Part shown: piece after piece, positions 1 through 64,000 of the stretch
Layout of the letters: each line of letters opens with the position of its first letter
Position numbering within the stretch: position 1 is the stretch's first letter
From: Promethearchaeota archaeon Loki_b32
GTDB taxonomy: Archaea; Asgardarchaeota; Lokiarchaeia; Sigyniarchaeales; SOKP01
Length of the DNA stretch: 64,000 nt
Assembly (NCBI GenBank): GCA_005223125.1
Contig: NJBH01000005.1
Location: forward strand, 6,509-70,508
Direction: 5' to 3'
The notes under the pieces: model-generated
Database searches by the model: none
What the model saw: the letters and a program-made list of their open reading frames with translations, nothing else
What the model was told of the DNA's origin: nothing
Position numbers and translations under genes: made by a program

Positions 1-211
1 AAGTATACTAGAAAAAATTAAAGATTTATAAATTTATTATTCTTTTTTTAAGAAAATCTTTCTATAATTAAGATTTAATTATTATCTAAATTTGAAAATT
101 TCATGATTTAATTGGTGTATTATAATCTCAAAAAATGATTTTAAGATTTTTGACGCACACCTTCATTCATATGGTGTTTTTCTTGATCCTAATGAAGATA
201 TAATTAGTTAT

Positions 212-982
212 ATGGATAGGTACAACGTAGAAAAAGCAATCATTACCACAATAAATAGAACTAAATATTATGGTAAACAGAAAGAAGAAGCTTCAAAGAT
301 GAAGGAAGGAGATAAAATGGCAAAATTCCTAGATGATTTTAAAAAGATGCTTCCGAAGAATCAATTGGACCATTCCGATGTAATAGAAATTACAAATAAA
401 GCACCTGAGAGATTTTATAAATTCTTTTGGTTTAATCCAAAAATAGCTGCTGATAAAGAAGAATATAACTACAAAATACTGGAAGACCATTTTAAGAAAG
501 GATTTTGTGGAGTAAAAATTCATCCTGGTTTTAATTTTTTAAAAATCCCAAAGGATACCATAAAATTACTTTCCTTCATGCAAGATTATGATAAAAACCT
601 CATATTTTTCATCCATTCAATGCCTAAAACGGGTTTTTTTTCAGGTGTTTTGCCTAAAGACATTGCATATTTGGCAAAAGAGTTTCCAAATTTAAGAATT
701 ATTGCTGGGCATGCTGCTTATTGTATGGAATTTGCTGTAGAGGCAGGATTGACTCTGAAGAAATATAATAATGTGTATTTTGAGACGAGTTGCTCGGTAT
801 CATTTGGTATATTTAATTTATTAAAGACAGTAGGTCATGAAAGAATTTTATTTGGTTCTGATTCACCAACAGCTTCAACACTACCAATTGAAATAGATAA
901 AATTCTAACCTTACCTAAAATTTCAAAAGAAGTAAAACAAGATATTTTATACAATAATGTAATGAAATTATTGAAGTTATAA
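212..982 (+). CDS. Amidohydrolase-2 family metal-dependent hydrolase (TIM barrel); true 5' end probably upstream of the called ATG
   Basis: 256-aa ORF. AGHAAY and ILFGSDSP near the C-terminus fit the amidohydrolase_2 pattern. The HxH metal motif IFDAHLH is encoded in the same frame at 146-166, upstream of the first ATG. Confidence 0.7.
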   Translation: MDRYNVEKAIITTINRTKYYGKQKEEASKMKEGDKMAKFLDDFKKMLPKNQLDHSDVIEITNKAPERFYKFFWFNPKIAADKEEYNYKILEDHFKKGFCGVKIHPGFNFLKIPKDTIKLLSFMQDYDKNLIFFIHSMPKTGFFSGVLPKDIAYLAKEFPNLRIIAGHAAYCMEFAVEAGLTLKKYNNVYFETSCSVSFGIFNLLKTVGHERILFGSDSPTASTLPIEIDKILTLPKISKEVKQDILYNNVMKLLKL

Positions 983-1263
983 TGATAAATACACTATTAT
1001 TAACCCGTTTATATACAATTGGATTTAATTTTGCACGGTTTTTTTGATTCTTTGAAATTTGTTAAGTTTTGAGCGACAAAATCTATTCAACATTTTGTTA
1101 CATGTTGAATTTATTAATGAATTAATTCTTTATTTACTTATTATTAAATTGTGAGATAATTTATCAATATTCTCTTTTTTATTTGTAATTTAATAATAAA
1201 TCAATTAAAAGGAGAATCCTATTTTATTTTAATAACAAATATTAAAAATCTAAAGTTGATTTC

Positions 1264-1836
1264 GTGAGTTATTTAAGGGATAATAAAGTCTGGGAGGAAG
1301 ACGACAATATAAATTGGGATGTTATAGAAATTTCAAAAGTAGACGACAAAATTATTAAGAGGTTAATTGAGAATCTAAAGTTAGATAAATCTGATTTATC
1401 GGAGAACTTTTTTATATCTTTTGAAAGTCTTTTAAAACTAGGAAAAAAGATTGAACCTGTACTTGATTTATTCATTAAAGAAACAACTGAAATTCATAAT
1501 TGTAAAGTAGACACATTCAATTTTATTTTGGATTTTGTGAAAAACAACACTCTAAAGCATGTTTTGGTACCTCAATTATATCATCCAGATTTCATTACTA
1601 GAGCCAGAACTGTATTGAAACTTGAACAGGCTGGTGATTTAAGTTATCTAAATTTTATATTACCATTATTAAATGATCCTGATGACTCAGTTCGTTGGTC
1701 GGTAATACGATTTTTGAATACACACATACATCTTTTAAAAAATCCCTTAGTTTATAAGGAAATAAAATGTTATATTGGAAAAGAATTAAATCCCGTAATT
1801 AGAGAAAAAATGAAGAAATTATTTAAAAAGATATAA
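1264..1836 (+). CDS. Hypothetical protein with HEAT-like repeat
   Basis: 190-aa ORF with GTG start. LLNDPDDSVRWSVIRFL resembles a HEAT/PBS-lyase-type repeat. Nothing else recognised. Confidence 0.5.
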   Translation: MSYLRDNKVWEEDDNINWDVIEISKVDDKIIKRLIENLKLDKSDLSENFFISFESLLKLGKKIEPVLDLFIKETTEIHNCKVDTFNFILDFVKNNTLKHVLVPQLYHPDFITRARTVLKLEQAGDLSYLNFILPLLNDPDDSVRWSVIRFLNTHIHLLKNPLVYKEIKCYIGKELNPVIREKMKKLFKKI

Positions 1837-1864
1837 AATAGACTCTCATTTACTCCTATTTTTT

Positions 1865-2896
1865 TTATAAAGTGTTAATAAATTTAATAACAAATTCTTT
1901 TAGAATAAAACTCAAATCCTTTTTCCAAGCTAAACCATCTAATTTTCGAGTCTTAATTGTTTTACTAAAAATTGTTATAACATTTAAAACAAGATATTTA
2001 ATATTGCCCAAGGTGTTAGCAAGCTTGAGTTTTTCTGTTAACCCTGAAAAAACATCCTCCGCTAAATTTTGAATTAGTAAATCTTTAAAATCATCAAAAT
2101 CATAGAGAGCTCCAAATTTAAAATAGGAGGATAAAAATTGTGCAACAGCATTTTCCATCTCTTTATCCGAGATTTCTCTATTGCTGATACAAAAAGTTTT
2201 AATCAACCTTTCTATCAATAAACCTTCAAATTTACTTTCTGGAACAATTTTATATGTCGTTGTTTTCTTAAACTTAAGTTCTTTCCTGAGTTTTTCTTCT
2301 TTTCTCGCGAAAAGAACATCCTCGTAATCTTTTACAATAATAATTGACAAGCCTGAGCGGAGTATTATAATATTTGTATTTATTTTTTCCGTTTCATGAT
2401 GATGTGTAGGAACATTATCAATGTGCCTAGCTAAATTGTCTTGAATATTAAGGTTTTTAGACTCATATGGACTGAAAAATATTTCATAAAGTGCACTTAA
2501 ATTATGTTCTCTAATATCCTTTTTAAGCAAATTCCTAATATATTTATCATACTCTAGAAAGAATTTGAAAATACAATCGTCGACAGCCAAACTTAAATTA
2601 TTATTGGCATATTGTGCTCTAATTAGGTACTTTTTGTATTCCAATCGAATTTTTTGAGCTCGAATCCATTCAAAGGCTAAATCTAAAAGTTCTTTTCCAT
2701 CTGCTAGCTTATCCCTAAAATATAATAATGTTTCATAAACGTCATTATAATTAGATCCTATTGATTGGTTAATTAAAAATTTAGCTACAATTTGAGTCGG
2801 TCCCGAAGATCTAAATTGCCCTTTAATCCTATCATAATATCGTAACAGTTTGTCTTTCTCAATTTTGTAAATTTCTTCAATGTTTATCTTTTCCAT
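1865..2896 (-). CDS. Hypothetical protein (mostly helical), second gene of a two-gene unit
   Basis: 343-aa ORF starting 9 nt downstream of 2906..3961 on the same strand. No motif recognised. Confidence 0.55.
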   Translation of the reverse strand: MEKINIEEIYKIEKDKLLRYYDRIKGQFRSSGPTQIVAKFLINQSIGSNYNDVYETLLYFRDKLADGKELLDLAFEWIRAQKIRLEYKKYLIRAQYANNNLSLAVDDCIFKFFLEYDKYIRNLLKKDIREHNLSALYEIFFSPYESKNLNIQDNLARHIDNVPTHHHETEKINTNIIILRSGLSIIIVKDYEDVLFARKEEKLRKELKFKKTTTYKIVPESKFEGLLIERLIKTFCISNREISDKEMENAVAQFLSSYFKFGALYDFDDFKDLLIQNLAEDVFSGLTEKLKLANTLGNIKYLVLNVITIFSKTIKTRKLDGLAWKKDLSFILKEFVIKFINTL

Positions 2897-2905
2897 GTTG
2901 ATATA

Positions 2906-3961
2906 CTACTCATTACTCTGTAATTTATCATTTTTATCAAGGATTAATCCTATTTTATCTAGATCTTCATTTGAAATTGTTCCCCATCTCTCAGAAACGA
3001 AATGTGGATTTATTGAATTAAGAGAGTCTTTTATATCTTTATTTTTATCCAAAATGAGCCTTAAATTTTTTTTAAAATATGATAGTTTTCTAGTTTCTTC
3101 AATTTCGCCATTTTGTTGAACCAGTATAACTCCATAGCTTTTAGAAATTTTATTTTCAAAAATATATTCTTCTAAATATACTACTTTTTTATCTCTATAT
3201 CTTAATCTCATCATCCTAATATTTGGAGATATCCCTTTCTTTTCATAAACCTCTAATGTTTCACTTATAAGGTGTTCGTAATAATCTGGTAAGATTGACA
3301 ATACATAATAAGAAGGGATATACTCCAAGTAAAGCTTTCTTAGAGGATCATCCTTACTAAATGTATAAAGGTTTGAGATTCTAATATTTTCTCCCGTCTT
3401 CCTCTCAATTAATCCAACACAGTAATATTTTTGCCCTTCTTCCCAATAAGCCTTCCTAGAAGCACCAAGAGAATATTCAAGAAGATTAAGTCCCCTTTCT
3501 AACTCACTATTTATCATCCGGTTGAAATCAAATCGACTTCCCGAAAGGTTTTCATTCATAATTTTACTTTGGGTAATGCTTGGATGAATATAATTAGAAA
3601 TTTCATCATAAAGTAATTTCACATCTTCGGTATATGGAGTACTTATTAATGCAAAGAGATTTGAAGCACCATCTTGAGTTTCAATAGAAGAGTTAAGTGT
3701 GAAAAATGATTGAAGAACGTCCACCTCATCTACATTAGCACCACGTAAAGAAAGTGAAGCTTCAATAAACTCAATTTGCCAATTTTTTCCAATACCAGTA
3801 GCAGCTGTTAAAAAAACTGGACCAAGGAATTTATAAGAGAGCATCTTAATATCATTAATCTTCATATCAGTCAAATTATCAGAATATTTAATATTATCAA
3901 ATACTAAATTATCTTCATCCGCGAAGAAGAGGCCGAGGATTATGTTTTCATGACTTCTCAT
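2906..3961 (-). CDS. Hypothetical protein, N-terminal region possibly longin-like
   Basis: 351-aa ORF divergent from GTPase 4232..4765. The first ~120 aa (IILGLFFAD..LVFDNIKY..INDIKMLSYKFLGPVFL..WQIEFIEASLSL..SNLFALIS..VKLLYDEISNYI) show a beta-beta-alpha-beta-beta-beta-alpha hydrophobic pattern. This is a weak inference. Confidence 0.55.
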   Translation of the reverse strand: MRSHENIILGLFFADEDNLVFDNIKYSDNLTDMKINDIKMLSYKFLGPVFLTAATGIGKNWQIEFIEASLSLRGANVDEVDVLQSFFTLNSSIETQDGASNLFALISTPYTEDVKLLYDEISNYIHPSITQSKIMNENLSGSRFDFNRMINSELERGLNLLEYSLGASRKAYWEEGQKYYCVGLIERKTGENIRISNLYTFSKDDPLRKLYLEYIPSYYVLSILPDYYEHLISETLEVYEKKGISPNIRMMRLRYRDKKVVYLEEYIFENKISKSYGVILVQQNGEIEETRKLSYFKKNLRLILDKNKDIKDSLNSINPHFVSERWGTISNEDLDKIGLILDKNDKLQSNE

Positions 3962-4231
3962 GGTTATTTCTAAAAGCTATAGGGTTTTTTTACTCCTAAT
4001 AATTAATAGCAAATAAAGTTTTAAGTTTAAGTATTTCGAAAATAAGGTAATCTAATTAAAAGAATGTTAAGTTCCAGTTTTGTGAAGTATAAAAGAATGT
4101 ATGTACTATAAACTAAAACAAAGAAAATTCATACTATATTTAAAAAGTTGAAATTCATTAAAATATTATTGTAAGGGTATAATAATATAAATACTAAAAT
4201 TGATTTATTTACCTAATTACTTTAAGGTTTA

Positions 4232-4765
4232 ATGACAATGGCTAGCTACGATTTTACATTTAAAATTTTGCTTTTAGGAGACGCAAGTGTAGGTAAAACT
4301 TCTTTCACAAAACGATATTGTTATAATATTTTCAATCCTAGTGAAAGATTGACTATTGGTGTTGATTTTCATGTTAAAACGATCGAATTAAACGACAGGC
4401 GAATTAAATTACAATTATGGGACGTTGGAGGTGAGGAAAGATTCAGATTCCTCTTACCAACATATTGTTTGGGGGCGAATGCCGCATTTTTACTATATGA
4501 TATTACGAGACCTTCTACATTGGATAATATTTCGGAATGGATTACTATTGTCAGGCAGAAAGGTGGCCCTATCCCAATTATGCTTGTTGGTTCTAAATTA
4601 GATCTTGAGAAAACTCAACGACAAGTTCAAAGAGATTATGGAATACAAATCGCTGAAAAAAACGACATGGCTAGTTTTGTCGAAATTTCAGCTAAAGAAA
4701 ATGCTAATGTAGATGATGCCTTTAAAGTTCTTACAGAACTCACATTAGACCGAATGAGTAAATAG
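4232..4765 (+). CDS. Rab/Ras-like small GTPase (atypical G3 and G4)
   Basis: G1 GDASVGKTS, switch I TIGVDF, G3 WDVGGEE, G4 GSKLD, G5 SAKE. 177 aa, no C-terminal Cys lipidation motif. Confidence 0.9.
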   Translation: MTMASYDFTFKILLLGDASVGKTSFTKRYCYNIFNPSERLTIGVDFHVKTIELNDRRIKLQLWDVGGEERFRFLLPTYCLGANAAFLLYDITRPSTLDNISEWITIVRQKGGPIPIMLVGSKLDLEKTQRQVQRDYGIQIAEKNDMASFVEISAKENANVDDAFKVLTELTLDRMSK

Positions 4766-4773
4766 GTGATATA

Positions 4774-5736
4774 ATGGAAGATACCGAATATTTGCCTCTT
4801 AACCAATTGTTCGATTCAATTGGCATCATAGAAAAAGGTATTGAAAGAATGTACCATTATCTCCTATTAAATAAGAGAATAGATAATTTAAAAGAAGTGT
4901 GTGATCAATTCAATCTCTCATTAAAAAGAGGGTATAAAATCTGCTCGGTATTAAGTGATCTAGAACTTGTACAAATTTATGATAGACCAATGAAAATTCA
5001 CATTGCTAATCCAATAATGACTTTGTGGCAAAATTTAATCCAAAAACGAATTGAAGACCTTAGAAATCAGTTCAATGAAAAAAGAGATAAGTGTGAATCT
5101 GCAATTGAAGATTTTACTAGAAATTATAAATTAGATCAGCAAGTAGTTCAAGAACCAGTTGAATTTATCAACTATAGTGTTAGTAATTTTGATGAATCGT
5201 ATCATCAGTTCTTAGCCCAAAGTGAATGTAAAATTGCTATAGGTATCAGATATGATAACCCTTTAATTTCCATGATCCATGAGGATCGTTTCCAAAATAT
5301 CCCTGATGATATGAGAACTTCTATGCGAGCCGGTATGAGTAGGATTAAAGAAAATCTAAGAAGTATAAGTGTGCAAGTTATCTTCAATTCTGAGGTTGCT
5401 AAAGATCTTTTAAGCAGTAATGAATTTAAACTTCTCACTAATCATGTTGAACCATACAATTTGGAGTTTAAAAAATTAGAGATTCATGTTACAGATGAAG
5501 CATTTAGTAATTTCAGTTTAACCGATAATGAACTTATTCAACCTAGTTTTGATCCTACAAACATTCTAATCGGTGCTTACATCTCCCGGAATAAAAACAT
5601 TTACCAAATATTCTACGATAAATTTAATGAGATTTTTGAAAAGGGCATACCAATGAATCGATTTATCACTGAACAAAAAGATATTGGTATTGATTCACTC
5701 TCAGAAACACAATTATTTGTTCTATGTGTAATGTGA
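4774..5736 (+). CDS. TrmB-like winged-helix transcriptional regulator with large C-terminal domain
   Basis: Starts 9 nt after the GTPase stop. The N-terminal ERMYHYLLLNKRIDNLKEVCDQFNLSLKRGYKICSVLSDLELVQIY fits the TrmB-type HTH. A ~220-aa C-terminal domain sits where TrmB has its effector domain. Confidence 0.6.
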   Translation: MEDTEYLPLNQLFDSIGIIEKGIERMYHYLLLNKRIDNLKEVCDQFNLSLKRGYKICSVLSDLELVQIYDRPMKIHIANPIMTLWQNLIQKRIEDLRNQFNEKRDKCESAIEDFTRNYKLDQQVVQEPVEFINYSVSNFDESYHQFLAQSECKIAIGIRYDNPLISMIHEDRFQNIPDDMRTSMRAGMSRIKENLRSISVQVIFNSEVAKDLLSSNEFKLLTNHVEPYNLEFKKLEIHVTDEAFSNFSLTDNELIQPSFDPTNILIGAYISRNKNIYQIFYDKFNEIFEKGIPMNRFITEQKDIGIDSLSETQLFVLCVM

Positions 5737-5778
5737 GCAAGATTTTTATTTTTCAAAATAAAAAATTAAAAAATAAAA

Positions 5779-7269
5779 TTATTCTTTTTTCTTTTTTTGC
5801 ATTGCCTTTCTGAATTTTTCAAGCATTTTTCGAGGAGTTACCGTTGGTCTTTCGTATTTTCGTAATTTAGATTTGATTCCAAAAAGATATTTAGCAATAT
5901 CCTTAAGCCTTTCAGTATCGTAGCGCATCATCATTGTGATTGTTTCCATAGCGGGACTCCCACCTCCGTGTAACCCAGCTACTTGCATTAAACCCCCCAA
6001 ATCAGAAACTACCATAGCTTCTATCCCCCGAAAACAACGATAAATGTATTCTGGTTTGACTCTAGGGTTTCTTTTCAAATATTTCATTGCAAGATCTCCC
6101 ACTTCCTCAGAAAAGAAAGAACCTTCAAATGGTAAAGTAGCAATTAATCCTCCAGACAAATCTGCTAAAATTTTATATTCTTCATAGATATTTTCTCCAG
6201 CTAATCTTCTCCCCGCATTTGTAAGAATTTCATCGGGAATCTGAGTACCAGATGGAGATTTCTCTGAATGCCTTGCACTTGATTCTCCTGCCGCAAAAAC
6301 AAGCTCAGCAATTCCTATAATATGGGACAATTTATCTTGAACATGAGAAGCTTTCTCTATTCCATTGTATTCAGCAACTAAGGCAGCAGCAGAAGCTAAA
6401 ATTTCTGATACTGCTGGTTTACATCCAGTATATGTATGACGATGATAGTGAGCAAACATTAGAGCTAAGAATCCAGCGTAAGGAGTTTGTCTAGGGTCTC
6501 CATGACCATTTAGAAATATTCGTTCATTTGGTACAAAAACGTCATCAAAAATAATATATGTTTCAGCATCCCCCATTTGTAATCCTGGAGCATCCATGTG
6601 TTCACTTTTTCTATAATATGCGGGTCTTGTGAGCAATTTGACACCATCCCAATCTCCCGGTAATGCAAATGCTACAGCATAATCTTTATCTTCTGGACCC
6701 ATATACCTGCAAGGAACGACAATAAATTCATCAGCATATGGAGTATTGGTAATATTAATTTTACATCCTCTTACAACGATACCATCATCTCTGGTTTCTA
6801 TAACTCTCAGATATTGGTCTGGATCTTCTTGTTGGTGTGGTCGTTTTAAACGATCTCCTTTAGCATCAGTTTGAGCACAACTAGCTACTATGTCTCGATC
6901 TTGAAAATATTCTAAATATTTTATAAATCTTTTATAGTGGTCCGTTCCGAGAGCTTGGTCCATCTCATAGGTAATAACAGAAAGAGCATTTAATGAATCG
7001 ATACCCATACATCGCTGAATACAACCTCCAACACGATGACATAATAATCGAGTCATTTTTTGTCTTTTTAATAGATCTTCTTTACTTTGATGTATATGAC
7101 AAAAACGATTTATCTTTTTTCCCGTTATATGAGAAGTTACTGTGCATAGATCCTCATATTCTGGGTCGTAAGCACGATCGAACGTCTCTCTAATAATATT
7201 CATCCCTCCCCGAAGACGAGGGTCATCTCTACCAACTTTTTCTTCGCCAATATATACATTTGGCTTCAT
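5779..7269 (-). CDS. abfD: 4-hydroxybutyryl-CoA dehydratase / vinylacetyl-CoA isomerase (HpaB-fold family)
   Basis: Alignable by eye along its length to AbfD. Putative [4Fe-4S] ligand motifs CIQRCMGID and YHRHTYTGCK are present. Family-like N-terminal sequence continues in frame upstream to 7320. Confidence 0.88.
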   Translation of the reverse strand: MKPNVYIGEEKVGRDDPRLRGGMNIIRETFDRAYDPEYEDLCTVTSHITGKKINRFCHIHQSKEDLLKRQKMTRLLCHRVGGCIQRCMGIDSLNALSVITYEMDQALGTDHYKRFIKYLEYFQDRDIVASCAQTDAKGDRLKRPHQQEDPDQYLRVIETRDDGIVVRGCKINITNTPYADEFIVVPCRYMGPEDKDYAVAFALPGDWDGVKLLTRPAYYRKSEHMDAPGLQMGDAETYIIFDDVFVPNERIFLNGHGDPRQTPYAGFLALMFAHYHRHTYTGCKPAVSEILASAAALVAEYNGIEKASHVQDKLSHIIGIAELVFAAGESSARHSEKSPSGTQIPDEILTNAGRRLAGENIYEEYKILADLSGGLIATLPFEGSFFSEEVGDLAMKYLKRNPRVKPEYIYRCFRGIEAMVVSDLGGLMQVAGLHGGGSPAMETITMMMRYDTERLKDIAKYLFGIKSKLRKYERPTVTPRKMLEKFRKAMQKKKKE

Positions 7270-7429
7270 CTTCTTTAAATCTTCAACATACTGTTCAAAA
7301 GTACGAATTTTAATCCACTCTTAATTAAAATGTTAAAATTAGAATTAATATATTATAATAAGTAATTGAAAGTCAATTATAAATTAAATGCCTAAAAAAT
7401 TAAACTCTTGGTATTATAGTTTCACTTCA

Positions 7430-9493
7430 TTATGCATTTATTTCAGGAGCTTTCTTAATAAAAATCTCATTTATTAATGATTCAAATATAGGATGATCTT
7501 TTATTTCAATTACTCGATTAGCCTTTAAATATTTGTTCATTGTATCCCGTATAATATCAGAATTTTGTATGCTTTCTACAAATTGTGTTAATTTTTGGTT
7601 AGCTAGATATGTTTGCCCTTTGAATATATAGCAAATTGAGAAAGAACTAACTGATTGCATTAGTATCGTAAATTCACCAAATTTAGCACGATCAAGCCTT
7701 TTGGCAAAAATCTCTCCGCTAAAAGAATCAAATGCTGTTAAAAATCCACTTATAAGATCATTTTTGAAAGACCATTCTTTTGTAAAGGGATTAGAGAATA
7801 ACGGGAATCCACCTCCTCCAATAATTAAAAGCAATATTGGTGTTTCATGAGTTAATTCAGGTGGTTCTATAGCGCGTTTTCCTTGCATTCTATCTATAAC
7901 TCCTTTAAAAGATGCTAATTTTATGCGTTCTGACATGGGTGCATTTTCTTTTTCTAGATTTTTCCATGTACTTAACTGCTGCAATAATGTATCATGTTCG
8001 ACTGAGATTCTAATAGCTAACAAGTTAAGACCATGGAGTTCAGCTATTTGTTGAGATTGTGTTATTAGTTGTTCTGCTTCCTTGATCTGCATTTGAATTA
8101 GAGCCAGTTTTGCTTGTAATAATTTAATTTCTGCTAACCATAAATAAGCATTTTGTTTTTCTGCTATCTTGGAAATTTGAGCGATTAATGGATTTAATTC
8201 ATCCAAAACTTCTATGTTATTAGTAAAAGATAATTCTTCCAAAAAAATTTCACATAAGTTCACAAGCGCTAAGAGATTTAATTGAGGAGTGCTAATTCCT
8301 TCCCCAATTATTTGCTTTAGTAATAATTCTGCTTCTGTTCGATTCCGAATCCGATTACTCTGTTTCAAGACAAGTGCTTTTGTTATTGAATGCACTTGGC
8401 TGAATACTTTACTCTCATACTGATTGGTGAATTGCTCTAACCGCGTCAAATATAATTGTGCTTGTTCAAGAGAATTATTATCTAAACTAGTTAAAATTAA
8501 ATAAAAAAGTGAAGATGACATTCCGTAAACTGAATTAAATTTTTCTGAAAGTGCCATGCTATGTTGAAGATATTCTATAGCTTTATCAAAATCTCCTTTC
8601 ATCCTATAAGTAGCACCGATTCCCATTAAATTTTCTAGGAACTCATTATTATAACCTTCCTTTTCAGCAAGTTTAACTGCTCGGTTATAATAACTTAAAG
8701 TTCTGTCTAATTCACCCATTTCTTTATAGATGGCACCTAGAAGATGCAATATGCTGAATTTTGTAACAATACCAATTTCGTCAATATTTAATCCTTGTCT
8801 ACCAGTTTTTAACGCTCTATCAAAATCCCCTTTCATATAGTGACAAAGTCCAATTAAATTAAGACTTGCTCCAATACCTATTTGATTGTTTAATTCTTTT
8901 TGTATTACCAAACTTTTCATAGCATAACCTAAAGCTTTATCAGGTTCACTCTTAAAAATGTAAATATCCCCCATTTGACAATACATAAGTGCTATTTCGA
9001 GTTTTTCTTTTAAATCTTCTTCTAATGTTAACCATTCTTGAGATAGCTCAATCGCCTTACTGTGTTCAGTTGCATAATGACAAACAATGGATTTTATAAA
9101 TAAAATATCAGCTTTTTGTTTTGAAAATTCTGAGGATGAATCTTTTAAAATAGAATTAATCAATCTTTCAGCTTCTGAAATATATTCTAATGCTTGGTCT
9201 AGTTTTCCGTAAAATATAATATACGCTTTTATAACTAGAGAATCAATTACTTTAGGAATAAGTCCTATTTTTTGACTTAATTGGTAAGCCTTTTCTCCGA
9301 CTTCTACAGCCTTTTTATATTGTTCTTTATAGCAATATATTTTACTTTTTAAAATCAATATTGATAACTGTTCTTTAGTCTCGTTTATTTTCTTCTTCTC
9401 GAGATTTGTAACTATCTTAAGCGCGTCCTCAAATTTAGCTTGATACATTATTTGTTCCGCGTAGGTTAACTCTTTAAGTATTGAATCGGACAA
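7430..9493 (-). CDS. TPR-repeat protein with C-terminal longin-like domain (paralog of 18934..20889)
   Basis: 687 aa, TTG start. There are many TPR-like repeats (..GDFDKAIEYLQHSMAL.., ..GELDRTLSYYNRAVKLAE..). The C-terminal ~140 aa (ILLLIIGGGGFPLFSNPF..DLISGFLTAFDSFSGEIF..FTILMQSVSSFSICYIFKG..) have a bbabbba pattern. Confidence 0.75.
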   Translation of the reverse strand: MSDSILKELTYAEQIMYQAKFEDALKIVTNLEKKKINETKEQLSILILKSKIYCYKEQYKKAVEVGEKAYQLSQKIGLIPKVIDSLVIKAYIIFYGKLDQALEYISEAERLINSILKDSSSEFSKQKADILFIKSIVCHYATEHSKAIELSQEWLTLEEDLKEKLEIALMYCQMGDIYIFKSEPDKALGYAMKSLVIQKELNNQIGIGASLNLIGLCHYMKGDFDRALKTGRQGLNIDEIGIVTKFSILHLLGAIYKEMGELDRTLSYYNRAVKLAEKEGYNNEFLENLMGIGATYRMKGDFDKAIEYLQHSMALSEKFNSVYGMSSSLFYLILTSLDNNSLEQAQLYLTRLEQFTNQYESKVFSQVHSITKALVLKQSNRIRNRTEAELLLKQIIGEGISTPQLNLLALVNLCEIFLEELSFTNNIEVLDELNPLIAQISKIAEKQNAYLWLAEIKLLQAKLALIQMQIKEAEQLITQSQQIAELHGLNLLAIRISVEHDTLLQQLSTWKNLEKENAPMSERIKLASFKGVIDRMQGKRAIEPPELTHETPILLLIIGGGGFPLFSNPFTKEWSFKNDLISGFLTAFDSFSGEIFAKRLDRAKFGEFTILMQSVSSFSICYIFKGQTYLANQKLTQFVESIQNSDIIRDTMNKYLKANRVIEIKDHPIFESLINEIFIKKAPEINA

Positions 9494-9659
9494 GTGTATT
9501 GATCTCTTTTATGGATTTAAAAAACTCAGAATCTTAATATTTATGAAAAAAAAGAAGGATATTAAGCTTAAAAGATTTTGTAATAACCTTGTTTTAATTT
9601 ACTTATTTTGATACTCTTATTGAAGGATAGCAATTAACTAGATTATCTATTTAATCTAT

Positions 9660-11909
9660 TCAAAACTCCAGAGGATTAATAGGTCTAAAAATAAAATCTT
9701 TAACTACACTAAAAGCATAAATTAAATCAGCTGATTTATTTGTAAAAGAATTTCTTTTATACTCACAATATTTTTCAGATGTGAGGGGATAAGGAAAAAA
9801 ACATTTTACACAACTTTCTTTTTCTTGACACAGATTACAAATTCTTTTTCCTTCTCTTTCTTTATTCAAGTTTTCGAGTTTTTGTATAATATCTGAGATT
9901 GAAATTCCAACTTTTCCTATGGAATCTGAAAACCAGCATATTCGAATCGAATCATCATTTTCTATAATAGCTGTTTCTAAAGTTTGACAATTAGCTTGAT
10001 TCTTCGTCCATCTACACAATTGTTGAAATTGTGGCAATGGATTGCTATCTAAAAGGTGATTATACATATTCTCTTTTTTAGAAATCTTAATTAGGATATT
10101 GTAAAGTGCTGTTGTGTCAATTGGGGTACGATCTATACTTATTAAATATTGCATATTATTAGCTCCTTTTTCATAATCCTCAAAAACTAAATGAGTGTCT
10201 TTTGATTTTATTGGTAATCCAAATTCTTCATTATATAATGCCATTCTTCCTGCTTTTAAAATTAATGTATCAGTTGAATTATCCCAAAAATAGGATTCAT
10301 AAAATGAAGTTGGTGAAAATTCATTATAAAGAGTTATTTCATTCTTTTCATGGAATTTAAGATATTTGAATTTATCAGAATATATATGAATAATAGCACC
10401 ATTTATCGCTTGATTTTTTTGTATCCATTTTACTATTGAAGGTTTTAAAGTATTAGAATTAATTATTATATTTTCAAAAAATGGTTTCCGTTCTGAACGT
10501 TTCGGAGTTAATGATAAAATTTTAAGAACATCATAGTCAATTACCTCATCATTTTGTATACCCGCACATTTTGGTGCTAATTTAATTTTGTATACATCAA
10601 AGGGAAAGTCATTCTTGAGAAGAATTTTATTTTTATCTCCCATAGTTTTAATATTGTAGCCAAATCTTTTATAATTTTGATAAATTGGTGTACCTCTAAA
10701 AATATGGAAAATATTATGAGTATAGAAGTCAATTTCCAATTGATTTATAAAATCAATAGTTTTTTGAGCATCTTGAATTGATTCACCTGGTAACCCAATC
10801 ATTATACTTACAAAGACCTTATTAAATCCAATTTTTTTAGCATATGATGTCATATGTTTTAGTTTTTCGATAAATTCAATTTCCTTTTCAAGTTGTTCCG
10901 AATCCATATTTTCTGGAGGGTTAACTTTTCCAATGGCTCTTAAAATTCTCGGGACAGCGCTTTCTAAAGAAAATCCAATTGAAACAAAACCAGCTTCTTT
11001 CATAAGATACAATAAGTCTTCAGTAATCTTGTCACAACGAGTTGTACATGTTAGTGGAATTTTTATATCATTCTCAATGATAGATTCACATATTTTAAAT
11101 GCCCTGGTTGGTACGATAGTAAAACTATCATCATTAATAGGAACAGGTCCCGAAAACTTTTTATTTTCATTAATATAAACTAATTCTTCTATTACTCTTT
11201 CTATTGAGTGAAAAAAAATATTTTTTTTACTTAATACAGCACAATTACAGTAAGTACAGTTTTGATTACAACCTCTAGCCGTGATTATTCCTGTAGGAAA
11301 AGCTCTTGATATAGGTATAATTTTTGAAAGGTAGGGAGATGGAAACTTATCTATATAATTTTTAATTGATTTATTTGAAAGAAGGTCATTCCTTTCTGGA
11401 TTTATGATTATTTTATTTTCTTTCCGAAAAGTAATACCTTTAATACTAAATAAATCTACCTTTTTTAACTTAAAATTTGTTTTAGATAAATTCGAGATCA
11501 ATTCAAGGAGTGTTTCTTCTCCTTCCCTTCTAACACAGATATCAACACTGCTAACACCCTCCAAGACTTCTTTTGATTGTACACTAGGAGTAGGACCCCC
11601 AAAAATTATTATGATGTCGGAATTATAAGCTTTTAATCCATTACTTATTAAAGCACATTGCATAAAATTAGTTTCATAAACAGTAAATCCAACAATATGA
11701 GGATGGAAATTTGCAATTTCCTTGACACACTCTTTCACATTACAAGATTCATCTGAAATAAATTGTTCAGCATTAAAACCTTGGCCTCTTAAATAAGTAA
11801 TAACATACGCAGAGCCTAAGTGATGTTTAAAATTAGTGAAATATAAATCACCTCCAGAAGGAAAAACCATCAAAACATCTAAGAAAATATTTTTCATACG
11901 TTTAATCAC
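9660..11909 (-). CDS. B12-binding-domain radical SAM protein with Cys-rich C-terminal extension
   Basis: 749 aa. N-terminal Rossmann-like B12-binding region (HIVGFTVYE..IIIIFGGPTPS), radical-SAM CxxxCxxC (CNQNCTYC) and a C-terminal CNLCQEKESCVKC cluster. Confidence 0.8.
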   Translation of the reverse strand: MIKRMKNIFLDVLMVFPSGGDLYFTNFKHHLGSAYVITYLRGQGFNAEQFISDESCNVKECVKEIANFHPHIVGFTVYETNFMQCALISNGLKAYNSDIIIIFGGPTPSVQSKEVLEGVSSVDICVRREGEETLLELISNLSKTNFKLKKVDLFSIKGITFRKENKIIINPERNDLLSNKSIKNYIDKFPSPYLSKIIPISRAFPTGIITARGCNQNCTYCNCAVLSKKNIFFHSIERVIEELVYINENKKFSGPVPINDDSFTIVPTRAFKICESIIENDIKIPLTCTTRCDKITEDLLYLMKEAGFVSIGFSLESAVPRILRAIGKVNPPENMDSEQLEKEIEFIEKLKHMTSYAKKIGFNKVFVSIMIGLPGESIQDAQKTIDFINQLEIDFYTHNIFHIFRGTPIYQNYKRFGYNIKTMGDKNKILLKNDFPFDVYKIKLAPKCAGIQNDEVIDYDVLKILSLTPKRSERKPFFENIIINSNTLKPSIVKWIQKNQAINGAIIHIYSDKFKYLKFHEKNEITLYNEFSPTSFYESYFWDNSTDTLILKAGRMALYNEEFGLPIKSKDTHLVFEDYEKGANNMQYLISIDRTPIDTTALYNILIKISKKENMYNHLLDSNPLPQFQQLCRWTKNQANCQTLETAIIENDDSIRICWFSDSIGKVGISISDIIQKLENLNKEREGKRICNLCQEKESCVKCFFPYPLTSEKYCEYKRNSFTNKSADLIYAFSVVKDFIFRPINPLEF

Positions 11910-12051
11910 TATTATAATACTACTTCTCAGACATACTTAACCTTATCATCAAATTTACACTTAAACTATCTTTTTAAATCTCCTATTTTAAACAATGTTC
12001 TATAAAAGTAAAATTGAAAAAAAAGAAAAATTATTAAATTTAATTGACGTT

Positions 12052-12330
12052 TTAGCCAACGGTTTCCCAAACACACATCAAACTAAATATCTTATCAATA
12101 TTTTCATTATTTATTTCATTTGCATCAACTAGATCCTGGAGTCGTCCTTGTATACAATCCCGTAAAGCTGTTCCAGTGTTACCTTCCCTTATACATTCTT
12201 GAATTCCTTCAGCAATCCTTCGTCCAATACCTGGACCATATCTTTCAATAAGACGATGTCTTAAGGTTTGATTTAAATCAATTCTCACATTATCTGGCAT
12301 TCTATACACCTCAAAATTTTTGAATTTCAC
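12052..12330 (-). CDS. Hypothetical small protein
   Basis: 92-aa ORF immediately upstream of, and co-oriented with, the radical SAM gene. No motif recognised. Confidence 0.4.
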   Translation of the reverse strand: MKFKNFEVYRMPDNVRIDLNQTLRHRLIERYGPGIGRRIAEGIQECIREGNTGTALRDCIQGRLQDLVDANEINNENIDKIFSLMCVWETVG

Positions 12331-12579
12331 AATATAATTATTTTTTTATGTAACATATCGGATTTTGTTGTTTTGTTACATTATAGTAAAATATTTTTAT
12401 ATGCTTAAAAATATTGTATTTTTGTTTGTCAGATTTCAGTAAAACTACAAAAAAAAAATAATTTCTTTAAAATTTTAGTAAACTGCATGGTTCCTAAAGT
12501 GAATCTTATTCTTCACTTTTTCTACAGGAACAGTTTCTTCTAGAAATTTAGCGTTATATTTAGCCTTCTTAATTAATTT

Positions 12580-12729
12580 TCATAAAACTTTTTTTTCTGG
12601 TTTCTCCTGTTGTGCTATCTCTAGTTCCTCAACTTGCTCCTCTTCCATGGGGAGTTCTTCTAAAATTATAAATTCTTCCAATTCAATGCCTTGTTCATGT
12701 TCTTTTTCCCTTTCTAAAAATTGTACCAT
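12580..12729 (-). CDS. Possible small acidic protein (not in ORF track, 49 aa)
   Basis: ATG at 12729. Translation is MVQFLEREKEHEQGIELEEFIILEELPMEEEQVEELEIAQQEKPEKKVL. A TGA stop is followed by 34 more in-frame sense codons. Confidence 0.2.
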   Translation of the reverse strand: MVQFLEREKEHEQGIELEEFIILEELPMEEEQVEELEIAQQEKPEKKVL

Positions 12730-12761
12730 TTCTTATCGCTCTCCCTTTTTATTATTTTTTT

Positions 12762-12962
12762 TTATAAATCCTTTAAACCAAATCCTAAATTTAATGGATG
12801 CATTGAATAATAGCTAAATGTCTGCTTCCATCTTTTCAATTCTCTTTCCTTTTCTATTGAGTCATACTCATCTTTAACAAATGGAATTTGACTGCATTCT
12901 TTTTTCGGTTGTTCTTGTTTTGAATCTTCTTCTTTATAAAATACATAAAAAAATTCTCTCAA
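12762..12962 (-). CDS. Possible small protein
   Basis: 66-aa ORF from the track, co-oriented with the neighbouring small ORFs. No motif. Confidence 0.25.
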   Translation of the reverse strand: MREFFYVFYKEEDSKQEQPKKECSQIPFVKDEYDSIEKERELKRWKQTFSYYSMHPLNLGFGLKDL

Positions 12963-13201
12963 ACCAAGTGCTATATCATTCTTACTCTCTGTCAGATTTA
13001 ATCACCTCTTTTTTCTTTATTTAAACTCCAAATAATTATTAGAATAAGATTACATTTTTAGTTTATCCTATAAAATTGTAATTAGACTCTTAGATAAAAT
13101 TTGGACTTGAAGGGAAAAAAAGACTAACCACTAAAAATATAAGATCTTGAAAATGATATTAGAAACTGGATTCTTTATTTAAAATTTTGCTTAATCAGTT
13201 C

Positions 13202-13759
13202 CTATAATTCTGCTGATAATTCTTTATATTTATGGTACAACTTATCTATTATTTCATTAAAAGCTTCAATAACTCCTTGTTCTGTTTTTGCTGAGGTTAT
13301 ATAATACCCAAGGAAATTTCGTTCATTAACTACTCCTGGAATAATTGAATTATCCAAGCTATTCTCGTCCACTAAATCCACTTTATTTGCAAATAAAACT
13401 ACAGGAATATTGCCACAAAATTGTATGATATTATCATGCCAATTTGCTATATGATTGAAACTCTCCTCACCAAGGTTATTTTCCTCCAAACTATATACAA
13501 TAATAGCACCTCTACTATTCCTAAAAAATGAGGGACGTGCAAAACTGAACTCATCCTGGCCAGCTATGTCCCAGAATAGTAGTCTAATATCATTTCCATC
13601 AATTTCTTTATCATAAACCGAGAATTGGGCTCCTATTGTCTTAATATAATCCTTTTGAAATGATCCCTTTGTAAATTTTTGAATTAGGGACGTTTTTCCT
13701 ACTCTTCCATCCCCTACAATCGTAATTTTAAAATTAAATTTTAACCTTGAGTTCTTCAT
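13202..13759 (-). CDS. Rab/Ras-like small GTPase (paralog of 18261..18815)
   Basis: G1 GDGRVGKTS, TIGAQF, G3 WDIAGQDEF, G4 NKVD, G5 TSAK. 121/185 identical to the paralog by hand alignment. Confidence 0.92.
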   Translation of the reverse strand: MKNSRLKFNFKITIVGDGRVGKTSLIQKFTKGSFQKDYIKTIGAQFSVYDKEIDGNDIRLLFWDIAGQDEFSFARPSFFRNSRGAIIVYSLEENNLGEESFNHIANWHDNIIQFCGNIPVVLFANKVDLVDENSLDNSIIPGVVNERNFLGYYITSAKTEQGVIEAFNEIIDKLYHKYKELSAEL

Positions 13760-14193
13760 TTTACTGTCCTATAGAAATAACACTGGCGAATTGTGTCTAA
13801 ATTAAGATTAGTTTTATATAAATATAAAAGTATGTTTTATTGAAAAAAATAAGAAGAATTGTCAAGATCATTAAAAATATCCAGAGAAAAAGATCGATTT
13901 CTAACAAACTCGAAAAAGATTTTATAATGAAATAGAGAGCCCGTATTGTCATTTTTTCTTAACAACCGAGCTCTCCCTTAATATTTCGCCATCTCTCCCG
14001 TTTTTACCTACGCCCTCTACACTTGAAAATATACTTTCAAAATAGAAAGTATTATAATTTTATACATCACTATTACGTATATAGTTTAGATTGATGAAGT
14101 CTAGATGGAGTCTTGGATCAACAATGGAGCATAAAGTATAAATAGATTTTCACCCATTATTCAATTAAGAGTATTGAACTAGGAGTATTAATT

Positions 14194-16116
14194 GTGGTTA
14201 CTACATGTAATTATCCCCCTGAAGAGATAATAAAACCTATTTTTGAAAGGCCTAACTACGAATTTATTATCCTATGGATTTTAAATAATAATGAAGTATG
14301 CACTTGGGCAAACTTGAAAGTAAAAATTAAACATTCAACATTATCAATCTATTTAAGCCGACTTAAAGATAAAGAATATATTGAAAAAAGTTCATTTAAT
14401 CATTATATTATCACCTCTAAAGGTAAGGACAGATATTATGAACTGTCTTTAGCGAGTAAAAAAAAGCGAAAATTAAGTTATCCTCCTAAAGCTATACGTA
14501 GAAGGAGGAATTATGATCACTGGATTCTTTGGATGGTGTATAATAATAATTATTGCAAATGGTCCGATTTTCTTGAACCACCTCTTTCAATCAATCAATC
14601 TTCTTTATCTAAAAACCTAAATTCATTACAAGATAAAGAATTTGTAAGAAAAGAAGAAAAAGAATATAGAATTACTCGATTAGGAAAAACTGAATATTCA
14701 AATATGCTAAGACTATATGATTTAGACAGACAATCAATCTTAGAGGAAGAAGGTAAACGGATTAAAGAAATTACTAAAAGAACAATTAGCTTCTTTGAAA
14801 AATACAAAATAAAAGATAATGATATTAAATTTCGATTTTTAAATAATAAGTTAAAGCTTCCATATGAAAAAGTTAAATCTACTTTAGATAATGAAGAAGA
14901 ATATGATAAAATTTTACTTTACCTCTCCATAAATCATCCTAATCATTTTCCTAAGTATATATCCCCCGAAGAATGTTCTAAAAAGTACAACATCAATTTG
15001 GTTAAACTTAATTTTATTATTCTTCGAATCGTAGAAGAAAATATCTTTCCAATAAAATTTTTTAAATTAGAATCTGCTGATGGAAAAATTTTTTATTTTC
15101 AAGTGAATGAAAAATTAGAAAGAATGCTAAATGCTATTGTTGAGGATCACATTACAAAATTTTCATATTTGAACAATTTATATGAAGAAACACCTGGGGA
15201 AACATCGCCATTAACAATGGAAAGCACAGTTACAGCAATCTTGGATGAGATTTGCGATAACCTTTTCAATAATGGTTTAAAGGAATCATTAAGTGATTTT
15301 CTTCCAGTATATATTAATTACTTAGCTTATAAAATCGAAAGGGAGAGAAAATTATTAGATACTTATGATAAATTAGAGGGATTAATTTGGCAAGAGATTC
15401 AAATAAAATTTTTTGATTTAGTTGAAGTTGAATATCCAACTGAAACAAAAGAAGCAAACAAAGCTATTCGAGAAATTGATAAAGCTATTAAATTGAATCC
15501 TGACAAGCTTGATTTATACTATTCAAAAAGCAAAATTCTAATTGATCTAGGAGAATACAAAGATGTTTTATCGATTTTAGATAAAATGCTTATAGATTTC
15601 CCTCAAGAAGAGAAAAATATCCAAATAAAAAAAGCATATGTTCAAAAAGAAATGAAAAATATTGAAAAGGGACTAGAAATTATTGCCTCATTACTTAAAA
15701 AATATCCTGACAACAATGATCTTCTTAATTATAAAGCTTGTTGGTTACAGTATCTTAATCGTAAAGAGGAATCTTTAGAAATTAGTCAAAAACTTATAGA
15801 GAATGTACCTGATAATGCTACTTATCATGATACATACGGTGAAATTTTAATGTATTTTAATGAACATGAACATGCCATTGAGGAATTTCTGAAAGCAATT
15901 GAAATAAACAGCGATGATTGGTACGTATACCAAACTTATATAAAATTAGGGATTTGTTATAAGGAACTAGAAAATTATGACTTGGCAACTGAATATCTTC
16001 AAAAAGGAATAGAATCTACAGAAGAGTCATCAGGGGATAACGAGACAAAAAATAAATGGATTGCAATTGCTAATCTATTCGTTGCAGAGATAGAGCAACT
16101 AGAAATAGAATTATGA
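14194..16116 (+). CDS. Double winged-helix (wHTH x2) + C-terminal TPR protein (paralog of 22709..24625)
   Basis: 640 aa, GTG start. Two tandem modules each begin [NS]YPP[EK] and carry wHTH-like segments (IILWILNNNEVCTWANL..; HWILWMVYNNNYCKWSDF..LSINQSSLSKNLNSLQDKEFVRK). The C-terminal part has TPRs (..DWYVYQTYIKLGICYKELENYDLATEYLQKGI). Confidence 0.75.
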   Translation: MVTTCNYPPEEIIKPIFERPNYEFIILWILNNNEVCTWANLKVKIKHSTLSIYLSRLKDKEYIEKSSFNHYIITSKGKDRYYELSLASKKKRKLSYPPKAIRRRRNYDHWILWMVYNNNYCKWSDFLEPPLSINQSSLSKNLNSLQDKEFVRKEEKEYRITRLGKTEYSNMLRLYDLDRQSILEEEGKRIKEITKRTISFFEKYKIKDNDIKFRFLNNKLKLPYEKVKSTLDNEEEYDKILLYLSINHPNHFPKYISPEECSKKYNINLVKLNFIILRIVEENIFPIKFFKLESADGKIFYFQVNEKLERMLNAIVEDHITKFSYLNNLYEETPGETSPLTMESTVTAILDEICDNLFNNGLKESLSDFLPVYINYLAYKIERERKLLDTYDKLEGLIWQEIQIKFFDLVEVEYPTETKEANKAIREIDKAIKLNPDKLDLYYSKSKILIDLGEYKDVLSILDKMLIDFPQEEKNIQIKKAYVQKEMKNIEKGLEIIASLLKKYPDNNDLLNYKACWLQYLNRKEESLEISQKLIENVPDNATYHDTYGEILMYFNEHEHAIEEFLKAIEINSDDWYVYQTYIKLGICYKELENYDLATEYLQKGIESTEESSGDNETKNKWIAIANLFVAEIEQLEIEL

Positions 16117-16138
16117 AATATAAAAAAAAGAAAAAATG

Positions 16139-17929
16139 TTAATTATCTTCAACTAATTTTTCTAATTCATCAATTTTATCGGAGAGATATTGAATTCCCT
16201 TTTCCCAGAAGGAAGGGTCATTTAAATTAATACCAATTTCAGCCAGCAATTCTTCGGGAGAAAGTGAACTCCCTAGAGATAGTAATTTTAGATACTTAGG
16301 AACGAATTCCTCTTTCTGTTCAAGATACATTTGGTAGATTGAAATCACCAAAAGGTTTGACATGTTATATGCATAAACGTAGAATGGAACATTTATAAAA
16401 TGTGGAACTACAAAAATATAATTAGCATATTCTTCTCTTAAGTTAGTCATAGAATTCCCAAACATTAATTCCATTTCTTTTATAAAAGCATCTTTAATTT
16501 CTTCTGTTGTTGGTAATTTTTCTTCCATCAATCCATGAATAGCTTTTTCAAATCTATAAAAGGCATTTTGTCTATGTGAAGTTCCAAACTTAGATTCAAT
16601 AAAATTACTAAGTAATGAAATCTTTTCATCCTTTGACAAATCAGTATTCATCAAATAATCAGAGATTAAGATTTCATTGAATACTGATGCAATTTCAGCA
16701 ACCACTAGGGAGGTTTCTATATTTACAAAGTTTTGATTTCTTTGAATATAATAGGCATGGAATGCATGACCAAGTTCATGAGCTAAAGCTCTTACTGAAT
16801 CAATGGTATCTACAAAATTAACAAAAACGAAGCCATAATGTTTTTGTTTTCCATGTGCACAAAAAGCACCTCTATTTTTTCCTTTTCTTGGAGTTGCATC
16901 GATATGATTAAATTCAACCATTTTCTCTATAATGTCTTTAAACTCAGGAGAAAATTTTTCATCAGATTCCTTTATTAATTCTAAAGCTTCTTGGTAGGAA
17001 TATTTTCTTGTTATTTGCCCAACTGGTGCGTACATATCTGACATATGTAATTCTGTAAGGTTTAGGAGCTTTTTCTTTAAATTATAATATTTTTCAACTA
17101 AATGATAACTTTCTGTAGTAACCTTTCCACATATCTCAACACTCTCATCACTTACTTCATTTTCAAGATTTCTTCTTGATATCGGTTTTTTGAAATTTCT
17201 TTTGGAGCATTCTAGATCCCAATCTCTTAGGATATTATTGTAAATATGGGTGAAAATCATCTCATTTTTCTTGTATTCTGCCATCATTGTTTGTAGCGCT
17301 TTGTAGCGAAGGTCTCTATTCTCCTGATACATATAAGCAAAAAGTTCTGCTTCAGTTAATTTCTTCATTTCGCCATCTACTTCAAAATCATAAGTGAAAT
17401 TGCTTTTGTATTCACTATAGAGTTTGATAAAGCCCTTTACACCAGTCATATCCTTCATTAAGATAATCTGTTCTTCCTTTTCTGAAAGTTGATTTAATTT
17501 TTTCTTCCTATTGAATTTAAGAGCATGAGTATAGTGTTCTAATTCCGAAGCTTTTATTAATTCTTCAAATTTATTATCAGAGATTTTGTTTAACTCCAAA
17601 TTAAAGAATAAAAGCTTTTGTTGAATTTTTACTTTAAACTCCTCAATTTTTGAAAAGAATGCTTTTACATCATCATCAAGATTATTTGTTCTTAATAATA
17701 ATTCTGCAAACGATTCAAAGTAGAATGTTTTTTCAGACACTTTTTCATACTCTTTAAACCATTCTAGAAGTTGTTTGGGTGTGAGGGAAGGATCCTCTAA
17801 CTTACCCTTAACATTTTGATAAAATTCTTCTGCTAATTTTTCTATATCCTTGATATCTGTTTCAATTAATGGATCATTGATATCTATATAGAAATCCCTT
17901 AAGTCCCATTTAATGATTTCTTGCATCAT
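16139..17929 (-). CDS. pepF: Oligoendopeptidase F (M3B metallopeptidase)
   Basis: 596 aa. Zinc motif HELGHAFH in the expected context, and length typical of the M3B family. Confidence 0.88.
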   Translation of the reverse strand: MMQEIIKWDLRDFYIDINDPLIETDIKDIEKLAEEFYQNVKGKLEDPSLTPKQLLEWFKEYEKVSEKTFYFESFAELLLRTNNLDDDVKAFFSKIEEFKVKIQQKLLFFNLELNKISDNKFEELIKASELEHYTHALKFNRKKKLNQLSEKEEQIILMKDMTGVKGFIKLYSEYKSNFTYDFEVDGEMKKLTEAELFAYMYQENRDLRYKALQTMMAEYKKNEMIFTHIYNNILRDWDLECSKRNFKKPISRRNLENEVSDESVEICGKVTTESYHLVEKYYNLKKKLLNLTELHMSDMYAPVGQITRKYSYQEALELIKESDEKFSPEFKDIIEKMVEFNHIDATPRKGKNRGAFCAHGKQKHYGFVFVNFVDTIDSVRALAHELGHAFHAYYIQRNQNFVNIETSLVVAEIASVFNEILISDYLMNTDLSKDEKISLLSNFIESKFGTSHRQNAFYRFEKAIHGLMEEKLPTTEEIKDAFIKEMELMFGNSMTNLREEYANYIFVVPHFINVPFYVYAYNMSNLLVISIYQMYLEQKEEFVPKYLKLLSLGSSLSPEELLAEIGINLNDPSFWEKGIQYLSDKIDELEKLVEDN

Positions 17930-17964
17930 AATGCAGAAAGTAAAGTACTATTATTTGAAGTTTA

Positions 17965-18180
17965 CTAGGATTTATCATTGAATTTGAAATTTTTAGTCTT
18001 CAAGCATTTTTTGTTATTAATCTTAAATACAAATTGAAGAAGTTCATTGGAAAGTAATTTTTGAGGAGAAAGATCGTCTCTTTTTTCTAATTCCAAAACG
18101 ATTTGGAAGGCTTCCTTAATTCTGCCTTCTTCCATGAGTTGTCTTGCTTGAATCAATTCTTTAATTTCAGAATGAGACAT
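17965..18180 (-). pseudogene. 5' stub of a third TPR/longin-family gene
   Basis: The first ~48 aa (MSHSEIKELIQARQLMEEGRIKEAFQIVLELEKRDDLSPQKLL) match the N-termini of 7430..9493 (MSDSILKELTYAEQIMYQAKFEDALKIVTNLEKKK) and 18934..20889 (MSHSELNQITRAEELFDAGKLDEALEIL). Similarity is then lost and the ORF stops at 71 aa. Confidence 0.55.
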
Positions 18181-18260
18181 CTAATCAGAAAACTTGTTAA
18201 ACTAGACTATTTTGGATATATTTACTATTATAAGCTAATTTAAGTTTTAAATATAATGTC

Positions 18261-18815
18261 CTATAATTCTGAAGATAATGCTTTATATTTATAATATAAT
18301 TTTTCAATAATTGCATTAAATGCTTCTATTACTCCCTGTCCACTTTTTGCGGAAGTAATATAGTATCCGAGAAAATTATATTCTTTGACATATTTTTGAA
18401 TTTCAAGTTCATTTAAATTATTTTCTTTCACCAAATCAACTTTATTGGCAAACAAAACTACAGGAATATCGCCACAATACTTTTTTAATTCATTATACCA
18501 ATTTTTTATATGTAATAAGCTGTCTTTTCCTAAATCATTTGCTTCAAGGCTACATACAATAATGCACGCTCTACTTTCTTTATAAAATAAAGGATGTAGA
18601 AAATTAAAATCATCTTGACCTGCAATATCCCAAAATATTAAATTAATTACATCCCCATTAATTTCTTTATCATATCTTGAGAATTGGGCACCTATCGTCT
18701 TAACATAATCTTTTTCAAAAGTTCCTATCGTAAATTTTTTTATTAAAGATGTTTTGCCGACCCCTCCATCTCCTATTACGGATATCTTAAATCCAAATTC
18801 CTTAGAATTAGTCAT
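18261..18815 (-). CDS. Rab/Ras-like small GTPase
   Basis: G1 GDGGVGKTS, TIGAQF, G3 WDIAGQDDF, G4 NKVD, G5 TSAK. Lies 118 nt downstream of the TPR/longin gene on the same strand. Confidence 0.92.
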   Translation of the reverse strand: MTNSKEFGFKISVIGDGGVGKTSLIKKFTIGTFEKDYVKTIGAQFSRYDKEINGDVINLIFWDIAGQDDFNFLHPLFYKESRACIIVCSLEANDLGKDSLLHIKNWYNELKKYCGDIPVVLFANKVDLVKENNLNELEIQKYVKEYNFLGYYITSAKSGQGVIEAFNAIIEKLYYKYKALSSEL

Positions 18816-18933
18816 TAAATCATTAAGTGTTTCTCAAATTATATCATATTTTTAATGTAAAATTAGATATTGTTTAATATAAAATTTTAGCTAAATGAAT
18901 TTTGGAAATAATAAAGGTTCTTTGATTTAGAAG

Positions 18934-20889
18934 TCATAATTCACTAAATACCATACTCTTAGTGATAAAAATTTCTGTTATTAAGGATTCAAGTAAGGGG
19001 ATATCTTTTAATTTAATAGACTGGCTTACTTGAAAAGATTTAAGTAAATTTTGCCAAATATCCTCTTCTTTTTGGATGTGTTCCATAAAATAATTTATCT
19101 TCTGGTGAGCATAATAAGAATCACCTTTAAATATGTAAGAAATAAAAAAAGGTGGAATAGATTTCATAAGAAGAGTATATTCACCAAAGGTTGCTCGGTC
19201 TAGTCCTTCAGAGAACATTTCCCTAATAAAATAATCAATAGTGGTTAAAAAACCGCCAAAAAGATGTGATTCAAGAGATTTTTCCTTTACAAAAGAGTGG
19301 GAGAATAAAGCTGAACCTCCTTCAGTTATTATAAAAATTGAGAAAGGTTCCTCATCTGAAAACTCTGGAGTTTCAATCATTCGTTTTTTTACTATATTCT
19401 CCATTTGCTCGTTCAAACCAGCAAGCTTCCAACGTTCAGATAAAGGTGCTTCTGATTCTTTTAACTTCTCCCACATAGTTATTTGTCTAAGTAGTTCATC
19501 ATGTTCATGTGAAATTTTCATTGCTAATCGTTTAATTCCGTATTTTTCAGCTATCTTTTGGGCTTGAGTTAAAAATCGTCTGGCTGCTTTCATATCAAAA
19601 TTTATTAAAGCTAATTTCGCCTGTAATATGAAAATTCTACAAAAATGAATATATGAATGTGTTTTTTCAGCTATAGTTAATAATTTAGCAATATAGTGAT
19701 TTAATTCATCAAGTACTTCATTACTATTAGTAAAACGATACTCTGAAAGAAGCAATTCACAAAGATGAACAGTTGCTTGTATTGCAAATTGACCCCATAT
19801 AGTTTCTGTGTCTATTATTTTTTTGAATATTTTTTCAGCTTTTGCTTTATCGCGAATTCGCGAACTCCTTTTTAGCATTAAAGCTGTACATAATTTGTAG
19901 AGTAAAACAATTGTTCCATCTTTTTTTTGATTATACAAATTTTCTAGTCGATTGTAATATTTCTGAGCAAGTTCATTATCACCTATTTCAAGAGCCACTT
20001 CAACTAAATTAGAAAGAGGAAAATCTAATGCCAAAGATAGCTTTTCATGGTATAATAAGCATTCTTCGAAATATTCCAAAGCAAGGTTGAAATTACTAAG
20101 TTGATAATAGTTTCCACCTATATTATTAAGTACCAATGCAAAAAAATAATTGTTTTTGATTGCTCTAAATATCGCCAAACTTTTCATGTTATATTTCAAG
20201 CCAATATCTATCTCGCCTAGAGTTGAATGTAACACCCCTAAATACAATTGACCGAAAGCAATCCAGAAATGATTAAATTTAATTTGTTTTGCTATCGATA
20301 ATGCTTTCTTGGCATACTCCCCACCAAGTTCATAGTAACTTTTTCCTTGATACATAAGTCGTGCCTTTAAAAAAGTAGCCCAAACAATTTCAAATGTATT
20401 ACCAAGCTTATTGTGTGAATCTAAGACCCAATTTAAACAATTTTCTGCTAAATCTTGATTATTTAACTCCAGATTAATCCATCCTTTTAAAACTCTTAGA
20501 CGAATTTTTCTCTGAAAAAAAACACTTTTAGATATATCAGAAATAAGTCCTAATAACACTTCAGCAATTTCAATTTTTTGATAAGCTTCCTTAAATTTAT
20601 CACTTAGACCTAATCCGATGATAATAAAAAATAACCCATCAAACGATTGAAGATTATCATTAAGATCTTGACCTTCTTTAAATAATTGTTCACCAAACTC
20701 AATAAGTTCATCGCATTTGTTCTGGTGCATTAGAATTAAGCCCTTAAGAAGCTGAAAATAAACTTTTTGCTGAGAATTAAGCCCTTCAAATTGTACTCTA
20801 TCGTTTAATATCTCAAGAGCCTCATCAAGTTTACCCGCATCAAAAAGTTCTTCCGCTCTTGTTATTTGATTTAGCTCTGAATGAGACAT
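18934..20889 (-). CDS. TPR-repeat protein with C-terminal longin-like domain
   Basis: The track ORF runs to 20964. The internal Met at 20889 (MSHSELNQ..) matches the paralog N-termini, so it is the preferred start. C-terminal block: FSIFIITEGGSALFSHSF..HLFGGFLTTIDYFIREMF..YTLLMKSIPPFFISYIFKG. Confidence 0.75.
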   Translation of the reverse strand: MSHSELNQITRAEELFDAGKLDEALEILNDRVQFEGLNSQQKVYFQLLKGLILMHQNKCDELIEFGEQLFKEGQDLNDNLQSFDGLFFIIIGLGLSDKFKEAYQKIEIAEVLLGLISDISKSVFFQRKIRLRVLKGWINLELNNQDLAENCLNWVLDSHNKLGNTFEIVWATFLKARLMYQGKSYYELGGEYAKKALSIAKQIKFNHFWIAFGQLYLGVLHSTLGEIDIGLKYNMKSLAIFRAIKNNYFFALVLNNIGGNYYQLSNFNLALEYFEECLLYHEKLSLALDFPLSNLVEVALEIGDNELAQKYYNRLENLYNQKKDGTIVLLYKLCTALMLKRSSRIRDKAKAEKIFKKIIDTETIWGQFAIQATVHLCELLLSEYRFTNSNEVLDELNHYIAKLLTIAEKTHSYIHFCRIFILQAKLALINFDMKAARRFLTQAQKIAEKYGIKRLAMKISHEHDELLRQITMWEKLKESEAPLSERWKLAGLNEQMENIVKKRMIETPEFSDEEPFSIFIITEGGSALFSHSFVKEKSLESHLFGGFLTTIDYFIREMFSEGLDRATFGEYTLLMKSIPPFFISYIFKGDSYYAHQKINYFMEHIQKEEDIWQNLLKSFQVSQSIKLKDIPLLESLITEIFITKSMVFSEL

Positions 20890-21066
20890 AATTTTAATTA
20901 ATTTGGATGCAACCTTATGAATAAATAAGCTAATTATAATTTTAAATCTAGCGTTTAAGACCATTAAAAAAAAGATTTTCCATTTCTTAATTATTGAGTC
21001 GATGAATTAGAAAGGGACTAAAAAAGAAAAAAAAAAATTAATTAGAAATTTTTTCATTTATTGCGT

Positions 21067-21461
21067 TTAGCTTCTCTGTTTGATATAAGAGACAATACCA
21101 AGCGATAACATTGTCCACATTAAGATTTGATCGATGATCAGTTGAGATATAGTTTGAGGGAGTAATGTTGGGCCATATATAACTGCCACTACAAGTTCAA
21201 CGAGTATTACCGGTATAAACCAACTATACAAAAACATATACGTCAATTTAATCTCTTCCCATTCCTTTTTGCGAAGCATTACAATTGCAAAAATAGAACC
21301 GAGAAACAAAGTCCCCCAAAGGCTCTTGGATGTAATGGATTAGTCCAACCCTCAGTATTTAAGATTATATCCCATAGAAATACGAGCATGACTCCAAAAA
21401 GAAAAGGAATAATAGCAACCACTATAAGGGAGATTTTTGTAATTTTTTTAATTTCGGTCAT
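21067..21461 (-). pseudogene. Small multi-pass membrane protein split by a frameshift at a C5/G5 run
   Basis: ORFs 21279..21461 and 21067..21309 overlap. One extra G in the run at 21313-21317 would read ..PRAFGGTLFLGSIFAIVMLRKKEW.. as one ~130-aa hydrophobic protein. Confidence 0.45.
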
Positions 21462-21475
21462 TTTTTTTTATTCAA

Positions 21476-21513
21476 CTCTTTTCTTTAAAAATTTGATTTT
21501 ATCATCTTTATGA
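21476..21513 (-). promoter_or_regulatory. Copy A of a shared 38-nt upstream element containing a TATA-like AAATTTTTAAA
   Basis: 35/38 identical to 22516-22553. It lies 15-52 nt upstream of the start of the membrane-protein gene at 21461. Confidence 0.4.
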
Positions 21514-21828
21514 AAATAGAAAAAAATGGATAGATAAAAGAGTAACAAGTTTCAGTAAGAGGGTCTTCTTCAGCAATCCATAACAAAACATGATCTCCTG
21601 TATTATCATCAGGATAGGTTGATACAGATGACATGTGACTCCAGGACATTTATCATGGATTCGATTCGTATTATAACATTGTGAATTTTCCTTGCATTTT
21701 CAAATTATTATAGATTCCTTTATATTATAATCTAAATGATTGTAGATTAGGAACTGTTTTTTAAAAAAAAAAAAAAAGATTTTAGAATATATTTCTTATC
21801 TGTTACGATTGATTTAGTGCTATGGGAC

Positions 21829-22515
21829 TCATATTTCTATGGATTTTGTCAAATAGGATATCGGACCAACTGGCAATACCATTGGACCGATCGGCGTTTC
21901 AACTTCCCATATAACTGCAGCAAGGGCCCATCCTCCTTCTGGCAAAATAAAGACTGGAGGATATGTTCCAGGGGGATATGTTCCAGGATCTTCTAAACAA
22001 TATTCACCTGTAAAGCTTAGAAACATTAAAATCTGTGCTGATTCGTATTTACCTTCAGTATTTGGCATGGTTATTGGAAGCAAATTTCGAAAAAATACCA
22101 CGATATCGCTATCAGTAGTTTTAACCAATCCCTCACCCATGACCCACCAAACGTTAATAAACCAGACATTAAAGATTGGGCAATAAAAATAATAATCGGT
22201 CTGTAGAAGTAATCCATCTTTAAGCATTCCTTTCATCGCATACACTTTTTCACCTGATTCATCATAGATTTTTTGATGGAAAACTGCTTGCACCGATGGG
22301 AGCTCACCGCCTCCACCGAATTCAATCTTCCCTAGGATAAAATTAGTAGCTCCAGGGAGATCTAGATCATCTCCTTTTGCCATGATTAAGAGGCGATTAG
22401 AATCAGCAGCCATCACCGGTGTAACAATTGCTATGATACCTATTAAAAATGATACCGCGATCAGTGCCTTAGTCACTTTTGATTTCTTTTTCACTATCAT
22501 ATTCTTTTTTATCAC
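21829..22515 (-). CDS. Secreted or membrane-anchored hypothetical protein
   Basis: 228 aa. N-terminal Lys-rich region plus hydrophobic helix ending VMAADS (signal-peptide-like). Contains the PGTYPPGTYPP repeat. The start may be the ATG at 22500. Confidence 0.6.
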   Translation of the reverse strand: MIKKNMIVKKKSKVTKALIAVSFLIGIIAIVTPVMAADSNRLLIMAKGDDLDLPGATNFILGKIEFGGGGELPSVQAVFHQKIYDESGEKVYAMKGMLKDGLLLQTDYYFYCPIFNVWFINVWWVMGEGLVKTTDSDIVVFFRNLLPITMPNTEGKYESAQILMFLSFTGEYCLEDPGTYPPGTYPPVFILPEGGWALAAVIWEVETPIGPMVLPVGPISYLTKSIEI

Positions 22516-22553
22516 ATCTTTTTTTTAAAAATTTGGTTTTATCATCTTTATGA
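22516..22553 (-). promoter_or_regulatory. Copy B of the shared 38-nt upstream element
   Basis: Lies immediately upstream of the 21829..22515 start, or 16 nt upstream if the ATG at 22500 is used. It is inside the divergent intergenic region shared with wHTH/TPR gene 22709. Confidence 0.4.
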
Positions 22554-22708
22554 TGATTAATTAAAGGTTGAGATATAGTTACCTTTATAATTGAGCTTCC
22601 GATAGTTCCGTGATAGTTTCGATTCTTTATGGAAGTTCTATGAAATAGATATAAATAGAAAAGAAACCGATCTATAATTTAGAAAATAAAATTTAGTTTT
22701 TTCAAATT

Positions 22709-24625
22709 ATGGGAATCATAAATTATCCTCCAGAAAAGATCTATAGCCCTTCCAAGTTGAAAAGGCCGGACTATGACCATATTATTCTCTGGATGTTGAA
22801 TAATAATGATTATTGTAAGTGGGCTGACTTTCGTCAAGAAGCGATTGAAATTCCTACAGGTACATTATCTAGGCATTTAGATACATTAAAACGTAAGAGC
22901 TTTATAGAAAATTTTACTAGAGGGCATTACAGAATTACTTCAGAGGGAAAAAAGAAATTTCATGAACTATCAAGTGCGAAGAAAAAGACACGTAACCTAA
23001 ATTATCCTCCTAAAATCATCTTAAAAAGTGGAAGAGAATACGCTCACTGGATTCTTTGGATGGTTTACAATAATAACTATTGCAAAAGGTCTGACTTCCT
23101 TGAAGATCCATTATCTATAAATCAATCTTCATTGTCAAAGAATTTGAGTTTGTTAATAGAAAGGGGATTTATAAAAAAAGAGGATGGGAAATATGTAATT
23201 ACCCTAGCAGGTAAATCAGAATATTCAAGGATGCTTCAAAATTATGATTTAGATAGACAAACTATTTTAGAAGAGGAAGGTAAACGAATTGAAGAGATTA
23301 CTAAAAAAACTATTAAATTTTTCGAGAGATTTAGAATAGAAGAGAAAGATATTCAATTTAGATTTCTCAACAATATATTAAAATTAGATTATGAAAAAGT
23401 AAAACCATTATTAAAAGATGAGGAGCCTTTTCATAAAATCTTACTTTTTCTTTCAATTAATCATCCGGATCAATATCCAAGCTTTATTTCCTCTGAAGAT
23501 TTTTCCAAAATCTATAAAATTAAGAAAACTACGCTTGACTATTATATTGATGAGATTTCAGAAGGCAAAATATATCCATTACGATTTTTTAAGTTAACAC
23601 ACCCCTCAGGTGAGCTATATTACTTTCAATCAGATGGAAGACTAGAAAGTATACTTCGGGTAATTACAGAGAATCAAATCAATAAAGTCAGTTATTTGAA
23701 TAAACTTTTTTCAAAGCCAACAGCAAAAGTGCTAACAATAGATATGAAATCCATTATAAATGATATCACAGATAAGAGTTGTGAATTCTTGTTTAATAAG
23801 GATTTAAACGCGTCATTAAGAGAATTTTTACCAGAATATATTAAATATCTAGCTTATAAAATTGAGACTAAAAAGAAATTAAAAGAAACTTATGATAAAT
23901 TAGAGGGAATTATCTGGCAAAACATAACAGATATTGTTCAATCACAAATCTCTGAAAATTTAGAAAATCAATATGAAGAACAAATAGAAGGGATTGATAA
24001 AGAAATTGAATTAAACCCAGAAAATCTTAACTTATATTATTCGAAGATTAGAATTCTGATTTATTTTAACCAATACCAAGAAACAATAAAATTCTTAGAT
24101 GAAATGTTTGAAATTTTTCCTGAAAGTGAAAAAGATATTAAAATATTAGAAGCAGCTGTTTTTAGAAGAATGCAAAAATTTAAAGAGGGATTCGAAATTA
24201 TCGAGTCTTTAATTGAAAAATATCCTGAAGACAATGATCTTCTTAGTTATAAAGCCTATTGGCTACAATTTTTAGATAAAAAAGAAGAAGCAATAGAAAT
24301 AATTCAAAAACTCACAAAAGATGAACCCGATAATGGAATTTATCATGACACTTTTGGTGAAGTTTTAATGTATTTTGAAGATTATGAAGAAGCGGCTAAG
24401 AAATTTGTAAAGTCAATGGTTTTAGGAGCCCATGAATGGTATATTTTCCAGACTTATATCAAATTAGGAATTTGTTATAAAGCAATTGGGAATCTTGATT
24501 TAGCAGTCGAAAACCTCAAGAAAGGGATAGAACTAACAAAGAAAAATTTAATCGATACTGAAACAAAACATAAATGGCTTTCGATAGCTAATCTTTTTCT
24601 TGCTGAAATAGAACAATTTCTCTAA
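22709..24625 (+). CDS. Double winged-helix (wHTH x2) + C-terminal TPR protein
   Basis: 638 aa, collinear with 14194..16116 (NYPPE, HWILWMVYNNNYCK, PLSINQSSLSKNL, YDLDRQTILEEEGKRIEEITK, WYIFQTYIKLGICYK). Confidence 0.75.
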   Translation: MGIINYPPEKIYSPSKLKRPDYDHIILWMLNNNDYCKWADFRQEAIEIPTGTLSRHLDTLKRKSFIENFTRGHYRITSEGKKKFHELSSAKKKTRNLNYPPKIILKSGREYAHWILWMVYNNNYCKRSDFLEDPLSINQSSLSKNLSLLIERGFIKKEDGKYVITLAGKSEYSRMLQNYDLDRQTILEEEGKRIEEITKKTIKFFERFRIEEKDIQFRFLNNILKLDYEKVKPLLKDEEPFHKILLFLSINHPDQYPSFISSEDFSKIYKIKKTTLDYYIDEISEGKIYPLRFFKLTHPSGELYYFQSDGRLESILRVITENQINKVSYLNKLFSKPTAKVLTIDMKSIINDITDKSCEFLFNKDLNASLREFLPEYIKYLAYKIETKKKLKETYDKLEGIIWQNITDIVQSQISENLENQYEEQIEGIDKEIELNPENLNLYYSKIRILIYFNQYQETIKFLDEMFEIFPESEKDIKILEAAVFRRMQKFKEGFEIIESLIEKYPEDNDLLSYKAYWLQFLDKKEEAIEIIQKLTKDEPDNGIYHDTFGEVLMYFEDYEEAAKKFVKSMVLGAHEWYIFQTYIKLGICYKAIGNLDLAVENLKKGIELTKKNLIDTETKHKWLSIANLFLAEIEQFL

Positions 24626-24716
24626 GTTTTTAATAAAAAATCAGGATTTAATCTTTAAATTTATAGGAATAACTAAAAGAATATTAGAAAGAATCACTAT
24701 TGATTATTTGTAAAAC

Positions 24717-25121
24717 ATGTCAAATAATATAAAATATGCTGAAATTTGGTTCAAACAAGCTAAATATGATTTAGAAGCAGCTCTGGTAAGTAAAGAAAAT
24801 GGTAGTTATGAGTGGGCATGTTTTCAAGCACAACAGTCAGCCGAAAAGGCTCTAAAAGCGTTTCTTTTCTTAAATAGAAAAAGAAATGTTATTTTACATT
24901 CAATAAGAAAACTTATTGAAGAATGTGGGGCAATCAATAAGGAATTTTTTAAATTAAAAAAAGCAAAAGTATTAGATCAATATTATATCCCTACACGATA
25001 TCCAAATGGACTTCCTGATGAAGTTCCTCATGAATTTTATATGTTGGAGGATGCAGATTTATGTGTAAAATATGCTCAGAAGATTATTCAATTAGTAGCA
25101 ACGATATTAAAGAAAGTTTGA
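24717..25121 (+). CDS. HEPN domain protein (toxin-like partner of MNT)
   Basis: 134 aa. Rx4H motif RNVILH and YYIPTRYPNG, both typical of HEPN proteins paired with minimal nucleotidyltransferases. Confidence 0.8.
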   Translation: MSNNIKYAEIWFKQAKYDLEAALVSKENGSYEWACFQAQQSAEKALKAFLFLNRKRNVILHSIRKLIEECGAINKEFFKLKKAKVLDQYYIPTRYPNGLPDEVPHEFYMLEDADLCVKYAQKIIQLVATILKKV

Positions 25122-25405
25122 AAACTTTTATACACGCAGTGGCAAATGAATTTGAAATAGAGAAAATTATTCTATTTGGAAGTTATGCTAGAGGAGATTA
25201 TCATGAAAATAGTGATATAGATTTAATTATTGTAGGCAACTTTGAGGAAAGATTTTTTGATAGAATTGGAAATATTCTTGAATTAGTTCCAAATAATCTA
25301 AACATTGAACCACTTGTGTATACAAATGAAGAATTTGATAAAATGAGTGAAAATGGAAATCCTTTCCTTTTAACCGTAATTTCTGAAGGATTGAACTTGT
25401 TATAA
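25061..25405 (+). CDS. Minimal nucleotidyltransferase (MNT, antitoxin-like)
   Basis: GSYARGDYHENSDIDLII matches the GSxxRG..DxD nucleotidyltransferase motif. As called it overlaps the HEPN gene by 61 nt, so the real start may be further downstream. Confidence 0.8.
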   Translation: MCKICSEDYSISSNDIKESLKTFIHAVANEFEIEKIILFGSYARGDYHENSDIDLIIVGNFEERFFDRIGNILELVPNNLNIEPLVYTNEEFDKMSENGNPFLLTVISEGLNLL

Positions 25406-25476
25406 TAATAATTGATCTTTAGAGTATGGATGCAAGAAATATAGTTAAAATCAGTTGAGTTAAAAATTCTTCTTTC

Positions 25477-26700
25477 CTAGATTCTTTCTACTAAGATTGA
25501 AAGAATATTATTCCCAAATCCTCCAAAGTTGCATGTTATCCCCGTTTCAGCACCATCAACTTGTCTTTTTCCAGCTTCACCTCTTAATTGCCAAACCAAC
25601 TCTACAACTTGAGCTACACCCGTAGCGCCTAAAGGGTGACCCCGTGCTTTTAAGCCTCCAGAAGGATTTATTGGGATTTTACCTCCAATTTCAGTTAAAC
25701 CTTCATGAGCAGCTTTAGCACCTTCTCCTTTCTTAAAAAATCCAATGTCTTCTGATTGGACGGCTTCGAGAATTTCAAATGCATCATGTAATTCAGCAAC
25801 ATCTATGTCGTTTGGAGTTTTCTTCGCCATTTTATATGCTTGCTCTGAGCAAATTCTTAAAGCTTTAAGAATGGTAATATCTTCACGCTCATATACTATG
25901 TGAGTATCTGTAGCCTGCCCAATACCTGAAATTAGGATGGGTGCTTCGCTGTATTCCTTCGCTTTATCAGCATTACATAAAATTAAAGCAGCAGCTCCAT
26001 CTGAAATTGGGCAAATATGAAAAAGTCTTAAAGGGTCTGCTATTATTGGATTGGTTTTATCATCCTTAAGGAAATCATAAACATCATCCCAATTCCCTTT
26101 ACCTTTTTGAATGGCACTCTTCATAAAATCTTCAATAGTTCTTTGAAAATGCGCTTTTGGATTTAATGCTCCATTATAATGATTTTTAATCGCAATGTCT
26201 GAAATCCATTTTAGTTTCGCATCATATTTTTCAAGATAAGCACGAGTAAGCAAGCCTGCTAATGATGGTAGTGAAACTCCATGGCGTCTTTCTGCTTCTG
26301 GATGAGTTAAAGTAGCTACATTAGAAGTAACATAACCAGGTGTGGTAATATGAGTCATTTTTTCACCTCCGACAACTAATACTAAATCACTCATTCCAGA
26401 AGTAATTGCTTGAAACCCGGCTTTAACTGCTGATCCACCACTCGCAGGACCATTCTTAATATGATCAGCGGCAGCAGGTAATAAGCTTAATTTGTCTACA
26501 AGAGCACTAGCAATCCCCGAAAGTTGATTAAAAGCTCCTGGACTCATTGCTCCCACATAAACAGAATCGAAATCTTTATTAGTTGTATTAGAATCTTCTA
26601 TAGCTTCTAAAGATGCTTCACACAAGAGATCCATTAAGCCTTTATCGTTTAATCTACCAAATTTTGTATGACCCACTCCAACAATGGCTACTTTCTTCAT
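25477..26700 (-). CDS. Thiolase-family protein (archaeal acetyl-CoA C-acetyltransferase / SCP-x-like)
   Basis: 407 aa. N-terminal VAIVGVGHTKFG and C-terminal GHPLGATG..CNFGGFG are typical thiolase-fold signatures. Confidence 0.85.
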   Translation of the reverse strand: MKKVAIVGVGHTKFGRLNDKGLMDLLCEASLEAIEDSNTTNKDFDSVYVGAMSPGAFNQLSGIASALVDKLSLLPAAADHIKNGPASGGSAVKAGFQAITSGMSDLVLVVGGEKMTHITTPGYVTSNVATLTHPEAERRHGVSLPSLAGLLTRAYLEKYDAKLKWISDIAIKNHYNGALNPKAHFQRTIEDFMKSAIQKGKGNWDDVYDFLKDDKTNPIIADPLRLFHICPISDGAAALILCNADKAKEYSEAPILISGIGQATDTHIVYEREDITILKALRICSEQAYKMAKKTPNDIDVAELHDAFEILEAVQSEDIGFFKKGEGAKAAHEGLTEIGGKIPINPSGGLKARGHPLGATGVAQVVELVWQLRGEAGKRQVDGAETGITCNFGGFGNNILSILVERI

Positions 26701-26910
26701 TATAATCTCAATCTTTTATCAATAATAAAAAAAGAATAATAGTAATTTTGGATATTCAATCACTGATTCTTTTATGAATATTCTCTAATACTGTTTGTTT
26801 ATAAAACCATATGTAATTTTACTAATTAATTTTATTTATAATTCTAATATGTACATATATGGAACAATTTAAAAATTAACAGAGAAATTAAATTAGAGAG
26901 GAATAATATC

Positions 26911-27810
26911 TTGCTAAAGGGAATCCATTTTTTATTAACCTATGCCTGTAATTATACATGTGATCATTGTTTTTTATATTGTAACCCAAACTCAAAAGGA
27001 ACGTTTACTCTGGCTCAAATAAGAAAGGTTCTTGATGAAGCGAAAAAGATTGGAACAGTTGAATGGATATTTTTTGAAGGAGGTGAACCTTTTCTCTATT
27101 ATCCTATAATGGTAGAGGGGCTTAGATTAGCAAATGAATTAGGTTTTAAAACAGGTTTAGTCTCTAATTCATATTGGGCAACAAGTGTGGAAGATGCGGA
27201 AATTTGGCTTAAACCTATTTCTGAAATTGGAATTTCAGATTTTAGCATAAGTAATGATACTTTTCATTACGATGATGAACAATTAAATTTAGCTAAGAGA
27301 GCTGAGAAAGCAGCGAAAAATTTAGATTTGCCTTTATTCTCGATTTGCATTGAAGAGCCAAAGGTAAAAATTGATAAAAAGTATGAAAAGGGAGAACCCG
27401 TAATTGGAGGAGGAGTAAAGTTTAGAGGAAGAGCTGTTGCAACTTTAATTGAAGGTTTACCTCGAAGATCATGGGAGGAAATGAACGAGTGTCCATATGA
27501 AGATTTAGAAGATCTTGGAAGAGTTCATATAGATTCATTTGGGAACGTTCATATTTGCCAAGGATTAAGTCTTGGAAATATGCGGCAAACCCCTCTCTCA
27601 GATTTAATTAAGAAGTATGATGCAAATACTCACCCAATTTGTGGGCCTTTAATTCGAGGTGGGCCTGCTCAATTAATTAAAGAATATGGAGTAGAGCATG
27701 AGGATAAATATGTTGATGAGTGCCATCTTTGTTATCATGCAAGAATTAAGCTTTTAGATAAATTTCCACAATGTCTTGCTCCTAAGCAAGTTTATGGTTT
27801 AGAGGAATAA
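26911..27810 (+). CDS. Radical SAM protein with Cys-rich C-terminal (SPASM/twitch-like) region
   Basis: 299 aa, TTG start. CNYTCDHC is a CxxxCxxC motif in the LLTYACNYTCDHCF context. Further Cys are present (CPYE..HICQG, CGPL, ECHLCYH). Confidence 0.75.
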   Translation: MLKGIHFLLTYACNYTCDHCFLYCNPNSKGTFTLAQIRKVLDEAKKIGTVEWIFFEGGEPFLYYPIMVEGLRLANELGFKTGLVSNSYWATSVEDAEIWLKPISEIGISDFSISNDTFHYDDEQLNLAKRAEKAAKNLDLPLFSICIEEPKVKIDKKYEKGEPVIGGGVKFRGRAVATLIEGLPRRSWEEMNECPYEDLEDLGRVHIDSFGNVHICQGLSLGNMRQTPLSDLIKKYDANTHPICGPLIRGGPAQLIKEYGVEHEDKYVDECHLCYHARIKLLDKFPQCLAPKQVYGLEE

Positions 27811-27903
27811 ATAGGAATTATTTTCTAAATTATAGTTCATCCATAGGATATGTTAATATATTAATGGATTAATAGACCAATCATTAAATACAACTTATTT
27901 TGT

Positions 27904-30900
27904 ATGTATAAATATAAGGGGAAGGCACAATCATATCTTCTCTCTTTTTATCTGAATTTTAAGTGGGTAAAAATGTTTGAGGTAGGGGTATTTACTGATC
28001 CTTTGGAAGAAAAATTTAAATTGATAACAGAAAATGTAAATGAACTAATTTCAATTGTAAATAAAGATTATATCATTGAATTCATAAACATGGTTCCTCA
28101 TTTAAATGTGTTAGGTTATAATGAGGAAGATTTAAAAGGAAAATCTTGGTTAAAGTTAGTTCATCCTAAAGATCTTAAAAAAGTTAAAAATAATTTGAAA
28201 TTGGATTCTGAACATATGCATTTAATTAGAGAAATAAGGTTAATTGATAAAAAGGGAAATTTTAAAAAATTTAAATTTGATGTTAGAGCATTTGTAGATA
28301 ATAGTAATACTAATAAATTTATAATAATCTTAAGTAATATCACTAAACTTATAGATAAAAGAGAAACAGAGCAACAGTTAAAAGAATCAGAAGAAAAGTT
28401 CAGAACTATTACAGAACAATCATTAATGGGTATTATAATCTTACAGAACAGTAAAATCCAATATATAAATAAAACAGCAGCTCATATGGTTGATTATACA
28501 CCTAATGAAATTTTAAATTTTCCTTCTAGAGGTTATATTAATTTAATATATCATGCAGATAGAAAAATGGTAATAAAACAAGCTAAAAAGAGGCAAAGGG
28601 GAATTAAAACCAAAATTACTGGATATGAATGTCGATGTCTAAAAAAGAATGGAGATCTTATTTGGCTTCAAATTTATTCAAAAACAATAACATATCATGG
28701 AAAATTCGCAGATTTAATTACAGTAATTGATATTACTGATAAGAAAAAAGCAGAGATCAAATCAAAAGAGTCTGAGCAAACTTTAAGGTATCTACTTTCA
28801 TCCAATCCAATTGTAATCTATACATCTCGGATTACTGAAGTTCGGGTGTTCACCTTTGTAAGCGAAAATGTTAGAGATATGACTGGTTACTCTCCAGAGG
28901 ATTTCATAAAGAAATCACATTTTTGGAATTTAAAAATCCATCCAGAAGATAAGGATAGGATCCAATCACAATTAAGAAATTTATCTAAAAAAGATAATTT
29001 AGGTCTAGAATATCGATTTAGATTTAAGGATGGGATTTATCATTGGATTCAAGATGAGTTTAAAATTGTAAAAGATAAGAAAGGACTCCTCTTAGAAACA
29101 ATTGGCTCTTGGGTAGATGTCTCTGTAAATAAAAATATTGAAGAAAAAGTGAAGTTTCAAGCTAAACTTGTTGAGACAATCTCAGATGCAATAATTTCTA
29201 CAGATTTAAAGTTTAATATTATTACATGGAATAAAGCAGCCGAATCAATTTATGGTTGGAAAGCAGAAGAAGTAAAGAGAAAAAATATTAGTGATGTTAT
29301 TCCGATTGAATATCCATACGATGACCAAGATATTGTGTTAAAGGAGTTTTTTGAAATAGGAAAATGGAAAGGGGAGGTAATTCAACCACGGAAAAATGGT
29401 AATTTAATTAATATTTTAACTTCAATTTCCATGATTAAAGGCAATAATGGTAAACCCATTGGAGTTGTAGCAATTAATCGTAACATCACTGAACGTAAGA
29501 AAGCTGAGCAAGAATTAAAAGAATCGGAAATGAAATATCGAGATTTATTTGAAAATTCTCCAATTGCATTATTTGAACAAGATTTTTCTGAATTAAAAAC
29601 TTATTTAGATGATTTGAGAGCTTCAGGAGTAAGTGATTTTGAAAAATATTTAGACGAGAATCCTGAAGAAATTATGAATTTCACCTCTATGATCAAGTTA
29701 ATTGATATAAATAGAAAAACAGTGGAGCTATACAATGTTAATAGTAAAGATGATTTCATTAAATGGAAATGCAAAATAGAAAAAAGATTATTTCAAGAAG
29801 ACATGACTCCAGAAGTACTTTTAACAAATAAGCAAGAGTTATTATCTTTAATCCATGGAGAAACTACGTTCGAATCAGAAGTTGTCACTAAAACCTTCAC
29901 AGGTGAAAAAATTTATGTCTATATGAAAACATTGATTATTCCTGGATATGAAAAAACTTGGTCAAAAGTTATTGTGTCTCTCTTAAATATAAGCGATCGA
30001 ATTAAAACGGAGCTAAAGTTAAAAGAATCAGAGGAAAAATTCAGAACAATTGCAGAACAATCTTCATTAGGGATGATTATTCAGCAAGATGGCTTTATTA
30101 AATTTGCGAATTCAGCTGTTTCAGATATTATTGAGTATCCATTGGAAGAAATTCATAAATGGACTGCAGAAGAGACTCTACAATTCGTATATAAAGAAGA
30201 TTTGCCACTAATAATTGATAAATTAAAACAAAGACAGGAGGGTGATTTTGAGTCTATAAATCAATATGAATGCAGAGCAATTACAAAATCAGGTAAAATT
30301 AAATGGATAAACGTCTATACAAAACCTATTATTTATCAAGGGAAGAATGCAGTTTTATCAACATTTATAGATATCACAGAGAAAAAGAAAGTAGAAGAAG
30401 AACTAAAAGATGTAAGTCGATTAAAATCAGATTTAATAAGTAGGACATCTCATGAATTAAAAACACCTTTGGTTTCAATAAAGGGATATGCTGATTTACT
30501 ATTAAGCCAACATTATGAAGAACTCGACTTTTATACAATTTCGGTATTACATGAGATTAAACAAGGTTGTTATCGACTAGAATCATTAATAAAAGATCTT
30601 TTAGAGACCTCTGAATTAGAAACTGGAGAGGTAGAATTAAACAAGTTAAAGGATGATCTTGCATTTCTAATCAGGTTTTGTGTGAAAGATTTAAAGGGAT
30701 TGATAGAAACGAGAAAACATAATTTAATTTTAGATATACCAGAGAATTTGGTTACATTATTTGAAAAAGAAAGAATCTATGAAGTTGTAATAAATCTATT
30801 AAGCAATGCGATTAAATATACACCGCCAAATGGACGAATCATAATTAACTCTGAAAGTAAGGATAATAACTATATTGTATCGATAAAAGATAATGGAATC

Positions 30901-31116
30901 GATTTAACAGATGAAGAAAAAGAGAAGATCTTCAAAAAATTTGGAAAGATTGAACGATATGGTAAAGGTTTGGATGTTGTGTCCGAAGGTTCAGGTCTAG
31001 GTCTCTATATTTCAATGAAGATAATAGAACTCCACGGAGGTCATATATGGGTTGAATCAAAAGGGAGAGATAAAGGTGCTACATTTTCCTTCTCCTTACC
31101 AATTTTAAGTGAATGA
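27904..31116 (+). CDS. Multi-PAS sensor histidine kinase (no receiver domain)
   Basis: Repeated PAS units joined by ..ITE[RK]K.AE..LKESEEKFR.. linkers. H-box SHELKTPL and an HATPase_c region (NLLSNAIKYTPPNG, DNGIDL, GSGLGLYIS). The start is more likely the ATG at 27973 (MFEVGVF), preceded by gtgggtaaaa. Confidence 0.9.
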   Translation: MYKYKGKAQSYLLSFYLNFKWVKMFEVGVFTDPLEEKFKLITENVNELISIVNKDYIIEFINMVPHLNVLGYNEEDLKGKSWLKLVHPKDLKKVKNNLKLDSEHMHLIREIRLIDKKGNFKKFKFDVRAFVDNSNTNKFIIILSNITKLIDKRETEQQLKESEEKFRTITEQSLMGIIILQNSKIQYINKTAAHMVDYTPNEILNFPSRGYINLIYHADRKMVIKQAKKRQRGIKTKITGYECRCLKKNGDLIWLQIYSKTITYHGKFADLITVIDITDKKKAEIKSKESEQTLRYLLSSNPIVIYTSRITEVRVFTFVSENVRDMTGYSPEDFIKKSHFWNLKIHPEDKDRIQSQLRNLSKKDNLGLEYRFRFKDGIYHWIQDEFKIVKDKKGLLLETIGSWVDVSVNKNIEEKVKFQAKLVETISDAIISTDLKFNIITWNKAAESIYGWKAEEVKRKNISDVIPIEYPYDDQDIVLKEFFEIGKWKGEVIQPRKNGNLINILTSISMIKGNNGKPIGVVAINRNITERKKAEQELKESEMKYRDLFENSPIALFEQDFSELKTYLDDLRASGVSDFEKYLDENPEEIMNFTSMIKLIDINRKTVELYNVNSKDDFIKWKCKIEKRLFQEDMTPEVLLTNKQELLSLIHGETTFESEVVTKTFTGEKIYVYMKTLIIPGYEKTWSKVIVSLLNISDRIKTELKLKESEEKFRTIAEQSSLGMIIQQDGFIKFANSAVSDIIEYPLEEIHKWTAEETLQFVYKEDLPLIIDKLKQRQEGDFESINQYECRAITKSGKIKWINVYTKPIIYQGKNAVLSTFIDITEKKKVEEELKDVSRLKSDLISRTSHELKTPLVSIKGYADLLLSQHYEELDFYTISVLHEIKQGCYRLESLIKDLLETSELETGEVELNKLKDDLAFLIRFCVKDLKGLIETRKHNLILDIPENLVTLFEKERIYEVVINLLSNAIKYTPPNGRIIINSESKDNNYIVSIKDNGIDLTDEEKEKIFKKFGKIERYGKGLDVVSEGSGLGLYISMKIIELHGGHIWVESKGRDKGATFSFSLPILSE

Positions 31117-31288
31117 ATTAGCTAATTCTTTATATTTTTTATTTAAGCTTTTTCATTTAAAAGAATTCAAATATTCGAACTTTATTCTTATAATATAAAT
31201 TATATAAATTTCATTTGTTCTCTTTTGAAGGTAGATTACAATTACATACATAGATAAGGAAAAATTACGGACTTTATTTAAATGGTAT

Positions 31289-32434
31289 ATGCAAGAAGTA
31301 GGTGATTCTTTAGTTTCAGTTCTTGTTGTAGATAGAGAGGGATTGGTTGTTGATATATTAACAATAGATTCTGATAAATCGGATGAAAAAAAGTTTATTG
31401 GAGCTTTTAGTTCTTTAGTTGAATTGGTACTAAAAAAATTGACTCAAGATTTTGATCTTGGAACTTTTGGTGCCGGGACATTTGATACAGATAAATACCG
31501 ATTTATTTTTTGTGAGTCTGGATCTAGCCATGTTTTAGTTTCCATTCTCAATCATACGACGTTAGTTGATGACGTATTTCCATATACTTATTTAACTGCT
31601 GACAAAGTAGCGAGGATTATAGATGGAGAATTACCAGTTAGCCCTGTGATTCCTAAAATAAAAAGAGATACTGAACTTGAAAAAGTAAAGAGAAAAATGG
31701 AATACTATCAAAGCAAACCTCATTCACAAGAATATGTTTATAAACTTTCTCTAATCGGAGATGGAGGCGTTGGTAAAACTAGCATGGCACAAAGATACGT
31801 TCATGGAATATTTAAAGCAGATTACAAAGCAACAATTGGTACATATATTTCTAAGAAAGAATGCAAATTTAAAGAATTGAATACTTTTGTAAGATTTATG
31901 ATATGGGATTTAGCAGGACAAAGTCAATTTGAACGATTATGGCCAGATTATTTGACAGATTCCCGTGCAGGAATCATAGTTTTTGATATAACAAACCAAG
32001 AATCATTTGACCATGTAAAGATGTGGTATGATATTATCAAACGAGTCGCATTACCTAATATTATATTAATTCTTGTAGGAAATAAAGTGGATCTAAATAC
32101 ATCCAGAATTATTTCTACAGAACAAGCTTTAGAATTAGCTAAGGAATTAGGAATCTATTATATGGAGACCTCAACAAAAACAAATGAAAATATTGATAAC
32201 GTGTTTAAGTGGATTGCACTTCAAATCATTAATTTGAATATCGAAGAAGTAAAAGATACATTATTTGATAAACAAATCGAAGAGGGCTCAAAATTTGTTA
32301 TTTCAAGCCCACAATTAACAATTTTGAATCAATATTTCGCTAAGCAACTAGACTTCTGTATAGGAAAAAGTGATACTAAAGAAATCATTAAATACTTAGA
32401 CATTTTAAAAGCAATTGGAAAAAATAAATTATAA
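31289..32434 (+). CDS. Roadblock/longin-like domain fused N-terminally to a Rab/Ras-like GTPase
   Basis: Residues 1-~115 (LVSVLVVDREGLVVDILT..FIGAFSSLVELVLKKL..YRFIFCESGSSHVLVSILN..) look LC7/roadblock-like. The GTPase part has G1 GDGGVGKTS, TIGTYI, G3 WDLAGQSQF, G4 NKVD, G5 TSTK. A ~70-aa tail follows. Confidence 0.85.
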   Translation: MQEVGDSLVSVLVVDREGLVVDILTIDSDKSDEKKFIGAFSSLVELVLKKLTQDFDLGTFGAGTFDTDKYRFIFCESGSSHVLVSILNHTTLVDDVFPYTYLTADKVARIIDGELPVSPVIPKIKRDTELEKVKRKMEYYQSKPHSQEYVYKLSLIGDGGVGKTSMAQRYVHGIFKADYKATIGTYISKKECKFKELNTFVRFMIWDLAGQSQFERLWPDYLTDSRAGIIVFDITNQESFDHVKMWYDIIKRVALPNIILILVGNKVDLNTSRIISTEQALELAKELGIYYMETSTKTNENIDNVFKWIALQIINLNIEEVKDTLFDKQIEEGSKFVISSPQLTILNQYFAKQLDFCIGKSDTKEIIKYLDILKAIGKNKL

Positions 32435-32451
32435 AAAATTCTGGAATTAAA

Positions 32452-35340
32452 TCAAACATCAATATAAAGAGCAGGTTTAAATGGTTTTGCTCTAATGGCC
32501 CTATGTTTGGGATCAAAATCAGAGTTTATTACAATAACAGATTTAACTCGCTTTTCTAGATACGATTTATAATGCTCTAGCAACTTTATCTCATCAATTT
32601 GTGGTATTTTCTTCTCCCAAATCCGTTCTTTTAATTGAGTTTTAATAAAAGGAATAAGATCTTTATTAGATATTAACTCTATATCTTTTTTCAAATCAGA
32701 CATTATTTCAGCAAAATTATCCTTTTTTGATATAATTAGATATGAAACTCGATATTTCCATTTAGGGGCTGTATATAAATGTATTTTATTAAATTTCTCT
32801 GATTTTATTACTTTTTTTATATTGAAAACATCCTCGATGACATTTGAGATATATTCAAATTCAAGTTCAAGTTTGCTATTAATATATTGTTTATTAAAAT
32901 CTCCCCATACTTGAGTTGATATAAAACTCTCATTTCCAGCAATTTCCCATAATTCTTCACATAAATGTGGCATAGTTAGGGAAAGAATTTTCAACCAATC
33001 AGGATAAATTAGTTTAAAAACTGTTAGGAAATCATTTATATTATCTGTATCCCTTGAAAAATCCTGTATCAGATTAAACGCTTCATAAAAAGACGTTTGG
33101 AGATATCTTCTTATATTAAATTCTTTTAATGCCGCTTCTGCCTCAACGAACTTCTTGATAATTTTTGATAGCATTGCTTTTGAATAATTAGATTTAATAT
33201 TTTCATATTTTGCTTTTTGTTCCCTTAATTGATTAACTTTATCAGAAAAAAATTCGAAGAACTTGAGGACATGGTTTCTAACGGTCTCAATTTCTTTCTT
33301 GCGGAAATCCATGTATGCACTGAAATCAGCATTGTGGGAGATATAAAATCTAAATAAATCAGCCCCGTAATTCTTTTGGATATCCGCAAGAGAAATTACA
33401 TTCCCCTTTGACTTACCCATTTTCTGTCCTTCAATAATTACAGGTTCAATTAACGATATTAATTTTGGCCAATTTTTTTCTGGAAAAATTGCTACATGGT
33501 GGAAAATATAAAAACTTAAGTGGTTAGAGATATGCATTATTGCTGTATGACGATGGTCAACAGGGTACCAATAGAGAAACTCATTTCGTAATTCATTAAG
33601 GATCTCTTTACTAATATTAATCTCTTTAGAGAATTTGCTTGTAACTCCTTTTTCTAAAAAGACATAATCGAAAAATTCTGGAGTCAATTGTTCTGGTTTG
33701 ATTTGATAATCTTTTATTTTATATGAAATTGTATAGAAAGCCATATAAATTGTTGAATCACTCAAAGATTCTATTATCCAATCTTTATTAAAAGGTAGTT
33801 TAGTTCCTATTCCTCTTAATCTAGCACACGGTCTTTTTTCTAGCCAATTAAATATATTCTCAAAGTTTAATCGATATTTTTTTGGTACTATTTTCATCTT
33901 ATTAAGGCATTTTAACGATTCTTCTTTCCAATCTCCTGCTTCAAAATTAAGAAACCATTGATCCTTTAGAATAGAAACGATAACTTCTGTACCACATCTA
34001 CATGTAAGATTTTTTGTAACAGGAATATATAATTTGTCTGCTTTATTTTCTTCAATCAAGTCATATGAAACTTGTCTAGCAGCATCACTCACTTTCATTC
34101 CTTGATATTTTCCACATTTATCATTAAGTACACCATTATAATACTCATCTTTATAATTATCACTAGTTGCTAAATCGAGTTTTTCTGTGTCTTTTTGGGA
34201 ATCGACTTCAAACTTGTCACAATAGATTTTTGCTGGAAAGTCTTTAAATCCTTTTAATTCAATTATTTTAATTGGATATATTAATTCTATTTGTCGTTCA
34301 TTCAGATCATATCTCTTAATTAGATCTTTATTCTTTTGTAAATCGATTAGGGCAATATAATCATAAGGAGCGTGAGCGGGAACTGAATAAACAACACCTG
34401 TAGCTGTTGAGGTTTCAACAAAATCTCCTGGTAAAATAGGAATTTCTTTAATCCCATAAAAATCTGCTGCATTTTTTCCAATAATTTCTTTTCCACTAAT
34501 CTTATCCACGATCTTAACATCTTTCCCTTGATTCTCTAATAAGAATGTTGCTTCTTCAGAGATAAACCAAACTTCATTGTTCACAGAAGCTTTTATATAG
34601 TTTCCATTAGGATTTATCCAGATATTTGTAACTCCATAAATAGTTTCTGGTCTTAGTGTAGATGCAACAAGAAAACCATCTTCAAATGGGAATTTAATAC
34701 ATATATATTCATTAATACTTAGATCCAACTCATCTCCCCGTGAAATATCATCTTCTCCAACGGCATTGTTGTCTTGAGGACAATAAAGAATTGGATATTC
34801 ACCCTTTTCAATATAATCTCTCTCTTTTAAACGAAAATATTGCCATTCAATAAATTTATTATAAATTAAATCTCCAGTAGTAAATTCTCTCCTCCAATCT
34901 AAACTCATACCAATAGCCTTAAAATCAATTTTCATTGTTTTCGAAAAATAATTAACAACATTCCAAGGTTCTATAAAGCTTTCTACAATTTTTTTTACTT
35001 CTTGACGATCTTTAGTATGTAGACTAACATATTCTTTCATTCGTTCCTTTGTCAATTGATCCTTTCTTCCTATAGAAGAAGAAATTGCTAAAACAGGTGT
35101 ACCTGTAATATGAAATGCCATAGGATATAAAACCTTATATCCTTGTGCTCTATAATACCTTGCAAATATGTCTCCATTTATAAAACTCCTTCCATGGCCA
35201 ATATGTAGAGGACCAGAAGCATATGGATAAGGTGATGTTATAAATATTTTCTCTTTGTTAGGATCTGGATTTGCTTCGAATATCCTTTCTTGCTCCCATC
35301 TATCTTGCCATTTCTTTTCAATTTGTTGTGGATCATACAT
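32452..35340 (-). CDS. leuS: Leucyl-tRNA synthetase, archaeal type
   Basis: 962 aa. HIGH motif PLHIGHGR and KMSKS variant QKMGKSKGN. The N-terminal IEKKWQDRWEQERIFE and overall length fit archaeal LeuRS. Confidence 0.9.
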   Translation of the reverse strand: MYDPQQIEKKWQDRWEQERIFEANPDPNKEKIFITSPYPYASGPLHIGHGRSFINGDIFARYYRAQGYKVLYPMAFHITGTPVLAISSSIGRKDQLTKERMKEYVSLHTKDRQEVKKIVESFIEPWNVVNYFSKTMKIDFKAIGMSLDWRREFTTGDLIYNKFIEWQYFRLKERDYIEKGEYPILYCPQDNNAVGEDDISRGDELDLSINEYICIKFPFEDGFLVASTLRPETIYGVTNIWINPNGNYIKASVNNEVWFISEEATFLLENQGKDVKIVDKISGKEIIGKNAADFYGIKEIPILPGDFVETSTATGVVYSVPAHAPYDYIALIDLQKNKDLIKRYDLNERQIELIYPIKIIELKGFKDFPAKIYCDKFEVDSQKDTEKLDLATSDNYKDEYYNGVLNDKCGKYQGMKVSDAARQVSYDLIEENKADKLYIPVTKNLTCRCGTEVIVSILKDQWFLNFEAGDWKEESLKCLNKMKIVPKKYRLNFENIFNWLEKRPCARLRGIGTKLPFNKDWIIESLSDSTIYMAFYTISYKIKDYQIKPEQLTPEFFDYVFLEKGVTSKFSKEINISKEILNELRNEFLYWYPVDHRHTAIMHISNHLSFYIFHHVAIFPEKNWPKLISLIEPVIIEGQKMGKSKGNVISLADIQKNYGADLFRFYISHNADFSAYMDFRKKEIETVRNHVLKFFEFFSDKVNQLREQKAKYENIKSNYSKAMLSKIIKKFVEAEAALKEFNIRRYLQTSFYEAFNLIQDFSRDTDNINDFLTVFKLIYPDWLKILSLTMPHLCEELWEIAGNESFISTQVWGDFNKQYINSKLELEFEYISNVIEDVFNIKKVIKSEKFNKIHLYTAPKWKYRVSYLIISKKDNFAEIMSDLKKDIELISNKDLIPFIKTQLKERIWEKKIPQIDEIKLLEHYKSYLEKRVKSVIVINSDFDPKHRAIRAKPFKPALYIDV

Positions 35341-35786
35341 ATTATTTCACTCTTTTTTGGGTTTTCTCTTCTTTTCTATTTAATTTTTTTTGGAGTTAAA
35401 AACCACCTATAATCTCTTTCAATTAAATTTAAACGCTGAGCAAACAAATCCGTAGAAAAATTAAAAGAAAAAGAATATAAGGACTTGTTTCACTCAAGAT
35501 AATAATAAAACTGCGAGTAAATTAACTAAGGATAGTACTTCCCTTACTTTCATCTTTGAAGCAGTTTTATTTGAAATCATTATAAAGAATATACATGTTT
35601 TTGTATTAAAATTTTTCTAGATTCTTTATTATTCAAGCACTAAGATTATTGTTAAATTTAATTCTATCGCGATAACTCGTTTTTTTAAATTAGTGCAAAT
35701 TGTTAAATATATCCTCTTATTTCATTTTTTAAACCTCTAATTGAAATATTATTAATTATTAAAGAGCATTTGGGGATAGGGATATC

Positions 35787-38700
35787 TTGAAGGAATCGAA
35801 AATAAATAAGGAAATTAACGTAGCAATAAAATCAGAAGAAAATTTTCTCGCAATTCTTAATTCTTTAACCGATCCTATGCATATTATTGATAGAGAATAC
35901 AATATCCAATTTTTAAATTCAGCTATGGTACTATGGCTTAATAAATTGAACATAAATTCTGATCTTGTTGGTAAAACTCTTTTTGAAGAGTTTCCTCTCT
36001 TAGAATATGATAAAATCCATAACGAATATGACAAAGTCTTCAAAACTGGCGAACTTTTGATAACAAAAGAAGCAACTAAGCTAACTAAAGGTATTATATT
36101 TACTGAGACTCTAAAAATTCCAGTTAAAAGTAATGGTAAAGTTGAGCAAGTTATAACGATTATGCGAGACATTACGGAACAAAAGAAAGCAGAAGAAAAA
36201 TTAAAAGCATCTGAAGAGAAGTATAAGAATATTATCAGTAACCTTATGGATATAATAATAATATTAGATCTTAAAGGCAATTTCTTATATGTCAGTCCAC
36301 AAATCTATGATATTTCTGGATTTAAACAAAAAGAGATAATCGGAAAAAATGGTTTCAAGTTGATGCACCCAGATGATATCAATAAGACTACTAGTGTATT
36401 AAAGGAGGCTATAGAACAGAAGAAGAGAATTTATATCGAATATCGCACATTACATAAGCAAGGTCATTATATAGAGGTATCTGCAAGTGGTAGGATTGTA
36501 AATATAGAAGGAGAAGATCGAATTTTCGCAGTAGTAAGAGACATTTCTGAGCATAAAATTTCTGAGCAAAAATTAAAAGAATCAGAAGAAAAATATCGTC
36601 TAATTACTGAAAATGCAAATGATATGATTGCTATTTTAAATAACAAAATGGAGTATGAATATGTAAATGAAGCTGCTTTTCTAAATATTATGGGTAGAAC
36701 TAAAGATGATTTAATTGGATATAATTCTTTACATTGGGCTCATCCTGATGATATTGAAAAATCTATAAATGCTTTTAAAGATGGTTGGGAGAAAGGAGAA
36801 GCATTTATCCAAGCAAGATTCAGAGATACACAAGAAAAATATCATTCGCTCGAAGTAAGAGGAAAATTAATTATTGATCATAAAGGAGAAAAAAAGGTTT
36901 TAATAGTCTCACGAGATATTTCAGAAAGAAAGGAGGCCGAACAGAAATTAAAAGATTCTGAAGAAAAATATCGATATTTAATTGAAAATTCTATTGAGGG
37001 TGTTTGGGTAATAGATTCTGAAGCAAAAACAATCCTAGTTAATCCTAGTATGGCACATATTTTAGGTTATACGGTAGAAGAAATGATTGGAAAATCTTTA
37101 TTCTCATTTACAAATGAAGAACAGGTAAAAATTACCAAAAATCATTTAGAGAAAAGAAAGAAAGGCATCTCTGAAGAAAGAGACGCCTACTTGCTTCATA
37201 AAGACGGAAATAAGGTTTATCTGAGAATAAGAGCAACCCCTATTTTCGACAGTGAAGGTAATTATGAAGGAACATATGCTTTTTTGGCAGATATAACCCA
37301 AAAAATGTTAGCGGAACAGAAATTGAAAGAATCGGAAGAAAGATTTAGAACATTATTTGAAATCGCTCCCGCTTCTATTTCTGTTTTAGATTTAGATGGG
37401 AATATTATCTTAAGCAACCAGAAATTTTGTAATCTTCATGGTGTGAAAAACCCAGAACTATTGGAAGGAAGGAAAATTTTAGAATTCATAGCAGAAAAAG
37501 ATTGGTCAAAATTAAAGGAAGCTATGAAAAAGTCTTTTGAAGGATTACCCAGAGGACTTAATCAATATACAATGCTTAAAGATAATGGAACAGAATTTCC
37601 TGCCGAAGCAATTAGTTCAGGTATTAAAAATAAAAAAGGTGAAATTATAGGTCTTATAGGAGTTGCTCAGGATATTACAGAACGTAATATTGCTGAGCAA
37701 AAACTAAAGGAATCTGAAGAAAAATATTCACATCTTTTCAAGAGTTCTCCGTACTCAATCCTAATTGCTAATATGAATGGAAAAGTAATTGATTGTAACT
37801 TTTTAGAAGATAAAATAACAGGATATTTAAAAGAGGAAATAATCGGTAAAAACATGCTTGATATACCAATGTTTCCGAAAGAGTATCTTCCTATAGTGAT
37901 TAAAGATTTCAAAACTCTACTAAAAGGAAGAATTCCCAAACCTAATGAAATACAGATTCGAAAGAAAAATGGAACTCTGGTGTGGGTACAGCCGACTGCT
38001 TCTATTTTTAAAATCGAAGGTGAATCTTACATGTAGATTATAATGCAAGAGATTACTGAAAGAAAGAATTCTGAAGAAAAATTAAAAGAATCCGAAGAAA
38101 AATTCAGAACTATTGCAGAACAATCTTTCTTAGGTATTGCTATTCTACAAAATGATACTGTTAGTTATGTTAATGAGCAACTTGCTTATAAATTTGGTTA
38201 TACCACAGAGGAAATTATGAAGTGGGGAGTAGGAGGTTTTATGAAAGTTATATATCCCGATGATAGAAAAATGGTTGCTGAGCAAGCTAAGAAAAAGCAA
38301 TCGGGTGAACCAGATACTGTTAATCAATATCAATTCAGAGGAATAAAAAAGAATGGAAATATAATATGGTTAGAAATATTTTCAAAAACAATTAATTATA
38401 AGGGAAAACCAGCTGATTTTGTTACAATTCACGATATAACTGAAGAGAAGCTAGCTGGACAAAAATTAAAAGAATCTGAAGAAAATTTCAGAACTATTGC
38501 TGAACAAGCTTTTATGGGAACTTTAATAATTCAAAATGATCAAGTGACGTATGTGAATGATGCTTTGCTTCAAATCTTTGAGTTCTCGCAAGATGAAGTT
38601 AATTATTGGAAGAAAGATAATCTACTCAAACTAATTCATCCTGAAGATTTACATTATCTAAGAGAATATCGCGAACAATTACGAAGTGGTGAATCTGATA

Positions 38701-39567
38701 TAAAGCCGTATTATTCTTATAGAGTTTTCACCAAATATGGTAAGATAAAATGGATCGATCAGTTCTCAAGACCTATTATTTATCGAGGGAAACCAGCAGA
38801 ATTAGTCACCATCATGGATATTACTGAGAAAAAAAAAAGCCGAACAAGAATTAGTAAAACTCAACAGCTTAAAATCGGAGCTTCTTAGAAGAACTTCCCA
38901 TGAGTTAAAAACACCTCTTGTCTCAATTAAGGGATTTTCTGATCTTTTATTAACTGTACATAAAGAAAAATTAGATGATTATGTGTTAGCTACTATTCAT
39001 GAAATAAGACTCGGATGTGAAAGGCTAGAAAGTCTTATCCAAGATATTTTAAAAACATCTGAATTAGAAGCTGAATCAGTTGAGTTAAAAAAATCAGAAG
39101 AAGATTTATCATTTTTAATAAAATTGTGTATAAAGGAATTACAAGGCTTAATAAGGTTAAGAAATCATGAAACCAGCATAGATATACATGATAAGTTAAT
39201 AACTAGCTTTGAACCAGGCCAAATCCATCTTGTAATTAGCAATTTACTTAATAATGCAATAAAATATACTCCACCTAATGGTAAAATTGAAGTTAAATCT
39301 GCTATAACAGATAATTCTATTTTAATTTCGATCCATGATAATGGAATCGGAATAACCAATGAAGAAAAAAAAAGGTTATTCTCCCAATTTGGAAAAATTG
39401 AACGATACGGACAAGGGCTTGACATAATATCCGATGGTTCTGGTTTAGGATTATATATAACCAAAAGAATTGTAGAATTGCATGGTGGAAAGATATGGGT
39501 TAAATCTAAAGGAAGAAACAAAGGTTCTACCTTCAATTTTACTCTTCCATTAATTATTGAGAAATAA
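35787..39567 (+). pseudogene. Multi-PAS sensor histidine kinase interrupted by an in-frame TAG (38034-38036) and a +1 frameshift in an A10 run (38829-38838)
   Basis: Track ORFs 35787..38036, 38043..38888 and 38983..39567 are pieces of one gene. The first two share a frame across a single TAG. The H-box (RRTSHELKTPLVSIKGF) is encoded at 38839-38982 in the frame of the third piece. The reconstructed protein is collinear with 27904..31116 at the kinase end. Confidence 0.8.
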
Positions 39568-39673
39568 AATAAATAAACAAAATCTCAACATTTTTGTCTA
39601 GAACTCTTAAAACTTTTAAACCTTCCATTTACTATATAGAGTTAAATTATATTAATTATAATTGTGAATTCAT

Positions 39674-41128
39674 ATGGTCGAGTTTAATCCACAAATTTTA
39701 AGTAGAGAGGAATTAAGGGCAATTTCTGCAGGTGTGAATAAAGAAGAATTACTCTTTTTTGATAAACATTGTATAAATGTCTATTATGAACAAAATGTAT
39801 TAATTGAAGCGAAAGAACCAGGTTCTCCATGGGTTGTAGTAAGAGATTTTAAAACAGGAGAACAAACTGAAATTTTAGATTGTACATCTCAAAATTGGAC
39901 GTTAGCATTAGGTTTTGCTAACCCTGATATTAATTATGCCGTGGCAGAACAGATGAAAAGATTGACTCATATTAAATCGGATGTAGTATCTCCATCCCGA
40001 GCTAAGTTTATAAATAAATTGTCTGAATTGTCTCCAGGTAGATTGAAGGGAGGAAGAGTTCATATAAATAATGAAGGGGGTAGTTTAGCAATCGAAGCTG
40101 CCATAAAGCTTGCGTTAGTAGCATCTAGAGATGGAGATCATTTTTTAACTTTTAGAGGGGGATATCATGGGAATACATTAGCTATGTTAGCAGCTTCTCA
40201 ACCTTTCCATCCAATAACAAGATTTAGAACTTTCGGGGTAGATTTTTTTACACGAGTTCCACAACCATATTGTTATCGATGTCTATGGAACTATAAAAAC
40301 GGTTTATATGGTCAAAAAGATCCTCAGTGCAATATGGAGTGTTTCGATTTAGTTAAAGAATATTTGATGAATTTGACAACAAGAAAGCTCGCGGGAGTAA
40401 TTTTAGAACCTTATCAAGCAGCAGGCGGTCATATTCCCTTTCCACCCGATTTTCTTATAAAATTAAGAGAAACATGTGAAGAAGAAAAGATTTTTATTAT
40501 ATTTGATGAATCTCAGACAGCTGTTTGGAGAACTGGGAGATATTTTACTCTAACTGAAAAATATGAGAAAGAAAATGGATTAGATGTATCTCCTGATATG
40601 ATGTGCTTTACTAAAGCTCTTGGGGGAGGTTTCCCATTGGGTGCGATGATAGCCTCTACCAAAATTAAGAAAAGATTTACAGCCGCAGAAGATCACACAA
40701 CCTTTTGTAATACACCGATTGGTTGTACAGCGGGTCTTGCTTCTTTTATGGTTATAGAAAAAGCAAAAATTGGAGAAAATTGCGAAGAAAGAGGGAAGCA
40801 GATAACTAGACGATTAAAAGAACTCCAAGAAAAATATGATATGATAGGTGATATTCGAGGTCCAGGCTTGTTTATAGGAATTGAGCTAGTAAAAGATCAA
40901 AAGTCAAGAGAACCTTTTACAGAACTTATGGAAGATATGCTTCATGAGGGTGTAAGACAGAATATATTCTTTGGACCTAGTATGCCTTATCTTAGTGGAA
41001 CAGGTAAATTACTAATGCGAAATTTAATAAAAATAAAGCCCCCATTAAATATTACTGAAAAAGATGCTGAATTTATCTGTGATAAATTTGAAAGCGTACT
41101 AAAAGCATCGATTAATAATTTGAAATAG
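39674..41128 (+). CDS. Class-III (PLP-dependent) aminotransferase
   Basis: 484 aa. FIIFDESQTA and FTKALGGGFPLGA (PLP-lysine context) are typical of the acetylornithine/GABA/omega-aminotransferase class. Specificity cannot be determined. Confidence 0.8.
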   Translation: MVEFNPQILSREELRAISAGVNKEELLFFDKHCINVYYEQNVLIEAKEPGSPWVVVRDFKTGEQTEILDCTSQNWTLALGFANPDINYAVAEQMKRLTHIKSDVVSPSRAKFINKLSELSPGRLKGGRVHINNEGGSLAIEAAIKLALVASRDGDHFLTFRGGYHGNTLAMLAASQPFHPITRFRTFGVDFFTRVPQPYCYRCLWNYKNGLYGQKDPQCNMECFDLVKEYLMNLTTRKLAGVILEPYQAAGGHIPFPPDFLIKLRETCEEEKIFIIFDESQTAVWRTGRYFTLTEKYEKENGLDVSPDMMCFTKALGGGFPLGAMIASTKIKKRFTAAEDHTTFCNTPIGCTAGLASFMVIEKAKIGENCEERGKQITRRLKELQEKYDMIGDIRGPGLFIGIELVKDQKSREPFTELMEDMLHEGVRQNIFFGPSMPYLSGTGKLLMRNLIKIKPPLNITEKDAEFICDKFESVLKASINNLK

Positions 41129-41396
41129 CTTGAATTAAGAAAATGAATTAAGGTTGCGATGTTTGAATTTAAGATTTTTCTTGTGATATAAAGCTTAAAT
41201 ACTGAATAGATTTTGGCTTAATGGAAACTTCATTTTTATTATATGGAATTTCAAGGGTCCAATTTTTATTTCTTTCAAATATAATTCTGTCATTTCTTTT
41301 TCAAAAGGTATAAAAAAGCCAAAGTTTTTTATTTTTGGTCTCTTACCATTTATTAATTCTTTAGAAATTAAAGAATTTTGAAAAAAGTAATAAAAT

Positions 41397-41669
41397 TTGG
41401 TTTTAAAATTGGTAAAAGGAACAGTAAAATGGTTTAACAGCCGTAAAGGCTTCGGATTTATAAATTCTGACGAAGGAGGCGATGTTTTTGTTCATTACAC
41501 CGCATTATCTGGCGGAGACGACGAATATAAAACTTTAAATGAAAATGACAAAGTTGAGTTTGATGTTGTCGACGGTCAAAAAGGACCGCAAGCTAGCAAC
41601 GTTGTAGTGACTGAAAAAGCCCCTCCTAATCCATATAATAGAGGCAGAGGAAGAAATTTTCGCTTTTAA
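41397..41669 (+). CDS. Cold-shock domain protein with C-terminal RG-rich tail
   Basis: [15 protein letters not shown] (RNP1-like) and VFVHY (RNP2-like). The tail is [13 protein letters not shown]. There is no ATG; the likely start is TTG at 41409 ([10 protein letters not shown]) rather than TTG at 41397. Confidence 0.85.
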
Positions 41670-41843
41670 ATTATAAGTCTTTGTAAATCTACAAAAAGGG
41701 AAATATAATATAAGAAATAAATAATAATTAAAAAAAAGAAAAAAATCTGTTTTTGTAATTGTTATCGAATCTTATCTTTTTTTTTATTTTATTTTTAATT
41801 GTCATTCTTAAATTGTATCTTCTATTTTATTGAAGAGAATATC

Positions 41844-41881
41844 ATAATAAAGGATATAAATATTATAATAAAGGATATAAA
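41844..41881. repeat. 17-nt direct repeat (ataataaaggatataaa) x2, period 21 nt
   Basis: Exact copies at 41844-41860 and 41865-41881, in the intergenic space between the convergent csp and acetoacetyl-CoA synthetase genes. Confidence 0.6.
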
Positions 41882-41904
41882 CAGTAAAGTAAAATAAAAA
41901 TAAA

Positions 41905-43902
41905 TTATTGAAGCTTATCTTTCATCTCCAAGTAGAAATCTAGTGATTCTGGGTTTCTAAGAGCTCCACGGTTAGTCACTTCCATTCCGTGGATAATTTT
42001 TGTAACGGCAATTTCGACTTTCTTGTTACTAAAGGTATAAGGTATGCCATCTGGGGGGGCTTGAAAGATTAGTTTAGGCACATGTCTTGGGGAGGTTTTT
42101 TTTCGTAGAGTTTGCTTTATTTTCACTTTTAAATCATCGTTTAGATCATATCCTTCATTTACCAATACGAACATTAATATTCTGATATCACCACTGAACT
42201 TTTGACCAATCACTAAGGAATCTGCTATTTCTGGTAGTTGTTCAACGACATTATAGATTTCTGCAGTTCCTATTCTTACACCACTGGGCTTAAGTACGGC
42301 ATCCGAACGTCCCCAAAATGTAATTCCACCAGTATCACTATGAATAACTATATAATCCCCATGCCTCCATATCATTTTTCCTACATCCTTATAATAATCA
42401 AAATACGCGGCTTTATATTTTGTCATGTTATCATCATCACCCCAGAAATGAGTTGGCATTGAAGGAGCAGGTGCCTCACATACGAGTTCTGCTTGCTCGT
42501 CTTCAATGGGTTCTGCATTTTCGGAATAAGACTCAACTTTCATTGCTAAAGCTCGACCTTGTAATTCTCCAGAATATACCGGAAGAATAGGTATTGCTCC
42601 CGCAAAACAACCATTTATATCAGTTCCCCCACTTATTGAATTAAAAAACAAGTCTTTCTTAATTTCTCTATATACATACTCGAATCCTTCTGGAGAAAGT
42701 GTAGATGCGGTTTGTGAGATTTCTCTTAGCGTACTTAAGTCATATTTTTCAGCTGGTTTAACCCCAAGACTCATGAGATAATGAATATAAGCTGCACTTG
42801 TACCGAAAATTGTTATTTTATGTTTTTCTATTAATTCAAAGAATCTAAGAGGATCGGGATAGAGGGGATTCCCATCATATAAAAAGATTGTTGCTCCCAC
42901 TGCTAGTGCACTAATCAACCAATTCCACATCATCCAACTTGGAGCGGTAATATAATTTATAATATCGCTCCTTTTGCAGTCAGTAGAAAGGATTAACTCT
43001 TTTAAATGATTGATAAGCACGCCTCCAGCACTCTGTACCATGCATTTTGGCTTCCCAGTTGTTCCCGAGGAAAACATTACATATAATGGATGATCAAATG
43101 GTAATTGCTCAAATTCTAGTGGGGGATCAGTATCTTTAGAAATAAAATCCTCCCAGTTTACTGCTTTAGGAATACTACTTACATCACACTTTCCTTCAGT
43201 TACATAGGATACTACTATTACTTTTTCTATTGAAGGAATAGCCTCAACAACGGCTTTTACATTTTCTCTTATATCAAACACTTTATCTCTATAAAAATAT
43301 CCGTCCACAGTAAAGAGAATTTTAGGCTCAATTTGACTAAATCTATCGATCACCGCACTTGGTTGAAGTTCACCACCACAAGATGCCCATGTACCACCTA
43401 AAGCTACAGCTGCGAGCATAGCAACAGGTGTTTCGATTAAGTTTGGAATAAAAGATACCACTCTATCTCCTACATTAACACCGGCTTCCTTTAGAGATTT
43501 AGCTAAGCGAGCCACAGTTTTATTCAATTCAGCATAAGTAATTTGCTTCGATACTTTGGTTTCACCTTGGAAGTCGAAGGCTAATTGATCATCCTTATAC
43601 TTCAAAAGGTTTTCAGCAAAGTTTAATTCCGCTCCAGGAAACCATTTTGTACCAGGAAAAACATTTAAGTCTTCTACTACTTTGTTAAAAGGTTTAGAAG
43701 CAATAATACCCGAAAATTTCCACATAGCATCCCAGAAATCTGGTATCTGTTCTACGGACCATTTGTATAGATCTTTCCCTCCTTTCAAATTCTGATCGTA
43801 TTTTTTATTGACAAATTCAATAAAGCGGGTTGCTTCCGCGTTTTTAATCCACTTTTCAGATGGTTCCCATAGTTTTTTTCTTACATCACTCATATTTTTC
43901 AC
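41905..43902 (-). CDS. Acetoacetyl-CoA synthetase (acetoacetate-CoA ligase, AMP-forming)
   Basis: 665 aa. The N-terminal KLWEPSEKWIKNAEATRFIEFV..LYKWSVEQIPDFWDAMWKF is characteristic of acetoacetyl-CoA synthetases. AMP-binding motif FSSGTTGKPK. Confidence 0.85.
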   Translation of the reverse strand: MKNMSDVRKKLWEPSEKWIKNAEATRFIEFVNKKYDQNLKGGKDLYKWSVEQIPDFWDAMWKFSGIIASKPFNKVVEDLNVFPGTKWFPGAELNFAENLLKYKDDQLAFDFQGETKVSKQITYAELNKTVARLAKSLKEAGVNVGDRVVSFIPNLIETPVAMLAAVALGGTWASCGGELQPSAVIDRFSQIEPKILFTVDGYFYRDKVFDIRENVKAVVEAIPSIEKVIVVSYVTEGKCDVSSIPKAVNWEDFISKDTDPPLEFEQLPFDHPLYVMFSSGTTGKPKCMVQSAGGVLINHLKELILSTDCKRSDIINYITAPSWMMWNWLISALAVGATIFLYDGNPLYPDPLRFFELIEKHKITIFGTSAAYIHYLMSLGVKPAEKYDLSTLREISQTASTLSPEGFEYVYREIKKDLFFNSISGGTDINGCFAGAIPILPVYSGELQGRALAMKVESYSENAEPIEDEQAELVCEAPAPSMPTHFWGDDDNMTKYKAAYFDYYKDVGKMIWRHGDYIVIHSDTGGITFWGRSDAVLKPSGVRIGTAEIYNVVEQLPEIADSLVIGQKFSGDIRILMFVLVNEGYDLNDDLKVKIKQTLRKKTSPRHVPKLIFQAPPDGIPYTFSNKKVEIAVTKIIHGMEVTNRGALRNPESLDFYLEMKDKLQ

Positions 43903-44089
43903 AATATATATCTATTATATCATTTTATAAAATTGAATTAAATAATTATTGAATATTGTGTAATAATGTTATCACATAATAATCGATATAATAAGAATTA
44001 AACGTTTAGAACTTAGATTATATTGAGATAATCAAAAATGAACTAACAAGAATCAGTCAGATAAATATATTAAACCAGATTGATGATTT

Positions 44090-44509
44090 TTATGTTGCTG
44101 CTAAAATTTCTGGTGGCTTAATTACTCTGTCAATAATATGAATTATCCCGTTTGAAGTAAAGATATCAGCTATTATTACCTTTGCCTTATTTATTATTAA
44201 ATCCTCGTCAGATTTAATTTCTAAATCCGGACCTAATAAAGTTGTAAGATTTTTCTCTAAAGATAATATTTTCGAATCATGTTCACCAGGAACAATATGA
44301 TAGTGAATAACATCTCTCATGAATTTAGTATCTCCCATTATTTCTGTTAATTTTTCAGAAGGAATTTTACCAAAAGCATCATTATTAGGTACAAAAATCG
44401 TAATTGGCCCCTTTCCCGATAATTCCTCAAAAACTCCTGTTAATTTTAGCATCTGAACAAATGTATAAAGATTTGTATCTTGCTTTAAAATCTCAATAAT
44501 TTTATCCAT
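44090..44509 (-). CDS. Fasciclin (FAS1) domain protein, no signal peptide
   Basis: 139 aa. TIFVPNNDAF and NGIIHIIDRVIKP are the two conserved FAS1 boxes. Confidence 0.8.
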   Translation of the reverse strand: MDKIIEILKQDTNLYTFVQMLKLTGVFEELSGKGPITIFVPNNDAFGKIPSEKLTEIMGDTKFMRDVIHYHIVPGEHDSKILSLEKNLTTLLGPDLEIKSDEDLIINKAKVIIADIFTSNGIIHIIDRVIKPPEILAAT

Positions 44510-44630
44510 TTTAAATATACCTCCTCATTTCAATTTGCTATATATATGAATTTTTTAATGCCATAAATTCAGATCAAAGATTAATATTTAAAGATTTCTT
44601 TTTACCATTTTATCTATTTAGACTTAGCTA

Positions 44631-46124
44631 TTAGAGAACTTTGTCTAAAACTTTTTGCTTATATTCAACATATTTACAAACTTTTGCTAATGCATTTACA
44701 GGTCTATCCCATAATTTAAAAAGAATAACACCATTCTTTCGAAGTTTTTTAGACCATGGACTATTAAAATTCATAGGGTTAACATAGAAGATAGGTACAG
44801 AATATTTTTTTGAGTTTTTCATTGTAGGATGGAGTAATTTCTGCGCTAATTTGTCTACAAATTCATCTGGTTGATGTTGAAATTCAGCATATTTAGCAAT
44901 TTGATCAAATTTTAGATATTCATCCAAGACTTCTTGGAATCCCACTACGCCATACTGAATTATCGCATCAATTTCTCCCGATTTCATCAACCTTTCAGGT
45001 AAAGTAATATAAAAATAAGGTAAATCCATATCAAAAGTACAATCTACAGGATTCTTAAAACTCGCAGTTGGGGGTAAATTATTTTTCAATTCTTTTTGAA
45101 GAGACTCTGAAAATTCTGGAACTATTAAACCATGATTTTCAGCGTTATTTGCAACCATTGCTCCCGGACCCCCCGAATTTGTTATAATACCAAGTCTTTT
45201 TCCTTTAGGTATTATTCCTTTTGAAAAAATAAGAGCAATATCTAAAAATTCTTGAACGTAATCAGTTTTTATTATACCTGTGTCTTTAAAGACTCCTTCA
45301 TATATTTTAGAATTTCCTGCGAGAGATCCCGTATGGCTTTGCAATGCTCGATTACCTGCTTTAGAACCACCAACATAAATTGCGATTACAGGCTTTTTTA
45401 GAGTAATTTCTTTTGCTATCGCTAAGAATTTTTTGCCTCTTTTAAGCTCTTCAATATATAAACCTATAATTTCTGTATATTTGTCGTCTTTGTAATACTC
45501 AAGGCAATCTACAATATCTACATTCGCTTCATTGCCTACAGATAAAGATCGACTTAACCCTAGATCTAAATTCTCAGGATCATACCATATATGACAGGAA
45601 AGAGTACCAGATTGGGATGCAATTGAAAATCTACTCCTCTTGAGATTTTCCCAAATAAAGATATTAAAGGATTTATTTTCTTCTTCTGGGCCATACCAAT
45701 TATTGTAAACACCCAAACAATTTGGACCAATAAATCTTATTCCATATTCATCTGCAATATTTTTGATTTCTTTTGTTAGAGTATTTTTACGCTCCCCTAT
45801 TAGTTCACGGAACCCTCCAGATATTAAAACTATTCTTTTCACACCTTTTATTCCGCATTCTCTAAAAATTTGAGGAACAGCTTTAGCAGGAAGAACAATG
45901 ACAACAAGATCGGGGATCTCTGGAACCTCAGTAATTGATTTATAAGCTTTAAAACCCATTACCGAATCTAATTTAAGATGAATTGGATACACATTCCCAT
46001 CGTAGCTTGATTTAATTAAATTCATAATCTGAAGGCCAGCTAAAGAATTGCCTTTATTATTCGCTCCATAAATAGCGACACTTTGGGGGTTCAAAAATCC
46101 ATGTAAGAAGTGAGATTCATTCAT
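44631..46124 (-). CDS. ADP-forming acyl-CoA synthetase, alpha (CoA-binding/ligase-CoA) subunit
   Basis: 497 aa. PQSVAIYGAN (CoA-binding), FIGPNCLG, SQSGTL and HTGSLAG (phosphohistidine loop). No ATP-grasp beta subunit lies adjacent. Confidence 0.8.
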   Translation of the reverse strand: MNESHFLHGFLNPQSVAIYGANNKGNSLAGLQIMNLIKSSYDGNVYPIHLKLDSVMGFKAYKSITEVPEIPDLVVIVLPAKAVPQIFRECGIKGVKRIVLISGGFRELIGERKNTLTKEIKNIADEYGIRFIGPNCLGVYNNWYGPEEENKSFNIFIWENLKRSRFSIASQSGTLSCHIWYDPENLDLGLSRSLSVGNEANVDIVDCLEYYKDDKYTEIIGLYIEELKRGKKFLAIAKEITLKKPVIAIYVGGSKAGNRALQSHTGSLAGNSKIYEGVFKDTGIIKTDYVQEFLDIALIFSKGIIPKGKRLGIITNSGGPGAMVANNAENHGLIVPEFSESLQKELKNNLPPTASFKNPVDCTFDMDLPYFYITLPERLMKSGEIDAIIQYGVVGFQEVLDEYLKFDQIAKYAEFQHQPDEFVDKLAQKLLHPTMKNSKKYSVPIFYVNPMNFNSPWSKKLRKNGVILFKLWDRPVNALAKVCKYVEYKQKVLDKVL

Positions 46125-46267
46125 TTATATTCCCTTATATCAAAAAATATTCCATGATTTTAAAACCTAAATTTTTATACCAAGAATAAAACTAATAAGA
46201 AAACTGTTTTAATATTTTTTAATAAAAAAAAAATTAATTATTTAATAAGAGAAATATAATTAGGCAG

Positions 46268-46585
46268 TTATTCTTCTTCCGCTGCTTTTTTCGCTATTTT
46301 TTCTTTAATTTTATCCCATGCTTTATCAATTGCTTTTTCAACTGCCTTATCTGTTAATTTTTTTATGATATCATTATCAAGCTGAGGTTCAATTTGTTCC
46401 ATTACTTTCTCATGTATTTTTCCTTTAACCTCATCTTCAATGATTTCACCTAAAGATGCATCTTCATCTTCAGCCAAATGTCCAGCAATTGTATCAATCA
46501 ATTCCTTGACTTTTTCCAAGATTGCAGGATCTAATCCTTTTGGAATTTCAGGTTTCTTTATTTTCGGAACTTTAAACGGACTCAA
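46268..46585 (-). CDS. Hypothetical Lys/Glu-rich helical protein
   Basis: 105-aa ORF with TTG start and a low-complexity charged sequence. Confidence 0.4.
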   Translation of the reverse strand: MSPFKVPKIKKPEIPKGLDPAILEKVKELIDTIAGHLAEDEDASLGEIIEDEVKGKIHEKVMEQIEPQLDNDIIKKLTDKAVEKAIDKAWDKIKEKIAKKAAEEE

Positions 46586-46646
46586 ATAAGCTCACTTATT
46601 ATTGATTTTAATGATTTGAATTACGGTATAATAAACAAAATAGTAA

Positions 46647-46847
46647 TCTTATTTAAATTTAGATATCTCTAAATGGGGCGTTGAAAAAGCTACGATCCCT
46701 AATCGTCTAATTAATTTTTCGGACACTAAAGGCTCTGTTGATGCATCGAGACCAGAATTCGGCACACATAATGAAGAAATTTACTGCAATTTATTAGGTT
46801 ATAGCCGAGATGAACTTAAGAATTGGAAGCGAAAAAAAATTATATGA
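46647..46847 (+). pseudogene. 3'-terminal remnant of a family-III (CaiB/BaiF-type) CoA-transferase
   Basis: Open frame without a start codon. It reads ..WGVEKATIPNRLINFSDTKGSVDASRPEFGTHNEEIYCNLLGYSRDELKNWKRKKII*, matching the family C-terminus pattern P.kfS.t......P.lGeH..E.l..lGys.eE...l. Confidence 0.55.
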
Positions 46848-46936
46848 ACAGAATGAGTAAATAAGAAAAAGAAGTATGGATTTTAATATTTAGTAAAATT
46901 ATTTTACATAATTTATTCAAAAAAAAGTGTTATATT

Positions 46937-47233
46937 ATGAGTGAAGAAGGAGAAGAAAAAGAAAATTTCGTAGAAAAATTGAATCAACAATTTACTGATT
47001 TCGTTGGAAGTGTTTTTGGCGAATCTGGAAAGGATTTTATTGAGGAAACTTCTGAAAAAATAAAAGAATTCAGTTCTGGTGCTATTGAAAAATTTATGGA
47101 ATTTAGCGATGATGTAATTGAAAAACTTAACTTAAATGAAAATGAACAAGTAATTAAAGCTCGAGATAGCGTAGAAGACTTGTTAAAACAAGCAGGACTC
47201 TTAAAAGAAAGCGAGGAAGAAGAGGAGTTCTAA
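46937..47233 (+). CDS. Hypothetical acidic protein
   Basis: 98-aa ORF, Glu-rich at both termini. No motif. Confidence 0.4.
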   Translation: MSEEGEEKENFVEKLNQQFTDFVGSVFGESGKDFIEETSEKIKEFSSGAIEKFMEFSDDVIEKLNLNENEQVIKARDSVEDLLKQAGLLKESEEEEEF

Positions 47234-47310
47234 TAGAAATTTAGAATTTTGGATTTAAATTTTATTTATTTCTTTATTTTAATTTAAAAACTAATTTTAA
47301 TTAAAATTAA

Positions 47311-47553
47311 TTACATAACATTAGCGTTTTTTAAGAAAGATTTAATTTCTTCTTGAGTTGCATTAAATAATTCTGATATAACCATTAAGGATGTTACCTC
47401 ATCCATTCCTAAACCAGTATAATCTTGATATAATTTTATCCAAGTTTCCTTTTGAGTATATTTTTCTGGATGCGTGCTCTGGATATGAGCCCAGTAAGGA
47501 TGTTCTAGCGCGACACCACAATATGGGCAAAACCTAGACTCTTCTTCACTCAT
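47311..47553 (-). CDS. Small C2H2-type zinc-finger-like protein
   Basis: 80 aa. CPYCGVALEHPYWAHIQSTH follows C-x2-C-x10-H-x4-H spacing. Confidence 0.45.
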   Translation of the reverse strand: MSEEESRFCPYCGVALEHPYWAHIQSTHPEKYTQKETWIKLYQDYTGLGMDEVTSLMVISELFNATQEEIKSFLKNANVM

Positions 47554-47692
47554 AAAATTAATCCCTAACCTTATTAATCATTTATATTTTTTTTTTTTTT
47601 TTGAGTAATTGTAATAAACCAATATTAGTATAAAAAATTTTTAATTTCGAAAATTTAAAAAATACGCACTGAGAGTTTTTTGTCATAATCTT

Positions 47693-48208
47693 TTATTCCC
47701 ATTTATTTTTCAAATCTTTTCTTGTAAGTTTTCTAACTTTAGCTATAGCCCAGACTACATAATGATAGCAATTCTTAGCCCATATTTTGTTTTTTTGATA
47801 TTCTTTCATGCCTTCCGGTTTGCTAAAATCATAACCACAGAGTTCTGAGCAAATAACCGTATTAAATTCTTTTTCAAATTCAGTTGCAAATTTCGCTGCC
47901 TTCAGATATGACATTAACATAGTTCCGTTGTCCATCCTTTCGTGTCCTCCCATAATAACTCCTATTGCTGAACATGCCCCGCAAACAGCACCGCAGGCTC
48001 CTTGCCAGCCCTCTTTAGATTTGTAACCACCAAACCCCCCAGCTAGAGGGATTGCAAGGTTATGAAAAATATGGCTATCGATTCCCAAAATATCTAGAAC
48101 ACTAGTCAATGTCAGTTCAGCACAATTGGCGCCCACTTTAAGTTTAGGTAATAATTCATTTAATTCTTTAATTTTTTCGTCAAATCTTTTATCAATGTTT
48201 TGTAACAT
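47693..48208 (-). CDS. C_GCAxxG_C_C family (putative redox-active) protein
   Basis: 171 aa. GACGAVCGACSAIG carries the family signature, with flanking conserved Cys (CAELT, CSELCG). Confidence 0.75.
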   Translation of the reverse strand: MLQNIDKRFDEKIKELNELLPKLKVGANCAELTLTSVLDILGIDSHIFHNLAIPLAGGFGGYKSKEGWQGACGAVCGACSAIGVIMGGHERMDNGTMLMSYLKAAKFATEFEKEFNTVICSELCGYDFSKPEGMKEYQKNKIWAKNCYHYVVWAIAKVRKLTRKDLKNKWE

Positions 48209-48341
48209 AATTATAACTTAATCTTAGTTTGTTGTTTTTAACGGTATAAATATATAGTCTAAAATTAAATATGAAAATAGCTATTAGTTTCTTAACAATA
48301 ATTTTTAGTAATATAATTATAAATCATATTTTTCTGACTCT

Positions 48342-48791
48342 ATGAGGAAGGAACTTTACGAGATAGGTTTTGTATTCCGAGGATTTGTCCTAGTCAATCA
48401 TACATTTAAAGAATTACCTGTTCAAAAAGACCATGGAATAAATAAGGATCTTAGAGGGGCATTTATTTCTGCTATTAATACATTTGTAGATACCGCTTTT
48501 AATAAAAATTCTTTAGAATATTTAGAGTCGGGAAATATCTTATTTATCTTTAAAATATCTGAAGTTCAATCCGTAGACAATCATGTTAAAGAACCAATAA
48601 TATTATATGGGTTAGTCGATAAGAGTAAAAAGAAATCAGATAAACTCGTTAGGAAATTTTTCGAGAAAGTTGATCCCGTGTTACAATTATTTATTCAAAG
48701 ATACAATGGAGTCGATTTCACTCAATTAAACCAATTTGAGTATTTTAATGAAACATTACTGGAGTTTTTTATAAAAAAAACTCAAGAATAA
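48342..48791 (+). CDS. Stand-alone longin-like domain protein
   Basis: 149 aa. LYEIGFVFRGFVLVNHTF..DLRGAFISAINTFVDTAF..GNILFIFKI..PIILYGLVD.. has the same bbabbba pattern and the same helix motif (..GFL.A...F) as the C-termini of the TPR proteins. Confidence 0.6.
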   Translation: MRKELYEIGFVFRGFVLVNHTFKELPVQKDHGINKDLRGAFISAINTFVDTAFNKNSLEYLESGNILFIFKISEVQSVDNHVKEPIILYGLVDKSKKKSDKLVRKFFEKVDPVLQLFIQRYNGVDFTQLNQFEYFNETLLEFFIKKTQE

Positions 48792-50462
48792 TTATTCAAC
48801 TAAACTCCAGCCTTTGGGTTTAGCCCTTGAGTATTGAATTTTGCCTTGTTCTTTTAGTATTGCTATTTCTTTTTCAATTTGAGTATTAGAGAATCCTTTT
48901 TCCTTGATATCACTAATAAATTGAGCTTTTGTAGCTACTACTTTTTGCTCTTTTAAATAAGCGTTAATGACATCTTCCAATGAACCCCCAGCACTCACTT
49001 TTTCTTTTGGAACTGGCTTCTTAGGTTCACTTCCAAGAGCGGCACGTAATTTTACCTTTTTAGGCTCAACTGATTTTTCAATGACTAATGGTTGTACTTT
49101 AGGTTTTGGTTGCTCTTCAACTTTAACTTCAGCTTTAACCTCTTCAGGCATTTCTTTTTGGATTTCTTCATCAGGTAAACTCCAAACAGGGTAATTAACC
49201 TTTTCATAAACAACTGATTTTTGCGTCTTTAAAAGTGCGAATTCATCTAATATTTCATCTTCAGAATACCCTAATTCTGATAAATCTTTCATCAAATCTT
49301 TTAGATGTCCCTTTTCTTGCAATATATTGAAAATATGTTCTCTTATATTTGAGGGGATATCCTTTATTTTGGCTATTTCCTTAATTAAATCTTCTCTTTT
49401 GCTTATCTGTATTTCAGGTATTCTTATTTTTTGAGGAATATCAAGTGATTGTTTTTGGCCCCATTCAAAATCAGTAACATTTCTAATTTTACGATCATAT
49501 CCACCAAATACAATCTGTTTTAAATTTTGTTCTTTAACTGTGCAATAGCATACTTTTTTAATTGATGTAGCCACTTTTGTCTTCCATTTTAATTCAAAAT
49601 CTTGAGAATTTAACGAAGGATTATGGAATACCTTTAATGAACCATCAGCGCATCCAGCAACAATTTCCTTAGCATTATCACCATCAATATCTTCAACTAA
49701 TAATGAAATAGGGCGTCCTTCATTAGTATCAATCTCTGTTATTAGCTCTCCCTCACTGTTTAGAATTTTAATGGAAGAATCATCTGTACTAAGAATAACT
49801 TCATTAAAGCCATCATTTGTTACATCTCCGACTTTAATATCATTAATTTGAGAGCTAAAATTTTTCTGCCAAACAATATCAACCATGTTATCCTGAAATT
49901 GAATTAGTTGAACTAATCCATTTTTTGTGCCAACTAATAGTCCATAAATAGGATCTTCTACATCAGGTAATTTTAAGTAATTCAAAGTGCAAGTTGTGAC
50001 CCAGGAGTCATAGTAAAGGATATATTTTGGCTCCTTAGCCTTTAATTCATCGAAAATTCTAAGGGTCTTATCTTCACTCCCAAATATCAGTTCAATATCC
50101 CCATCTCGAGTAAAATCTCCTGCGATACAGCAATTGATCCTCTTAGATGATTTGTAGCGCATTAATCCTACTAGTTTTTTCTTTTCTAAATTTAACTTTA
50201 AAACCATGAAATTTCCATCTCCAGCCCCAACTAGCACTTCATCACATCCATCTCCATCGAGATCAATAGGATAACAGCACCGACACCATCCATCAAAAAC
50301 CCTTTCATCGATAATATTCTTCTCTTCATCCATTAGATAAAGAGTTTTATCATGTCCACCAAAAATTAGAAAATTATTGTTTTTACAACTCAAAACTGAA
50401 CATGTTAACACCGCATCCGGACATTCAAACATCCAATTCAGTTGATAACGTTTTCTTATCAT
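48792..50462 (-). CDS. Cytosolic FG-GAP/VCBS-repeat beta-propeller protein with C-terminal helical (winged-helix-like) modules
   Basis: 556 aa with no signal peptide. Repeated Ca-binding-like loops: DLDGDGCDEVLVGAGDG, DFTRDGDIELIFGSEDK, DVTNDGFNEVILSTDDS, DIDGDNAKEIVAGCADG. A K/P/E-rich linker is followed by a ~60-aa module ending KIQYSRAKPKGWSLVE. Confidence 0.7.
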   Translation of the reverse strand: MIRKRYQLNWMFECPDAVLTCSVLSCKNNNFLIFGGHDKTLYLMDEEKNIIDERVFDGWCRCCYPIDLDGDGCDEVLVGAGDGNFMVLKLNLEKKKLVGLMRYKSSKRINCCIAGDFTRDGDIELIFGSEDKTLRIFDELKAKEPKYILYYDSWVTTCTLNYLKLPDVEDPIYGLLVGTKNGLVQLIQFQDNMVDIVWQKNFSSQINDIKVGDVTNDGFNEVILSTDDSSIKILNSEGELITEIDTNEGRPISLLVEDIDGDNAKEIVAGCADGSLKVFHNPSLNSQDFELKWKTKVATSIKKVCYCTVKEQNLKQIVFGGYDRKIRNVTDFEWGQKQSLDIPQKIRIPEIQISKREDLIKEIAKIKDIPSNIREHIFNILQEKGHLKDLMKDLSELGYSEDEILDEFALLKTQKSVVYEKVNYPVWSLPDEEIQKEMPEEVKAEVKVEEQPKPKVQPLVIEKSVEPKKVKLRAALGSEPKKPVPKEKVSAGGSLEDVINAYLKEQKVVATKAQFISDIKEKGFSNTQIEKEIAILKEQGKIQYSRAKPKGWSLVE

Positions 50463-50612
50463 GATTTCTCAAGATTATATATAATAATAGAAATTAATGG
50501 TACTAATTAAAATAAATTTCATTGTTTATTCATTTAATACTTATCCCTAAGTTTATTAAAGTATTATTGAAAAATATAAAAAATAAAAAAAATAAAAAAT
50601 GTTATTTTAATT

Positions 50613-52796
50613 TTAGAGCGCTAATTGGGCATCAGAAGGACTATATTTACCAGTACCTGTTATTTCATAGGTTATTTCTAAGTGGTCTCCTACTTCTAAA
50701 ACATCAATATCCCATTTTAATGTATCTTGTCCCACTTCATCTGTAATTTCAGGAGTCATGGAATAGGTTCCATATTCAAATGAATCTGGAACTTTATCGA
50801 GTAGTACAAGATGATGCAATTTAGATTCACCAATATTTTCAAGCGTTAATATAATTCTGTAGTTCCCGAGATCTCCAATAGGTACAACTTCCTTTCCAAT
50901 CCTGAATTTTCGTCTGATGTGCATTGCCTCGATTACAGGAACCTCTGGTTTGAATTCTAACTCTTGACTTACTGGAAAAGTATTAGCGAGATAAGTAATT
51001 TCAGATTCAAAGGTAGATTCACGTGCAGGATTTACGCAATGAATAGGATATTCAAACTCCATTGTTGATTCAGGCTTAAACATACCAGTGCTACTGTCTT
51101 TTAGATCTCTAAGATCAATTTTGAATTCATTATTCTCAAAACTTACGGCAACATCAGCTACTTCAACTTCTTCTCCATCCCATACTAGTTTAATCTCATC
51201 TGCTTTTGGTGGTTGATATTCTTCTGAAAAACTCTGCTGAACAAGTGTTACCTCATTTAGAGGAGCCGAACCATTATTGACTAATTTAAGTGTAGCGACA
51301 ACATCTTTAGTTCGATAAGTAGGAACTTCAGTCAAGTTATAGGACATTACTCCAGTAATACTACCAATCTCTAAGATAACATCTGAAAGAGCAATTGTTC
51401 CATTTACGATGGTTTGAAAATCAGGCATTACCCTAAATTCTAATTTTTTCCTGAAAGTAGGATATTCTTCACTCTCAAATTCCCATTTCGTTGAGTGCCA
51501 TTGTGCGCCACTAGGAAGTAAGGGTACATCATTTGGGTCAATATCTACAAATTTTTTTGACTCATCTTCAGGAGAATATACATCCGCATTGAAAAGTTGA
51601 ATAATAAATTCCGAAGAATTATCAAATACAAGTTTACAGTCGAATATTCCTGGTTCTTCATCTCTTTCAACTGTATCTATATAAAATTTATTTCTTGTAT
51701 ACGCATCAAACTTACCTATATCTAAACCTTCAGCAAAAGAAGATGCGCTTTGGTATGTGACTTCAATTGTTCCTGTTCGTCTTTTAGTTATATCATTAAC
51801 CATGATGTTACAGGTGAATTTCAACATCACAGTGTACTCTGGGGCCAATTTATCAATAGTCCAGACTATTTGATTTCCTTCAATATTAGCTCTTCCTTCA
51901 GTAGTATCTTTGATCATCGGGTTTGTAAAATCATCTGGAATATTTTTTACAACTTTAATATTGGAAACAGGTTTATCAAACATACTTCTAAGGGCTATAG
52001 CGAAGTGAACCACATTTTCTTTATCAATTGAGATTCCGAAAGATTCTAGGCCACTTTCAACAAGAGTTCCTCCATCTCCCCAAGTCTCGCCCGTTATTGT
52101 TTCCTCTTCTTCCTCTTCTTCTTCCTCCTCTTCGGCTTCAGGTTCTTTTGGAGATTTAGCAGGTTTAGCAGGTTTAGCAGGTTTAGAGGGCACACCACTT
52201 TTTTTATCCTTTAATTTTAATAACTCTTTCTCAATATCATTTATGTTTAATGCATCATCCGCGTTTGGATTTGTATTAATAAACTCTTTCACAAGAAGGA
52301 GATTTTTAATATCCTTTGTTATTTTAAATTCTCTTGAGTCTACATTATCAGGAGATTCAGTACCTAATTCTCTTATTGATATATCTTTTGATTTCAAATC
52401 TGTACTTCCAATATTTTCAAGTGAAACATCAATATCCCATAATCTATCAACTTTACTAGAATTCTCAATGTTAAATTTTCCACTATGGGCAAACGATTTA
52501 ATATTAACATCATGATCTTGTTCTACATCAACAGTTTCAATTATTTTCACTAAGGCTAATAGTCCCTCCCTATTACCATTTTTCAAAACGATACTACCTT
52601 CGAGTTCTCCAGTGTCTTCATCATATGTTTCAATAATAGGTGTAGATGTATCTCTATCAATTAATTCAACTAGTCCTGTGTCCATGTCTTTTCTTTTTAA
52701 TGCCTCAGCAATAATCTCTTCTTCAGCTTCTGTCGCATCATAGCCCATTCGTGTCGATGGTCTCGTTACTTTCTTTTTCTTATCTTTTTTAGCCAT
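50613..52796 (-). CDS. Large cytosolic protein with repeated beta-sandwich (DUF11/CARDB-like) domains and a PAK/poly-Glu linker
   Basis: 727 aa. Lys-rich N-terminus with no signal peptide. Recurrent ..W.I..L..G....[IV].[YF].. domain endings (IVWTIDKLAPEYTVMLKF; LKWDIDVLEVGDHLEITYEITGTG). Linker is PSKPAKPAKPAKSPKEPEAEEEEEEEEEEE. Confidence 0.6.
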   Translation of the reverse strand: MAKKDKKKKVTRPSTRMGYDATEAEEEIIAEALKRKDMDTGLVELIDRDTSTPIIETYDEDTGELEGSIVLKNGNREGLLALVKIIETVDVEQDHDVNIKSFAHSGKFNIENSSKVDRLWDIDVSLENIGSTDLKSKDISIRELGTESPDNVDSREFKITKDIKNLLLVKEFINTNPNADDALNINDIEKELLKLKDKKSGVPSKPAKPAKPAKSPKEPEAEEEEEEEEEEETITGETWGDGGTLVESGLESFGISIDKENVVHFAIALRSMFDKPVSNIKVVKNIPDDFTNPMIKDTTEGRANIEGNQIVWTIDKLAPEYTVMLKFTCNIMVNDITKRRTGTIEVTYQSASSFAEGLDIGKFDAYTRNKFYIDTVERDEEPGIFDCKLVFDNSSEFIIQLFNADVYSPEDESKKFVDIDPNDVPLLPSGAQWHSTKWEFESEEYPTFRKKLEFRVMPDFQTIVNGTIALSDVILEIGSITGVMSYNLTEVPTYRTKDVVATLKLVNNGSAPLNEVTLVQQSFSEEYQPPKADEIKLVWDGEEVEVADVAVSFENNEFKIDLRDLKDSSTGMFKPESTMEFEYPIHCVNPARESTFESEITYLANTFPVSQELEFKPEVPVIEAMHIRRKFRIGKEVVPIGDLGNYRIILTLENIGESKLHHLVLLDKVPDSFEYGTYSMTPEITDEVGQDTLKWDIDVLEVGDHLEITYEITGTGKYSPSDAQLAL
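52155..52190 (-). repeat. 9-nt coding microsatellite (tttagcagg x3 plus one imperfect copy) encoding PAKPAKPAK
   Basis: Perfect copies at 52155-52181. An adjacent GAA/GAG-rich run (about 52093-52131) encodes the poly-Glu tract. Confidence 0.8.
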
Positions 52797-52953
52797 TGTT
52801 TTTTACCAAGACTTTATTTTGATTTAATTTGAAAACTATTTACCAATTAATATAAATTAATCGATAAAATAAATTCATCGGCAAACTTTAAAAAATTTAT
52901 CAATATAAGAGGTCAGAGAGTTGTGTGTAACAGAAATGAAGTTTTATCCCATT

Positions 52954-53112
52954 TTACACAAATTTCTTATCATTTTTTTTTGGATAAAATGGTTTTATGT
53001 TAGGATCATTAAATTCATGACCACACATGGGACATTTACTCTTAATATTTCTTGTTTTAATATCTAAATGAAAGCTGAAACCACATAAAGGACAAATTAT
53101 TACTTCACTCAT
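52954..53112 (-). CDS. Small zinc-ribbon protein (52 aa, not in ORF track)
   Basis: ATG at 53112. Translation is MSEVIICPLCGFSFHLDIKTRNIKSKCPMCGHEFNDPNIKPFYPKKNDKKFV, with two CxxC pairs. It starts 14 nt downstream of the glycerate kinase gene end (53127). Confidence 0.45.
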   Translation of the reverse strand: MSEVIICPLCGFSFHLDIKTRNIKSKCPMCGHEFNDPNIKPFYPKKNDKKFV

Positions 53113-53126
53113 TATTATCACTTTTA

Positions 53127-54578
53127 TTAAGAGCTTTGTATTTTAATTTTTCGTGAAAGGAGAATCAAGATTATATCATTAACATTACATCCTGTAGGAC
53201 CTGTAATTAGTTCAACACCTAATTTCTGGAAAAATCTATTTGAATCATTATTTTCTAAGAATTTCTCTGGATCAATTTTCTTAAGAACCATTTGTTCCAA
53301 TACGTAATTATCGACAAGAGCCCCCATTGCTTTACTGTTTCCTTCAATACCATCAAGATTCGCACCAATGATTAAAAAATTGTTATCAAAATTCTTATTT
53401 TTTACATTATTTAGGAAACTTAATAACATCTCTTGATTCCTTCCCCCAATACCAGTTCCTTTAATTGTAACTGTCAATTCACCAGTTCCAATTAGCGCAA
53501 TCTTTTCAATTTTATTCCTATCTAAACTTTCTATTCCATCTTGAGTAGTTATGTTATATACAGTTTTTCCAAATTCTTTAGCTTCACCAATTATATTATT
53601 AGAGAAAAATTTGACTTCAAATCCCTGTTCAATTAAGAATATTTTAACTTTCTGAGCTGCAAGGGACACACTTCCAATTAAATAATTATGAATATTTGTA
53701 AAACAAACATCATCGGGTTTTGGATTTTCTAATGTTTTATCTAATAATCCCTTTTCTAAATATTCTTTTACTGAATTTGGGATTTCTTTTAAGAGCTCAT
53801 ATTTCTTTATTATTTCAAGAGCATCCTCATAAGTACTTCTATCAGGTACGGTAGGTCCAGAAGCAATCGAATCTAAATTATCCCCGACAACATCTGAAAT
53901 GATCAATGAAATCATGGTGGCCCCACTTGAATTATATAATTGCTTTGCTAAATTACCTCCCTTAAAATCGGATAAATGTTTTCTAATAGTATTAATTTCG
54001 TGAATTGATGCCCCAGAAGATATTAGTAAGGAATTAACTTTTTGTAATTCTTCAAGTTTTATACCTTGTTTTGGCAAAGGAAGTAAAGCAGAACCCCCTC
54101 CAGAAATTAAACAGAAGAAAAGATCTTTTTCAGTCGAATTCTTAACAATGTCTATCATGGATTTAGTTCCGCTAAGTCCTTTTTCATTTGGGATAGGATG
54201 TGAAGCAAAATTAATGATTATTTTACTTTCTTTAATATTTTCTGGGATTTCTGAATTCTCTGGTATATTTATAATACCCTCATAATCAATATCTTTCATA
54301 TTTACTAACATTCTTTCAAGTGCCAATGACATTTCTGCTGTTGCCTTTCCCCCACCAATAACATATATCTTTTTAAATTTGTGTAAATCGTACTCATCAT
54401 TTTGAATGAATAATTTACCATTTTGGAATTTAAGTGATTTTTCTATTATGTTTTTAGGTTTTACTGCAGATATTGATATTTCAAGAGCATTTAGCCCAAT
54501 TTCTCTTAGAGTTAATATATTGCTGTTTAAACCATCGAAAAGAAGTTGTGAAGCATTTTTAATATACAAAAGCAACAC
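53127..54578 (-). CDS. Glycerate 2-kinase (MOFRL / DUF4147 family)
   Basis: 483 aa. VIGGGKATAEM, CLISGGGSALL, ISDVVGDNLDSIASGPT and GTGIGGRNQE match the hydroxypyruvate reductase/glycerate 2-kinase family. Confidence 0.85.
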   Translation of the reverse strand: MLLLYIKNASQLLFDGLNSNILTLREIGLNALEISISAVKPKNIIEKSLKFQNGKLFIQNDEYDLHKFKKIYVIGGGKATAEMSLALERMLVNMKDIDYEGIINIPENSEIPENIKESKIIINFASHPIPNEKGLSGTKSMIDIVKNSTEKDLFFCLISGGGSALLPLPKQGIKLEELQKVNSLLISSGASIHEINTIRKHLSDFKGGNLAKQLYNSSGATMISLIISDVVGDNLDSIASGPTVPDRSTYEDALEIIKKYELLKEIPNSVKEYLEKGLLDKTLENPKPDDVCFTNIHNYLIGSVSLAAQKVKIFLIEQGFEVKFFSNNIIGEAKEFGKTVYNITTQDGIESLDRNKIEKIALIGTGELTVTIKGTGIGGRNQEMLLSFLNNVKNKNFDNNFLIIGANLDGIEGNSKAMGALVDNYVLEQMVLKKIDPEKFLENNDSNRFFQKLGVELITGPTGCNVNDIILILLSRKIKIQSS

Positions 54579-55132
54579 TTCAATATTTAGATTGATAATC
54601 TTGTTAATTTTCTGTTATATAATCCTTTCCAATTTAATAAATTATTTATAGAAAAAGGTAGGTATCCATTCTTAAAAAAACAAACTAAAAAGAGATTAAA
54701 AAAATTGAAAATAGCGATATCTTAAACCAGCTTCATAAGCTAAATGGTTGCCAATTTTTCCGTTGCTATATTCAATCTTGGCACTATAACTCACCGTTTT
54801 TATCACCAGTTTAAAAATTTAAAATATCTCACGGTTTTATGATAATCATGCGTTTCATACCATACTATATTAGGCGCATCGGCTTGGTTTATAGAGACAT
54901 TGATGATTATCTGTGCCTTTATGAACGGTGATGGTTGCATATCTATTTCTCTTTGGAGAAGTGGGTAACCTGCCAATAAATATTTATTCTAGTGTCAATC
55001 TCCTATATCAAATAAAAAATATAACATTGAATAAAGAGAATTTAGAAGTTTAGAAAATAATCAAGCAATTTCGGTTAGGATGCTTATAATTTACCATCCA
55101 TAATCCAACAGAAATAAGGTTCTTTACTCTCT

Positions 55133-55279
55133 TTAAAACGGTAACACGAACAGTATAAGATAGAAAAATACAGAAATAACAATAAAAGCTGCTAGCCATG
55201 AATGAATACTATCTAACCGTTTATTTATCTTCATTAATTCATTAACAATATTATCCTTTGAATCTTGAATTTCACCCAT
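55133..55279 (-). CDS. Possible small membrane protein (48 aa, not in ORF track)
   Basis: ATG at 55279 preceded by ggagggattgaa. Translation is MGEIQDSKDNIVNELMKINKRLDSIHSWLAAFIVISVFFYLILFVLPF, with one C-terminal TM helix. Confidence 0.25.
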   Translation of the reverse strand: MGEIQDSKDNIVNELMKINKRLDSIHSWLAAFIVISVFFYLILFVLPF

Positions 55280-55433
55280 TTCAATCCCTCCTATCAATTT
55301 AATTTATAATTATTATATTTTAGGAAACAAGCTCTTATAAATCTTTTTTTAAAACAATAACACGAAAATAATAAAAAAATTTGTAATATTAGGAATCCAA
55401 ACACACATTTATATAAAATTTACTACTTATTGA

Positions 55434-56553
<1,120 letters not shown>

Positions 56554-56658
56554 GTGTTAATTTTATTTAATTTCTAGGAGTTTATCTTCAAAATATACTG
56601 GAAATGATTAATAATTTCAGTTTTTATTAATAGGAGTTAATGAGAAAAAAATCTAAAC

Positions 56659-58710
56659 TTAACGATTAATATACTTCACTTTAAAGGAACTTAATTTTCC
56701 ATCTTTTACTATTATTTCTCTATACCCTCCTGCAGTCTCGGGATGTCTATAACTACCTAATCCTAATGCAGGGGTCTGAACGACAAAAGGTCCATTCTCC
56801 CTAATCTGCTTTGCATTAGTAAACATTTCAGAATATTCATCATAGTATATAGCAGCAGGATTTTCGATTTTTTTTAGTCTAAATGGAGGTGCATCATAAA
56901 CACTGGATTTTGTCTCAGTATCTTCTAATCTAAACTCTTTTGAATCGTGTGTATGACCCGCAAGGGTGAGAATACAATAATTTTTACAGAATTCAACAAG
57001 TTTTTCCCAATTTGATGAAACTGATCCATATTTCATATTAAATACACCATCAATACGTGCTGCTGATACTGGCTTCCCTAATTTTTTAATTAATGATTCT
57101 TTAAACTCACTCATCCTTTGTTTAATAAATCGACTTCCTTTTTTTTCAAATATATTAATACTAAATTTTGAGCCTCCTGTGTTTAAAGGTGGTCCATGTA
57201 AAAAAAGGTAAGTGTTAATGTCGTCTTTAATTACGTTATTTATTAGATTTTCTAAATATTTGATTTGTTTATATGAAACACCTGTCACAGAGGGATGTCC
57301 AGTTAACAAATCCCTTAGATTTTTAAAGGAATCCGATCCTGTGTTTAGAATAATAAATAAGTTATCACCTAACATTATAGAGAAATCTAATGACGGATTT
57401 ACTTCTGATAAATACCCTTTTAAGGCAAGTGAAGTTTTAGTTAAAGCAGTAATTGGTGAAGCGGAAAATAATTTATTTAATGCTATTGCTTCTGAAGCAT
57501 TTAGCCCAATCTTCTTGTACATCTCAGCCCATGTGAGATCATAATGAAAAGGTCGATAATCATGATTTCCTAAGGTTGTGAAAATTGGACAATTTAACTC
57601 TTCACCTCTGACAACTCCTTTATATTTTTCTGTGGAGGGAACGTTTAAGATTAAATTTTTAAACGTTTTCCAATTACTATCATCGTAATTAAATTCATTT
57701 AGTTTACGAAGTTTCTTAGACAATCTACTTAATATTGTATAGTCAACAATATCTCCTGTTAGTACAATGAGATCTAATTCATTTCTAAGTACTTTCCTAT
57801 TCATTAATTTAATAAATCTTCTAAATTGATTATTCGGATTAATCAGACGCTTCCTCAATGGAATTTTAATTTCAGATAAAATTCCTTCTTCTTTTGTTTT
57901 TTGCTTTTTAATCTTCAATTTTTTTTTTACTGTCTCAAAAAAATCTTCAACGCTTTCCTTAATAGAAGATTCTGCCCATTTTTTAACTATTCCATAAATA
58001 TTATCATTTCTTTCCGCTAAATGCAGATCAGTGGCATGGACAAATGTAAAATTTTCCCATTTTTGCTTTGAAATTACGAGTGAGTGATAATTTATTTGGT
58101 CATTAGCACAAAGGATATCAAACATTACAAAATTTCGTTCCTTTAGAAATTTAAGAACTTCTTTACTCAGAGTAAACTTAATAGTTACTTTATAAAATTT
58201 GTCTAATTCGCCAAATACTTGATTTTTTATTAAAACTTCTTGGGGACTCAAATCTTCTGTATTAGAGATATTCTGAATTGGGATTATGGAAGAATTTTCA
58301 ACATTTAATACTTTTGGAAAAATAGTTTCTCCTCTATGTAGTCGTGATTTTAATTGCTTTAATCGTTCTAAATTTAAATCTAAATCCTTTCCACTTTCCA
58401 ATAAATCTTCAATGAATTTTTTTCTCTTTTTTCTAGCTCTTTTTTCTCTCCATTTAGAGAACAATCCTTTTGGTTTTTTCACGAAAATAAGTTTATAAGA
58501 CCATTTATAGTCATATAAAGGCACTAAGGTTATATGATTTTGAATGGATTTAGTAAAAGCCTCTAAATCAATATTATCGGTAATAAGAAGCAAATTAGCT
58601 TGAAAATCTTTGTTCTTCAATTTATGATCTATTTTTAAAATTGATGGACAGCCCAAATTCGGACTTATAAGAATAATTTTTCCCGTTTTCTCTACTTCTG
58701 TCGAATTCAC
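56659..58710 (-). CDS. Calcineurin-like metallophosphoesterase with long N-terminal extension
   Basis: 683 aa. Motifs HATDLHL, LTGDIVDY, LGNHDY, LHGPP and AGHTHD appear in the canonical order. Confidence 0.75.
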   Translation of the reverse strand: MNSTEVEKTGKIILISPNLGCPSILKIDHKLKNKDFQANLLLITDNIDLEAFTKSIQNHITLVPLYDYKWSYKLIFVKKPKGLFSKWREKRARKKRKKFIEDLLESGKDLDLNLERLKQLKSRLHRGETIFPKVLNVENSSIIPIQNISNTEDLSPQEVLIKNQVFGELDKFYKVTIKFTLSKEVLKFLKERNFVMFDILCANDQINYHSLVISKQKWENFTFVHATDLHLAERNDNIYGIVKKWAESSIKESVEDFFETVKKKLKIKKQKTKEEGILSEIKIPLRKRLINPNNQFRRFIKLMNRKVLRNELDLIVLTGDIVDYTILSRLSKKLRKLNEFNYDDSNWKTFKNLILNVPSTEKYKGVVRGEELNCPIFTTLGNHDYRPFHYDLTWAEMYKKIGLNASEAIALNKLFSASPITALTKTSLALKGYLSEVNPSLDFSIMLGDNLFIILNTGSDSFKNLRDLLTGHPSVTGVSYKQIKYLENLINNVIKDDINTYLFLHGPPLNTGGSKFSINIFEKKGSRFIKQRMSEFKESLIKKLGKPVSAARIDGVFNMKYGSVSSNWEKLVEFCKNYCILTLAGHTHDSKEFRLEDTETKSSVYDAPPFRLKKIENPAAIYYDEYSEMFTNAKQIRENGPFVVQTPALGLGSYRHPETAGGYREIIVKDGKLSSFKVKYINR

Positions 58711-58915
58711 TTTTAAAAAAGTACTCTGTTTATGAAACTAATTATTGCATTTATTTCAAATATATAATCTTACTAGATAATCGTAATTTAAAAATGTAAT
58801 CAAGTTATTACTTCGTAGTTATGATTGTAAGAATAAAGCTATGACTTATTATCATTAAAAATGGAATAACCTAATCGAGACTGTATTCTATCGTTATGTA
58901 CATGAAAATATATCG

Positions 58916-59161
58916 TTAAATCGAAATAAATATTACATTATCTCCTCGAACAACAATATCTCCAAGTGTCTCGTGTTCTTCACGAATGTTACCCTCGTCA
59001 TCTTGATATTCAAAAAGCTGGGTGGTTTCTTCTAAATATAGGTTTAGGTGCTCGTCGAAGCCAATTAATATTCCCCTAAAAAGACGGTTACGCTTAACCT
59101 TAATGAGAATGACTTTATTAATTGAAGATTTCAAATAATCGATAGGTCTGTTATGTTGCAT
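58916..59161 (-). CDS. Sm-like archaeal protein (LSm/SmAP)
   Basis: 81 aa. Sm1 is FRGILIGFDEHLNLYLEE and Sm2 is IVVRGDNVIFI, with an acidic insertion between them. Confidence 0.85.
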   Translation of the reverse strand: MQHNRPIDYLKSSINKVILIKVKRNRLFRGILIGFDEHLNLYLEETTQLFEYQDDEGNIREEHETLGDIVVRGDNVIFISI

Positions 59162-59408
59162 CTTTTATAAACTCGAAAAAACAATTATTGATAAAAAAAT
59201 ATTTATAATAACAAGTAAATACACAGCTAATTAAAACCTTTTGATTCAACCGATTCTTATTTTTATAGTTCCCTATATAAAAACTCACATATAAACAAAT
59301 GATAAATTTGTCTAAGGAAGAATAAGATGATAAGGAAAAAGAATTGTATTCATTCAACTTTTTATTATATTAGGTGTTTATATAATCATACAATTACCTT
59401 TTAATATT

Positions 59409-59516
59409 AGGCCTGTGGCCCAGTTTGGATAAGGCGGCAGCCTCCTAAGCTGCAAATCGGGGGTTCAATGTGAAATGTACTTCACATTTCATGAACAAAT
59501 CCCCTCAGGCCTGCCA
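59409..59516 (+). tRNA. tRNA-Arg (anticodon CCU) with a 30-nt intron in the T-loop and a genomically encoded CCA
   Basis: Hand-folded. Acceptor 59409-15/59506-12 (7 bp, A1:U72), U8. D-arm 59418-35 with GG. Anticodon stem 59437-41/59449-53 with loop CU-CCU-AA. T-stem 59459-63/59501-05. T-loop UUCAA[30 nt]AU. Discriminator G then CCA. Confidence 0.85.
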
Positions 59517-59563
59517 TTTTTAATTTTTGAAACTTTATAAGGTATTGAATTTTTTTCAAGATA

Positions 59564-61522
59564 ATGAAACAAAAGTATGTTACTAACTTATCATATCTAA
59601 AAGTAATAGTTAGACCCAGGTTTCCTAAATTCATTCGAAGATTAAACAAAATTATCATGAGGCATGGTATTGTTCCTTTAGTGAGGATTTTAGGAAAGTT
59701 ATTAGGAATGGGATTTAGCAAGAATGGTGTCAAAAGATATCCTGAATATTTCATAACCTTAAAAGATGGCACAAAATTAGCTACGGACGTGTATGTTCCA
59801 AAGAAGGTTTTTAAGAAAAAAAGCAAGTGTCCTACGATTTTAGTAAGATTACCATATTGGAAAGACAGTATGAGTATATTAGGGTATGTGTATGCTGCTT
59901 ATGGATTTGTGACAATCATCCAAGATATTAGAGGAACAGGTCATTCAAGTGGTTTTAACTATTACTTATTTACAGAAAGAGATGACGGTTTAGAAACTTT
60001 AGAATGGATTTCTAGACAATATTGGTATAATGGTAAAATAGGAATGGCAGGAGCAAGTTATTTTGGGATAACCCAGCTTGCTTTATCTTGGGATAATGAA
60101 TACTTAACTTGTATTGCCCCAGCTATTACATCTACATTGAATCTGTGGATAAATAATGGAGGTTTACAAATTCATGCTCTTACAACTTCGATTTATAGAA
60201 TAATGGTTAATATTGTATCACACCGAGATATTCCTCCGGTAGATACATTAACAAAATTAATGTATGAGAGATATCTAAATCCTAAATATGCTTTATTCAA
60301 TGATTCAGTTAAAAAGAAGGGTGGAATAAGATTATCTCAATTAAAAGGCAAATCTATTAAAGAAGTTCAAGATCTCTTAGTATCATTTTATAATATCAAT
60401 AATTTTGACTCCTCTAAGCGAAATCTCAATATCTATTTTAAATTTCTAAATGATTTCTTAATAACACGAGTTTTGGATAAGGATTCATATAAGATGTCTG
60501 GATTTTTAGAAATGGATGCAAGTAAATTCTCTCAACCTGCTTTCATGTTAGCTGGTTGGCAAGATATGTTTTTTGAACAACAACTAAATGATTTTCTCGA
60601 GATCAAAACGAGTGCTCATGGAGATGCTAAAATATATTCTAAAATGATAATAGGAAGTTGGGCTCATGCTGCGAAGGGTCACCCAGAAAGTCGGATTAGA
60701 AATGCAGGAATGCCACGATTTTTCAGAGAGTTATTGAAGATAGATTGGAACCGCTATTGGCTACTGAATGACAAGAATGCATTTCCCGATATTAATAAAC
60801 CTTCGATAAAATATTGGGTTATGGGAAAAAATATCTGGAGATACACGGAAAATTGGCCGCCTGAGAATATTGAATATAAAAAGGTCCATATTCATTCTGT
60901 CCAAGGGGCAAATAGCATAAAAGGGGATGGTATATTAAATTCCGAAGAACCAAGTAATGAGCCAGAGGATAAGTACATTTTTAATCCGATAAATCCAGTG
61001 ATTACTAAAGGAGGAAGAAACCTAGGTATTTTAAAAGGAGCTCGAAATCAAAAAGATGCTGAAAAGCGAAAAGATGTTTTGATATATTCTACCAAACCAT
61101 TAGAAAAAGGGATTGAAATTACGGGCTCTGTGAAGATGGTACTTTATGCTTCCTCTTCAGCGAAAGATACTGATTTCATGGTTAAGTTAGTAGATGTATA
61201 TCCTCGAGGAAGAGCGATAAATATATTAGATGCGGGAATTCGAGCTCGATTTAGAAATGGCGATGATAATCCCTCTCTTATAGAACCAAGAAAAGTGTAT
61301 AAGTATGAAATAAAATTAGGAAATGCGTCGAATTACTTTAGGAAAGGTCATCAAATAAGAATAGAAATATCTTCAAGTAATTTTCCCAGATTTGATATCA
61401 ACTCAAATTTAGGCGGAGAGGGTCAACCAGCAGATTTTGTCATAGCTGAACAAGAAATATTTCATACAAAGGAGTTTCCTAGTCACCTTATAATCCCCGT
61501 TTTTGAAAGTAAAGAACTTTAA
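59564..61522 (+). CDS. CocE/NonD-family (S15, X-Pro dipeptidyl-peptidase-like) serine hydrolase
   Basis: 652 aa. ITLKDGTKLATDVYVPK, IQDIRGTGHSSG, nucleophile elbow GMAGASYFG and a C-terminal jelly-roll region (HQIRIEISSSNFPRFD). The start could be the Met at 59657. Confidence 0.8.
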   Translation: MKQKYVTNLSYLKVIVRPRFPKFIRRLNKIIMRHGIVPLVRILGKLLGMGFSKNGVKRYPEYFITLKDGTKLATDVYVPKKVFKKKSKCPTILVRLPYWKDSMSILGYVYAAYGFVTIIQDIRGTGHSSGFNYYLFTERDDGLETLEWISRQYWYNGKIGMAGASYFGITQLALSWDNEYLTCIAPAITSTLNLWINNGGLQIHALTTSIYRIMVNIVSHRDIPPVDTLTKLMYERYLNPKYALFNDSVKKKGGIRLSQLKGKSIKEVQDLLVSFYNINNFDSSKRNLNIYFKFLNDFLITRVLDKDSYKMSGFLEMDASKFSQPAFMLAGWQDMFFEQQLNDFLEIKTSAHGDAKIYSKMIIGSWAHAAKGHPESRIRNAGMPRFFRELLKIDWNRYWLLNDKNAFPDINKPSIKYWVMGKNIWRYTENWPPENIEYKKVHIHSVQGANSIKGDGILNSEEPSNEPEDKYIFNPINPVITKGGRNLGILKGARNQKDAEKRKDVLIYSTKPLEKGIEITGSVKMVLYASSSAKDTDFMVKLVDVYPRGRAINILDAGIRARFRNGDDNPSLIEPRKVYKYEIKLGNASNYFRKGHQIRIEISSSNFPRFDINSNLGGEGQPADFVIAEQEIFHTKEFPSHLIIPVFESKEL

Positions 61523-61531
61523 GTTTGTAAG

Positions 61532-61810
61532 TTAGAACACTTTCTCACAATATAATTTTAATTTTCTACCAAATTTATTGATAATTCCTTCTAAAGATAA
61601 GCCCAAATCGGGAATTCCTATCATCTTTCCCTCATCATTACTAAGGAAAATATCTTTTTGTTTCAACTTCAATTCTTTTAATAAGGAGAGATATATCTCA
61701 TGAAATTTTTTTCTCAAATTCGTTTGGCTTAATGAGATTTTTATTATTTCTCCACTCTGAATAATCTTAAAGGATAGAAACTCATCACTCTGCATATTTG
61801 AACGACTCAT
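61532..61810 (-). CDS. Hypothetical small protein
   Basis: 92-aa ORF. No motif. A beta-grasp-like pattern is only a guess. Confidence 0.35.
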   Translation of the reverse strand: MSRSNMQSDEFLSFKIIQSGEIIKISLSQTNLRKKFHEIYLSLLKELKLKQKDIFLSNDEGKMIGIPDLGLSLEGIINKFGRKLKLYCEKVF

Positions 61811-61968
61811 ATTTCTTAAAAAGAAATAAGGCTAGACTTTAATTAAAGCTATTCCATTTTTACAAAATTATCAATAATTCAATGTTGAGTCGTCTTGGAT
61901 GACAATACATAACGAGCTGTTTAAATAAAATTGAAACACTATTATAACTCGCCTAAAAAAAAATAGAG

Positions 61969-63708
61969 GTGAAAAATTTGCCAAAAAGAATATTAAGAGT
62001 AAATATGACCAATCTTGAGAGTCAATTCGAAGATTTACCAGCGGATTATGCTGCTTTAGGTGGCAGAGGGATGACTTCTACTATTGTAGCAAAAGAAGTA
62101 CCCCCAACCTGTAATCCATTAGGAATACATAATAAGTTAGTATTTGCTCCGGGGATCGTAACTGGTACTAAAGCACCCACAAGTGGGAGGCTTTCTGTCG
62201 GCGGAAAGTCTCCTTTAACAGGAGGCATTAAAGAAGCTAATGCAGGCACTCCTTTCGCCCAAATGTTAGCGAGAATGCGGATAGGTGCAATAATAATTGA
62301 GGGTAAACATGCGGGAGATGATTATTATCTTTTAAAAATAACCATGGATGGAACTGAATTTATAAAAGCTAATAAATGGGTTGGAAAGGGATTATATGGT
62401 GTATATAAGGATCTTTTTAAAGAATATGGTGACAAAGTAGGGATAAGTGGTGTGGGAATAGCTGCTGAGCTTCTTGGAGCTATGTCAGGAGTTTGTTTTA
62501 ACGATCCTGAGGGTTTACCCAGCAGATATGCAGGACGAGGCGGATTAGGTGCTGTTATGGCATCTAAAGGGTTAAAATTCATTATAGTTGACGATACAGG
62601 TGCTCCAGGAGTGGAAATTGCGAATGAAGAGGTCTTCTCGCAAGGGATTAAAAAATTAAGAGACGCCCTTACATCTCATGATGTAACTAAGCCAGGTGGA
62701 GCCCTTAATTCATATGGTACCGCCGTATTAGTGAATATAATAAACGAAGCAGGCGGTCTCCCTCAAAGAAACTTTTCTTCGGGTCAAGATGAGGGGGCAG
62801 AAAAAGTATCTGGTGAAGCTAAAGCTGAGGAAATAAAGAAGAGAGGAGGAACACGCCCTCATTTCTGTAATCCAGGATGTATTATTCAATGTTCTGAAGT
62901 TTGGGTAAAACCAAATGGAAAAGACCCAGTTGGTGTTCTTGAATATGAAAGTGTTTGGGCACTTGGACCTAATTGTGCGATCTATAATTTAGATGATATA
63001 GGTGAACTAAATCGAGCGTGTAATGATTTAGGAACAGATACAATCGAAGCAGGTGATACGATCGCCGTAGCAATGGAAGGTGGTTTAATTGAGTTTGGTG
63101 ATGGAAAGGGAGCTATAAAACTAATGGATGAAATTCGCAAAAAAACACCAATAGGTAAAATATTAGCTCAAGGCACTGAAATTACTGGTAAAGTTTTTGG
63201 AGTAACAAGGATTCCTACTGTTAAAGGGCAAGGACTACCAGCATATGATCCAAGAGCAATTAAGGGAATAGGCGTTACATTCGCAACAACTCCTATGGGA
63301 GCTGACCATACTGCTGGTTATGCTATTGCTCCAGAAATCTTAGGTGTTGGTGGAAAGTTAGATCCCCTGAGTCCTGAAAAAGCAGAAGTATCTCGAAACC
63401 TACAATTTGCTACAGCAGCTATTGATGCATCAGGATATTGTCTTTTCATTGCATTTGCGATTCTTGACATTCCTGAAGGATTGCAAGGTGTTGTCGAATC
63501 TTTAAGCGGTGTATTAGGAGCTAATCTAACTGTTGATGATGTTGGACCAATTGGAAAGTCAATTATTGACACAGAACTTGAATTCAATAAAAAAGCAGGA
63601 TTTACAAAAATCCATGATAGACTTCCAGAGTTTTTTCTTGAAGAAAAACTCCCACCGCATAATACGGTATTCGATGTGCCAGATGATGATTTAGATAGTG
63701 TGTTTTAA
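61969..63708 (+). CDS. aor: Aldehyde:ferredoxin oxidoreductase family (tungstopterin) enzyme
   Basis: 579 aa, GTG start. The N-terminal ILRVNMT..LGGRGMTS.., the Cys cluster region HFCNPGCIIQC and the C-terminal HDRLPEFF are typical of the AOR family. Confidence 0.85.
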   Translation: MKNLPKRILRVNMTNLESQFEDLPADYAALGGRGMTSTIVAKEVPPTCNPLGIHNKLVFAPGIVTGTKAPTSGRLSVGGKSPLTGGIKEANAGTPFAQMLARMRIGAIIIEGKHAGDDYYLLKITMDGTEFIKANKWVGKGLYGVYKDLFKEYGDKVGISGVGIAAELLGAMSGVCFNDPEGLPSRYAGRGGLGAVMASKGLKFIIVDDTGAPGVEIANEEVFSQGIKKLRDALTSHDVTKPGGALNSYGTAVLVNIINEAGGLPQRNFSSGQDEGAEKVSGEAKAEEIKKRGGTRPHFCNPGCIIQCSEVWVKPNGKDPVGVLEYESVWALGPNCAIYNLDDIGELNRACNDLGTDTIEAGDTIAVAMEGGLIEFGDGKGAIKLMDEIRKKTPIGKILAQGTEITGKVFGVTRIPTVKGQGLPAYDPRAIKGIGVTFATTPMGADHTAGYAIAPEILGVGGKLDPLSPEKAEVSRNLQFATAAIDASGYCLFIAFAILDIPEGLQGVVESLSGVLGANLTVDDVGPIGKSIIDTELEFNKKAGFTKIHDRLPEFFLEEKLPPHNTVFDVPDDDLDSVF

Positions 63709-63724
63709 GCAAAATTGATTGAAA

Positions 63725-64000
63725 ATGCCAATTGCTTTAAAATTATTCGGAGATTTAAGAAAAAAAGTGGATCCAAAAGTATCAGGAACCTTACCATTAC
63801 GATTAAAGATTGATGATCCAGAAATAACATGGGTATCAGATATACTTAGAAAGTTCATGATTGAAGAAAATGAGGTTAGCCATATTTTTGTAAATGGTCG
63901 ATTTGCTGGATTTAGAAAGAAAGTGAGTAGAGGAGATACTGTAGCATTATTCCCTAAAAACATGGGATTATTATATAAATGGTATTTTAAGCGAGAAGAA
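63725..64000 (+). CDS. MoaD/ThiS-like beta-grasp protein (partial, runs off window end; not in ORF track)
   Basis: ATG at 63725, open to 64000. Translation is MPIALKLFGDLRKKVDP..HIFVNGRFAGFRKKVSRGDTVALFPKNMG.., and the VNG...V..GD.V.lfP pattern is typical of MoaD/ThiS. It starts 17 nt after the aor stop. Confidence 0.45.
   Translation, partial: MPIALKLFGDLRKKVDPKVSGTLPLRLKIDDPEITWVSDILRKFMIEENEVSHIFVNGRFAGFRKKVSRGDTVALFPKNMGLLYKWYFKREE

Follow-up and report, generated by a model that had tools for sequence, protein, structure and literature searches.

The window analyzed here is a 64,000-nt stretch of contig NJBH01000005.1 (assembly GCA_005223125.1) from Promethearchaeota archaeon Loki_b32 (Lokiarchaeia, Asgard). 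Within it, two pairs of genes face away from each other across an AT-rich divergent spacer of 270 nt (positions 3962–4231). On the forward strand, a Rab-like GTPase gene (4232–4765, 177 aa) is followed after 8 nt by a gene for a protein with a predicted winged helix, here termed W (4774–5736, 320 aa). On the reverse strand, a gene termed U1 (2906–3961, 351 aa) is followed after a 9-nt gap by U2 (1865–2896, 343 aa), and beyond U2 the forward strand carries a gene for a small HEAT-repeat protein (1264–1836, 190 aa), whose Pfam HEAT_2 match (1.2e-5) lay just under the cut-off. All four open reading frames were confirmed, and the coordinates, both gaps and the divergent AT-rich spacer proved exactly as an earlier note on this DNA had described them. 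Because hundreds of conserved homologues were found for each of GTPase, W, U1 and U2, they were regarded as real genes.

Conservation of the locus

The gene neighborhoods indicated that the locus consists of two separable two-gene modules, GTPase-W and U1-U2. The four-gene arrangement was broadly conserved among Lokiarchaeia, where U1 identities ranged from 49 to 93%, and U1-U2 adjoined GTPase-W in about two thirds of the orthologous loci. The conserved synteny expected in the earlier note was thus widespread without being obligatory: of 63 orthologous loci, 14 lacked U1-U2 and had the HEAT-repeat gene, which occurred in nearly all orthologous loci, directly upstream of the GTPase gene on the same strand. 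The neighboring metabolic genes, encoding an amidohydrolase and an HpaB-like protein, the latter convergent with W in most loci, were conserved equally well, and the synteny may therefore be partly passive.

When the divergent spacers of 29 orthologous loci were aligned with MAFFT, four blocks showed at least 90% identity: one on the U1 side at 4015–4045 (AAAGTTTTAAGTTTAAGTATTTCGAAAATAA), two at 4096–4108 and 4135–4146, and a TATA-like block on the GTPase side at 4176–4207 (GGTATAATAATATAAATAC...AAATTGATTTA). The k-mer TTTAAGTTTA was present in 26 of the 29 loci, as against a maximum of 6 after shuffling. The block proximal to the GTPase gene was also found in two loci of the HEAT type (L080 and L092), which suggested that GTPase-W has a promoter-like element of its own. 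The blocks may correspond to TATA/BRE elements or to operators.

The Rab-like GTPase

The GTPase matched Pfam Ras with an E-value of 1.3e-45 (155 bits, cut-off 21.6), and its sequence contained G1 (GDASVGKT), G2 (TIGVDF), G3 (DVGGEE), G4 (GSKLD) and G5 (SAK) motifs; on these two features it was assigned to the Ras superfamily. The closest solved relatives in the PDB were Rab43, Rab30, Rab8A, Rab3 and Rab11 (approximately 1e-39), and it was classed by sequence as Rab-like. In switch II, Glu replaced the catalytic Gln (DxGGE); this replacement was invariant in 63 unique orthologues and was also present in six distant W-linked GTPases. In G4, Ser replaced Asn, and [SA]KxD was found in all 63 unique orthologues, so that neither the canonical Gln of DxxGQ nor the Asn of NKxD occurred in this GTPase or its 63 orthologues. 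The protein ended in ...TLDRMSK and had no C-terminal Cys prenylation motif. It thus shared with other Asgard Rab-like GTPases (Thor-Rab and the MK-D1 set; Tran et al. 2024, PMC10933270) a single-domain Ras-superfamily architecture, eukaryotic Rabs as nearest relatives and the lack of a prenylation Cys, whereas Glu for the catalytic Gln set the whole family apart, and [SA]KxD for NKxD its orthologous group. The strictly conserved operon that it shares with a partner gene was a further difference from the general MK-D1 picture in that paper.

The GTPase-W operon and the domain structure of W

A Ras-family GTPase gene was located directly upstream of W, in the same direction, in all 76 informative unique loci, including those in which W was only 29–43% identical. 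In shared loci, identities were 74–96% for the GTPase and 50–90% for W. GTPase and W, separated by 8 nt, therefore form one operon and a strictly conserved pair, as the earlier note had supposed in linking the GTPase to a winged-helix protein. W homologues (n = 522) were all from Asgard archaea, and at 50% identity they made up just 53 clusters among 1.84 billion proteins; identity exceeded 70% across the best 120 of the 522 matches.

W is predicted to consist of a winged helix (residues ~13–75), a long helix (~80–125) and a C-terminal domain (~125–320). The assignment of the N-terminal region as a winged helix was supported by its sequence. Its putative recognition helix contained the motif LKRGYKICSVL, in which K51, R52, Y54 and K55 were invariant or nearly so. 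In searches against solved structures, the N-terminal profile matched E2F8 best (2.8e-6), an E-value obtained with both E2F8 winged helices aligned, each single-domain alignment giving only ~14 bits; further matches were to IclR (0.05) and E2F4 (0.11). Matches below threshold to TrmB, E2F_TDP and HTH_Mga fell at the same N-terminal place in eight of ten distant W members. The C-terminal domain had the conserved pattern PVEF...FSNF...QPSFDP...G; DUF6879 was matched at the C-terminus of distant W members, in one of them above the cut-off. The outermost relatives were Helarchaeota proteins with a wHTH and DUF6879 that stand alone without a GTPase, which fits an ancestral lone regulator that was later coupled to a GTPase.

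The resemblance to E2F/DP winged helices lay in the recognition-helix motif [KR]RxY[KD]xxxVLxxLxL[IV] and in E2F8 as the best solved match. On the other hand, RRxYD reads KRGYK in W, the best PF02319 (E2F_TDP) score among W members was 23.3 bits (P0409) against a cut-off of 25.7, and the remainder of W was unrelated to E2F/DP.

The earlier note had called this domain a TrmB-type HTH; the winged helix was retained, but the TrmB assignment was not supported. W itself had no Pfam TrmB match, and no member of its family reached the threshold: PF01978 scored 14–19 bits in distant members (cut-off 25.6) and matched only 4 of 47 close members, all with E-values of at least 0.056. The TrmB C-terminal family had no Pfam match among close or distant members, and no chain of a TrmB or TrmBL2 structure was matched by the W profiles A3, A4, A6 and A7 at E ≤ 10. 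In overall layout W does resemble TrmB regulators: at ~320 aa, it begins with a winged helix, continues with a long helix and ends in an alpha/beta-type domain. A TrmB regulator coupled to a GTPase is not known. One alternative is that W is an ordinary TrmB-family sugar or metabolite regulator of the adjacent HpaB-like and amidohydrolase genes, with the GTPase a mere passenger of the operon. The sub-threshold TrmB matches in distant members, the convergent HpaB-like gene and a JGI annotation of one homologue as "sugar-specific transcriptional regulator TrmB" are in keeping with such a role, but the negative searches described above and the coupling to a GTPase with family-specific motif changes at 76 of 76 loci, unlike the behavior of a passenger gene, make it very unlikely.

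A second alternative, which we consider unlikely though less so, is that W, instead of being a transcription factor, is a module for protein-protein contacts and acts as an effector, GEF, GAP or localization factor of the GTPase; its winged helix would bind protein as in ESCRT-II/PCI/DEP-type domains, and its long helix would dimerize as in Sec2/Rabin8-type GEFs. The conservation of W is unusually high for a transcription factor and its coupling to the GTPase is strict. Its N-terminal profile also touched winged helices that do not bind DNA (PCI, an ESCRT-III-binding wH and the CheF adaptor; E-values of 0.06–0.09), and its long helix gave weak but recurrent matches to DOCK DHR-2 lobe C in 19 of 47 members (best E-value 0.0087). 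These DHR-2 matches, however, were far below threshold and fell on a low-complexity helix, the KRxYKxxxVL motif is similar to the RRxYD helix with which E2F/DP proteins contact DNA, with E2F8 as the best solved match, and the most distant relatives of W are the stand-alone wHTH proteins. We therefore favor W as a candidate DNA-binding regulator.

A comparable pairing has been described for the group 3 MglA systems, in which a small GTPase gene lies beside a gene for a receiver-like and winged-helix protein (Wuichet & Sogaard-Andersen 2014, PMC4316618). The genomic coupling of a small Ras-superfamily GTPase to a predicted winged-helix DNA-binding protein is common to both and suggests GTPase-controlled transcription. 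In contrast to the group 3 systems, the GTPase here is Rab-like rather than MglA, the operon has no MglB, and W, in which a long helix and a C-terminal domain follow the N-terminal winged helix, lacks a receiver-like domain.

Predicted structure of U1

U1 had no sequence relatives in Pfam, NCBIfam or the PDB, and its halves showed no detectable homology to one another. An AlphaFold2 model built from 65 sequences (pLDDT 85.3, pTM 0.86) predicted two domains, residues 8–164 and 179–317, each with the order ββαβββαα, followed by a short helical tail. The longin domain is a five-stranded antiparallel sheet of order β-β-α-β-β-β-α-α with no N-terminal helix (PMC10933270, section 11), and this order of strands and helices occurs twice in the predicted structure. 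Domain 2 of the model could also be read in the roadblock order, α-β-β-α-β-β-β, if helix 146–164 is counted in; no U1 member matched Pfam Robl_LC7. We therefore predict from the model that U1 comprises two longin/roadblock-type domains in a confident inter-domain arrangement. The longin-like N-terminus claimed in the earlier note was right in kind, and the model places two such domains in the protein, whereas support from fold searches was weak: a Foldseek search against the PDB returned nothing at E < 1e-3, and the domain match of highest probability, to the longin domain of the Lokiarchaeota Roadblock-Longin protein (8yqg), had a Foldseek probability of 0.63–0.72. GATOR1 and FLCN-complex chains were also matched.

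By Foldseek E-value, the best matches (1e-3 to 1e-2) were to tandem PAS proteins (LOV-PAS and FixL), and LuxR-type ligand-binding domains were matched as well, as would be seen if U1 were a tandem PAS/GAF-like sensor of small molecules rather than a longin/roadblock platform. We regard such a sensor as improbable. The PAS alignments had TM scores of 0.12–0.16, with 0.13 for whole-chain matches, and rmsd values above 24 Å; in each U1 domain a single long helix joins strands 2 and 3 and a pair of long helices closes the C-terminus, which is the longin pattern and not that of the four short PAS helices; the highest Foldseek probabilities were for the Lokiarchaeal longin domain; and no Pfam PAS or GAF match occurred in any of 65 members.

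A longin/roadblock-type U1 was compared with the MglB dimer, the Ragulator/Rag C-terminal domains, TRAPP longin subunits, Mon1-Ccz1 tri-longin RabGEFs, the longin GAPs FLCN-FNIP, GATOR1 and C9orf72-SMCR8, and Lokiarchaeal Roadblock-Longin 8yqg. It resembles these platforms in its predicted five-stranded ββαβββα(α) domains, two of which are packed together as in their dimers, and in its gene context near a Rab-like GTPase, but by sequence it is related to none of these proteins. In contrast to TLD GEFs, which form a heterodimer of two subunits with three longin domains each, the U1 chain is predicted to hold two longin-type domains, and in place of a second longin protein it is partnered by U2, which is predicted to be all-helical. 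Longin GAP subunits of the FLCN, SMCR8 and NPRL2 type carry a GP motif in the strand 1–2 loop and an arginine finger (PMC12290439). The corresponding U1 loop, between strands 8–14 and 20–24, lacks the GP motif and reads D-E-D-N; the sole invariant G-P (G47-P48) is located in helix 41–53. The invariant arginines of U1 are R156, R169, R187 and R301.

A DENN or uDENN core, which the earlier note had raised for these proteins, was not found: no Pfam DENN match occurred in 65 U1 or 65 U2 members, U1 domain 2 repeats the longin/roadblock order and contains no cDENN, and U2 had no fold match.

U2 and the U1-U2 pair

In 63 of 64 loci, the gene that directly followed U1 was U2. The U2 protein had no fold or sequence match in the PDB, no Pfam match and no homology to U1. 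AlphaFold2 predicted only helices (pLDDT 70.7, pTM 0.45). The conserved core comprised residues 1–195, with invariant EWIRAQKIRLEYKKYL...DDC..., and was equivalent to the whole of the short U2 paralogues of ~200 aa, whereas residues 226–343 formed a variable helical C-terminal domain. The part modeled at low confidence was the most conserved segment of U2, as would be expected if it folds on a partner.

Paralogous U1-U2 pairs occurred in other gene contexts. In one locus (L042), a Rab-like GTPase, a 281-aa protein, U1 and U2 follow one another in the same orientation, and two Gtr1/RagA-type GTPases flank the group; in five loci a Roadblock/LC7 gene (true Robl_LC7) lies directly upstream of the U1-U2 paralogues. 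The largest paralogue group is located among aldo/keto reductase, nitroreductase, SepF-like and thiolase genes. This last group, the 14 loci in which the HEAT-repeat gene adjoins the GTPase directly, the equal conservation of the metabolic neighbors and the lack of a Pfam GTPase-regulator signature in U1 or U2 would suit a pair unrelated to the GTPase, namely a Lokiarchaeia-specific complex of other function, inserted in inverse orientation between the HEAT gene and GTPase-W and passively inherited. We consider this somewhat unlikely, although it is the most plausible of the alternatives, since the predicted fold of U1 is a GTPase-binding platform in all characterized cases, the pair is accompanied in three independent paralogue contexts by GTPases, by Roadblock/LC7 or by a longin-looking protein, and the divergent gene order is retained over U1 identities of 93% to 49%.

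Proposed mechanism

We tentatively favor, at slightly less than even weight, a two-module Lokiarchaeial small-GTPase signaling system composed of a GTPase-controlled winged-helix regulator and a candidate GTPase-regulatory platform of U1-U2. The first module would be the autonomous GTPase-W operon, which carries a conserved promoter-like block of its own. Most likely, W would read the nucleotide state of the GTPase by direct binding and then alter its DNA binding and hence transcription, as a switch of one GTPase and one transcription factor; its long predicted helix may mediate dimerization. In the second module, U1 and U2 would assemble into a heteromeric complex; the two U1 domains may make up an intramolecular pseudo-dimer that serves as a platform, comparable with the roadblock/longin dimers of MglB, Ragulator or TRAPP, and the most conserved part of U2 probably needs U1 in order to fold. 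The analogy with all known longin/roadblock platforms makes it most likely that U1-U2 would bind a small GTPase as a GEF, GAP or scaffold, the neighboring GTPase being the first candidate client. The analysis shows the gene structures, the GTPase family with its motif changes, the strict pairing in each module, the folds as predicted and a limited taxonomic distribution; the function, all physical interactions, the DNA binding of W and any catalytic role of U1-U2 are what we infer. The locus pairs an Asgard GTPase with candidate partners, a rare match that is open to testing.

A more far-reaching version, which we consider improbable, is that U1-U2 represents a previously unrecognized archaeal multi-longin GTPase regulator, with a single-chain double-longin platform and a helical subunit, that is a forerunner of eukaryotic multi-longin Rab/Arf regulators or of adaptor-type longin-plus-solenoid assemblies and acts on a Rab-like GTPase with an E2F-like winged-helix transcription factor as the direct reader of its output. 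If true, a complete circuit from regulator through GTPase to transcription would lie within one Lokiarchaeial locus.

As a separate observation, another GTPase in the 64-kb window adjoins a wHTHx2-TPR protein.

Gene organization of the locus

The ORF list reproduced exactly the coordinates that the earlier note had proposed for all four genes: U2 (1865–2896, minus strand, 343 aa), U1 (2906–3961, minus strand, 351 aa), which lies 9 nt from U2, a Rab-like GTPase (4232–4765, plus strand, 177 aa), and W (4774–5736, plus strand, 320 aa), a winged-helix protein whose gene begins 8 nt after that of the GTPase. The two pairs were separated by a divergent, AT-rich spacer of 270 nt (3962–4231), and the flanking genes encoded an amidohydrolase (212–982), a small HEAT-repeat protein (1264–1836), an HpaB-family enzyme (5779–7269, minus strand), and a TPR protein of about 680 aa (7430–9493, minus strand); synteny of the last was kept in two loci fetched for comparison, L008 and L011. 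The G+C content of the window was about 30%. The homologue search retrieved a Loki_b32 protein 100% identical to W, and all homologues of all four proteins were found in Asgard MAGs belonging to the Lokiarchaeia/Promethearchaeota group.

Pairing of the GTPase with W

The pairing was counted in 53 genome loci found with U1 and 80 metagenome loci found with distant W relatives, for which a sub-alignment of the W family served as query; each distinct W gene was scored once, provided that the locus reached 600 nt or more upstream of it. A Ras-family GTPase was located immediately upstream of W on the same strand in 76/76 cases, which supported the proposed linkage of the GTPase to a winged-helix protein. 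The pairing extended to W proteins with 29–43% identity to that of the window (loci L054, L055, L064, L069, L073, and L125). The outermost W relatives, from Helarchaeota (18% identity, a winged helix plus DUF6879), did not adjoin a GTPase, which fits a stand-alone regulator type that was coupled to a GTPase within Lokiarchaeia.

In more distant orthologous loci, the gene immediately preceding that of the GTPase on its strand encoded a xylose-isomerase-like TIM-barrel protein of ~272 aa. This gene lay between the GTPase and U1 in L002 (Pfam AP_endonuc_2), L019, L020, L022, L031, L037, and L039, at 16–120 nt from the GTPase in most of the seven, and may join the GTPase–W transcription unit there.

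The GTPase matched Pfam Ras (1.3e-45), and its closest solved structures were Rab43, Rab30, Rab8A, Rab3, and Rab11 (about 1e-39). Its switch II read DVGGEE, with Glu at the position of the catalytic Gln of Ras/Rab, and its G4 motif was GSKLD instead of the canonical NKxD. Every one of 63 unique orthologues had a G3 of D[VIL]GGE[EQ] and a G4 of [SA]KxD; six distant W-linked GTPases (44–54% identity) contained DxGGE and retained NKxD. The occurrence of DxGGE in both sets indicated that the Glu characterises W-linked GTPases as a family, and this family-wide Gln-to-Glu exchange would predict an unusual hydrolysis mechanism. The C-terminus of the GTPase had no cysteine, and terminal cysteines are reportedly absent from Asgard small GTPases (PMC10933270). 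A penultimate Cys was seen in three distant W-linked GTPases: L055:124-660 (ending -NNCF), L069:1190-1750 (-KKCF), and L073:151-684 (-KKCY).

Winged helix and C-terminal domain of W

W in the window matched no Pfam or NCBIfam family, and when 1.84 billion representatives were searched exhaustively with a profile, only 53 clusters emerged, indicating that W belongs to a small, lineage-restricted family. Its distant members gave recurrent sub-threshold N-terminal Pfam matches to TrmB (E 0.0015–0.035) and E2F_TDP (5e-5 to 0.04), and C-terminal matches to DUF6879 (one member above the cut-off) and DUF7436. Among solved structures, the best relative of the N-terminal 82-residue profile was E2F8 (E=2.8e-6), both winged helices of which aligned on the W motif KRxYKIxSVLxxLxL; IclR (0.05) and E2F4 (0.11) followed, and there was no TrmB or TrmBL2 chain at E<=10. 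The designation "TrmB-type" was thus not supported, the Pfam TrmB matches being sub-threshold. The C-terminal domain profile matched no PDB sequence, and matches of the long helix to DOCK DHR-2 lobe C were judged spurious because they were sub-threshold and fell in a helical segment. By its sequence, W combines a winged helix, a long helix, and a further C-terminal domain, and the TrmB type is not established.

Predicted folds of U1 and U2

The searches gave 209 homologues of U1 and 269 of U2, with identities of at least about 51–54% among the best 120 of each, and U2 directly followed U1 in 63/64 loci. Neither U1 nor U2 matched a family in Pfam or NCBIfam when searched singly, or in Pfam across all alignment members, and profile searches found no sequence relatives of either in the PDB. 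With hhalign, there was no homology between U1 and U2 or between the N- and C-terminal halves of U1, and so no evidence of recent internal duplication in U1 or of U1/U2 paralogy.

The AlphaFold2 model of U1 (65 sequences; pLDDT 85.3, pTM 0.86) contained two domains, residues 8–164 and 179–317, each with the order β-β-α-β-β-β-α-α, in agreement with the definition of longin topology in Tran et al. (PMC10933270). The longin-like N-terminus that had been weakly noticed in the sequence thus corresponded to a predicted longin topology, followed by a second. Foldseek of the U1 model against the PDB gave nothing at E<1e-3. The lowest E-values belonged to tandem PAS proteins, with a TM of just 0.13, and the highest probabilities (0.63–0.72, TM 0.39–0.44) to the longin domain in a Lokiarchaeota Roadblock-Longin protein (8yqg); chains of GATOR1 and the FLCN complex were also among the matches. 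A GAP longin of the FLCN/SMCR8 type was ruled out for U1, because the GP loop that marks such domains (PMC12290439) was absent. The U2 model was all-helical (pLDDT 70.7, pTM 0.45) and had no fold match; residues 74–200, its most conserved segment, were the part modelled with low confidence. A DENN core, for which the earlier note had proposed a search, was present in neither protein.

Short U2 paralogues consisted of residues 1–195 only. Tandem arrays of two or three U1–U2 pairs occurred in L002 (6249-11971), L020, L023, and L028, the flanking copies having U2 cut down to about its first 195 residues, a pattern that suggests that the pair was duplicated locally and sub-functionalised.

Linkage of U1–U2 to the GTPase

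The order [W<-GTPase][U1->U2][<-HEAT<-amidohydrolase] persisted across loci in which U1 identity ranged between 93% and 49%, and unrelated metabolic neighbours were conserved to the same degree. In a census of the upstream neighbours at 63 orthologous GTPase loci (62 fetched and the window), U1 was divergent in 31, a co-directional TIM-barrel gene (about 270 aa) lay upstream in 16, with U1–U2 just beyond in most, and the HEAT gene was co-directional without U1–U2 in 14. The proposed four-gene neighbourhood was therefore kept over a wide range of identity but lacked U1–U2 in 14/63 loci; U1–U2 seems to have been inserted in inverted orientation between HEAT and GTPase–W, and the link is not obligatory.

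Paralogous U1–U2 pairs gave moderate evidence of a GTPase link, better than orthologous synteny. In L042, a Rab-like GTPase, a 281-aa protein, U1, and U2 followed one another on one strand, and this stretch had two Gtr1/RagA-type GTPases and a domain–GTPase fusion at its flanks. A Roadblock/LC7 gene was directly upstream of U1–U2 in five loci, but the largest paralogue group had metabolic neighbours only. Genes of these kinds are common in Asgard genomes, so this evidence is moderate, not strong.

The dense GTPase cluster around the L042 paralogue (5653-13381) included Rab-like GTPases of 184 and 171 aa, Gtr1/RagA-type GTPases of 310 and 322 aa (Pfam Gtr1_RagA 1e-24 and 2e-18), and a 349-aa protein in which a GTPase is joined to an N-terminal alpha/beta domain. 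Two genes upstream of the paralogue in L044, a 355-aa protein (8285-9352, minus strand) began MKRIIIVHWNRQVGPEPVIQYPP; this putative strand, G-P loop, strand start resembles the GP motif of FLCN/SMCR8-type longin GAPs (PMC12290439). In L048, a gene judged by eye to encode an IS200/IS605 OrfB (TnpB)-type transposase (12678-13868, minus strand) adjoined a paralogue with a long U2 (430 aa), which hints at a route by which the pair may have moved between contexts.

Divergent intergenic region

A promoter-like block, GGTATAATAATATAAATAC..AAATTGATTTA (4176–4207), was located 25–55 nt before the GTPase start; it was kept whether U1 or HEAT was upstream and was common to some HEAT-type loci. Conserved blocks were also found inside the U1-divergent group of GTPase upstream regions. 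Across all groups there was neither a common motif that could be a W operator nor a clear palindrome. A direct repeat, AAAAGAATGT(T/A), occurred at 4058–4069 and 4091–4102 with a 33-nt spacing; the second copy alone overlapped a conserved block (4096–4108), and the repeat as such was not generally conserved across other loci. The scan for bacterial sigma-70 promoters and terminators was uninformative for archaeal sequence.

Proposed model and its precedents

The best-supported function that we infer is one in which the nucleotide state of the GTPase would be read by W, with U1–U2, through a single-chain double longin/roadblock fold, as a candidate GTPase-regulatory platform. Precedents are MglA group 3 systems, in which a GTPase gene likewise adjoins a winged-helix protein, for GTPase–W, and the longin/roadblock platforms MglB, Ragulator, TRAPP, Mon1-Ccz1, and longin GAPs for U1–U2. 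For each of these families at least one defining feature was absent or the match was equivocal; we therefore claim that the system works like them, not that it is a member of them.

Asgard genomes carry Rab-, Rag-, and Arf-like GTPases by the dozen, together with numerous longin/roadblock proteins. According to Tran et al. 2024 (PMC10933270), GTPases are hard to match to regulators by genome layout, since as a rule the two do not share an operon. The GTPase described here has an invariant partner (76/76 loci); nucleotide-dependent binding and DNA binding are directly testable. The kinds of component, a Rab-like GTPase, a winged helix, and a longin-type fold, are already known; the invariant GTPase–W operon, the Gln-to-Glu switch II, and the pair of a double-longin protein and a helical partner are new forms of these, and a literature search found no description of the W, U1, or U2 families or of the operon. 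W, U1, and U2 represent three protein families without a Pfam model, and U1 is predicted to be a new kind of double-longin protein, one that has an obligate partner. If the GTPase signals to transcription via W, a Rab-like GTPase of Asgard archaea would act in gene regulation, not membrane traffic, and such a role would bear on the origin of the eukaryotic GTPase repertoire. If the functions are unrelated, four conserved families of Lokiarchaeial genes are still usefully annotated.

Other GTPase, winged-helix, and TPR genes in the window

Three more Ras-family GTPases (Pfam Ras 1e-37 to 4e-47) were encoded at 13202–13759 (minus strand), 18261–18815 (minus strand), and 31289–32434 (plus strand), the last being a 381-aa protein whose GTPase domain is preceded by an N-terminal extension (about 150 aa). 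Divergent from the first was a gene (14194–16116, plus strand) for a 640-aa protein with two N-terminal winged-helix domains (HTH_45, MarR-like) and then TPR repeats; these two genes are probably one of the other GTPase–winged-helix loci of the earlier note. The TPR proteins of 7430–9493 and 18934–20964 (both minus strand, about 680 aa), the latter directly upstream of a GTPase, had C-terminal regions of ~150 aa without a Pfam match (e.g. ILLLIIGGGGFPLFSNPF), which by eye look like a roadblock/longin-type alpha/beta domain.

Follow-up and report, generated by a model that had tools for sequence, protein, structure and literature searches.

A Rab-like GTPase and a winged-helix/TPR protein form the core of a recurrent gene cassette in Asgard archaea, with a TPR-longin protein as a facultative neighbour

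What is a Rab-like small GTPase doing beside a TPR protein with a longin-like domain and another TPR protein with winged helix-turn-helix (wHTH) domains? The question is raised by a stretch of 64,000 nucleotides from Promethearchaeota archaeon Loki_b32 (contig NJBH01000005.1), here called the window, in which an earlier note described such a three-part gene set as occurring twice. We denote the GTPase G, the TPR-longin protein L and the wHTH/TPR protein H, with numbers for the two copies; all six ORFs are present where they had been placed.

In the first copy, H1 (640 aa; 14194-16116, plus strand) and G1 (185 aa; 13202-13759, minus strand) are divergent with 434 bp between them, and L1 (687 aa; 7430-9493, minus strand) lies 3.7 kb beyond G1 on the same strand, past small ORFs and a gene for a B12-binding radical SAM protein. 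In the second, L2 (18934-20889) and then G2 (184 aa; 18261-18815) lie on the minus strand with a 118-bp gap, and H2 (638 aa; 22709-24625, plus strand) is 3.9 kb off G2, divergent from the string formed by a 228-aa ORF, an 80-aa ORF, L2 and G2. All parts of the set do occur in both copies, but their order differs. The alignments claimed for the paralogues hold up in pairwise BLASTP: G1 and G2 are identical at 121 of 185 residues (E 7e-89); L1 and L2 align end to end (33% identity, E 4e-102), and the C-terminal block described as conserved is indeed their best-conserved part (45% in alignment A1); and H1 and H2 align over their full length (53% identity, E 0). The copies stem from an ancient duplication and not from a recent tandem repeat. 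Orthologues closer to each copy exist in other organisms: identity to other MAG proteins is 94% for H1 (and 100% to Loki_b32 CEE43_04400), and H2 has 81-82% identity to the H genes of two other loci, L082 and L040.

Both GTPases match Ras and Roc in Pfam, with Ras scores of 135 bits for G1 (1.7e-39) and 129 bits for G2 (cut-off 21.6), and TIGR00231 also matches. Their G-motifs are intact (GDGRVGKTS; KTIG, with the switch I Thr; WDIAGQD; NKVD; TSAK). By PDB sequence matches, the closest solved GTPases are Rab23 (1e-33), Rab21, a Thorarchaeota Rab and Ypt1, with Ran nearly equal. On sequence grounds, then, G is a small GTPase of the Ras superfamily, Rab-like by its best PDB matches. A C-terminal Cys prenylation motif (CC, CxC or CaaX) was sought among the 115 full-length members of the G subfamily, and none of them ends in Cys; about half have an LSxEL terminus. 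The absence of a C-terminal Cys agrees with the account of the MK-D1 Rabs by Tran et al. 2024.

The L proteins match TPR_12/TPR_MalT in Pfam, and the longin fold that had been proposed for their C-terminal domain is supported by both its AF2 topology and its structural neighbours. The domain of ~135 aa, delimited with the A1 profile (about 7451-7849 in L1, residues 554-686 of the stop-to-stop ORF, E 3e-65; about 18958-19356 in L2), is predicted with pLDDT 79.6 and pTM 0.77 to have the topology b-b-a-b-b-b-a-a(-a), its elements being E4-12, E16-22, H32-50, E55-58, E61-68, E71-78, H81-97, H99-111 and H121-132. The PDB matches listed by Foldseek are exclusively longin/roadblock proteins, with AP2 sigma the best (E 2e-4, TM 0.54-0.57) and zeta/delta-COP, LAMTOR, Mon1-Ccz1, TRAPP, CPLANE Fuzzy, Sec22b, Ykt6 and MglB among the others. 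The domain thus models as longin-like, on the strength of a predicted structure with a TM of about 0.55 to known longins; Pfam gave it no match to a curated longin/roadblock family (Longin, Clat_adaptor_s, Robl_LC7) even at E<10, and an NCBIfam search gave no longin or roadblock match. The b1-b2 loop carries an invariant G, often as G-x-P (GGFP in L1, GGSA in L2), and an invariant Arg sits within an [LM]DRA motif after helix 1. Longins of the GAP type (FLCN, NPRL2, SMCR8) have a GP motif before strand 2 and a neighbouring arginine finger (PMC12290439). The L family is very large and paralogous (1101 clusters at 50% identity), and most of its genes are either distant from G or arranged in tandem.

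For H, Pfam finds two wHTH domains (HTH_45, HTH_34, HVO_A0261_N, MarR) and a C-terminal TPR region, the scores being 36.4 bits for HTH_45 in H1 (cut-off 25.5) and 35.5 bits for HTH_34 in H2 (cut-off 27). An AF2 model of H1 residues 1-420, of low pTM (0.41), also shows a third wHTH-like unit and long helices, and its local Foldseek matches are the DNA-binding domains of BpsR (MarR), Sso10a, PadR and MntR. Units of the wHTH type can also serve as protein-protein modules, as in ESCRT-II and the cullins.

Does the association of these genes extend beyond one genome? The linkage suggested by the earlier note is real, but metagenome loci and neighbourhood counts show it to be uneven, with no uniform triad. 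Many of the loci are orthologous and belong to one lineage, so that fewer independent events lie behind the following counts than the figures suggest: in H-anchored loci, a divergent G lies within 1.4 kb of H for 37 of the 54 H genes with enough upstream sequence, and 27 of 33 H genes have a G on at least one side; G-anchored look-ups found H in three of three cases and L directly downstream in one of three; and in L-anchored loci, G adjoins H in 18 of 40 (5.5 expected; 0 of 2000 within-locus shuffles reach 18) and L in 15 of 40 (8.9 expected; 24 of 2000 shuffles reach 15). The adjacent L-G pairs, found in at least four L clades, are co-directional in 19 of 19 cases, with gaps of 3-172 bp and in both gene orders, and 678 kb of H-anchored sequence holds only 11 L genes. 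Moreover, the pairwise identities of paired genes correlate (r 0.53 for G-H and 0.48 for G-L; 0 of 1000 permutations reach either), and loci with two to three co-duplicated cassettes occur. G and H are the tight core of the cassette and L is a facultative neighbour. Many Asgard genomes carry the cassette, and this recurrence provides a testable set of partners for these Rab-like GTPases.

Perhaps the association is simply synteny inherited within one archaeal class, the three families being functionally uncoupled. Nearly all of the loci are labelled Promethearchaeota or related Asgard, and clearly unrelated metabolic genes are kept in the same strings, as such a history would predict. We nevertheless consider it quite unlikely, considering that adjacency persists across several gene orders and orientations, that the cassette is co-duplicated and its L-G pairs always run in one direction across short gaps, and that a common cis element (see below) marks several of its genes. 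G-H adjacency is observed at 69%, against at most ~2% by chance, the latter figure being derived from the 74 small GTPases of MK-D1 and a gene count taken as about 3,900.

The earlier note had called the switch self-contained, a description that does not fit the neighbourhood: conserved small ORFs belong to the cassette, as do membrane proteins in other loci. That conserved small ORFs are part of it is new here. The s family (67 members in 51 loci), represented in the window by a 66-aa ORF downstream of G1 (12762-12962, minus strand), usually adjoins G or sits between H and G. A 49-aa acidic ORF (12580-12729, minus strand), with homologues in L106, L107 and L131, resembles the N-terminal half of a second s subtype by sequence comparison. 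The d family comprises 15 members, always immediately upstream of the radical SAM gene, R; the d ORF of the window (12052-12330, minus strand) encodes 92 aa including Cys, has homologues in at least nine loci and no Pfam match. R itself (9660-11909, minus strand; assigned by Pfam) directly precedes L, in R>L> order, in 21 of 30 members of the L1 clade, a conserved placement; whether it counts as a cassette member is uncertain. In the second copy, the two ORFs between H2 and L2 (21067-22515, minus strand), one of 80 aa and hydrophobic, the other of 228 aa with a hydrophobic N-terminus, have no Pfam match, and homologues of both occur in the two orthologous loci, L082 and L040. Other cassette loci encode membrane proteins of a family e, whose C-terminal domain is related to that of L by a weak profile match and the common [LM]DRA motif. 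Genes for methylmalonyl-CoA mutase, thiolase and an HpaB-like protein, unrelated to the cassette, are also syntenic with it. A PADLOC search for anti-phage defence matched no system protein and returned just generic TPR and WH matches.

Small ORFs next to a radical SAM enzyme might suggest a RiPP-like cluster, in which members of the small-ORF families s, b and d would be precursor peptides processed by the radical SAM enzymes and an M3 peptidase, with H as regulator and G and L as accessories. Indeed, d>R>L> strings include the B12-radical-SAM enzyme, L001 and L159 have another, weak radical SAM protein after G, 21 loci have an M3 peptidase gene in convergent orientation to a gene of the H1 type, and the small ORFs bear conserved C-terminal motifs. 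L1 also weakly matches the RiPP TPR protein HaaT, but its 33 bits are far under the cut-off of 1125 bits. R, however, is present in only 27 of ~155 loci, where it goes with a single L clade, the majority of G-H pairs have no radical SAM gene, and we know of no RiPP system with a GTPase as a component. We regard this interpretation as very unlikely.

The region between H1 and G1 contains an 18-bp imperfect palindrome, GAAGTCTAGATGGAGTCT (14096-14113), with a GAACTCCAA/TTGGAGTTC-like consensus, which at 26.9 bits is the best match to its PWM in the window. The palindrome lies between divergent TATA boxes upstream of the wHTH/TPR genes, at a distance from the H TATA box that is fixed across loci. 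For H1, the probable TATA box is TATAAATAG (14137-14145, plus strand), ~55 nt ahead of the start codon and kept in aligned upstream regions. The other side has a TATATAG element (14078-14084), separated from the palindrome by ~10 nt in most H upstream regions; this positionally conserved element is a candidate TATA box of the transcript that runs leftward, on the G side. The H2 promoter region (22589-22658, plus strand) has the same TATAAATAG, and its AATTGAGCTTCC and ATGGAAGTTC resemble half-sites of the palindrome, a weaker assignment since they fall below the PWM threshold; the H2 orthologues from L082 and L040 share these elements. A scan of 1.84 Mb with the PWM gives 211 matches that score at least 13 bits, where shuffled sequence gives 31. 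Raising the threshold to 17 bits leaves ~121 strand-hits, of which 94 fall in the 300 nt upstream of an H gene. This concentration is partly circular, as the upstream regions of H served to train the PWM; matches at other genes are the independent ones, and 16 of the remaining 27 strand-hits stand upstream of a gene of family s, b or e or of a G gene. This element, with its recurrence upstream of other cassette genes, is newly described here. It is a candidate operator of H, though another factor could bind it instead. H itself is probably a DNA-binding protein, a view that gains indirect support from the conserved palindrome in its own promoter.

How might these components work together? Starting from the domain content, longin-type fold, gene linkage and conserved palindrome computed here, we tentatively favour, at somewhat less than even confidence, a conserved and repeatedly duplicated Asgard signalling cassette in which an operator-binding regulator is coupled to a GTPase switch with longin-domain regulators. 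The non-lipidated, Rab-like G and H would usually be transcribed divergently from a compact promoter region, where H most likely binds the palindrome between the TATA boxes through its winged-helix domains and thereby could regulate the H gene itself, the G side and the site-bearing cassette genes (s, b and the membrane family e). G would act as the nucleotide switch, and proteins with a longin-like domain (L here, membrane-anchored e elsewhere) would be the platform that loads or unloads it, as GEF or GAP. G-GTP might then bind H at its TPR or helical part and alter the DNA binding of H, giving a transcriptional output. We infer these three contacts, of H with the palindrome, of L or e with G and of G with H, much as the earlier note inferred for the GTPase a TPR/longin "regulator" and a wHTH/TPR "partner".

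A divergent regulator-target pair with the operator between the promoters is a standard prokaryotic layout, and an ordinary local one-component regulator would account equally well for the conserved palindrome and for the divergence of G from H. In that case H would bind the palindrome and control G and the small ORFs in response to some other signal received via its TPR, G would have no action on H and its effectors elsewhere, and L would be an independent regulator or scaffold of G. It is more difficult to see, on such a reading, why, across many duplications and rearrangements, every G paralogue has retained an H paralogue of its own, or why convergent H>G< arrangements exist, which have no common promoter. 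TPR domains, moreover, are typical docking sites of GTP-bound small GTPases, as in p67phox-Rac and SgmX-MglA. We judge the one-component regulator unlikely, though well worth keeping in mind beside the GTPase-coupled cassette.

The earlier note knew of no characterised system with this composition, and our literature search likewise found no published description of G together with wHTH/TPR and TPR-longin proteins. The MglA/MglB/SgmX system of Myxococcus xanthus also combines a prokaryotic Ras-like GTPase with a roadblock/longin-fold regulator, MglB being among the fold matches of the L domain, and SgmX is a TPR protein that acts as an effector of GTP-form MglA. In the cassette, by contrast, G is Rab-like, and the longin-like domain does not stand alone but is joined to about 500 aa of TPR repeats; the TPR partner H, unlike SgmX, has three wHTH units and an operator-like site; and, unlike the Mgl polarity module, the cassette has no link to motility. 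An MglA/MglB system was rejected as an assignment, since G is closest to Rabs, the longin-like domain ends a TPR protein of 650-690 aa instead of forming a stand-alone roadblock GAP, and MglB is no more than a remote fold neighbour. Eukaryotic Rabs with their longin GEFs (Mon1-Ccz1, TRAPP, DENN, and CPLANE Inturned-Fuzzy for Rab23) likewise pair a Rab-like GTPase with a longin-type domain; the Rab GEFs Mon1-Ccz1, TRAPP and Fuzzy are structural neighbours of the L domain, and Rab23 is the best PDB match of G. Unlike eukaryotic Rabs, G has no prenylation signal and the cassette no membrane-trafficking context, and unlike the heterodimeric longin pairs, L has just one longin-like domain, carried by a TPR scaffold, and shows no sign of pairing. 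The GP motif of the longin GAPs (FLCN-FNIP, GATOR1, C9orf72-SMCR8) is loosely matched by the G-x-P of L1 and is absent in L2.

Within the Asgard archaea, an operon of a LAMTOR1-like Roadblock protein, a Rab-like GTPase and a DENN protein has been proposed as a GEF/GAP module (Liu et al., bioRxiv 10.1101/2020.10.19.343400). It too is a conserved neighbourhood of a Rab-like GTPase and a Roadblock/longin-superfamily protein, whereas the partners here are TPR-longin and wHTH/TPR proteins, including a transcription-factor-like component, with no DENN and no LAMTOR1-like protein. The STAND regulators MalT and AfsR are conceptually alike in joining an NTP switch, MalT-like TPR and a DNA-binding domain, a purely functional resemblance: theirs is one polypeptide with a STAND-class NTPase, while the cassette has a separate Ras-superfamily NTPase and spreads TPR and HTH over two proteins. 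A STAND NTPase regulator was rejected, as Pfam finds no NTPase domain in L or H and the TPR_MalT repeats alone match. Finally, the MarR, PadR and Sso10a regulators likewise have wHTH units and a palindromic site between divergent promoters; unlike these classical dimers of ~150 aa, H proteins are 640-990 aa long and carry three tandem wHTH-like units, ~200 aa of long helices and a TPR domain.

The Rab-like GTPase (G) and the wHTH/TPR protein (H) are the tight core of a recurring gene set, here called the cassette, in which the TPR-longin protein (L), one of a far larger family, recurs as a facultative member. Linkage of the three families, a check proposed in the earlier note, holds outside this genome in a modified form, tight for G and H and looser for L, in loci anchored on each family. 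The L-anchored set comprises 75 loci from GTDB species genomes, mapped with local HMMs, and all are in Asgard MAGs except for one bin labelled Patescibacteria. That locus (L066, JANBVM010000030.1, 'Patescibacteria group bacterium') carries two L-family genes; since all the other loci are Asgard, misbinning is the probable explanation. In this set, a strong-scoring member of the G subfamily and an H gene stand beside L in varied orders (H< G> ... L>; L> G> H<; H< ... G> L>). Of 40 cases, G and H are adjacent in 18 (expected 5.5; reached by none of 2000 within-locus shuffles) and G and L in 15 (expected 8.9; reached by 24 of 2000 shuffles). The H-anchored set consists of 78 metagenome loci with a total of 678 kb. 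Here, of 54 H genes with 2 kb or more of sequence upstream, 37 have a divergent G no more than 1.4 kb away (median spacer 328 bp); of the 33 with both flanks present, 27 have a G on at least one side; and the whole 678 kb holds only 11 L genes. G-anchored look-ups in three long contigs placed H divergently upstream in all three and L directly downstream of G in one. Adjacent L and G genes are invariably co-directional (19/19), with gaps of 3-172 bp and in either gene order; these G-adjacent L genes belong to at least four L clades, and many other L genes lie in tandem arrays without a nearby GTPase. Moreover, the identities of paired genes are correlated (G-H r 0.53, G-L r 0.48, neither matched in 1000 permutations), a signal to which co-inheritance alone contributes. 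Plain synteny, with no functional tie among the neighbors, is a minor alternative for these associations.

Within the window, all six ORFs of the earlier note are found where it had placed them, and its three alignments are reproduced. G1 (13202-13759, minus strand) and G2 (18261-18815, minus) match Pfam Ras/Roc and are identical at 121 of 185 positions (E 7e-89). L1 (7430-9493, minus) and L2 (18934-20889, minus), which match Pfam TPR_12/TPR_MalT, align end to end with 33% identity (E 4e-102), as do H1 (14194-16116, plus) and H2 (22709-24625, plus), both with two wHTH domains and a C-terminal TPR region in Pfam, with 53% identity. The three-part set is indeed present twice, but the layout differs between the copies. 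In copy 1, G1 and H1 are divergent with 434 bp between them, and L1 lies 3.7 kb further on the G1 strand, beyond small ORFs and a B12-binding radical SAM gene. In copy 2, L2 and G2 share a strand with a gap of 118 bp, and H2 is divergent from the head of a co-directional string of a 228-aa ORF, an 80-aa ORF, L2 and G2. One metagenome contig (L082) has the same two-cassette layout. A recent tandem duplication is ruled out because the paralogues are 33-65% identical and have closer orthologues elsewhere; by sequence comparison, the G, H and L copies are old paralogues, each with much closer orthologues in other organisms. The window is about 30% G+C, and scans of it revealed no RNA genes (Rfam and tRNA); PADLOC detected no defence system.

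Residues 1-420 of H are kept as one unit throughout the family. An AlphaFold2 model of this region, based on an alignment of database matches (pLDDT 72, pTM 0.41), places one wHTH at residues 22-73, a second at 107-160 followed by a 40-residue helix, and a third wHTH-like unit at about 234-303 followed by more long helices. Foldseek matches to the model are local only, to DNA-binding wHTH proteins that include BpsR/MarR, Sso10a, PadR, MntR and HxlR. The middle region has no family match in Pfam or NCBIfam, and databases name the H proteins only as 'hypothetical', 'TPR' or 'wHTH domain-containing'; H1 itself is 100% identical to hypothetical protein CEE43_04400 of 'Promethearchaeota archaeon Loki_b32'. 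Several relatives (P0174, P0180, P0192 and others) are 80-86% identical to H1 and carry the NCBI labels Hodarchaeota, Thorarchaeota and Hermodarchaeota, and such identity across supposed phyla suggests inconsistent taxonomy labels of MAGs, not wide phyletic spread. Directly downstream of H2 are overlapping genes for a HEPN-domain protein (24717-25121, plus) and a minimal nucleotidyltransferase (NTP_transf_2; 25061-25405, plus), which look like a HEPN/MNT toxin-antitoxin-type pair.

The upstream regions of diverged H loci align without gaps around one fixed architecture: TATATAG, about 10 nt, an imperfect 18-bp palindrome, about 27 nt, AAGTATAAATAG, about 55 nt and the H start codon. The palindrome has a GAACTCCAA/TTGGAGTTC-like consensus, and its instance in the window, GAAGTCTAGATGGAGTCT at 14096-14113, scores 26.9 bits with the position weight matrix (PWM), the top match in the 64 kb. 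Matches of at least 13 bits number 211 in the 1.84 Mb of loci and 31 in block-shuffled sequence. With the cut-off raised to 17 bits, about 121 strand-hits remain. Of these, 94 fall within 300 nt upstream of an H gene, a count that is partly circular because the PWM was built from H upstream regions. Hits at other cassette genes are independent, and 16 of the remaining 27 lie upstream of G genes or of genes of three further families described below (s, b and e). A third H clade has the variant GAACTT-N6-AAGTTC at the same position, and the H2 clade has related half-site-like elements, kept in orthologues, that score below the PWM threshold. A strict consensus, GAACT-N8-AGTTC, occurs with up to two mismatches in 47% of H upstream regions against 10% of background; it fits only some H clades and misses the window site, and the PWM is the better description. 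The recurring palindrome is thus the signature of a candidate shared operator, and H is the obvious candidate for its binder. The main rival to any protein-level switch starts from this same arrangement, and holds that H merely regulates the transcription of G, with no coupling between the two proteins. The AT-rich G1-H1 spacer also contains a G+C-richer patch (13930-14030), downstream of the leftward TATATAG. Rfam and tRNA scans gave no match there, and no ORF in it is conserved further than in the closest relative, L079.

The GTPases retain all five G motifs, the catalytic Gln included. Their best solved relatives among PDB sequence matches are Rab23, Rab21, a Thorarchaeota Rab and Ypt1, and close homologues are named 'Rab family GTPase' at NCBI. 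No member of the subfamily has a C-terminal Cys, in agreement with the Rabs of MK-D1 (Tran et al. 2024, PMC10933270). The idea that the G C-terminus is a TPR-docking tail was dropped because the LSxEL motif occurs in only about half of the members. Two more Ras-like GTPase genes bring the total to four in 64 kb: one (4232-4765, plus) is matched by orthologues that keep a fixed place (g<) in the loci syntenic with copy 1, and the other (31289-32434, plus) encodes an N-terminal extension of about 150 aa. Directly downstream of G2, a 71-aa ORF (17968-18180, minus) is similar to the N-terminus of proteins of about 506 aa that follow G in related loci (e.g. L084:4470-5987, L040:11513-13024), and looks like a truncated remnant of such a protein. 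In these proteins, a MalT-like TPR region is combined with a weak match to a RING finger at the C-terminus (zf-C3HC4_3, E 5e-4). The 507-aa post-G protein of L001 and L159 was excluded as an L relative; its match, a weak one, is to radical SAM.

The earlier guess that the L C-terminus is longin-like is backed at the level of predicted fold but not by a curated sequence family, since neither Pfam nor NCBIfam yields a match to its approximately 135 residues even at E<10. The domain profile A1, searched against 1.84 billion cluster representatives, matched 1101 proteins at E<=1e-3, of which 751 also pass E<=1e-10. With few exceptions, these are 600-700 aa long and carry the domain at their C-terminus, which identifies TPR plus the L domain, by profile match, as a large protein family. 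The AlphaFold2 model of A1 (pLDDT 79.6, pTM 0.77) has the order b-b-a-b-b-b-a-a-a, which is the longin order, and the PDB matches listed by Foldseek are all longin or roadblock proteins. They include AP2 sigma (E 2e-4, TM 0.54-0.57), delta- and zeta-COP, LAMTOR subunits, Mon1-Ccz1, TRAPP Bet5/Trs23, CPLANE Fuzzy, Sec22b, Ykt6 and MglB. Invariant residues in A1 include a Gly in the b1-b2 loop, [LM]DRA..FG after helix 1 and YxFKG in strand 5. Elsewhere in the window, a 149-aa ORF without a Pfam match (48342-48791, plus) weakly matches the L-domain profile (hmmsearch 7.7e-4 among window ORFs; hhalign E 2.7e-4, probability 42%) and may be a stand-alone longin-like protein.

Clustering of all ORFs of the loci uncovered further recurrent components. 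Family s has 67 members in 51 loci (window copy 12762-12962, minus), and family b, absent from the window, has LGDLNPRYFEE and KFNFFSAF as its motifs, in ORFs that measure about 65-85 aa. Family d, represented by a Cys-containing 92-aa ORF (12052-12330, minus) and sometimes duplicated in other loci, is always immediately 5' of the radical SAM gene. In the window, d and this B12-binding radical SAM gene (749 aa) occupy 9660-12330 (minus). The radical SAM gene is in turn always immediately 5' of an L1-clade gene (d>R>L>), and L1-clade genes are typically preceded by it (21 of 30). The arrangement of d and the radical SAM gene resembles a precursor-maturase pair. An M3-family oligoendopeptidase gene (16139-17929, minus) is convergent with H1, an arrangement found in 21 loci. 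Radical SAM enzymes, small ORFs and the M3 peptidase are the grounds for reading the cassette as a RiPP-like peptide-modification cluster, but the radical SAM gene occurs in only 27 of about 155 loci, and we consider this a minor rival. Family e, also absent from the window, is a multi-pass membrane protein of about 363 aa whose C-terminal domain has an [LM]DRA motif; its match to the L domain is weak (hhalign E 1.3e-3, probability 19%), and it is a candidate longin-like protein. In about 14 metagenome loci (L115, L117-L120, L125, L126, L132, L135, L138, L143, L145, L153 and L155; e.g. L119:6953-9167), two tandem e genes are convergent with the G of a G-H pair, several with the palindrome upstream.

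How might these components work together? Domain content, predicted fold, linkage and the cis element come from the computational analysis, and the binding and catalytic steps that follow are proposals. In the best-supported model, H would bind the palindrome between the divergent promoters and control its own gene, the side of the spacer that leads to G, and the other cassette genes that carry the site. G would act as a cytosolic nucleotide switch, its GTP form signalling to H through the TPR or helical region of H, for which Rac-p67phox and MglA-SgmX offer analogies. Longin-like domains, on TPR scaffolds (L) or on membrane anchors (e), would serve as exchange or hydrolysis platforms for G, as proposed from the general partnership of longin/roadblock proteins with small GTPases (PMC3747258). 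In its full form, with GTP-bound G docking on the multi-wHTH protein and altering its binding to the 18-bp operator while TPR-longin or membrane-longin proteins set the nucleotide state, this transcription switch is a tentative reading that we judge rather unlikely. The observation behind the earlier note thus stands, and its reading as a GTPase switch, supported in part, is refined to a G-H core with a facultative L.

In Asgard genomes, Rab-, Rag- and Arf-like GTPases number in the dozens and longin/roadblock proteins are also numerous; both groups have been read as forerunners of eukaryotic membrane trafficking. For one large Rab-like subfamily, the cassette supplies specific candidates for a regulator (TPR-longin), for an effector or regulator (wHTH/TPR) and for a DNA target. 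If the switch is real, at least one expanded Asgard 'Rab' subfamily would be tied to gene regulation, not membrane traffic. If the GTPase controls the DNA-binding protein, transcriptional signalling would become the new reading of part of the 'eukaryotic signature' GTPase expansion, and the cassette would offer a simple prokaryotic model for GTPase switches under longin control. According to Tran et al. (2024, PMC10933270), Asgard Rabs have no established role, and GTPase genes generally do not share operons with those for roadblock or longin proteins, so that GAPs and GEFs are hard to match to them. Our searches of the available literature, whose coverage is incomplete and does not prove absence, found no description of the wHTH/TPR partner, of a TPR-longin protein beside a Rab-like GTPase or of the palindrome. 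The literature does describe Asgard Rab-, Rag- and Arf-like GTPases and longin/roadblock proteins, GTPase-longin fusions, and one conserved operon of a LAMTOR1-like Roadblock protein, a Rab-like GTPase and a DENN protein (bioRxiv 10.1101/2020.10.19.343400). Set beside these systems, the cassette is best filed with systems of a small GTPase plus a longin regulator; its transcription-factor-like partner is unusual, and it has a candidate operator.

Follow-up and report, generated by a model that had tools for sequence, protein, structure and literature searches.

The closest described counterparts of the locus analysed here are the eukaryotic longin Rab GEFs, namely TRAPP with its Bet5/Trs23 (TRAPPC1/C4) subunits, Mon1-Ccz1, Fuzzy-Inturned (CPLANE) and HPS1-HPS4 (BLOC-3), and the longin GAPs, for which the arginine fingers FLCN R164, NPRL2 R78 and SMCR8 R147 are known. 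The latter group, comprising FLCN-FNIP, GATOR1 (NPRL2/3) and C9orf72-SMCR8 together with Asgard look-alikes, sets a longin fold next to a small GTPase and carries a "GP motif" where the β1-β2 loop ends (PMC12290439). In prokaryotes a roadblock/longin-superfamily gene is found beside a Ras-superfamily GTPase gene in MglB/MglA and other roadblock-GTPase pairs, and an Asgard operon combines a LAMTOR1-like roadblock protein, a Rab-like GTPase and a DENN protein (Liu et al., bioRxiv 10.1101/2020.10.19.343400). In MK-D1, GTPase genes generally do not share operons with genes for roadblock or longin proteins (Tran et al. 2024, PMC10933270), and the conserved pairing of a TPR-longin gene with a GTPase gene that we describe below is therefore an exception.

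In the 64,000-nt stretch of contig NJBH01000005.1 of Promethearchaeota archaeon Loki_b32 that was analysed (the window), the gene for a 651-aa TPR-longin protein (18934..20889, stop codon 18934-18936) is followed by the gene for a 184-aa Rab-like small GTPase of the Ras family (18261..18815; Pfam Ras 1.7e-37, NCBIfam small_GTP). Both are on the minus strand, as are the protein segments, the spacer elements and the 71-aa ORF located below. The initial annotation had described a same-strand pair with a 118-nt gap, in which a TPR scaffold joined to a longin-like module is placed beside a GTPase; the spacer (18816..18933) is exactly 118 nt long, and the architecture is borne out by the gene positions and an AlphaFold2 model of the full-length protein. 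The mechanical ORF of the TPR-longin protein starts further upstream, with its first ATG at 20964 (18934..20964, 676 aa), and a 95%-identical database protein (P0242) is also called at 676 aa. As the aligned homologues are ~650 aa long and begin with a conserved MSHxEL, the true start is likely to be at 20889. Downstream of the GTPase gene a 71-aa ORF (17965..18180) resembles the first ~60 residues of TPR-longin proteins (BLASTP E=1e-7 against the N-terminus of the 651-aa protein and 3e-6 against its paralogue at 7430-9493), and is probably a truncated remnant of another family gene.

The last ~140 aa of the TPR-longin protein had been credited, from their hydrophobic pattern, with a longin-type succession of strands and helices, and every segment listed at that time coincides with an element predicted by AlphaFold2: FSIFIITEGG with β1, ALFSHSF with β2, HLFGGFLTTIDYFIREMF with α1, ATFGEY with β3, TLLMKSI with β4, FFISYIFKG with β5 and YYAHQKINYFMEHIQ with α2, after which two more helices are predicted. 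The domain (residues 514-642; 18964..19350) is modelled as β1-β2-α1-β3-β4-β5-α2-α3-α4, which agrees with the proposed longin topology (β-β-α-β-β-β-α-α, with no confidently packed N-terminal helix). The order of its elements (E40-48, E53-58, H67-87, E91-94, E97-104, E107-114, H118-133 and H135-146 in the numbering of the domain model) is identical in two independent runs, one with the domain alone and one with the full-length protein. In the domain model the sheet and the C-terminal helices have pLDDT values of 86-95 and α1 of only 55-66; this helix, which would be expected to form the platform, is of low pLDDT in the full-length model as well.

All of the best 50 Foldseek matches of the domain in the PDB are longin (about 40) or roadblock (about 10) folds, the best with an E-value of 2e-4, and there is no GAF or PAS structure among these 50. 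The longin matches include AP σ/μ, ζ/δ-COP, VAMP7, Sec22b, TRAPP Bet5/Trs23, Mon1-Ccz1, Fuzzy-Inturned and BLOC-3, with σ-adaptins and ζ-COP as the best of them, and the roadblock matches MglC, LAMTOR/Ragulator and LC7; many of these proteins are subunits of GTPase regulators or of GTPase-binding coats. An earlier suggestion of likeness to sedlin/sybindin and AP-sigma is in accord with the presence of AP-σ and sybindin-type TRAPP subunits among the best 50. The TM-scores are moderate (0.45-0.61), the likeness being at the level of the fold only. Structural similarity to solved longin domains thus places the predicted domain with the longins, and the models support a longin-like fold, at the level of the longin/roadblock superfamily, for the C-terminal ~130 aa. 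Rather than the three consecutive longin domains per subunit that characterize the tri-longin RabGEFs, the full-length model displays one longin-like domain after a 478-residue TPR solenoid.

Kinship to longin families was also sought at the sequence level and rejected, as nothing rose above threshold. No curated longin or roadblock model of Pfam or NCBIfam matches the domain, a single-sequence search of the PDB returned only weak matches (the CodY GAF domain, E 0.03), a family profile retrieved nothing relevant from PDB sequences, and the family consensus had no match. Five of 41 family members weakly match Pfam Fuz_longin_1, all below threshold (best E 0.024); this model represents the first longin domain of the FUZ/MON1/HPS1 RabGEFs. 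The homologues form 781 clusters at 50% identity, and in nearly all of them a TPR protein of ~650 aa ends in the domain. All sources that carry a name are Asgard MAGs, and the protein is named in the database only as "TPR repeat protein". Two apparent "standalone" versions of 150 aa proved when checked to be split or frameshifted TPR-longin genes; a genuine standalone protein of 184 aa (P0371) adjoins E2/E1 ubiquitin-system genes and not a GTPase gene.

Few residues are invariant across the diverse family, and these include an EGG hairpin and a D-R pair, both recovered in our alignments A1, A2 and A3. The former (E523-G524-G525; 19315..19323) lies in the β1-β2 hairpin, and its second glycine is invariant across diverse members. 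The latter, D564-R565 of SEGLDR (19195..19200), lies at the α1-β3 junction and is near-invariant throughout A1 and A2; A3, which covers the diverse core, has an invariant arginine (R61) and a near-invariant aspartate (D60). This conservation makes D564-R565 a candidate functional site, either as an arginine finger or as part of an interface.

With the eukaryotic longin Rab GEFs the protein shares the predicted longin fold, the weak sequence echo of Fuz_longin_1 and a Rab-like partner, whose solved relatives include Rab21, Rab23 and Rab32; its TPR solenoid also recalls the large helical-repeat subunits that accompany the longin core in TRAPPII/III. Unlike those GEFs, it is an archaeal protein recognized from its predicted fold without sequence-level membership, and has a single longin-like domain, not three or a multi-subunit core, fused in cis to the solenoid. 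No Bet3/TRAPPC3 partner of the kind present in TRAPP was seen near the Loki_b32 pair. In common with the longin GAPs, it has a conserved glycine-containing β1-β2 hairpin, at a location similar to that of their GP motif, and an invariant arginine. However, the family consensus at this position is SEGGxPLFS (EGG(x)P), with TEGGSALFS (EGGSA) in the present protein, there is no DENN domain, and the known clients of those GAPs are Rag/Arf and not Rab-like GTPases. Further, the FLCN, NPRL2 and SMCR8 chains are not among the best 50 Foldseek matches, and the invariant Arg565 is at most a candidate equivalent of their fingers. The roadblock pairs differ from the present protein, whose topology is longin-type, with helices at the C-terminal end and none packed confidently at the N-terminus, and the Asgard operon of Liu et al. 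differs in that here there is a TPR fusion and no DENN protein. Two further systems offer analogies only: LGN/Pins/AGS3 (TPR plus GoLoco) also couples a helical solenoid to a small G-protein-binding module, and the TPRs of LGN rank with the closest structural matches to the N-terminal region, but GoLoco is not a longin domain; the AP/COPI large-subunit plus σ/ζ hemicomplexes supply the best matches of the C-terminal domain, but adaptin solenoids are HEAT/ARM-like and separate chains. We found no evidence of homology with either, or of a coat function.

The TPR superhelix (residues 1-478; 19456..20889) is modelled with about 24 helices, or roughly 12 TPR-like pairs, mostly at pLDDT >90, and matches Pfam TPR_12 above the cut-off (1.9e-10), with weaker TPR matches including TPR_MalT. 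Its Foldseek matches, which include LGN/Pins TPR, MalT domain III with a TMt of 0.74, and NprR/Rap, indicate a resemblance to TPR domains that bind ligands in LGN, in MalT and in the quorum-sensing receptors NprR/Rap. Between the superhelix and the longin-like domain there is a helical linker of low confidence (residues 479-513; 19351..19455), with pLDDT values of 33-49 around residues 494-510, whose sequence is conserved in A1 and A2 as WExLKES..LSERWKLAGLNEQ.

The motifs of the GTPase are those of a canonical switch: G1 GDGGVGKT, the switch-I threonine in YVKTIGAQF, G3 WDIAGQD, G4 NKVD and G5 TSAK are all present, together with the catalytic glutamine, and there is no intrinsic arginine finger. 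Its best PDB sequence matches are Rab21 (2.7e-29), Rab23, Rab35, Rab9 and Rab32, followed closely by Ran and RhoA, and the Thorarchaeota Rab 7ezb is matched as well. The protein ends in ...YKYKALSSEL and lacks a C-terminal cysteine prenylation motif (CC, CXC or CAAX), and the C-termini of the 52 orthologous GTPases considered below are variable and likewise devoid of a Cys motif; hence we term it Rab-like and not a bona fide Rab. A shared -SEL terminus as a peptide read by the TPRs, in the manner of Pex5/PTS1 or Hop/EEVD, was considered and rejected because the termini of these GTPases and of the family proteins vary. A paralogue of the GTPase in the window (13202-13759) has 65% identity and no TPR-longin gene upstream. 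Another GTPase of the window (31289-32434) is probably a fusion of a roadblock-like N-domain to a Ras-family GTPase; a comparison of the family profile with this N-domain in hhalign was in register but at a probability of 1.7%, which is no evidence of a relationship.

The association of the two genes was quantified in a synteny sample seeded with the longin domain, which covers 74 related genome loci (834 kb) and 124 family ORFs. A same-strand orthologous GTPase gene lies 63-391 nt downstream (median 111) of 52 of the 124 family genes. A further 30 have another family gene next in line, which produces T-T-G and T-T-T-G arrays, and 32 are followed by something else, about a quarter being without a GTPase; these counts are of non-independent events because many of the loci are orthologous. 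The 52 downstream GTPases are 70-90% identical to that of the window. Conversely, 52 of the 75 Ras-family ORFs in the 74 loci are directly downstream of a same-strand family member, with only 23 others in the entire 834 kb, and the adjacency of TPR-longin and GTPase genes is far beyond chance. In an independent collection seeded with the GTPase, a TPR-longin gene is directly upstream in 31 of 41 informative close orthologues. The conserved GTPase neighborhood that had been claimed for the protein is therefore seen from both directions, in many Asgard genomes and metagenome contigs. It persists down to 52-60% domain identity and across at least three subfamilies, and the distances between longin domains correlate with those between the adjacent GTPases (Mantel r 0.60, against a maximum of 0.18 in 2000 permutations), a correlation that in part reflects species phylogeny. 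Two diverged modules can be present in single genomes, as in CP070831, with GTPases 91% (locus L005) and 71% (L037) identical to that of the window. In the window itself, the paralogue at 7430-9493 is followed by an HpaB-type gene and not a GTPase gene. We also searched the tandem arrays for a fixed order of subfamilies, as a sign of an obligate heterodimer, but they are mostly same-subfamily duplicates and gave no signal.

The spacer is conserved in length across the 52 genome pairs, and an alignment of 43 loci reveals two conserved elements within it. One is the near-invariant, BRE/TATA-like AAAATTTTATAT (18877..18888), and the other is a block, CTAATTTTACATT (18854..18866), located ~10 nt downstream of it; the alignment places AAAATTTTATAT together with CTAATyTTACATT some 60 nt before the ATG of the GTPase gene. 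A similar TTTTATAT...CTAATCTTA is present upstream of the unpaired GTPase paralogue at 13202-13759. AAAATTTTATAT probably serves as the BRE/TATA box in an archaeal promoter specific to the GTPase, and a transcription-start region is likely to lie at or just beyond the 3' end of CTAATTTTACATT. The description of the pair as operon-like in the initial annotation is therefore only partly right: the shared strand and the conserved adjacency stand, but the GTPase probably has its own promoter, although read-through transcription across the spacer may also occur. A structured RNA was rejected as a reading of the spacer (no RNAalifold consensus structure, an MFE z-score of +0.4 and no Rfam match in the window), and so was a dispersed repeat or general promoter consensus, as matches to the motif in the window are at chance level. 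We prefer to read the conservation as a DNA-level promoter signal.

These observations suggest a model in which the 651-aa protein, built of two modules, would be the partner of the GTPase of the adjacent downstream gene. The longin-like domain of the protein would act as a dimer, either a homodimer as in the present case or a heterodimer with tandem paralogues where two to three copies occur, and would thereby provide the type of platform on which roadblock/longin proteins receive Ras-superfamily GTPases. Through this platform the protein would control the nucleotide state of its Rab-like partner, and the 12-repeat TPR superhelix would bind a protein or peptide ligand, coupling an input or a location to the switch. 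The genes would be held together as a module, with the GTPase probably under the spacer promoter. We infer physical binding, dimerisation, GEF or GAP activity and TPR ligand binding for the pair, and put the chances of a nucleotide-controlling longin platform with a ligand-binding solenoid at about even. To our knowledge all longin-based regulators of Rab-type GTPases are GEFs, and for this reason we lean towards a GEF, with GAP activity via the invariant Arg565 nearly as plausible. Asgard archaea have direct fusions of roadblock-type domains to Ras-family GTPases (PMC10933270), probably also in the GTPase at 31289-32434, and roadblock/GTPase pairings are therefore physical in this lineage. 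We hold tentatively, at somewhat below even chances, the more specific proposal of a true cognate pair, in which an Asgard Rab-like GTPase would have a longin-platform regulator of its own (a GEF or a GAP), carried by a TPR solenoid that binds a ligand, and the two would be duplicated and diverge together as one module.

The synteny would be equally well explained if the TPR-longin protein were instead an effector or adaptor that attaches to the GTPase in its GTP form and is thereby recruited or switched, with the nucleotide state left as it is. Binding could occur through the TPRs, in the way that p67phox binds Rac, or through the longin domain, in the way that AP and COPI subunits bind Arf1. 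A large solenoid of the ligand-binding type suits an adaptor, and the top Foldseek matches, AP σ/μ and ζ/δ-COP, belong to Arf effectors and not to GEFs or GAPs. However, the invariant arginine, together with the close conservation of the hairpin and of the α1 region, suggests a role beyond passive docking, and most solved longin/roadblock platforms in direct contact with Ras-superfamily GTPases alter their nucleotide state (PMC10933270), so we consider an effector unlikely, if worth keeping in mind. It is also conceivable that the neighbors have no direct interaction, the domain being a GAF/PAS-like small-molecule sensor or dimerisation module and the gene order being kept by shared regulation or by inheritance among close genomes. 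The weak match to CodY GAF, the apparent promoter of the GTPase and the quarter of family genes without a GTPase would fit such a situation, and phylogenetic inertia contributes to the synteny, since a single archaeal lineage supplies all the loci. Yet GAF and PAS folds are absent from the best structural matches, the synteny survives considerable divergence in at least three subfamilies, diverged modules coexist in single genomes, and the very length of the spacer is conserved, which together make mere neighborhood improbable.

A role in signalling or conflict would assign to the TPR region the part of a MalT/STAND-like sensor of a possibly foreign ligand, with the GTPase as a switch, a TIR-type effector in some relatives and little tie to regulation of the membrane-traffic type. 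The resemblance of this region to MalT domain III and the NprR/Rap sensors is in line with this, as is the extensive tandem duplication of family genes, which is frequent in conflict genes. Moreover, a TIR domain follows the longin-like domain at the C-terminus in 3 of about 226 representatives (TIR_2 E 1e-17 to 1e-19), but such fusions are rare and none is found in the fetched loci. Immune components evolve fast, whereas the GTPase shows strong conservation (70-90% identity); no sign of phages or mobile elements was seen in the surroundings, and PADLOC matches only generic TPR and TIR domains, with none for the GTPase. As there is no system-specific match either, we rejected a defence system and regard this role as very improbable.

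Ras-superfamily GTPases number around a hundred in Asgard archaea, roadblock and longin proteins run to dozens, and we know of no assignment of which of these regulators serves which GTPase. A survey by Klinger and colleagues in 2016 reportedly counted 41 "longin-like" domains in Lokiarchaeum. The C-terminal domain of the present 781-cluster family is invisible to Pfam and annotated only as part of a TPR repeat protein, and hence counts of Asgard longin-like domains from sequence models may be too low. The Ras-superfamily GTPases of Lokiarchaeum have been counted at 109 (PMC4917890), and in MK-D1 the gene layout generally does not reveal regulator/GTPase pairs (Tran et al. 2024, PMC10933270). 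The TPR-longin/Rab-like pair is thus likely to be a rare case of an archaeal small GTPase coupled with a likely regulator. As a co-diverging module it offers a concrete pair for work on binding, exchange, hydrolysis and structure, and could therefore be used to test whether longin-platform control of Rab-type switches predates eukaryotes. If the two proteins are indeed cognate, this would be the first archaeal small GTPase with a genome-readable regulator, and the pair would plausibly be a relative, older than eukaryotes, of the eukaryotic GTPase machines that combine a solenoid with longin domains, such as TRAPP, the Mon1-Ccz1 and CPLANE-type GEFs, the longin GAPs and perhaps, in adaptor coats, the large-subunit/σ hemicomplex.

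The window has a G+C content of ~30%, and its nearest relatives are metagenome-assembled genomes (MAGs) labelled Promethearchaeota, the phylum that includes Lokiarchaeia-type Asgard archaea. An ORF on its minus strand (18934..20964) encodes a TPR protein of 676 aa when counted from the first ATG; because its homologues are ~650 aa long and begin with MSHxEL, the start at 20889 (651 aa) adopted in the initial annotation is the likely one. A 118-nt spacer (18816..18933, minus strand) leads from this gene to that of a Rab-like GTPase (18261..18815, minus strand; 184 aa; Pfam Ras, 1.7e-37), and the positions, strand, spacer length and segments of sequence given in the initial annotation are all correct. 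The G1-G5 motifs of the GTPase are canonical, and the catalytic Gln is present. Among solved proteins it is most similar to Rab21, Rab23, Rab35, Rab9 and Rab32 and only slightly less so to Ran and RhoA; a Thorarchaeota Rab (7ezb) also matches. There is no C-terminal cysteine in the 184-aa sequence, and the protein is Rab-like, not a bona fide prenylated Rab.

In the N-terminal two-thirds of the TPR protein Pfam and NCBIfam recognize TPR repeats and nothing else, and the last ~170 residues have no match. An AlphaFold2 model of ORF residues 500-676 (676-aa numbering; alignment of 41 sequences) shows the element order β-β-α-β-β-β-α-α-α with a mean pLDDT of 75 (86-95 in the sheet and C-terminal helices, only 55-66 in helix α1), and each of the hydrophobic segments from which a longin topology had been proposed corresponds to one predicted element. 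The full-length model (pLDDT 85) comprises a TPR superhelix of 478 residues and ~24 helices, a low-confidence linker and, at residues 514-642, the α/β domain already seen in the shorter model. The solenoid is similar to TPR domains found in LGN/Pins, in domain III of MalT and in the NprR/Rap quorum-sensing receptors, each of which binds a protein, peptide or small ligand.

The best 50 Foldseek matches of the α/β domain in the PDB are exclusively longin or roadblock proteins (best E 2e-4, probabilities 0.93-1.00, TM 0.45-0.61). They include the AP-1/2/3 σ and μ N-domains, ζ- and δ-COP, the longin domains of VAMP7 and Sec22b, TRAPP Bet5/Trs23 (2j3t_C, the best TM), Mon1-Ccz1, Fuzzy-Inturned and BLOC-3, with roadblock proteins (MP1/p14 and other LAMTORs, MglC, LC7) in the minority. 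By the criteria separating the two folds (PMC10933270), the modelled topology is of the longin rather than the roadblock type, since a strand comes first, helices lie at the C-terminal end and there is no confidently packed N-terminal helix. At the sequence level a link to longin families is almost absent: Pfam Fuz_longin_1 gives sub-threshold matches in 5 of 41 family members (best E 0.024), and searches with the family consensus and family profile found nothing relevant. The domain is therefore best described as longin-like by predicted fold, outside every curated longin family, and at that level the proposed fold is supported.

Scanned exhaustively with HMMER (E<=1e-3), a set of 1.84 billion representatives yielded 781 clusters with this domain, nearly all of 600-700 aa and with the domain at the very C-terminal end. 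All named sources are Asgard MAGs, and the names, "hypothetical protein" or "tetratricopeptide repeat protein", never mention longin. Several related loci (L003, L008, L009, L012, L014, L022, L033 and others) come from MAGs assigned to Hodarchaeota, Hermodarchaeota, Thorarchaeota, Odinarchaeota or Heimdallarchaeota, yet their proteins are 70-80% identical to those of Promethearchaeota loci and their intergenic DNA is almost the same. Such assignments to phyla seem unreliable, and the family may occur only in genomes of the Lokiarchaeia type. A core alignment of deliberately diverse members has few invariant positions: a Glu preceding β1, the second Gly of the E-G-G β1-β2 hairpin, Arg565 (651-aa numbering) in the SEGLDR motif where α1 meets β3 (the adjacent Asp is almost invariant), a Tyr in β5, the Gly of the KG motif directly after β5 and a Phe in α2.

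Variant architectures also occur. In three rare relatives of ~795 aa (P0180, P0201, P0235) the longin-like domain is followed by a TIR domain (TIR_2, E 1e-17 to 1e-19), so that the domain order is TPR-longin-TIR. A true standalone member of 184 aa (P0371; gene 4001-4555 of loci L155/L156, Lokiarchaeota MAG) is encoded between UQ_con (E2) and ThiF (E1) genes, with a 2120-aa TPR/MIT protein nearby; this placement hints that some members work with a ubiquitin-like system rather than a GTPase. In L157 (2437-4462) and L158 (2644-4459) the TPR and longin-like parts are called as separate genes overlapping by 14 and 32 nt, which might reflect a frameshift, a misassembly or genuinely split genes; the GTPase gene is nevertheless next in L157.

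Synteny seeded with the domain, using one genome per GTDB species, covered 74 loci (834 kb) with 124 family ORFs. The next gene is a same-strand GTPase 70-90% identical to that of the window, 63-391 nt away (median 111), in 52 cases, another family member in 30, giving arrays of one to three TPR-longin genes ending in a GTPase gene, and something else in 32; the remaining 10 are uninformative (nine at a contig edge, one with no gene within 1.5 kb downstream). Apart from the 52 paired GTPases, the 834 kb contain only 23 Ras-family ORFs (~1 per 36 kb), so that adjacency by chance within a ~100-nt window would be roughly of the order of 0.1%. Seeding with the GTPase in a separate metagenome collection placed a TPR-longin gene directly upstream of 31 of 41 informative close orthologues (>=72% identity) and 10 of 25 more distant paralogues. 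These counts are inflated by shared ancestry of the loci; the arrangement persists at domain identities down to ~52-60%, across at least three subfamilies. Distances of the longin-like domain and the adjacent GTPase are correlated (Mantel r 0.60; permutation maximum 0.18), and single genomes hold two diverged modules, as in CP070831 (GTPases 91% and 71% identical to that of the window at L005 and L037), so the pair has duplicated and diverged as a unit. Thus, from both seeds, the gene pair is meaningful and constitutes a conserved module.

Spacer length is conserved among orthologous pairs, and the spacer contains a near-invariant AAAATTTTATAT and, ~10 nt further on, CTAATyTTACATT, ~60 nt before the GTPase start codon. 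No conserved RNA structure or Rfam match was found in it, and a motif search of the window ruled out a dispersed repeat. A paralogous Rab-like GTPase (13202..13759, minus strand; 65% identical), ~4.5 kb downstream of the paired one, lacks an upstream TPR-longin gene, yet is preceded by a similar TATA-like TTTTATAT...CTAATCTTA element; the two-GTPase arrangement recurs in several related loci (e.g. L003, L017, L023). On the simplest reading the spacer element would be an archaeal BRE/TATA promoter of the GTPase itself. Of the operon-like pair initially proposed, the shared strand and the 118-nt spacer stand, and the adjacency is conserved, but "operon" is doubtful and probably not the whole story; read-through transcription across the spacer is possible. 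A tighter, more operon-like pair in the window joins a fourth Ras-family GTPase (4232-4765, plus strand; 177 aa) to a 320-aa protein without a Pfam match, encoded 8 nt later (4774-5736, plus strand).

Further family genes lie in the window. A short distance downstream of the GTPase gene, a 71-aa ORF (17965-18180, minus strand) beginning MSHSEIKELIQARQLMEEGRIKEA aligns over ~60 residues with the N-termini of TPR-longin proteins (E 1e-7 and 3e-6); it looks like what is left of another family gene, truncated by the gene for an M3 oligopeptidase (16139-17929). A second full-length paralogue (7430-9493, minus strand; 687 aa; identity 46% in the C-terminal domain, 30% in the N-terminal region) is followed not by a GTPase but by an HpaB-type hydroxylase gene (5779-7269, minus strand), an order also present in L157 downstream of a TPR-longin/GTPase pair. 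Two paralogous ~640-aa proteins (14194-16116 and 22709-24625, plus strand) combine two N-terminal winged-helix DNA-binding domains with C-terminal TPRs; one gene is divergent and adjoins the GTPase paralogue, the other is separated by a few genes from the TPR-longin gene, on its upstream side, and both could be regulators associated with the TPR-longin/GTPase modules. A HEPN gene (24717-25121, plus strand; Pfam E 2.9e-27) overlaps a nucleotidyltransferase gene (25061-25405, plus strand; E 3.8e-13) in the usual HEPN/MNT toxin-antitoxin arrangement.

The best-supported model, which we judge about as likely as not, is that the TPR-longin protein regulates the nucleotide state of the GTPase. The longin-like domain, probably dimeric, would dock the adjacent GTPase and set its nucleotide state, and the TPR solenoid would bind a ligand or partner, coupling input or location to the switch. 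Of the two candidate activities initially suggested we lean slightly to GEF, since all longin-based regulators of Rab-type GTPases known to us (TRAPP, Mon1-Ccz1, BLOC-3, CPLANE, DENN) are GEFs and Fuz_longin_1 is the only sequence echo. GAP activity is a close second, as Arg565 is invariant, the glycine hairpin lies where longin GAPs have a GP motif (PMC12290439) and the GTPase has no arginine of its own.

The AP σ and ζ-COP matches suit a pure effector or adaptor, which we consider unlikely. It is improbable that the genes are merely co-localised, their products not interacting directly, or that the domain is a GAF-like sensor: weak sequence matches to CodY GAF point to the latter, but GAF structures are absent from the best 50 Foldseek matches. 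A STAND-like signalling or conflict module, as the MalT-like TPR and the TIR fusions might suggest, receives no support from PADLOC and seems quite improbable.

Longin-like and roadblock domains and their GTPase fusions are already well known from Asgard archaea (PMC4917890; bioRxiv 10.1101/2020.10.19.343400; PMC10933270), the count for Lokiarchaeum being 41 longin-like domains and 38 of the roadblock type (PMC4917890). In Asgard genomes, roadblock/longin proteins make up 130 asCOGs, and an operon unites genes for LAMTOR1-like, Rab-like and DENN proteins (bioRxiv 10.1101/2020.10.19.343400); structures and models are given in PMC10933270. A 381-aa protein in the window (31289-32434, plus strand) is probably such a roadblock-GTPase fusion: a Ras-family domain at residues ~150-315 follows ~120 N-terminal residues whose β-β-α-β-β-β pattern is roadblock-like (a sub-threshold match to Pfam Robl_LC7, E=0.029). 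The TPR-longin family and its conserved pairing with one Rab-like subfamily were not found in the searchable literature, a listing in a supplement being possible. Cognate pairs are hard to predict because the GTPases of MK-D1 generally lie outside operons with roadblock or longin genes (PMC10933270). The main value of the module described here is that it offers a concrete, testable candidate GTPase-regulator pair for Asgard archaea.
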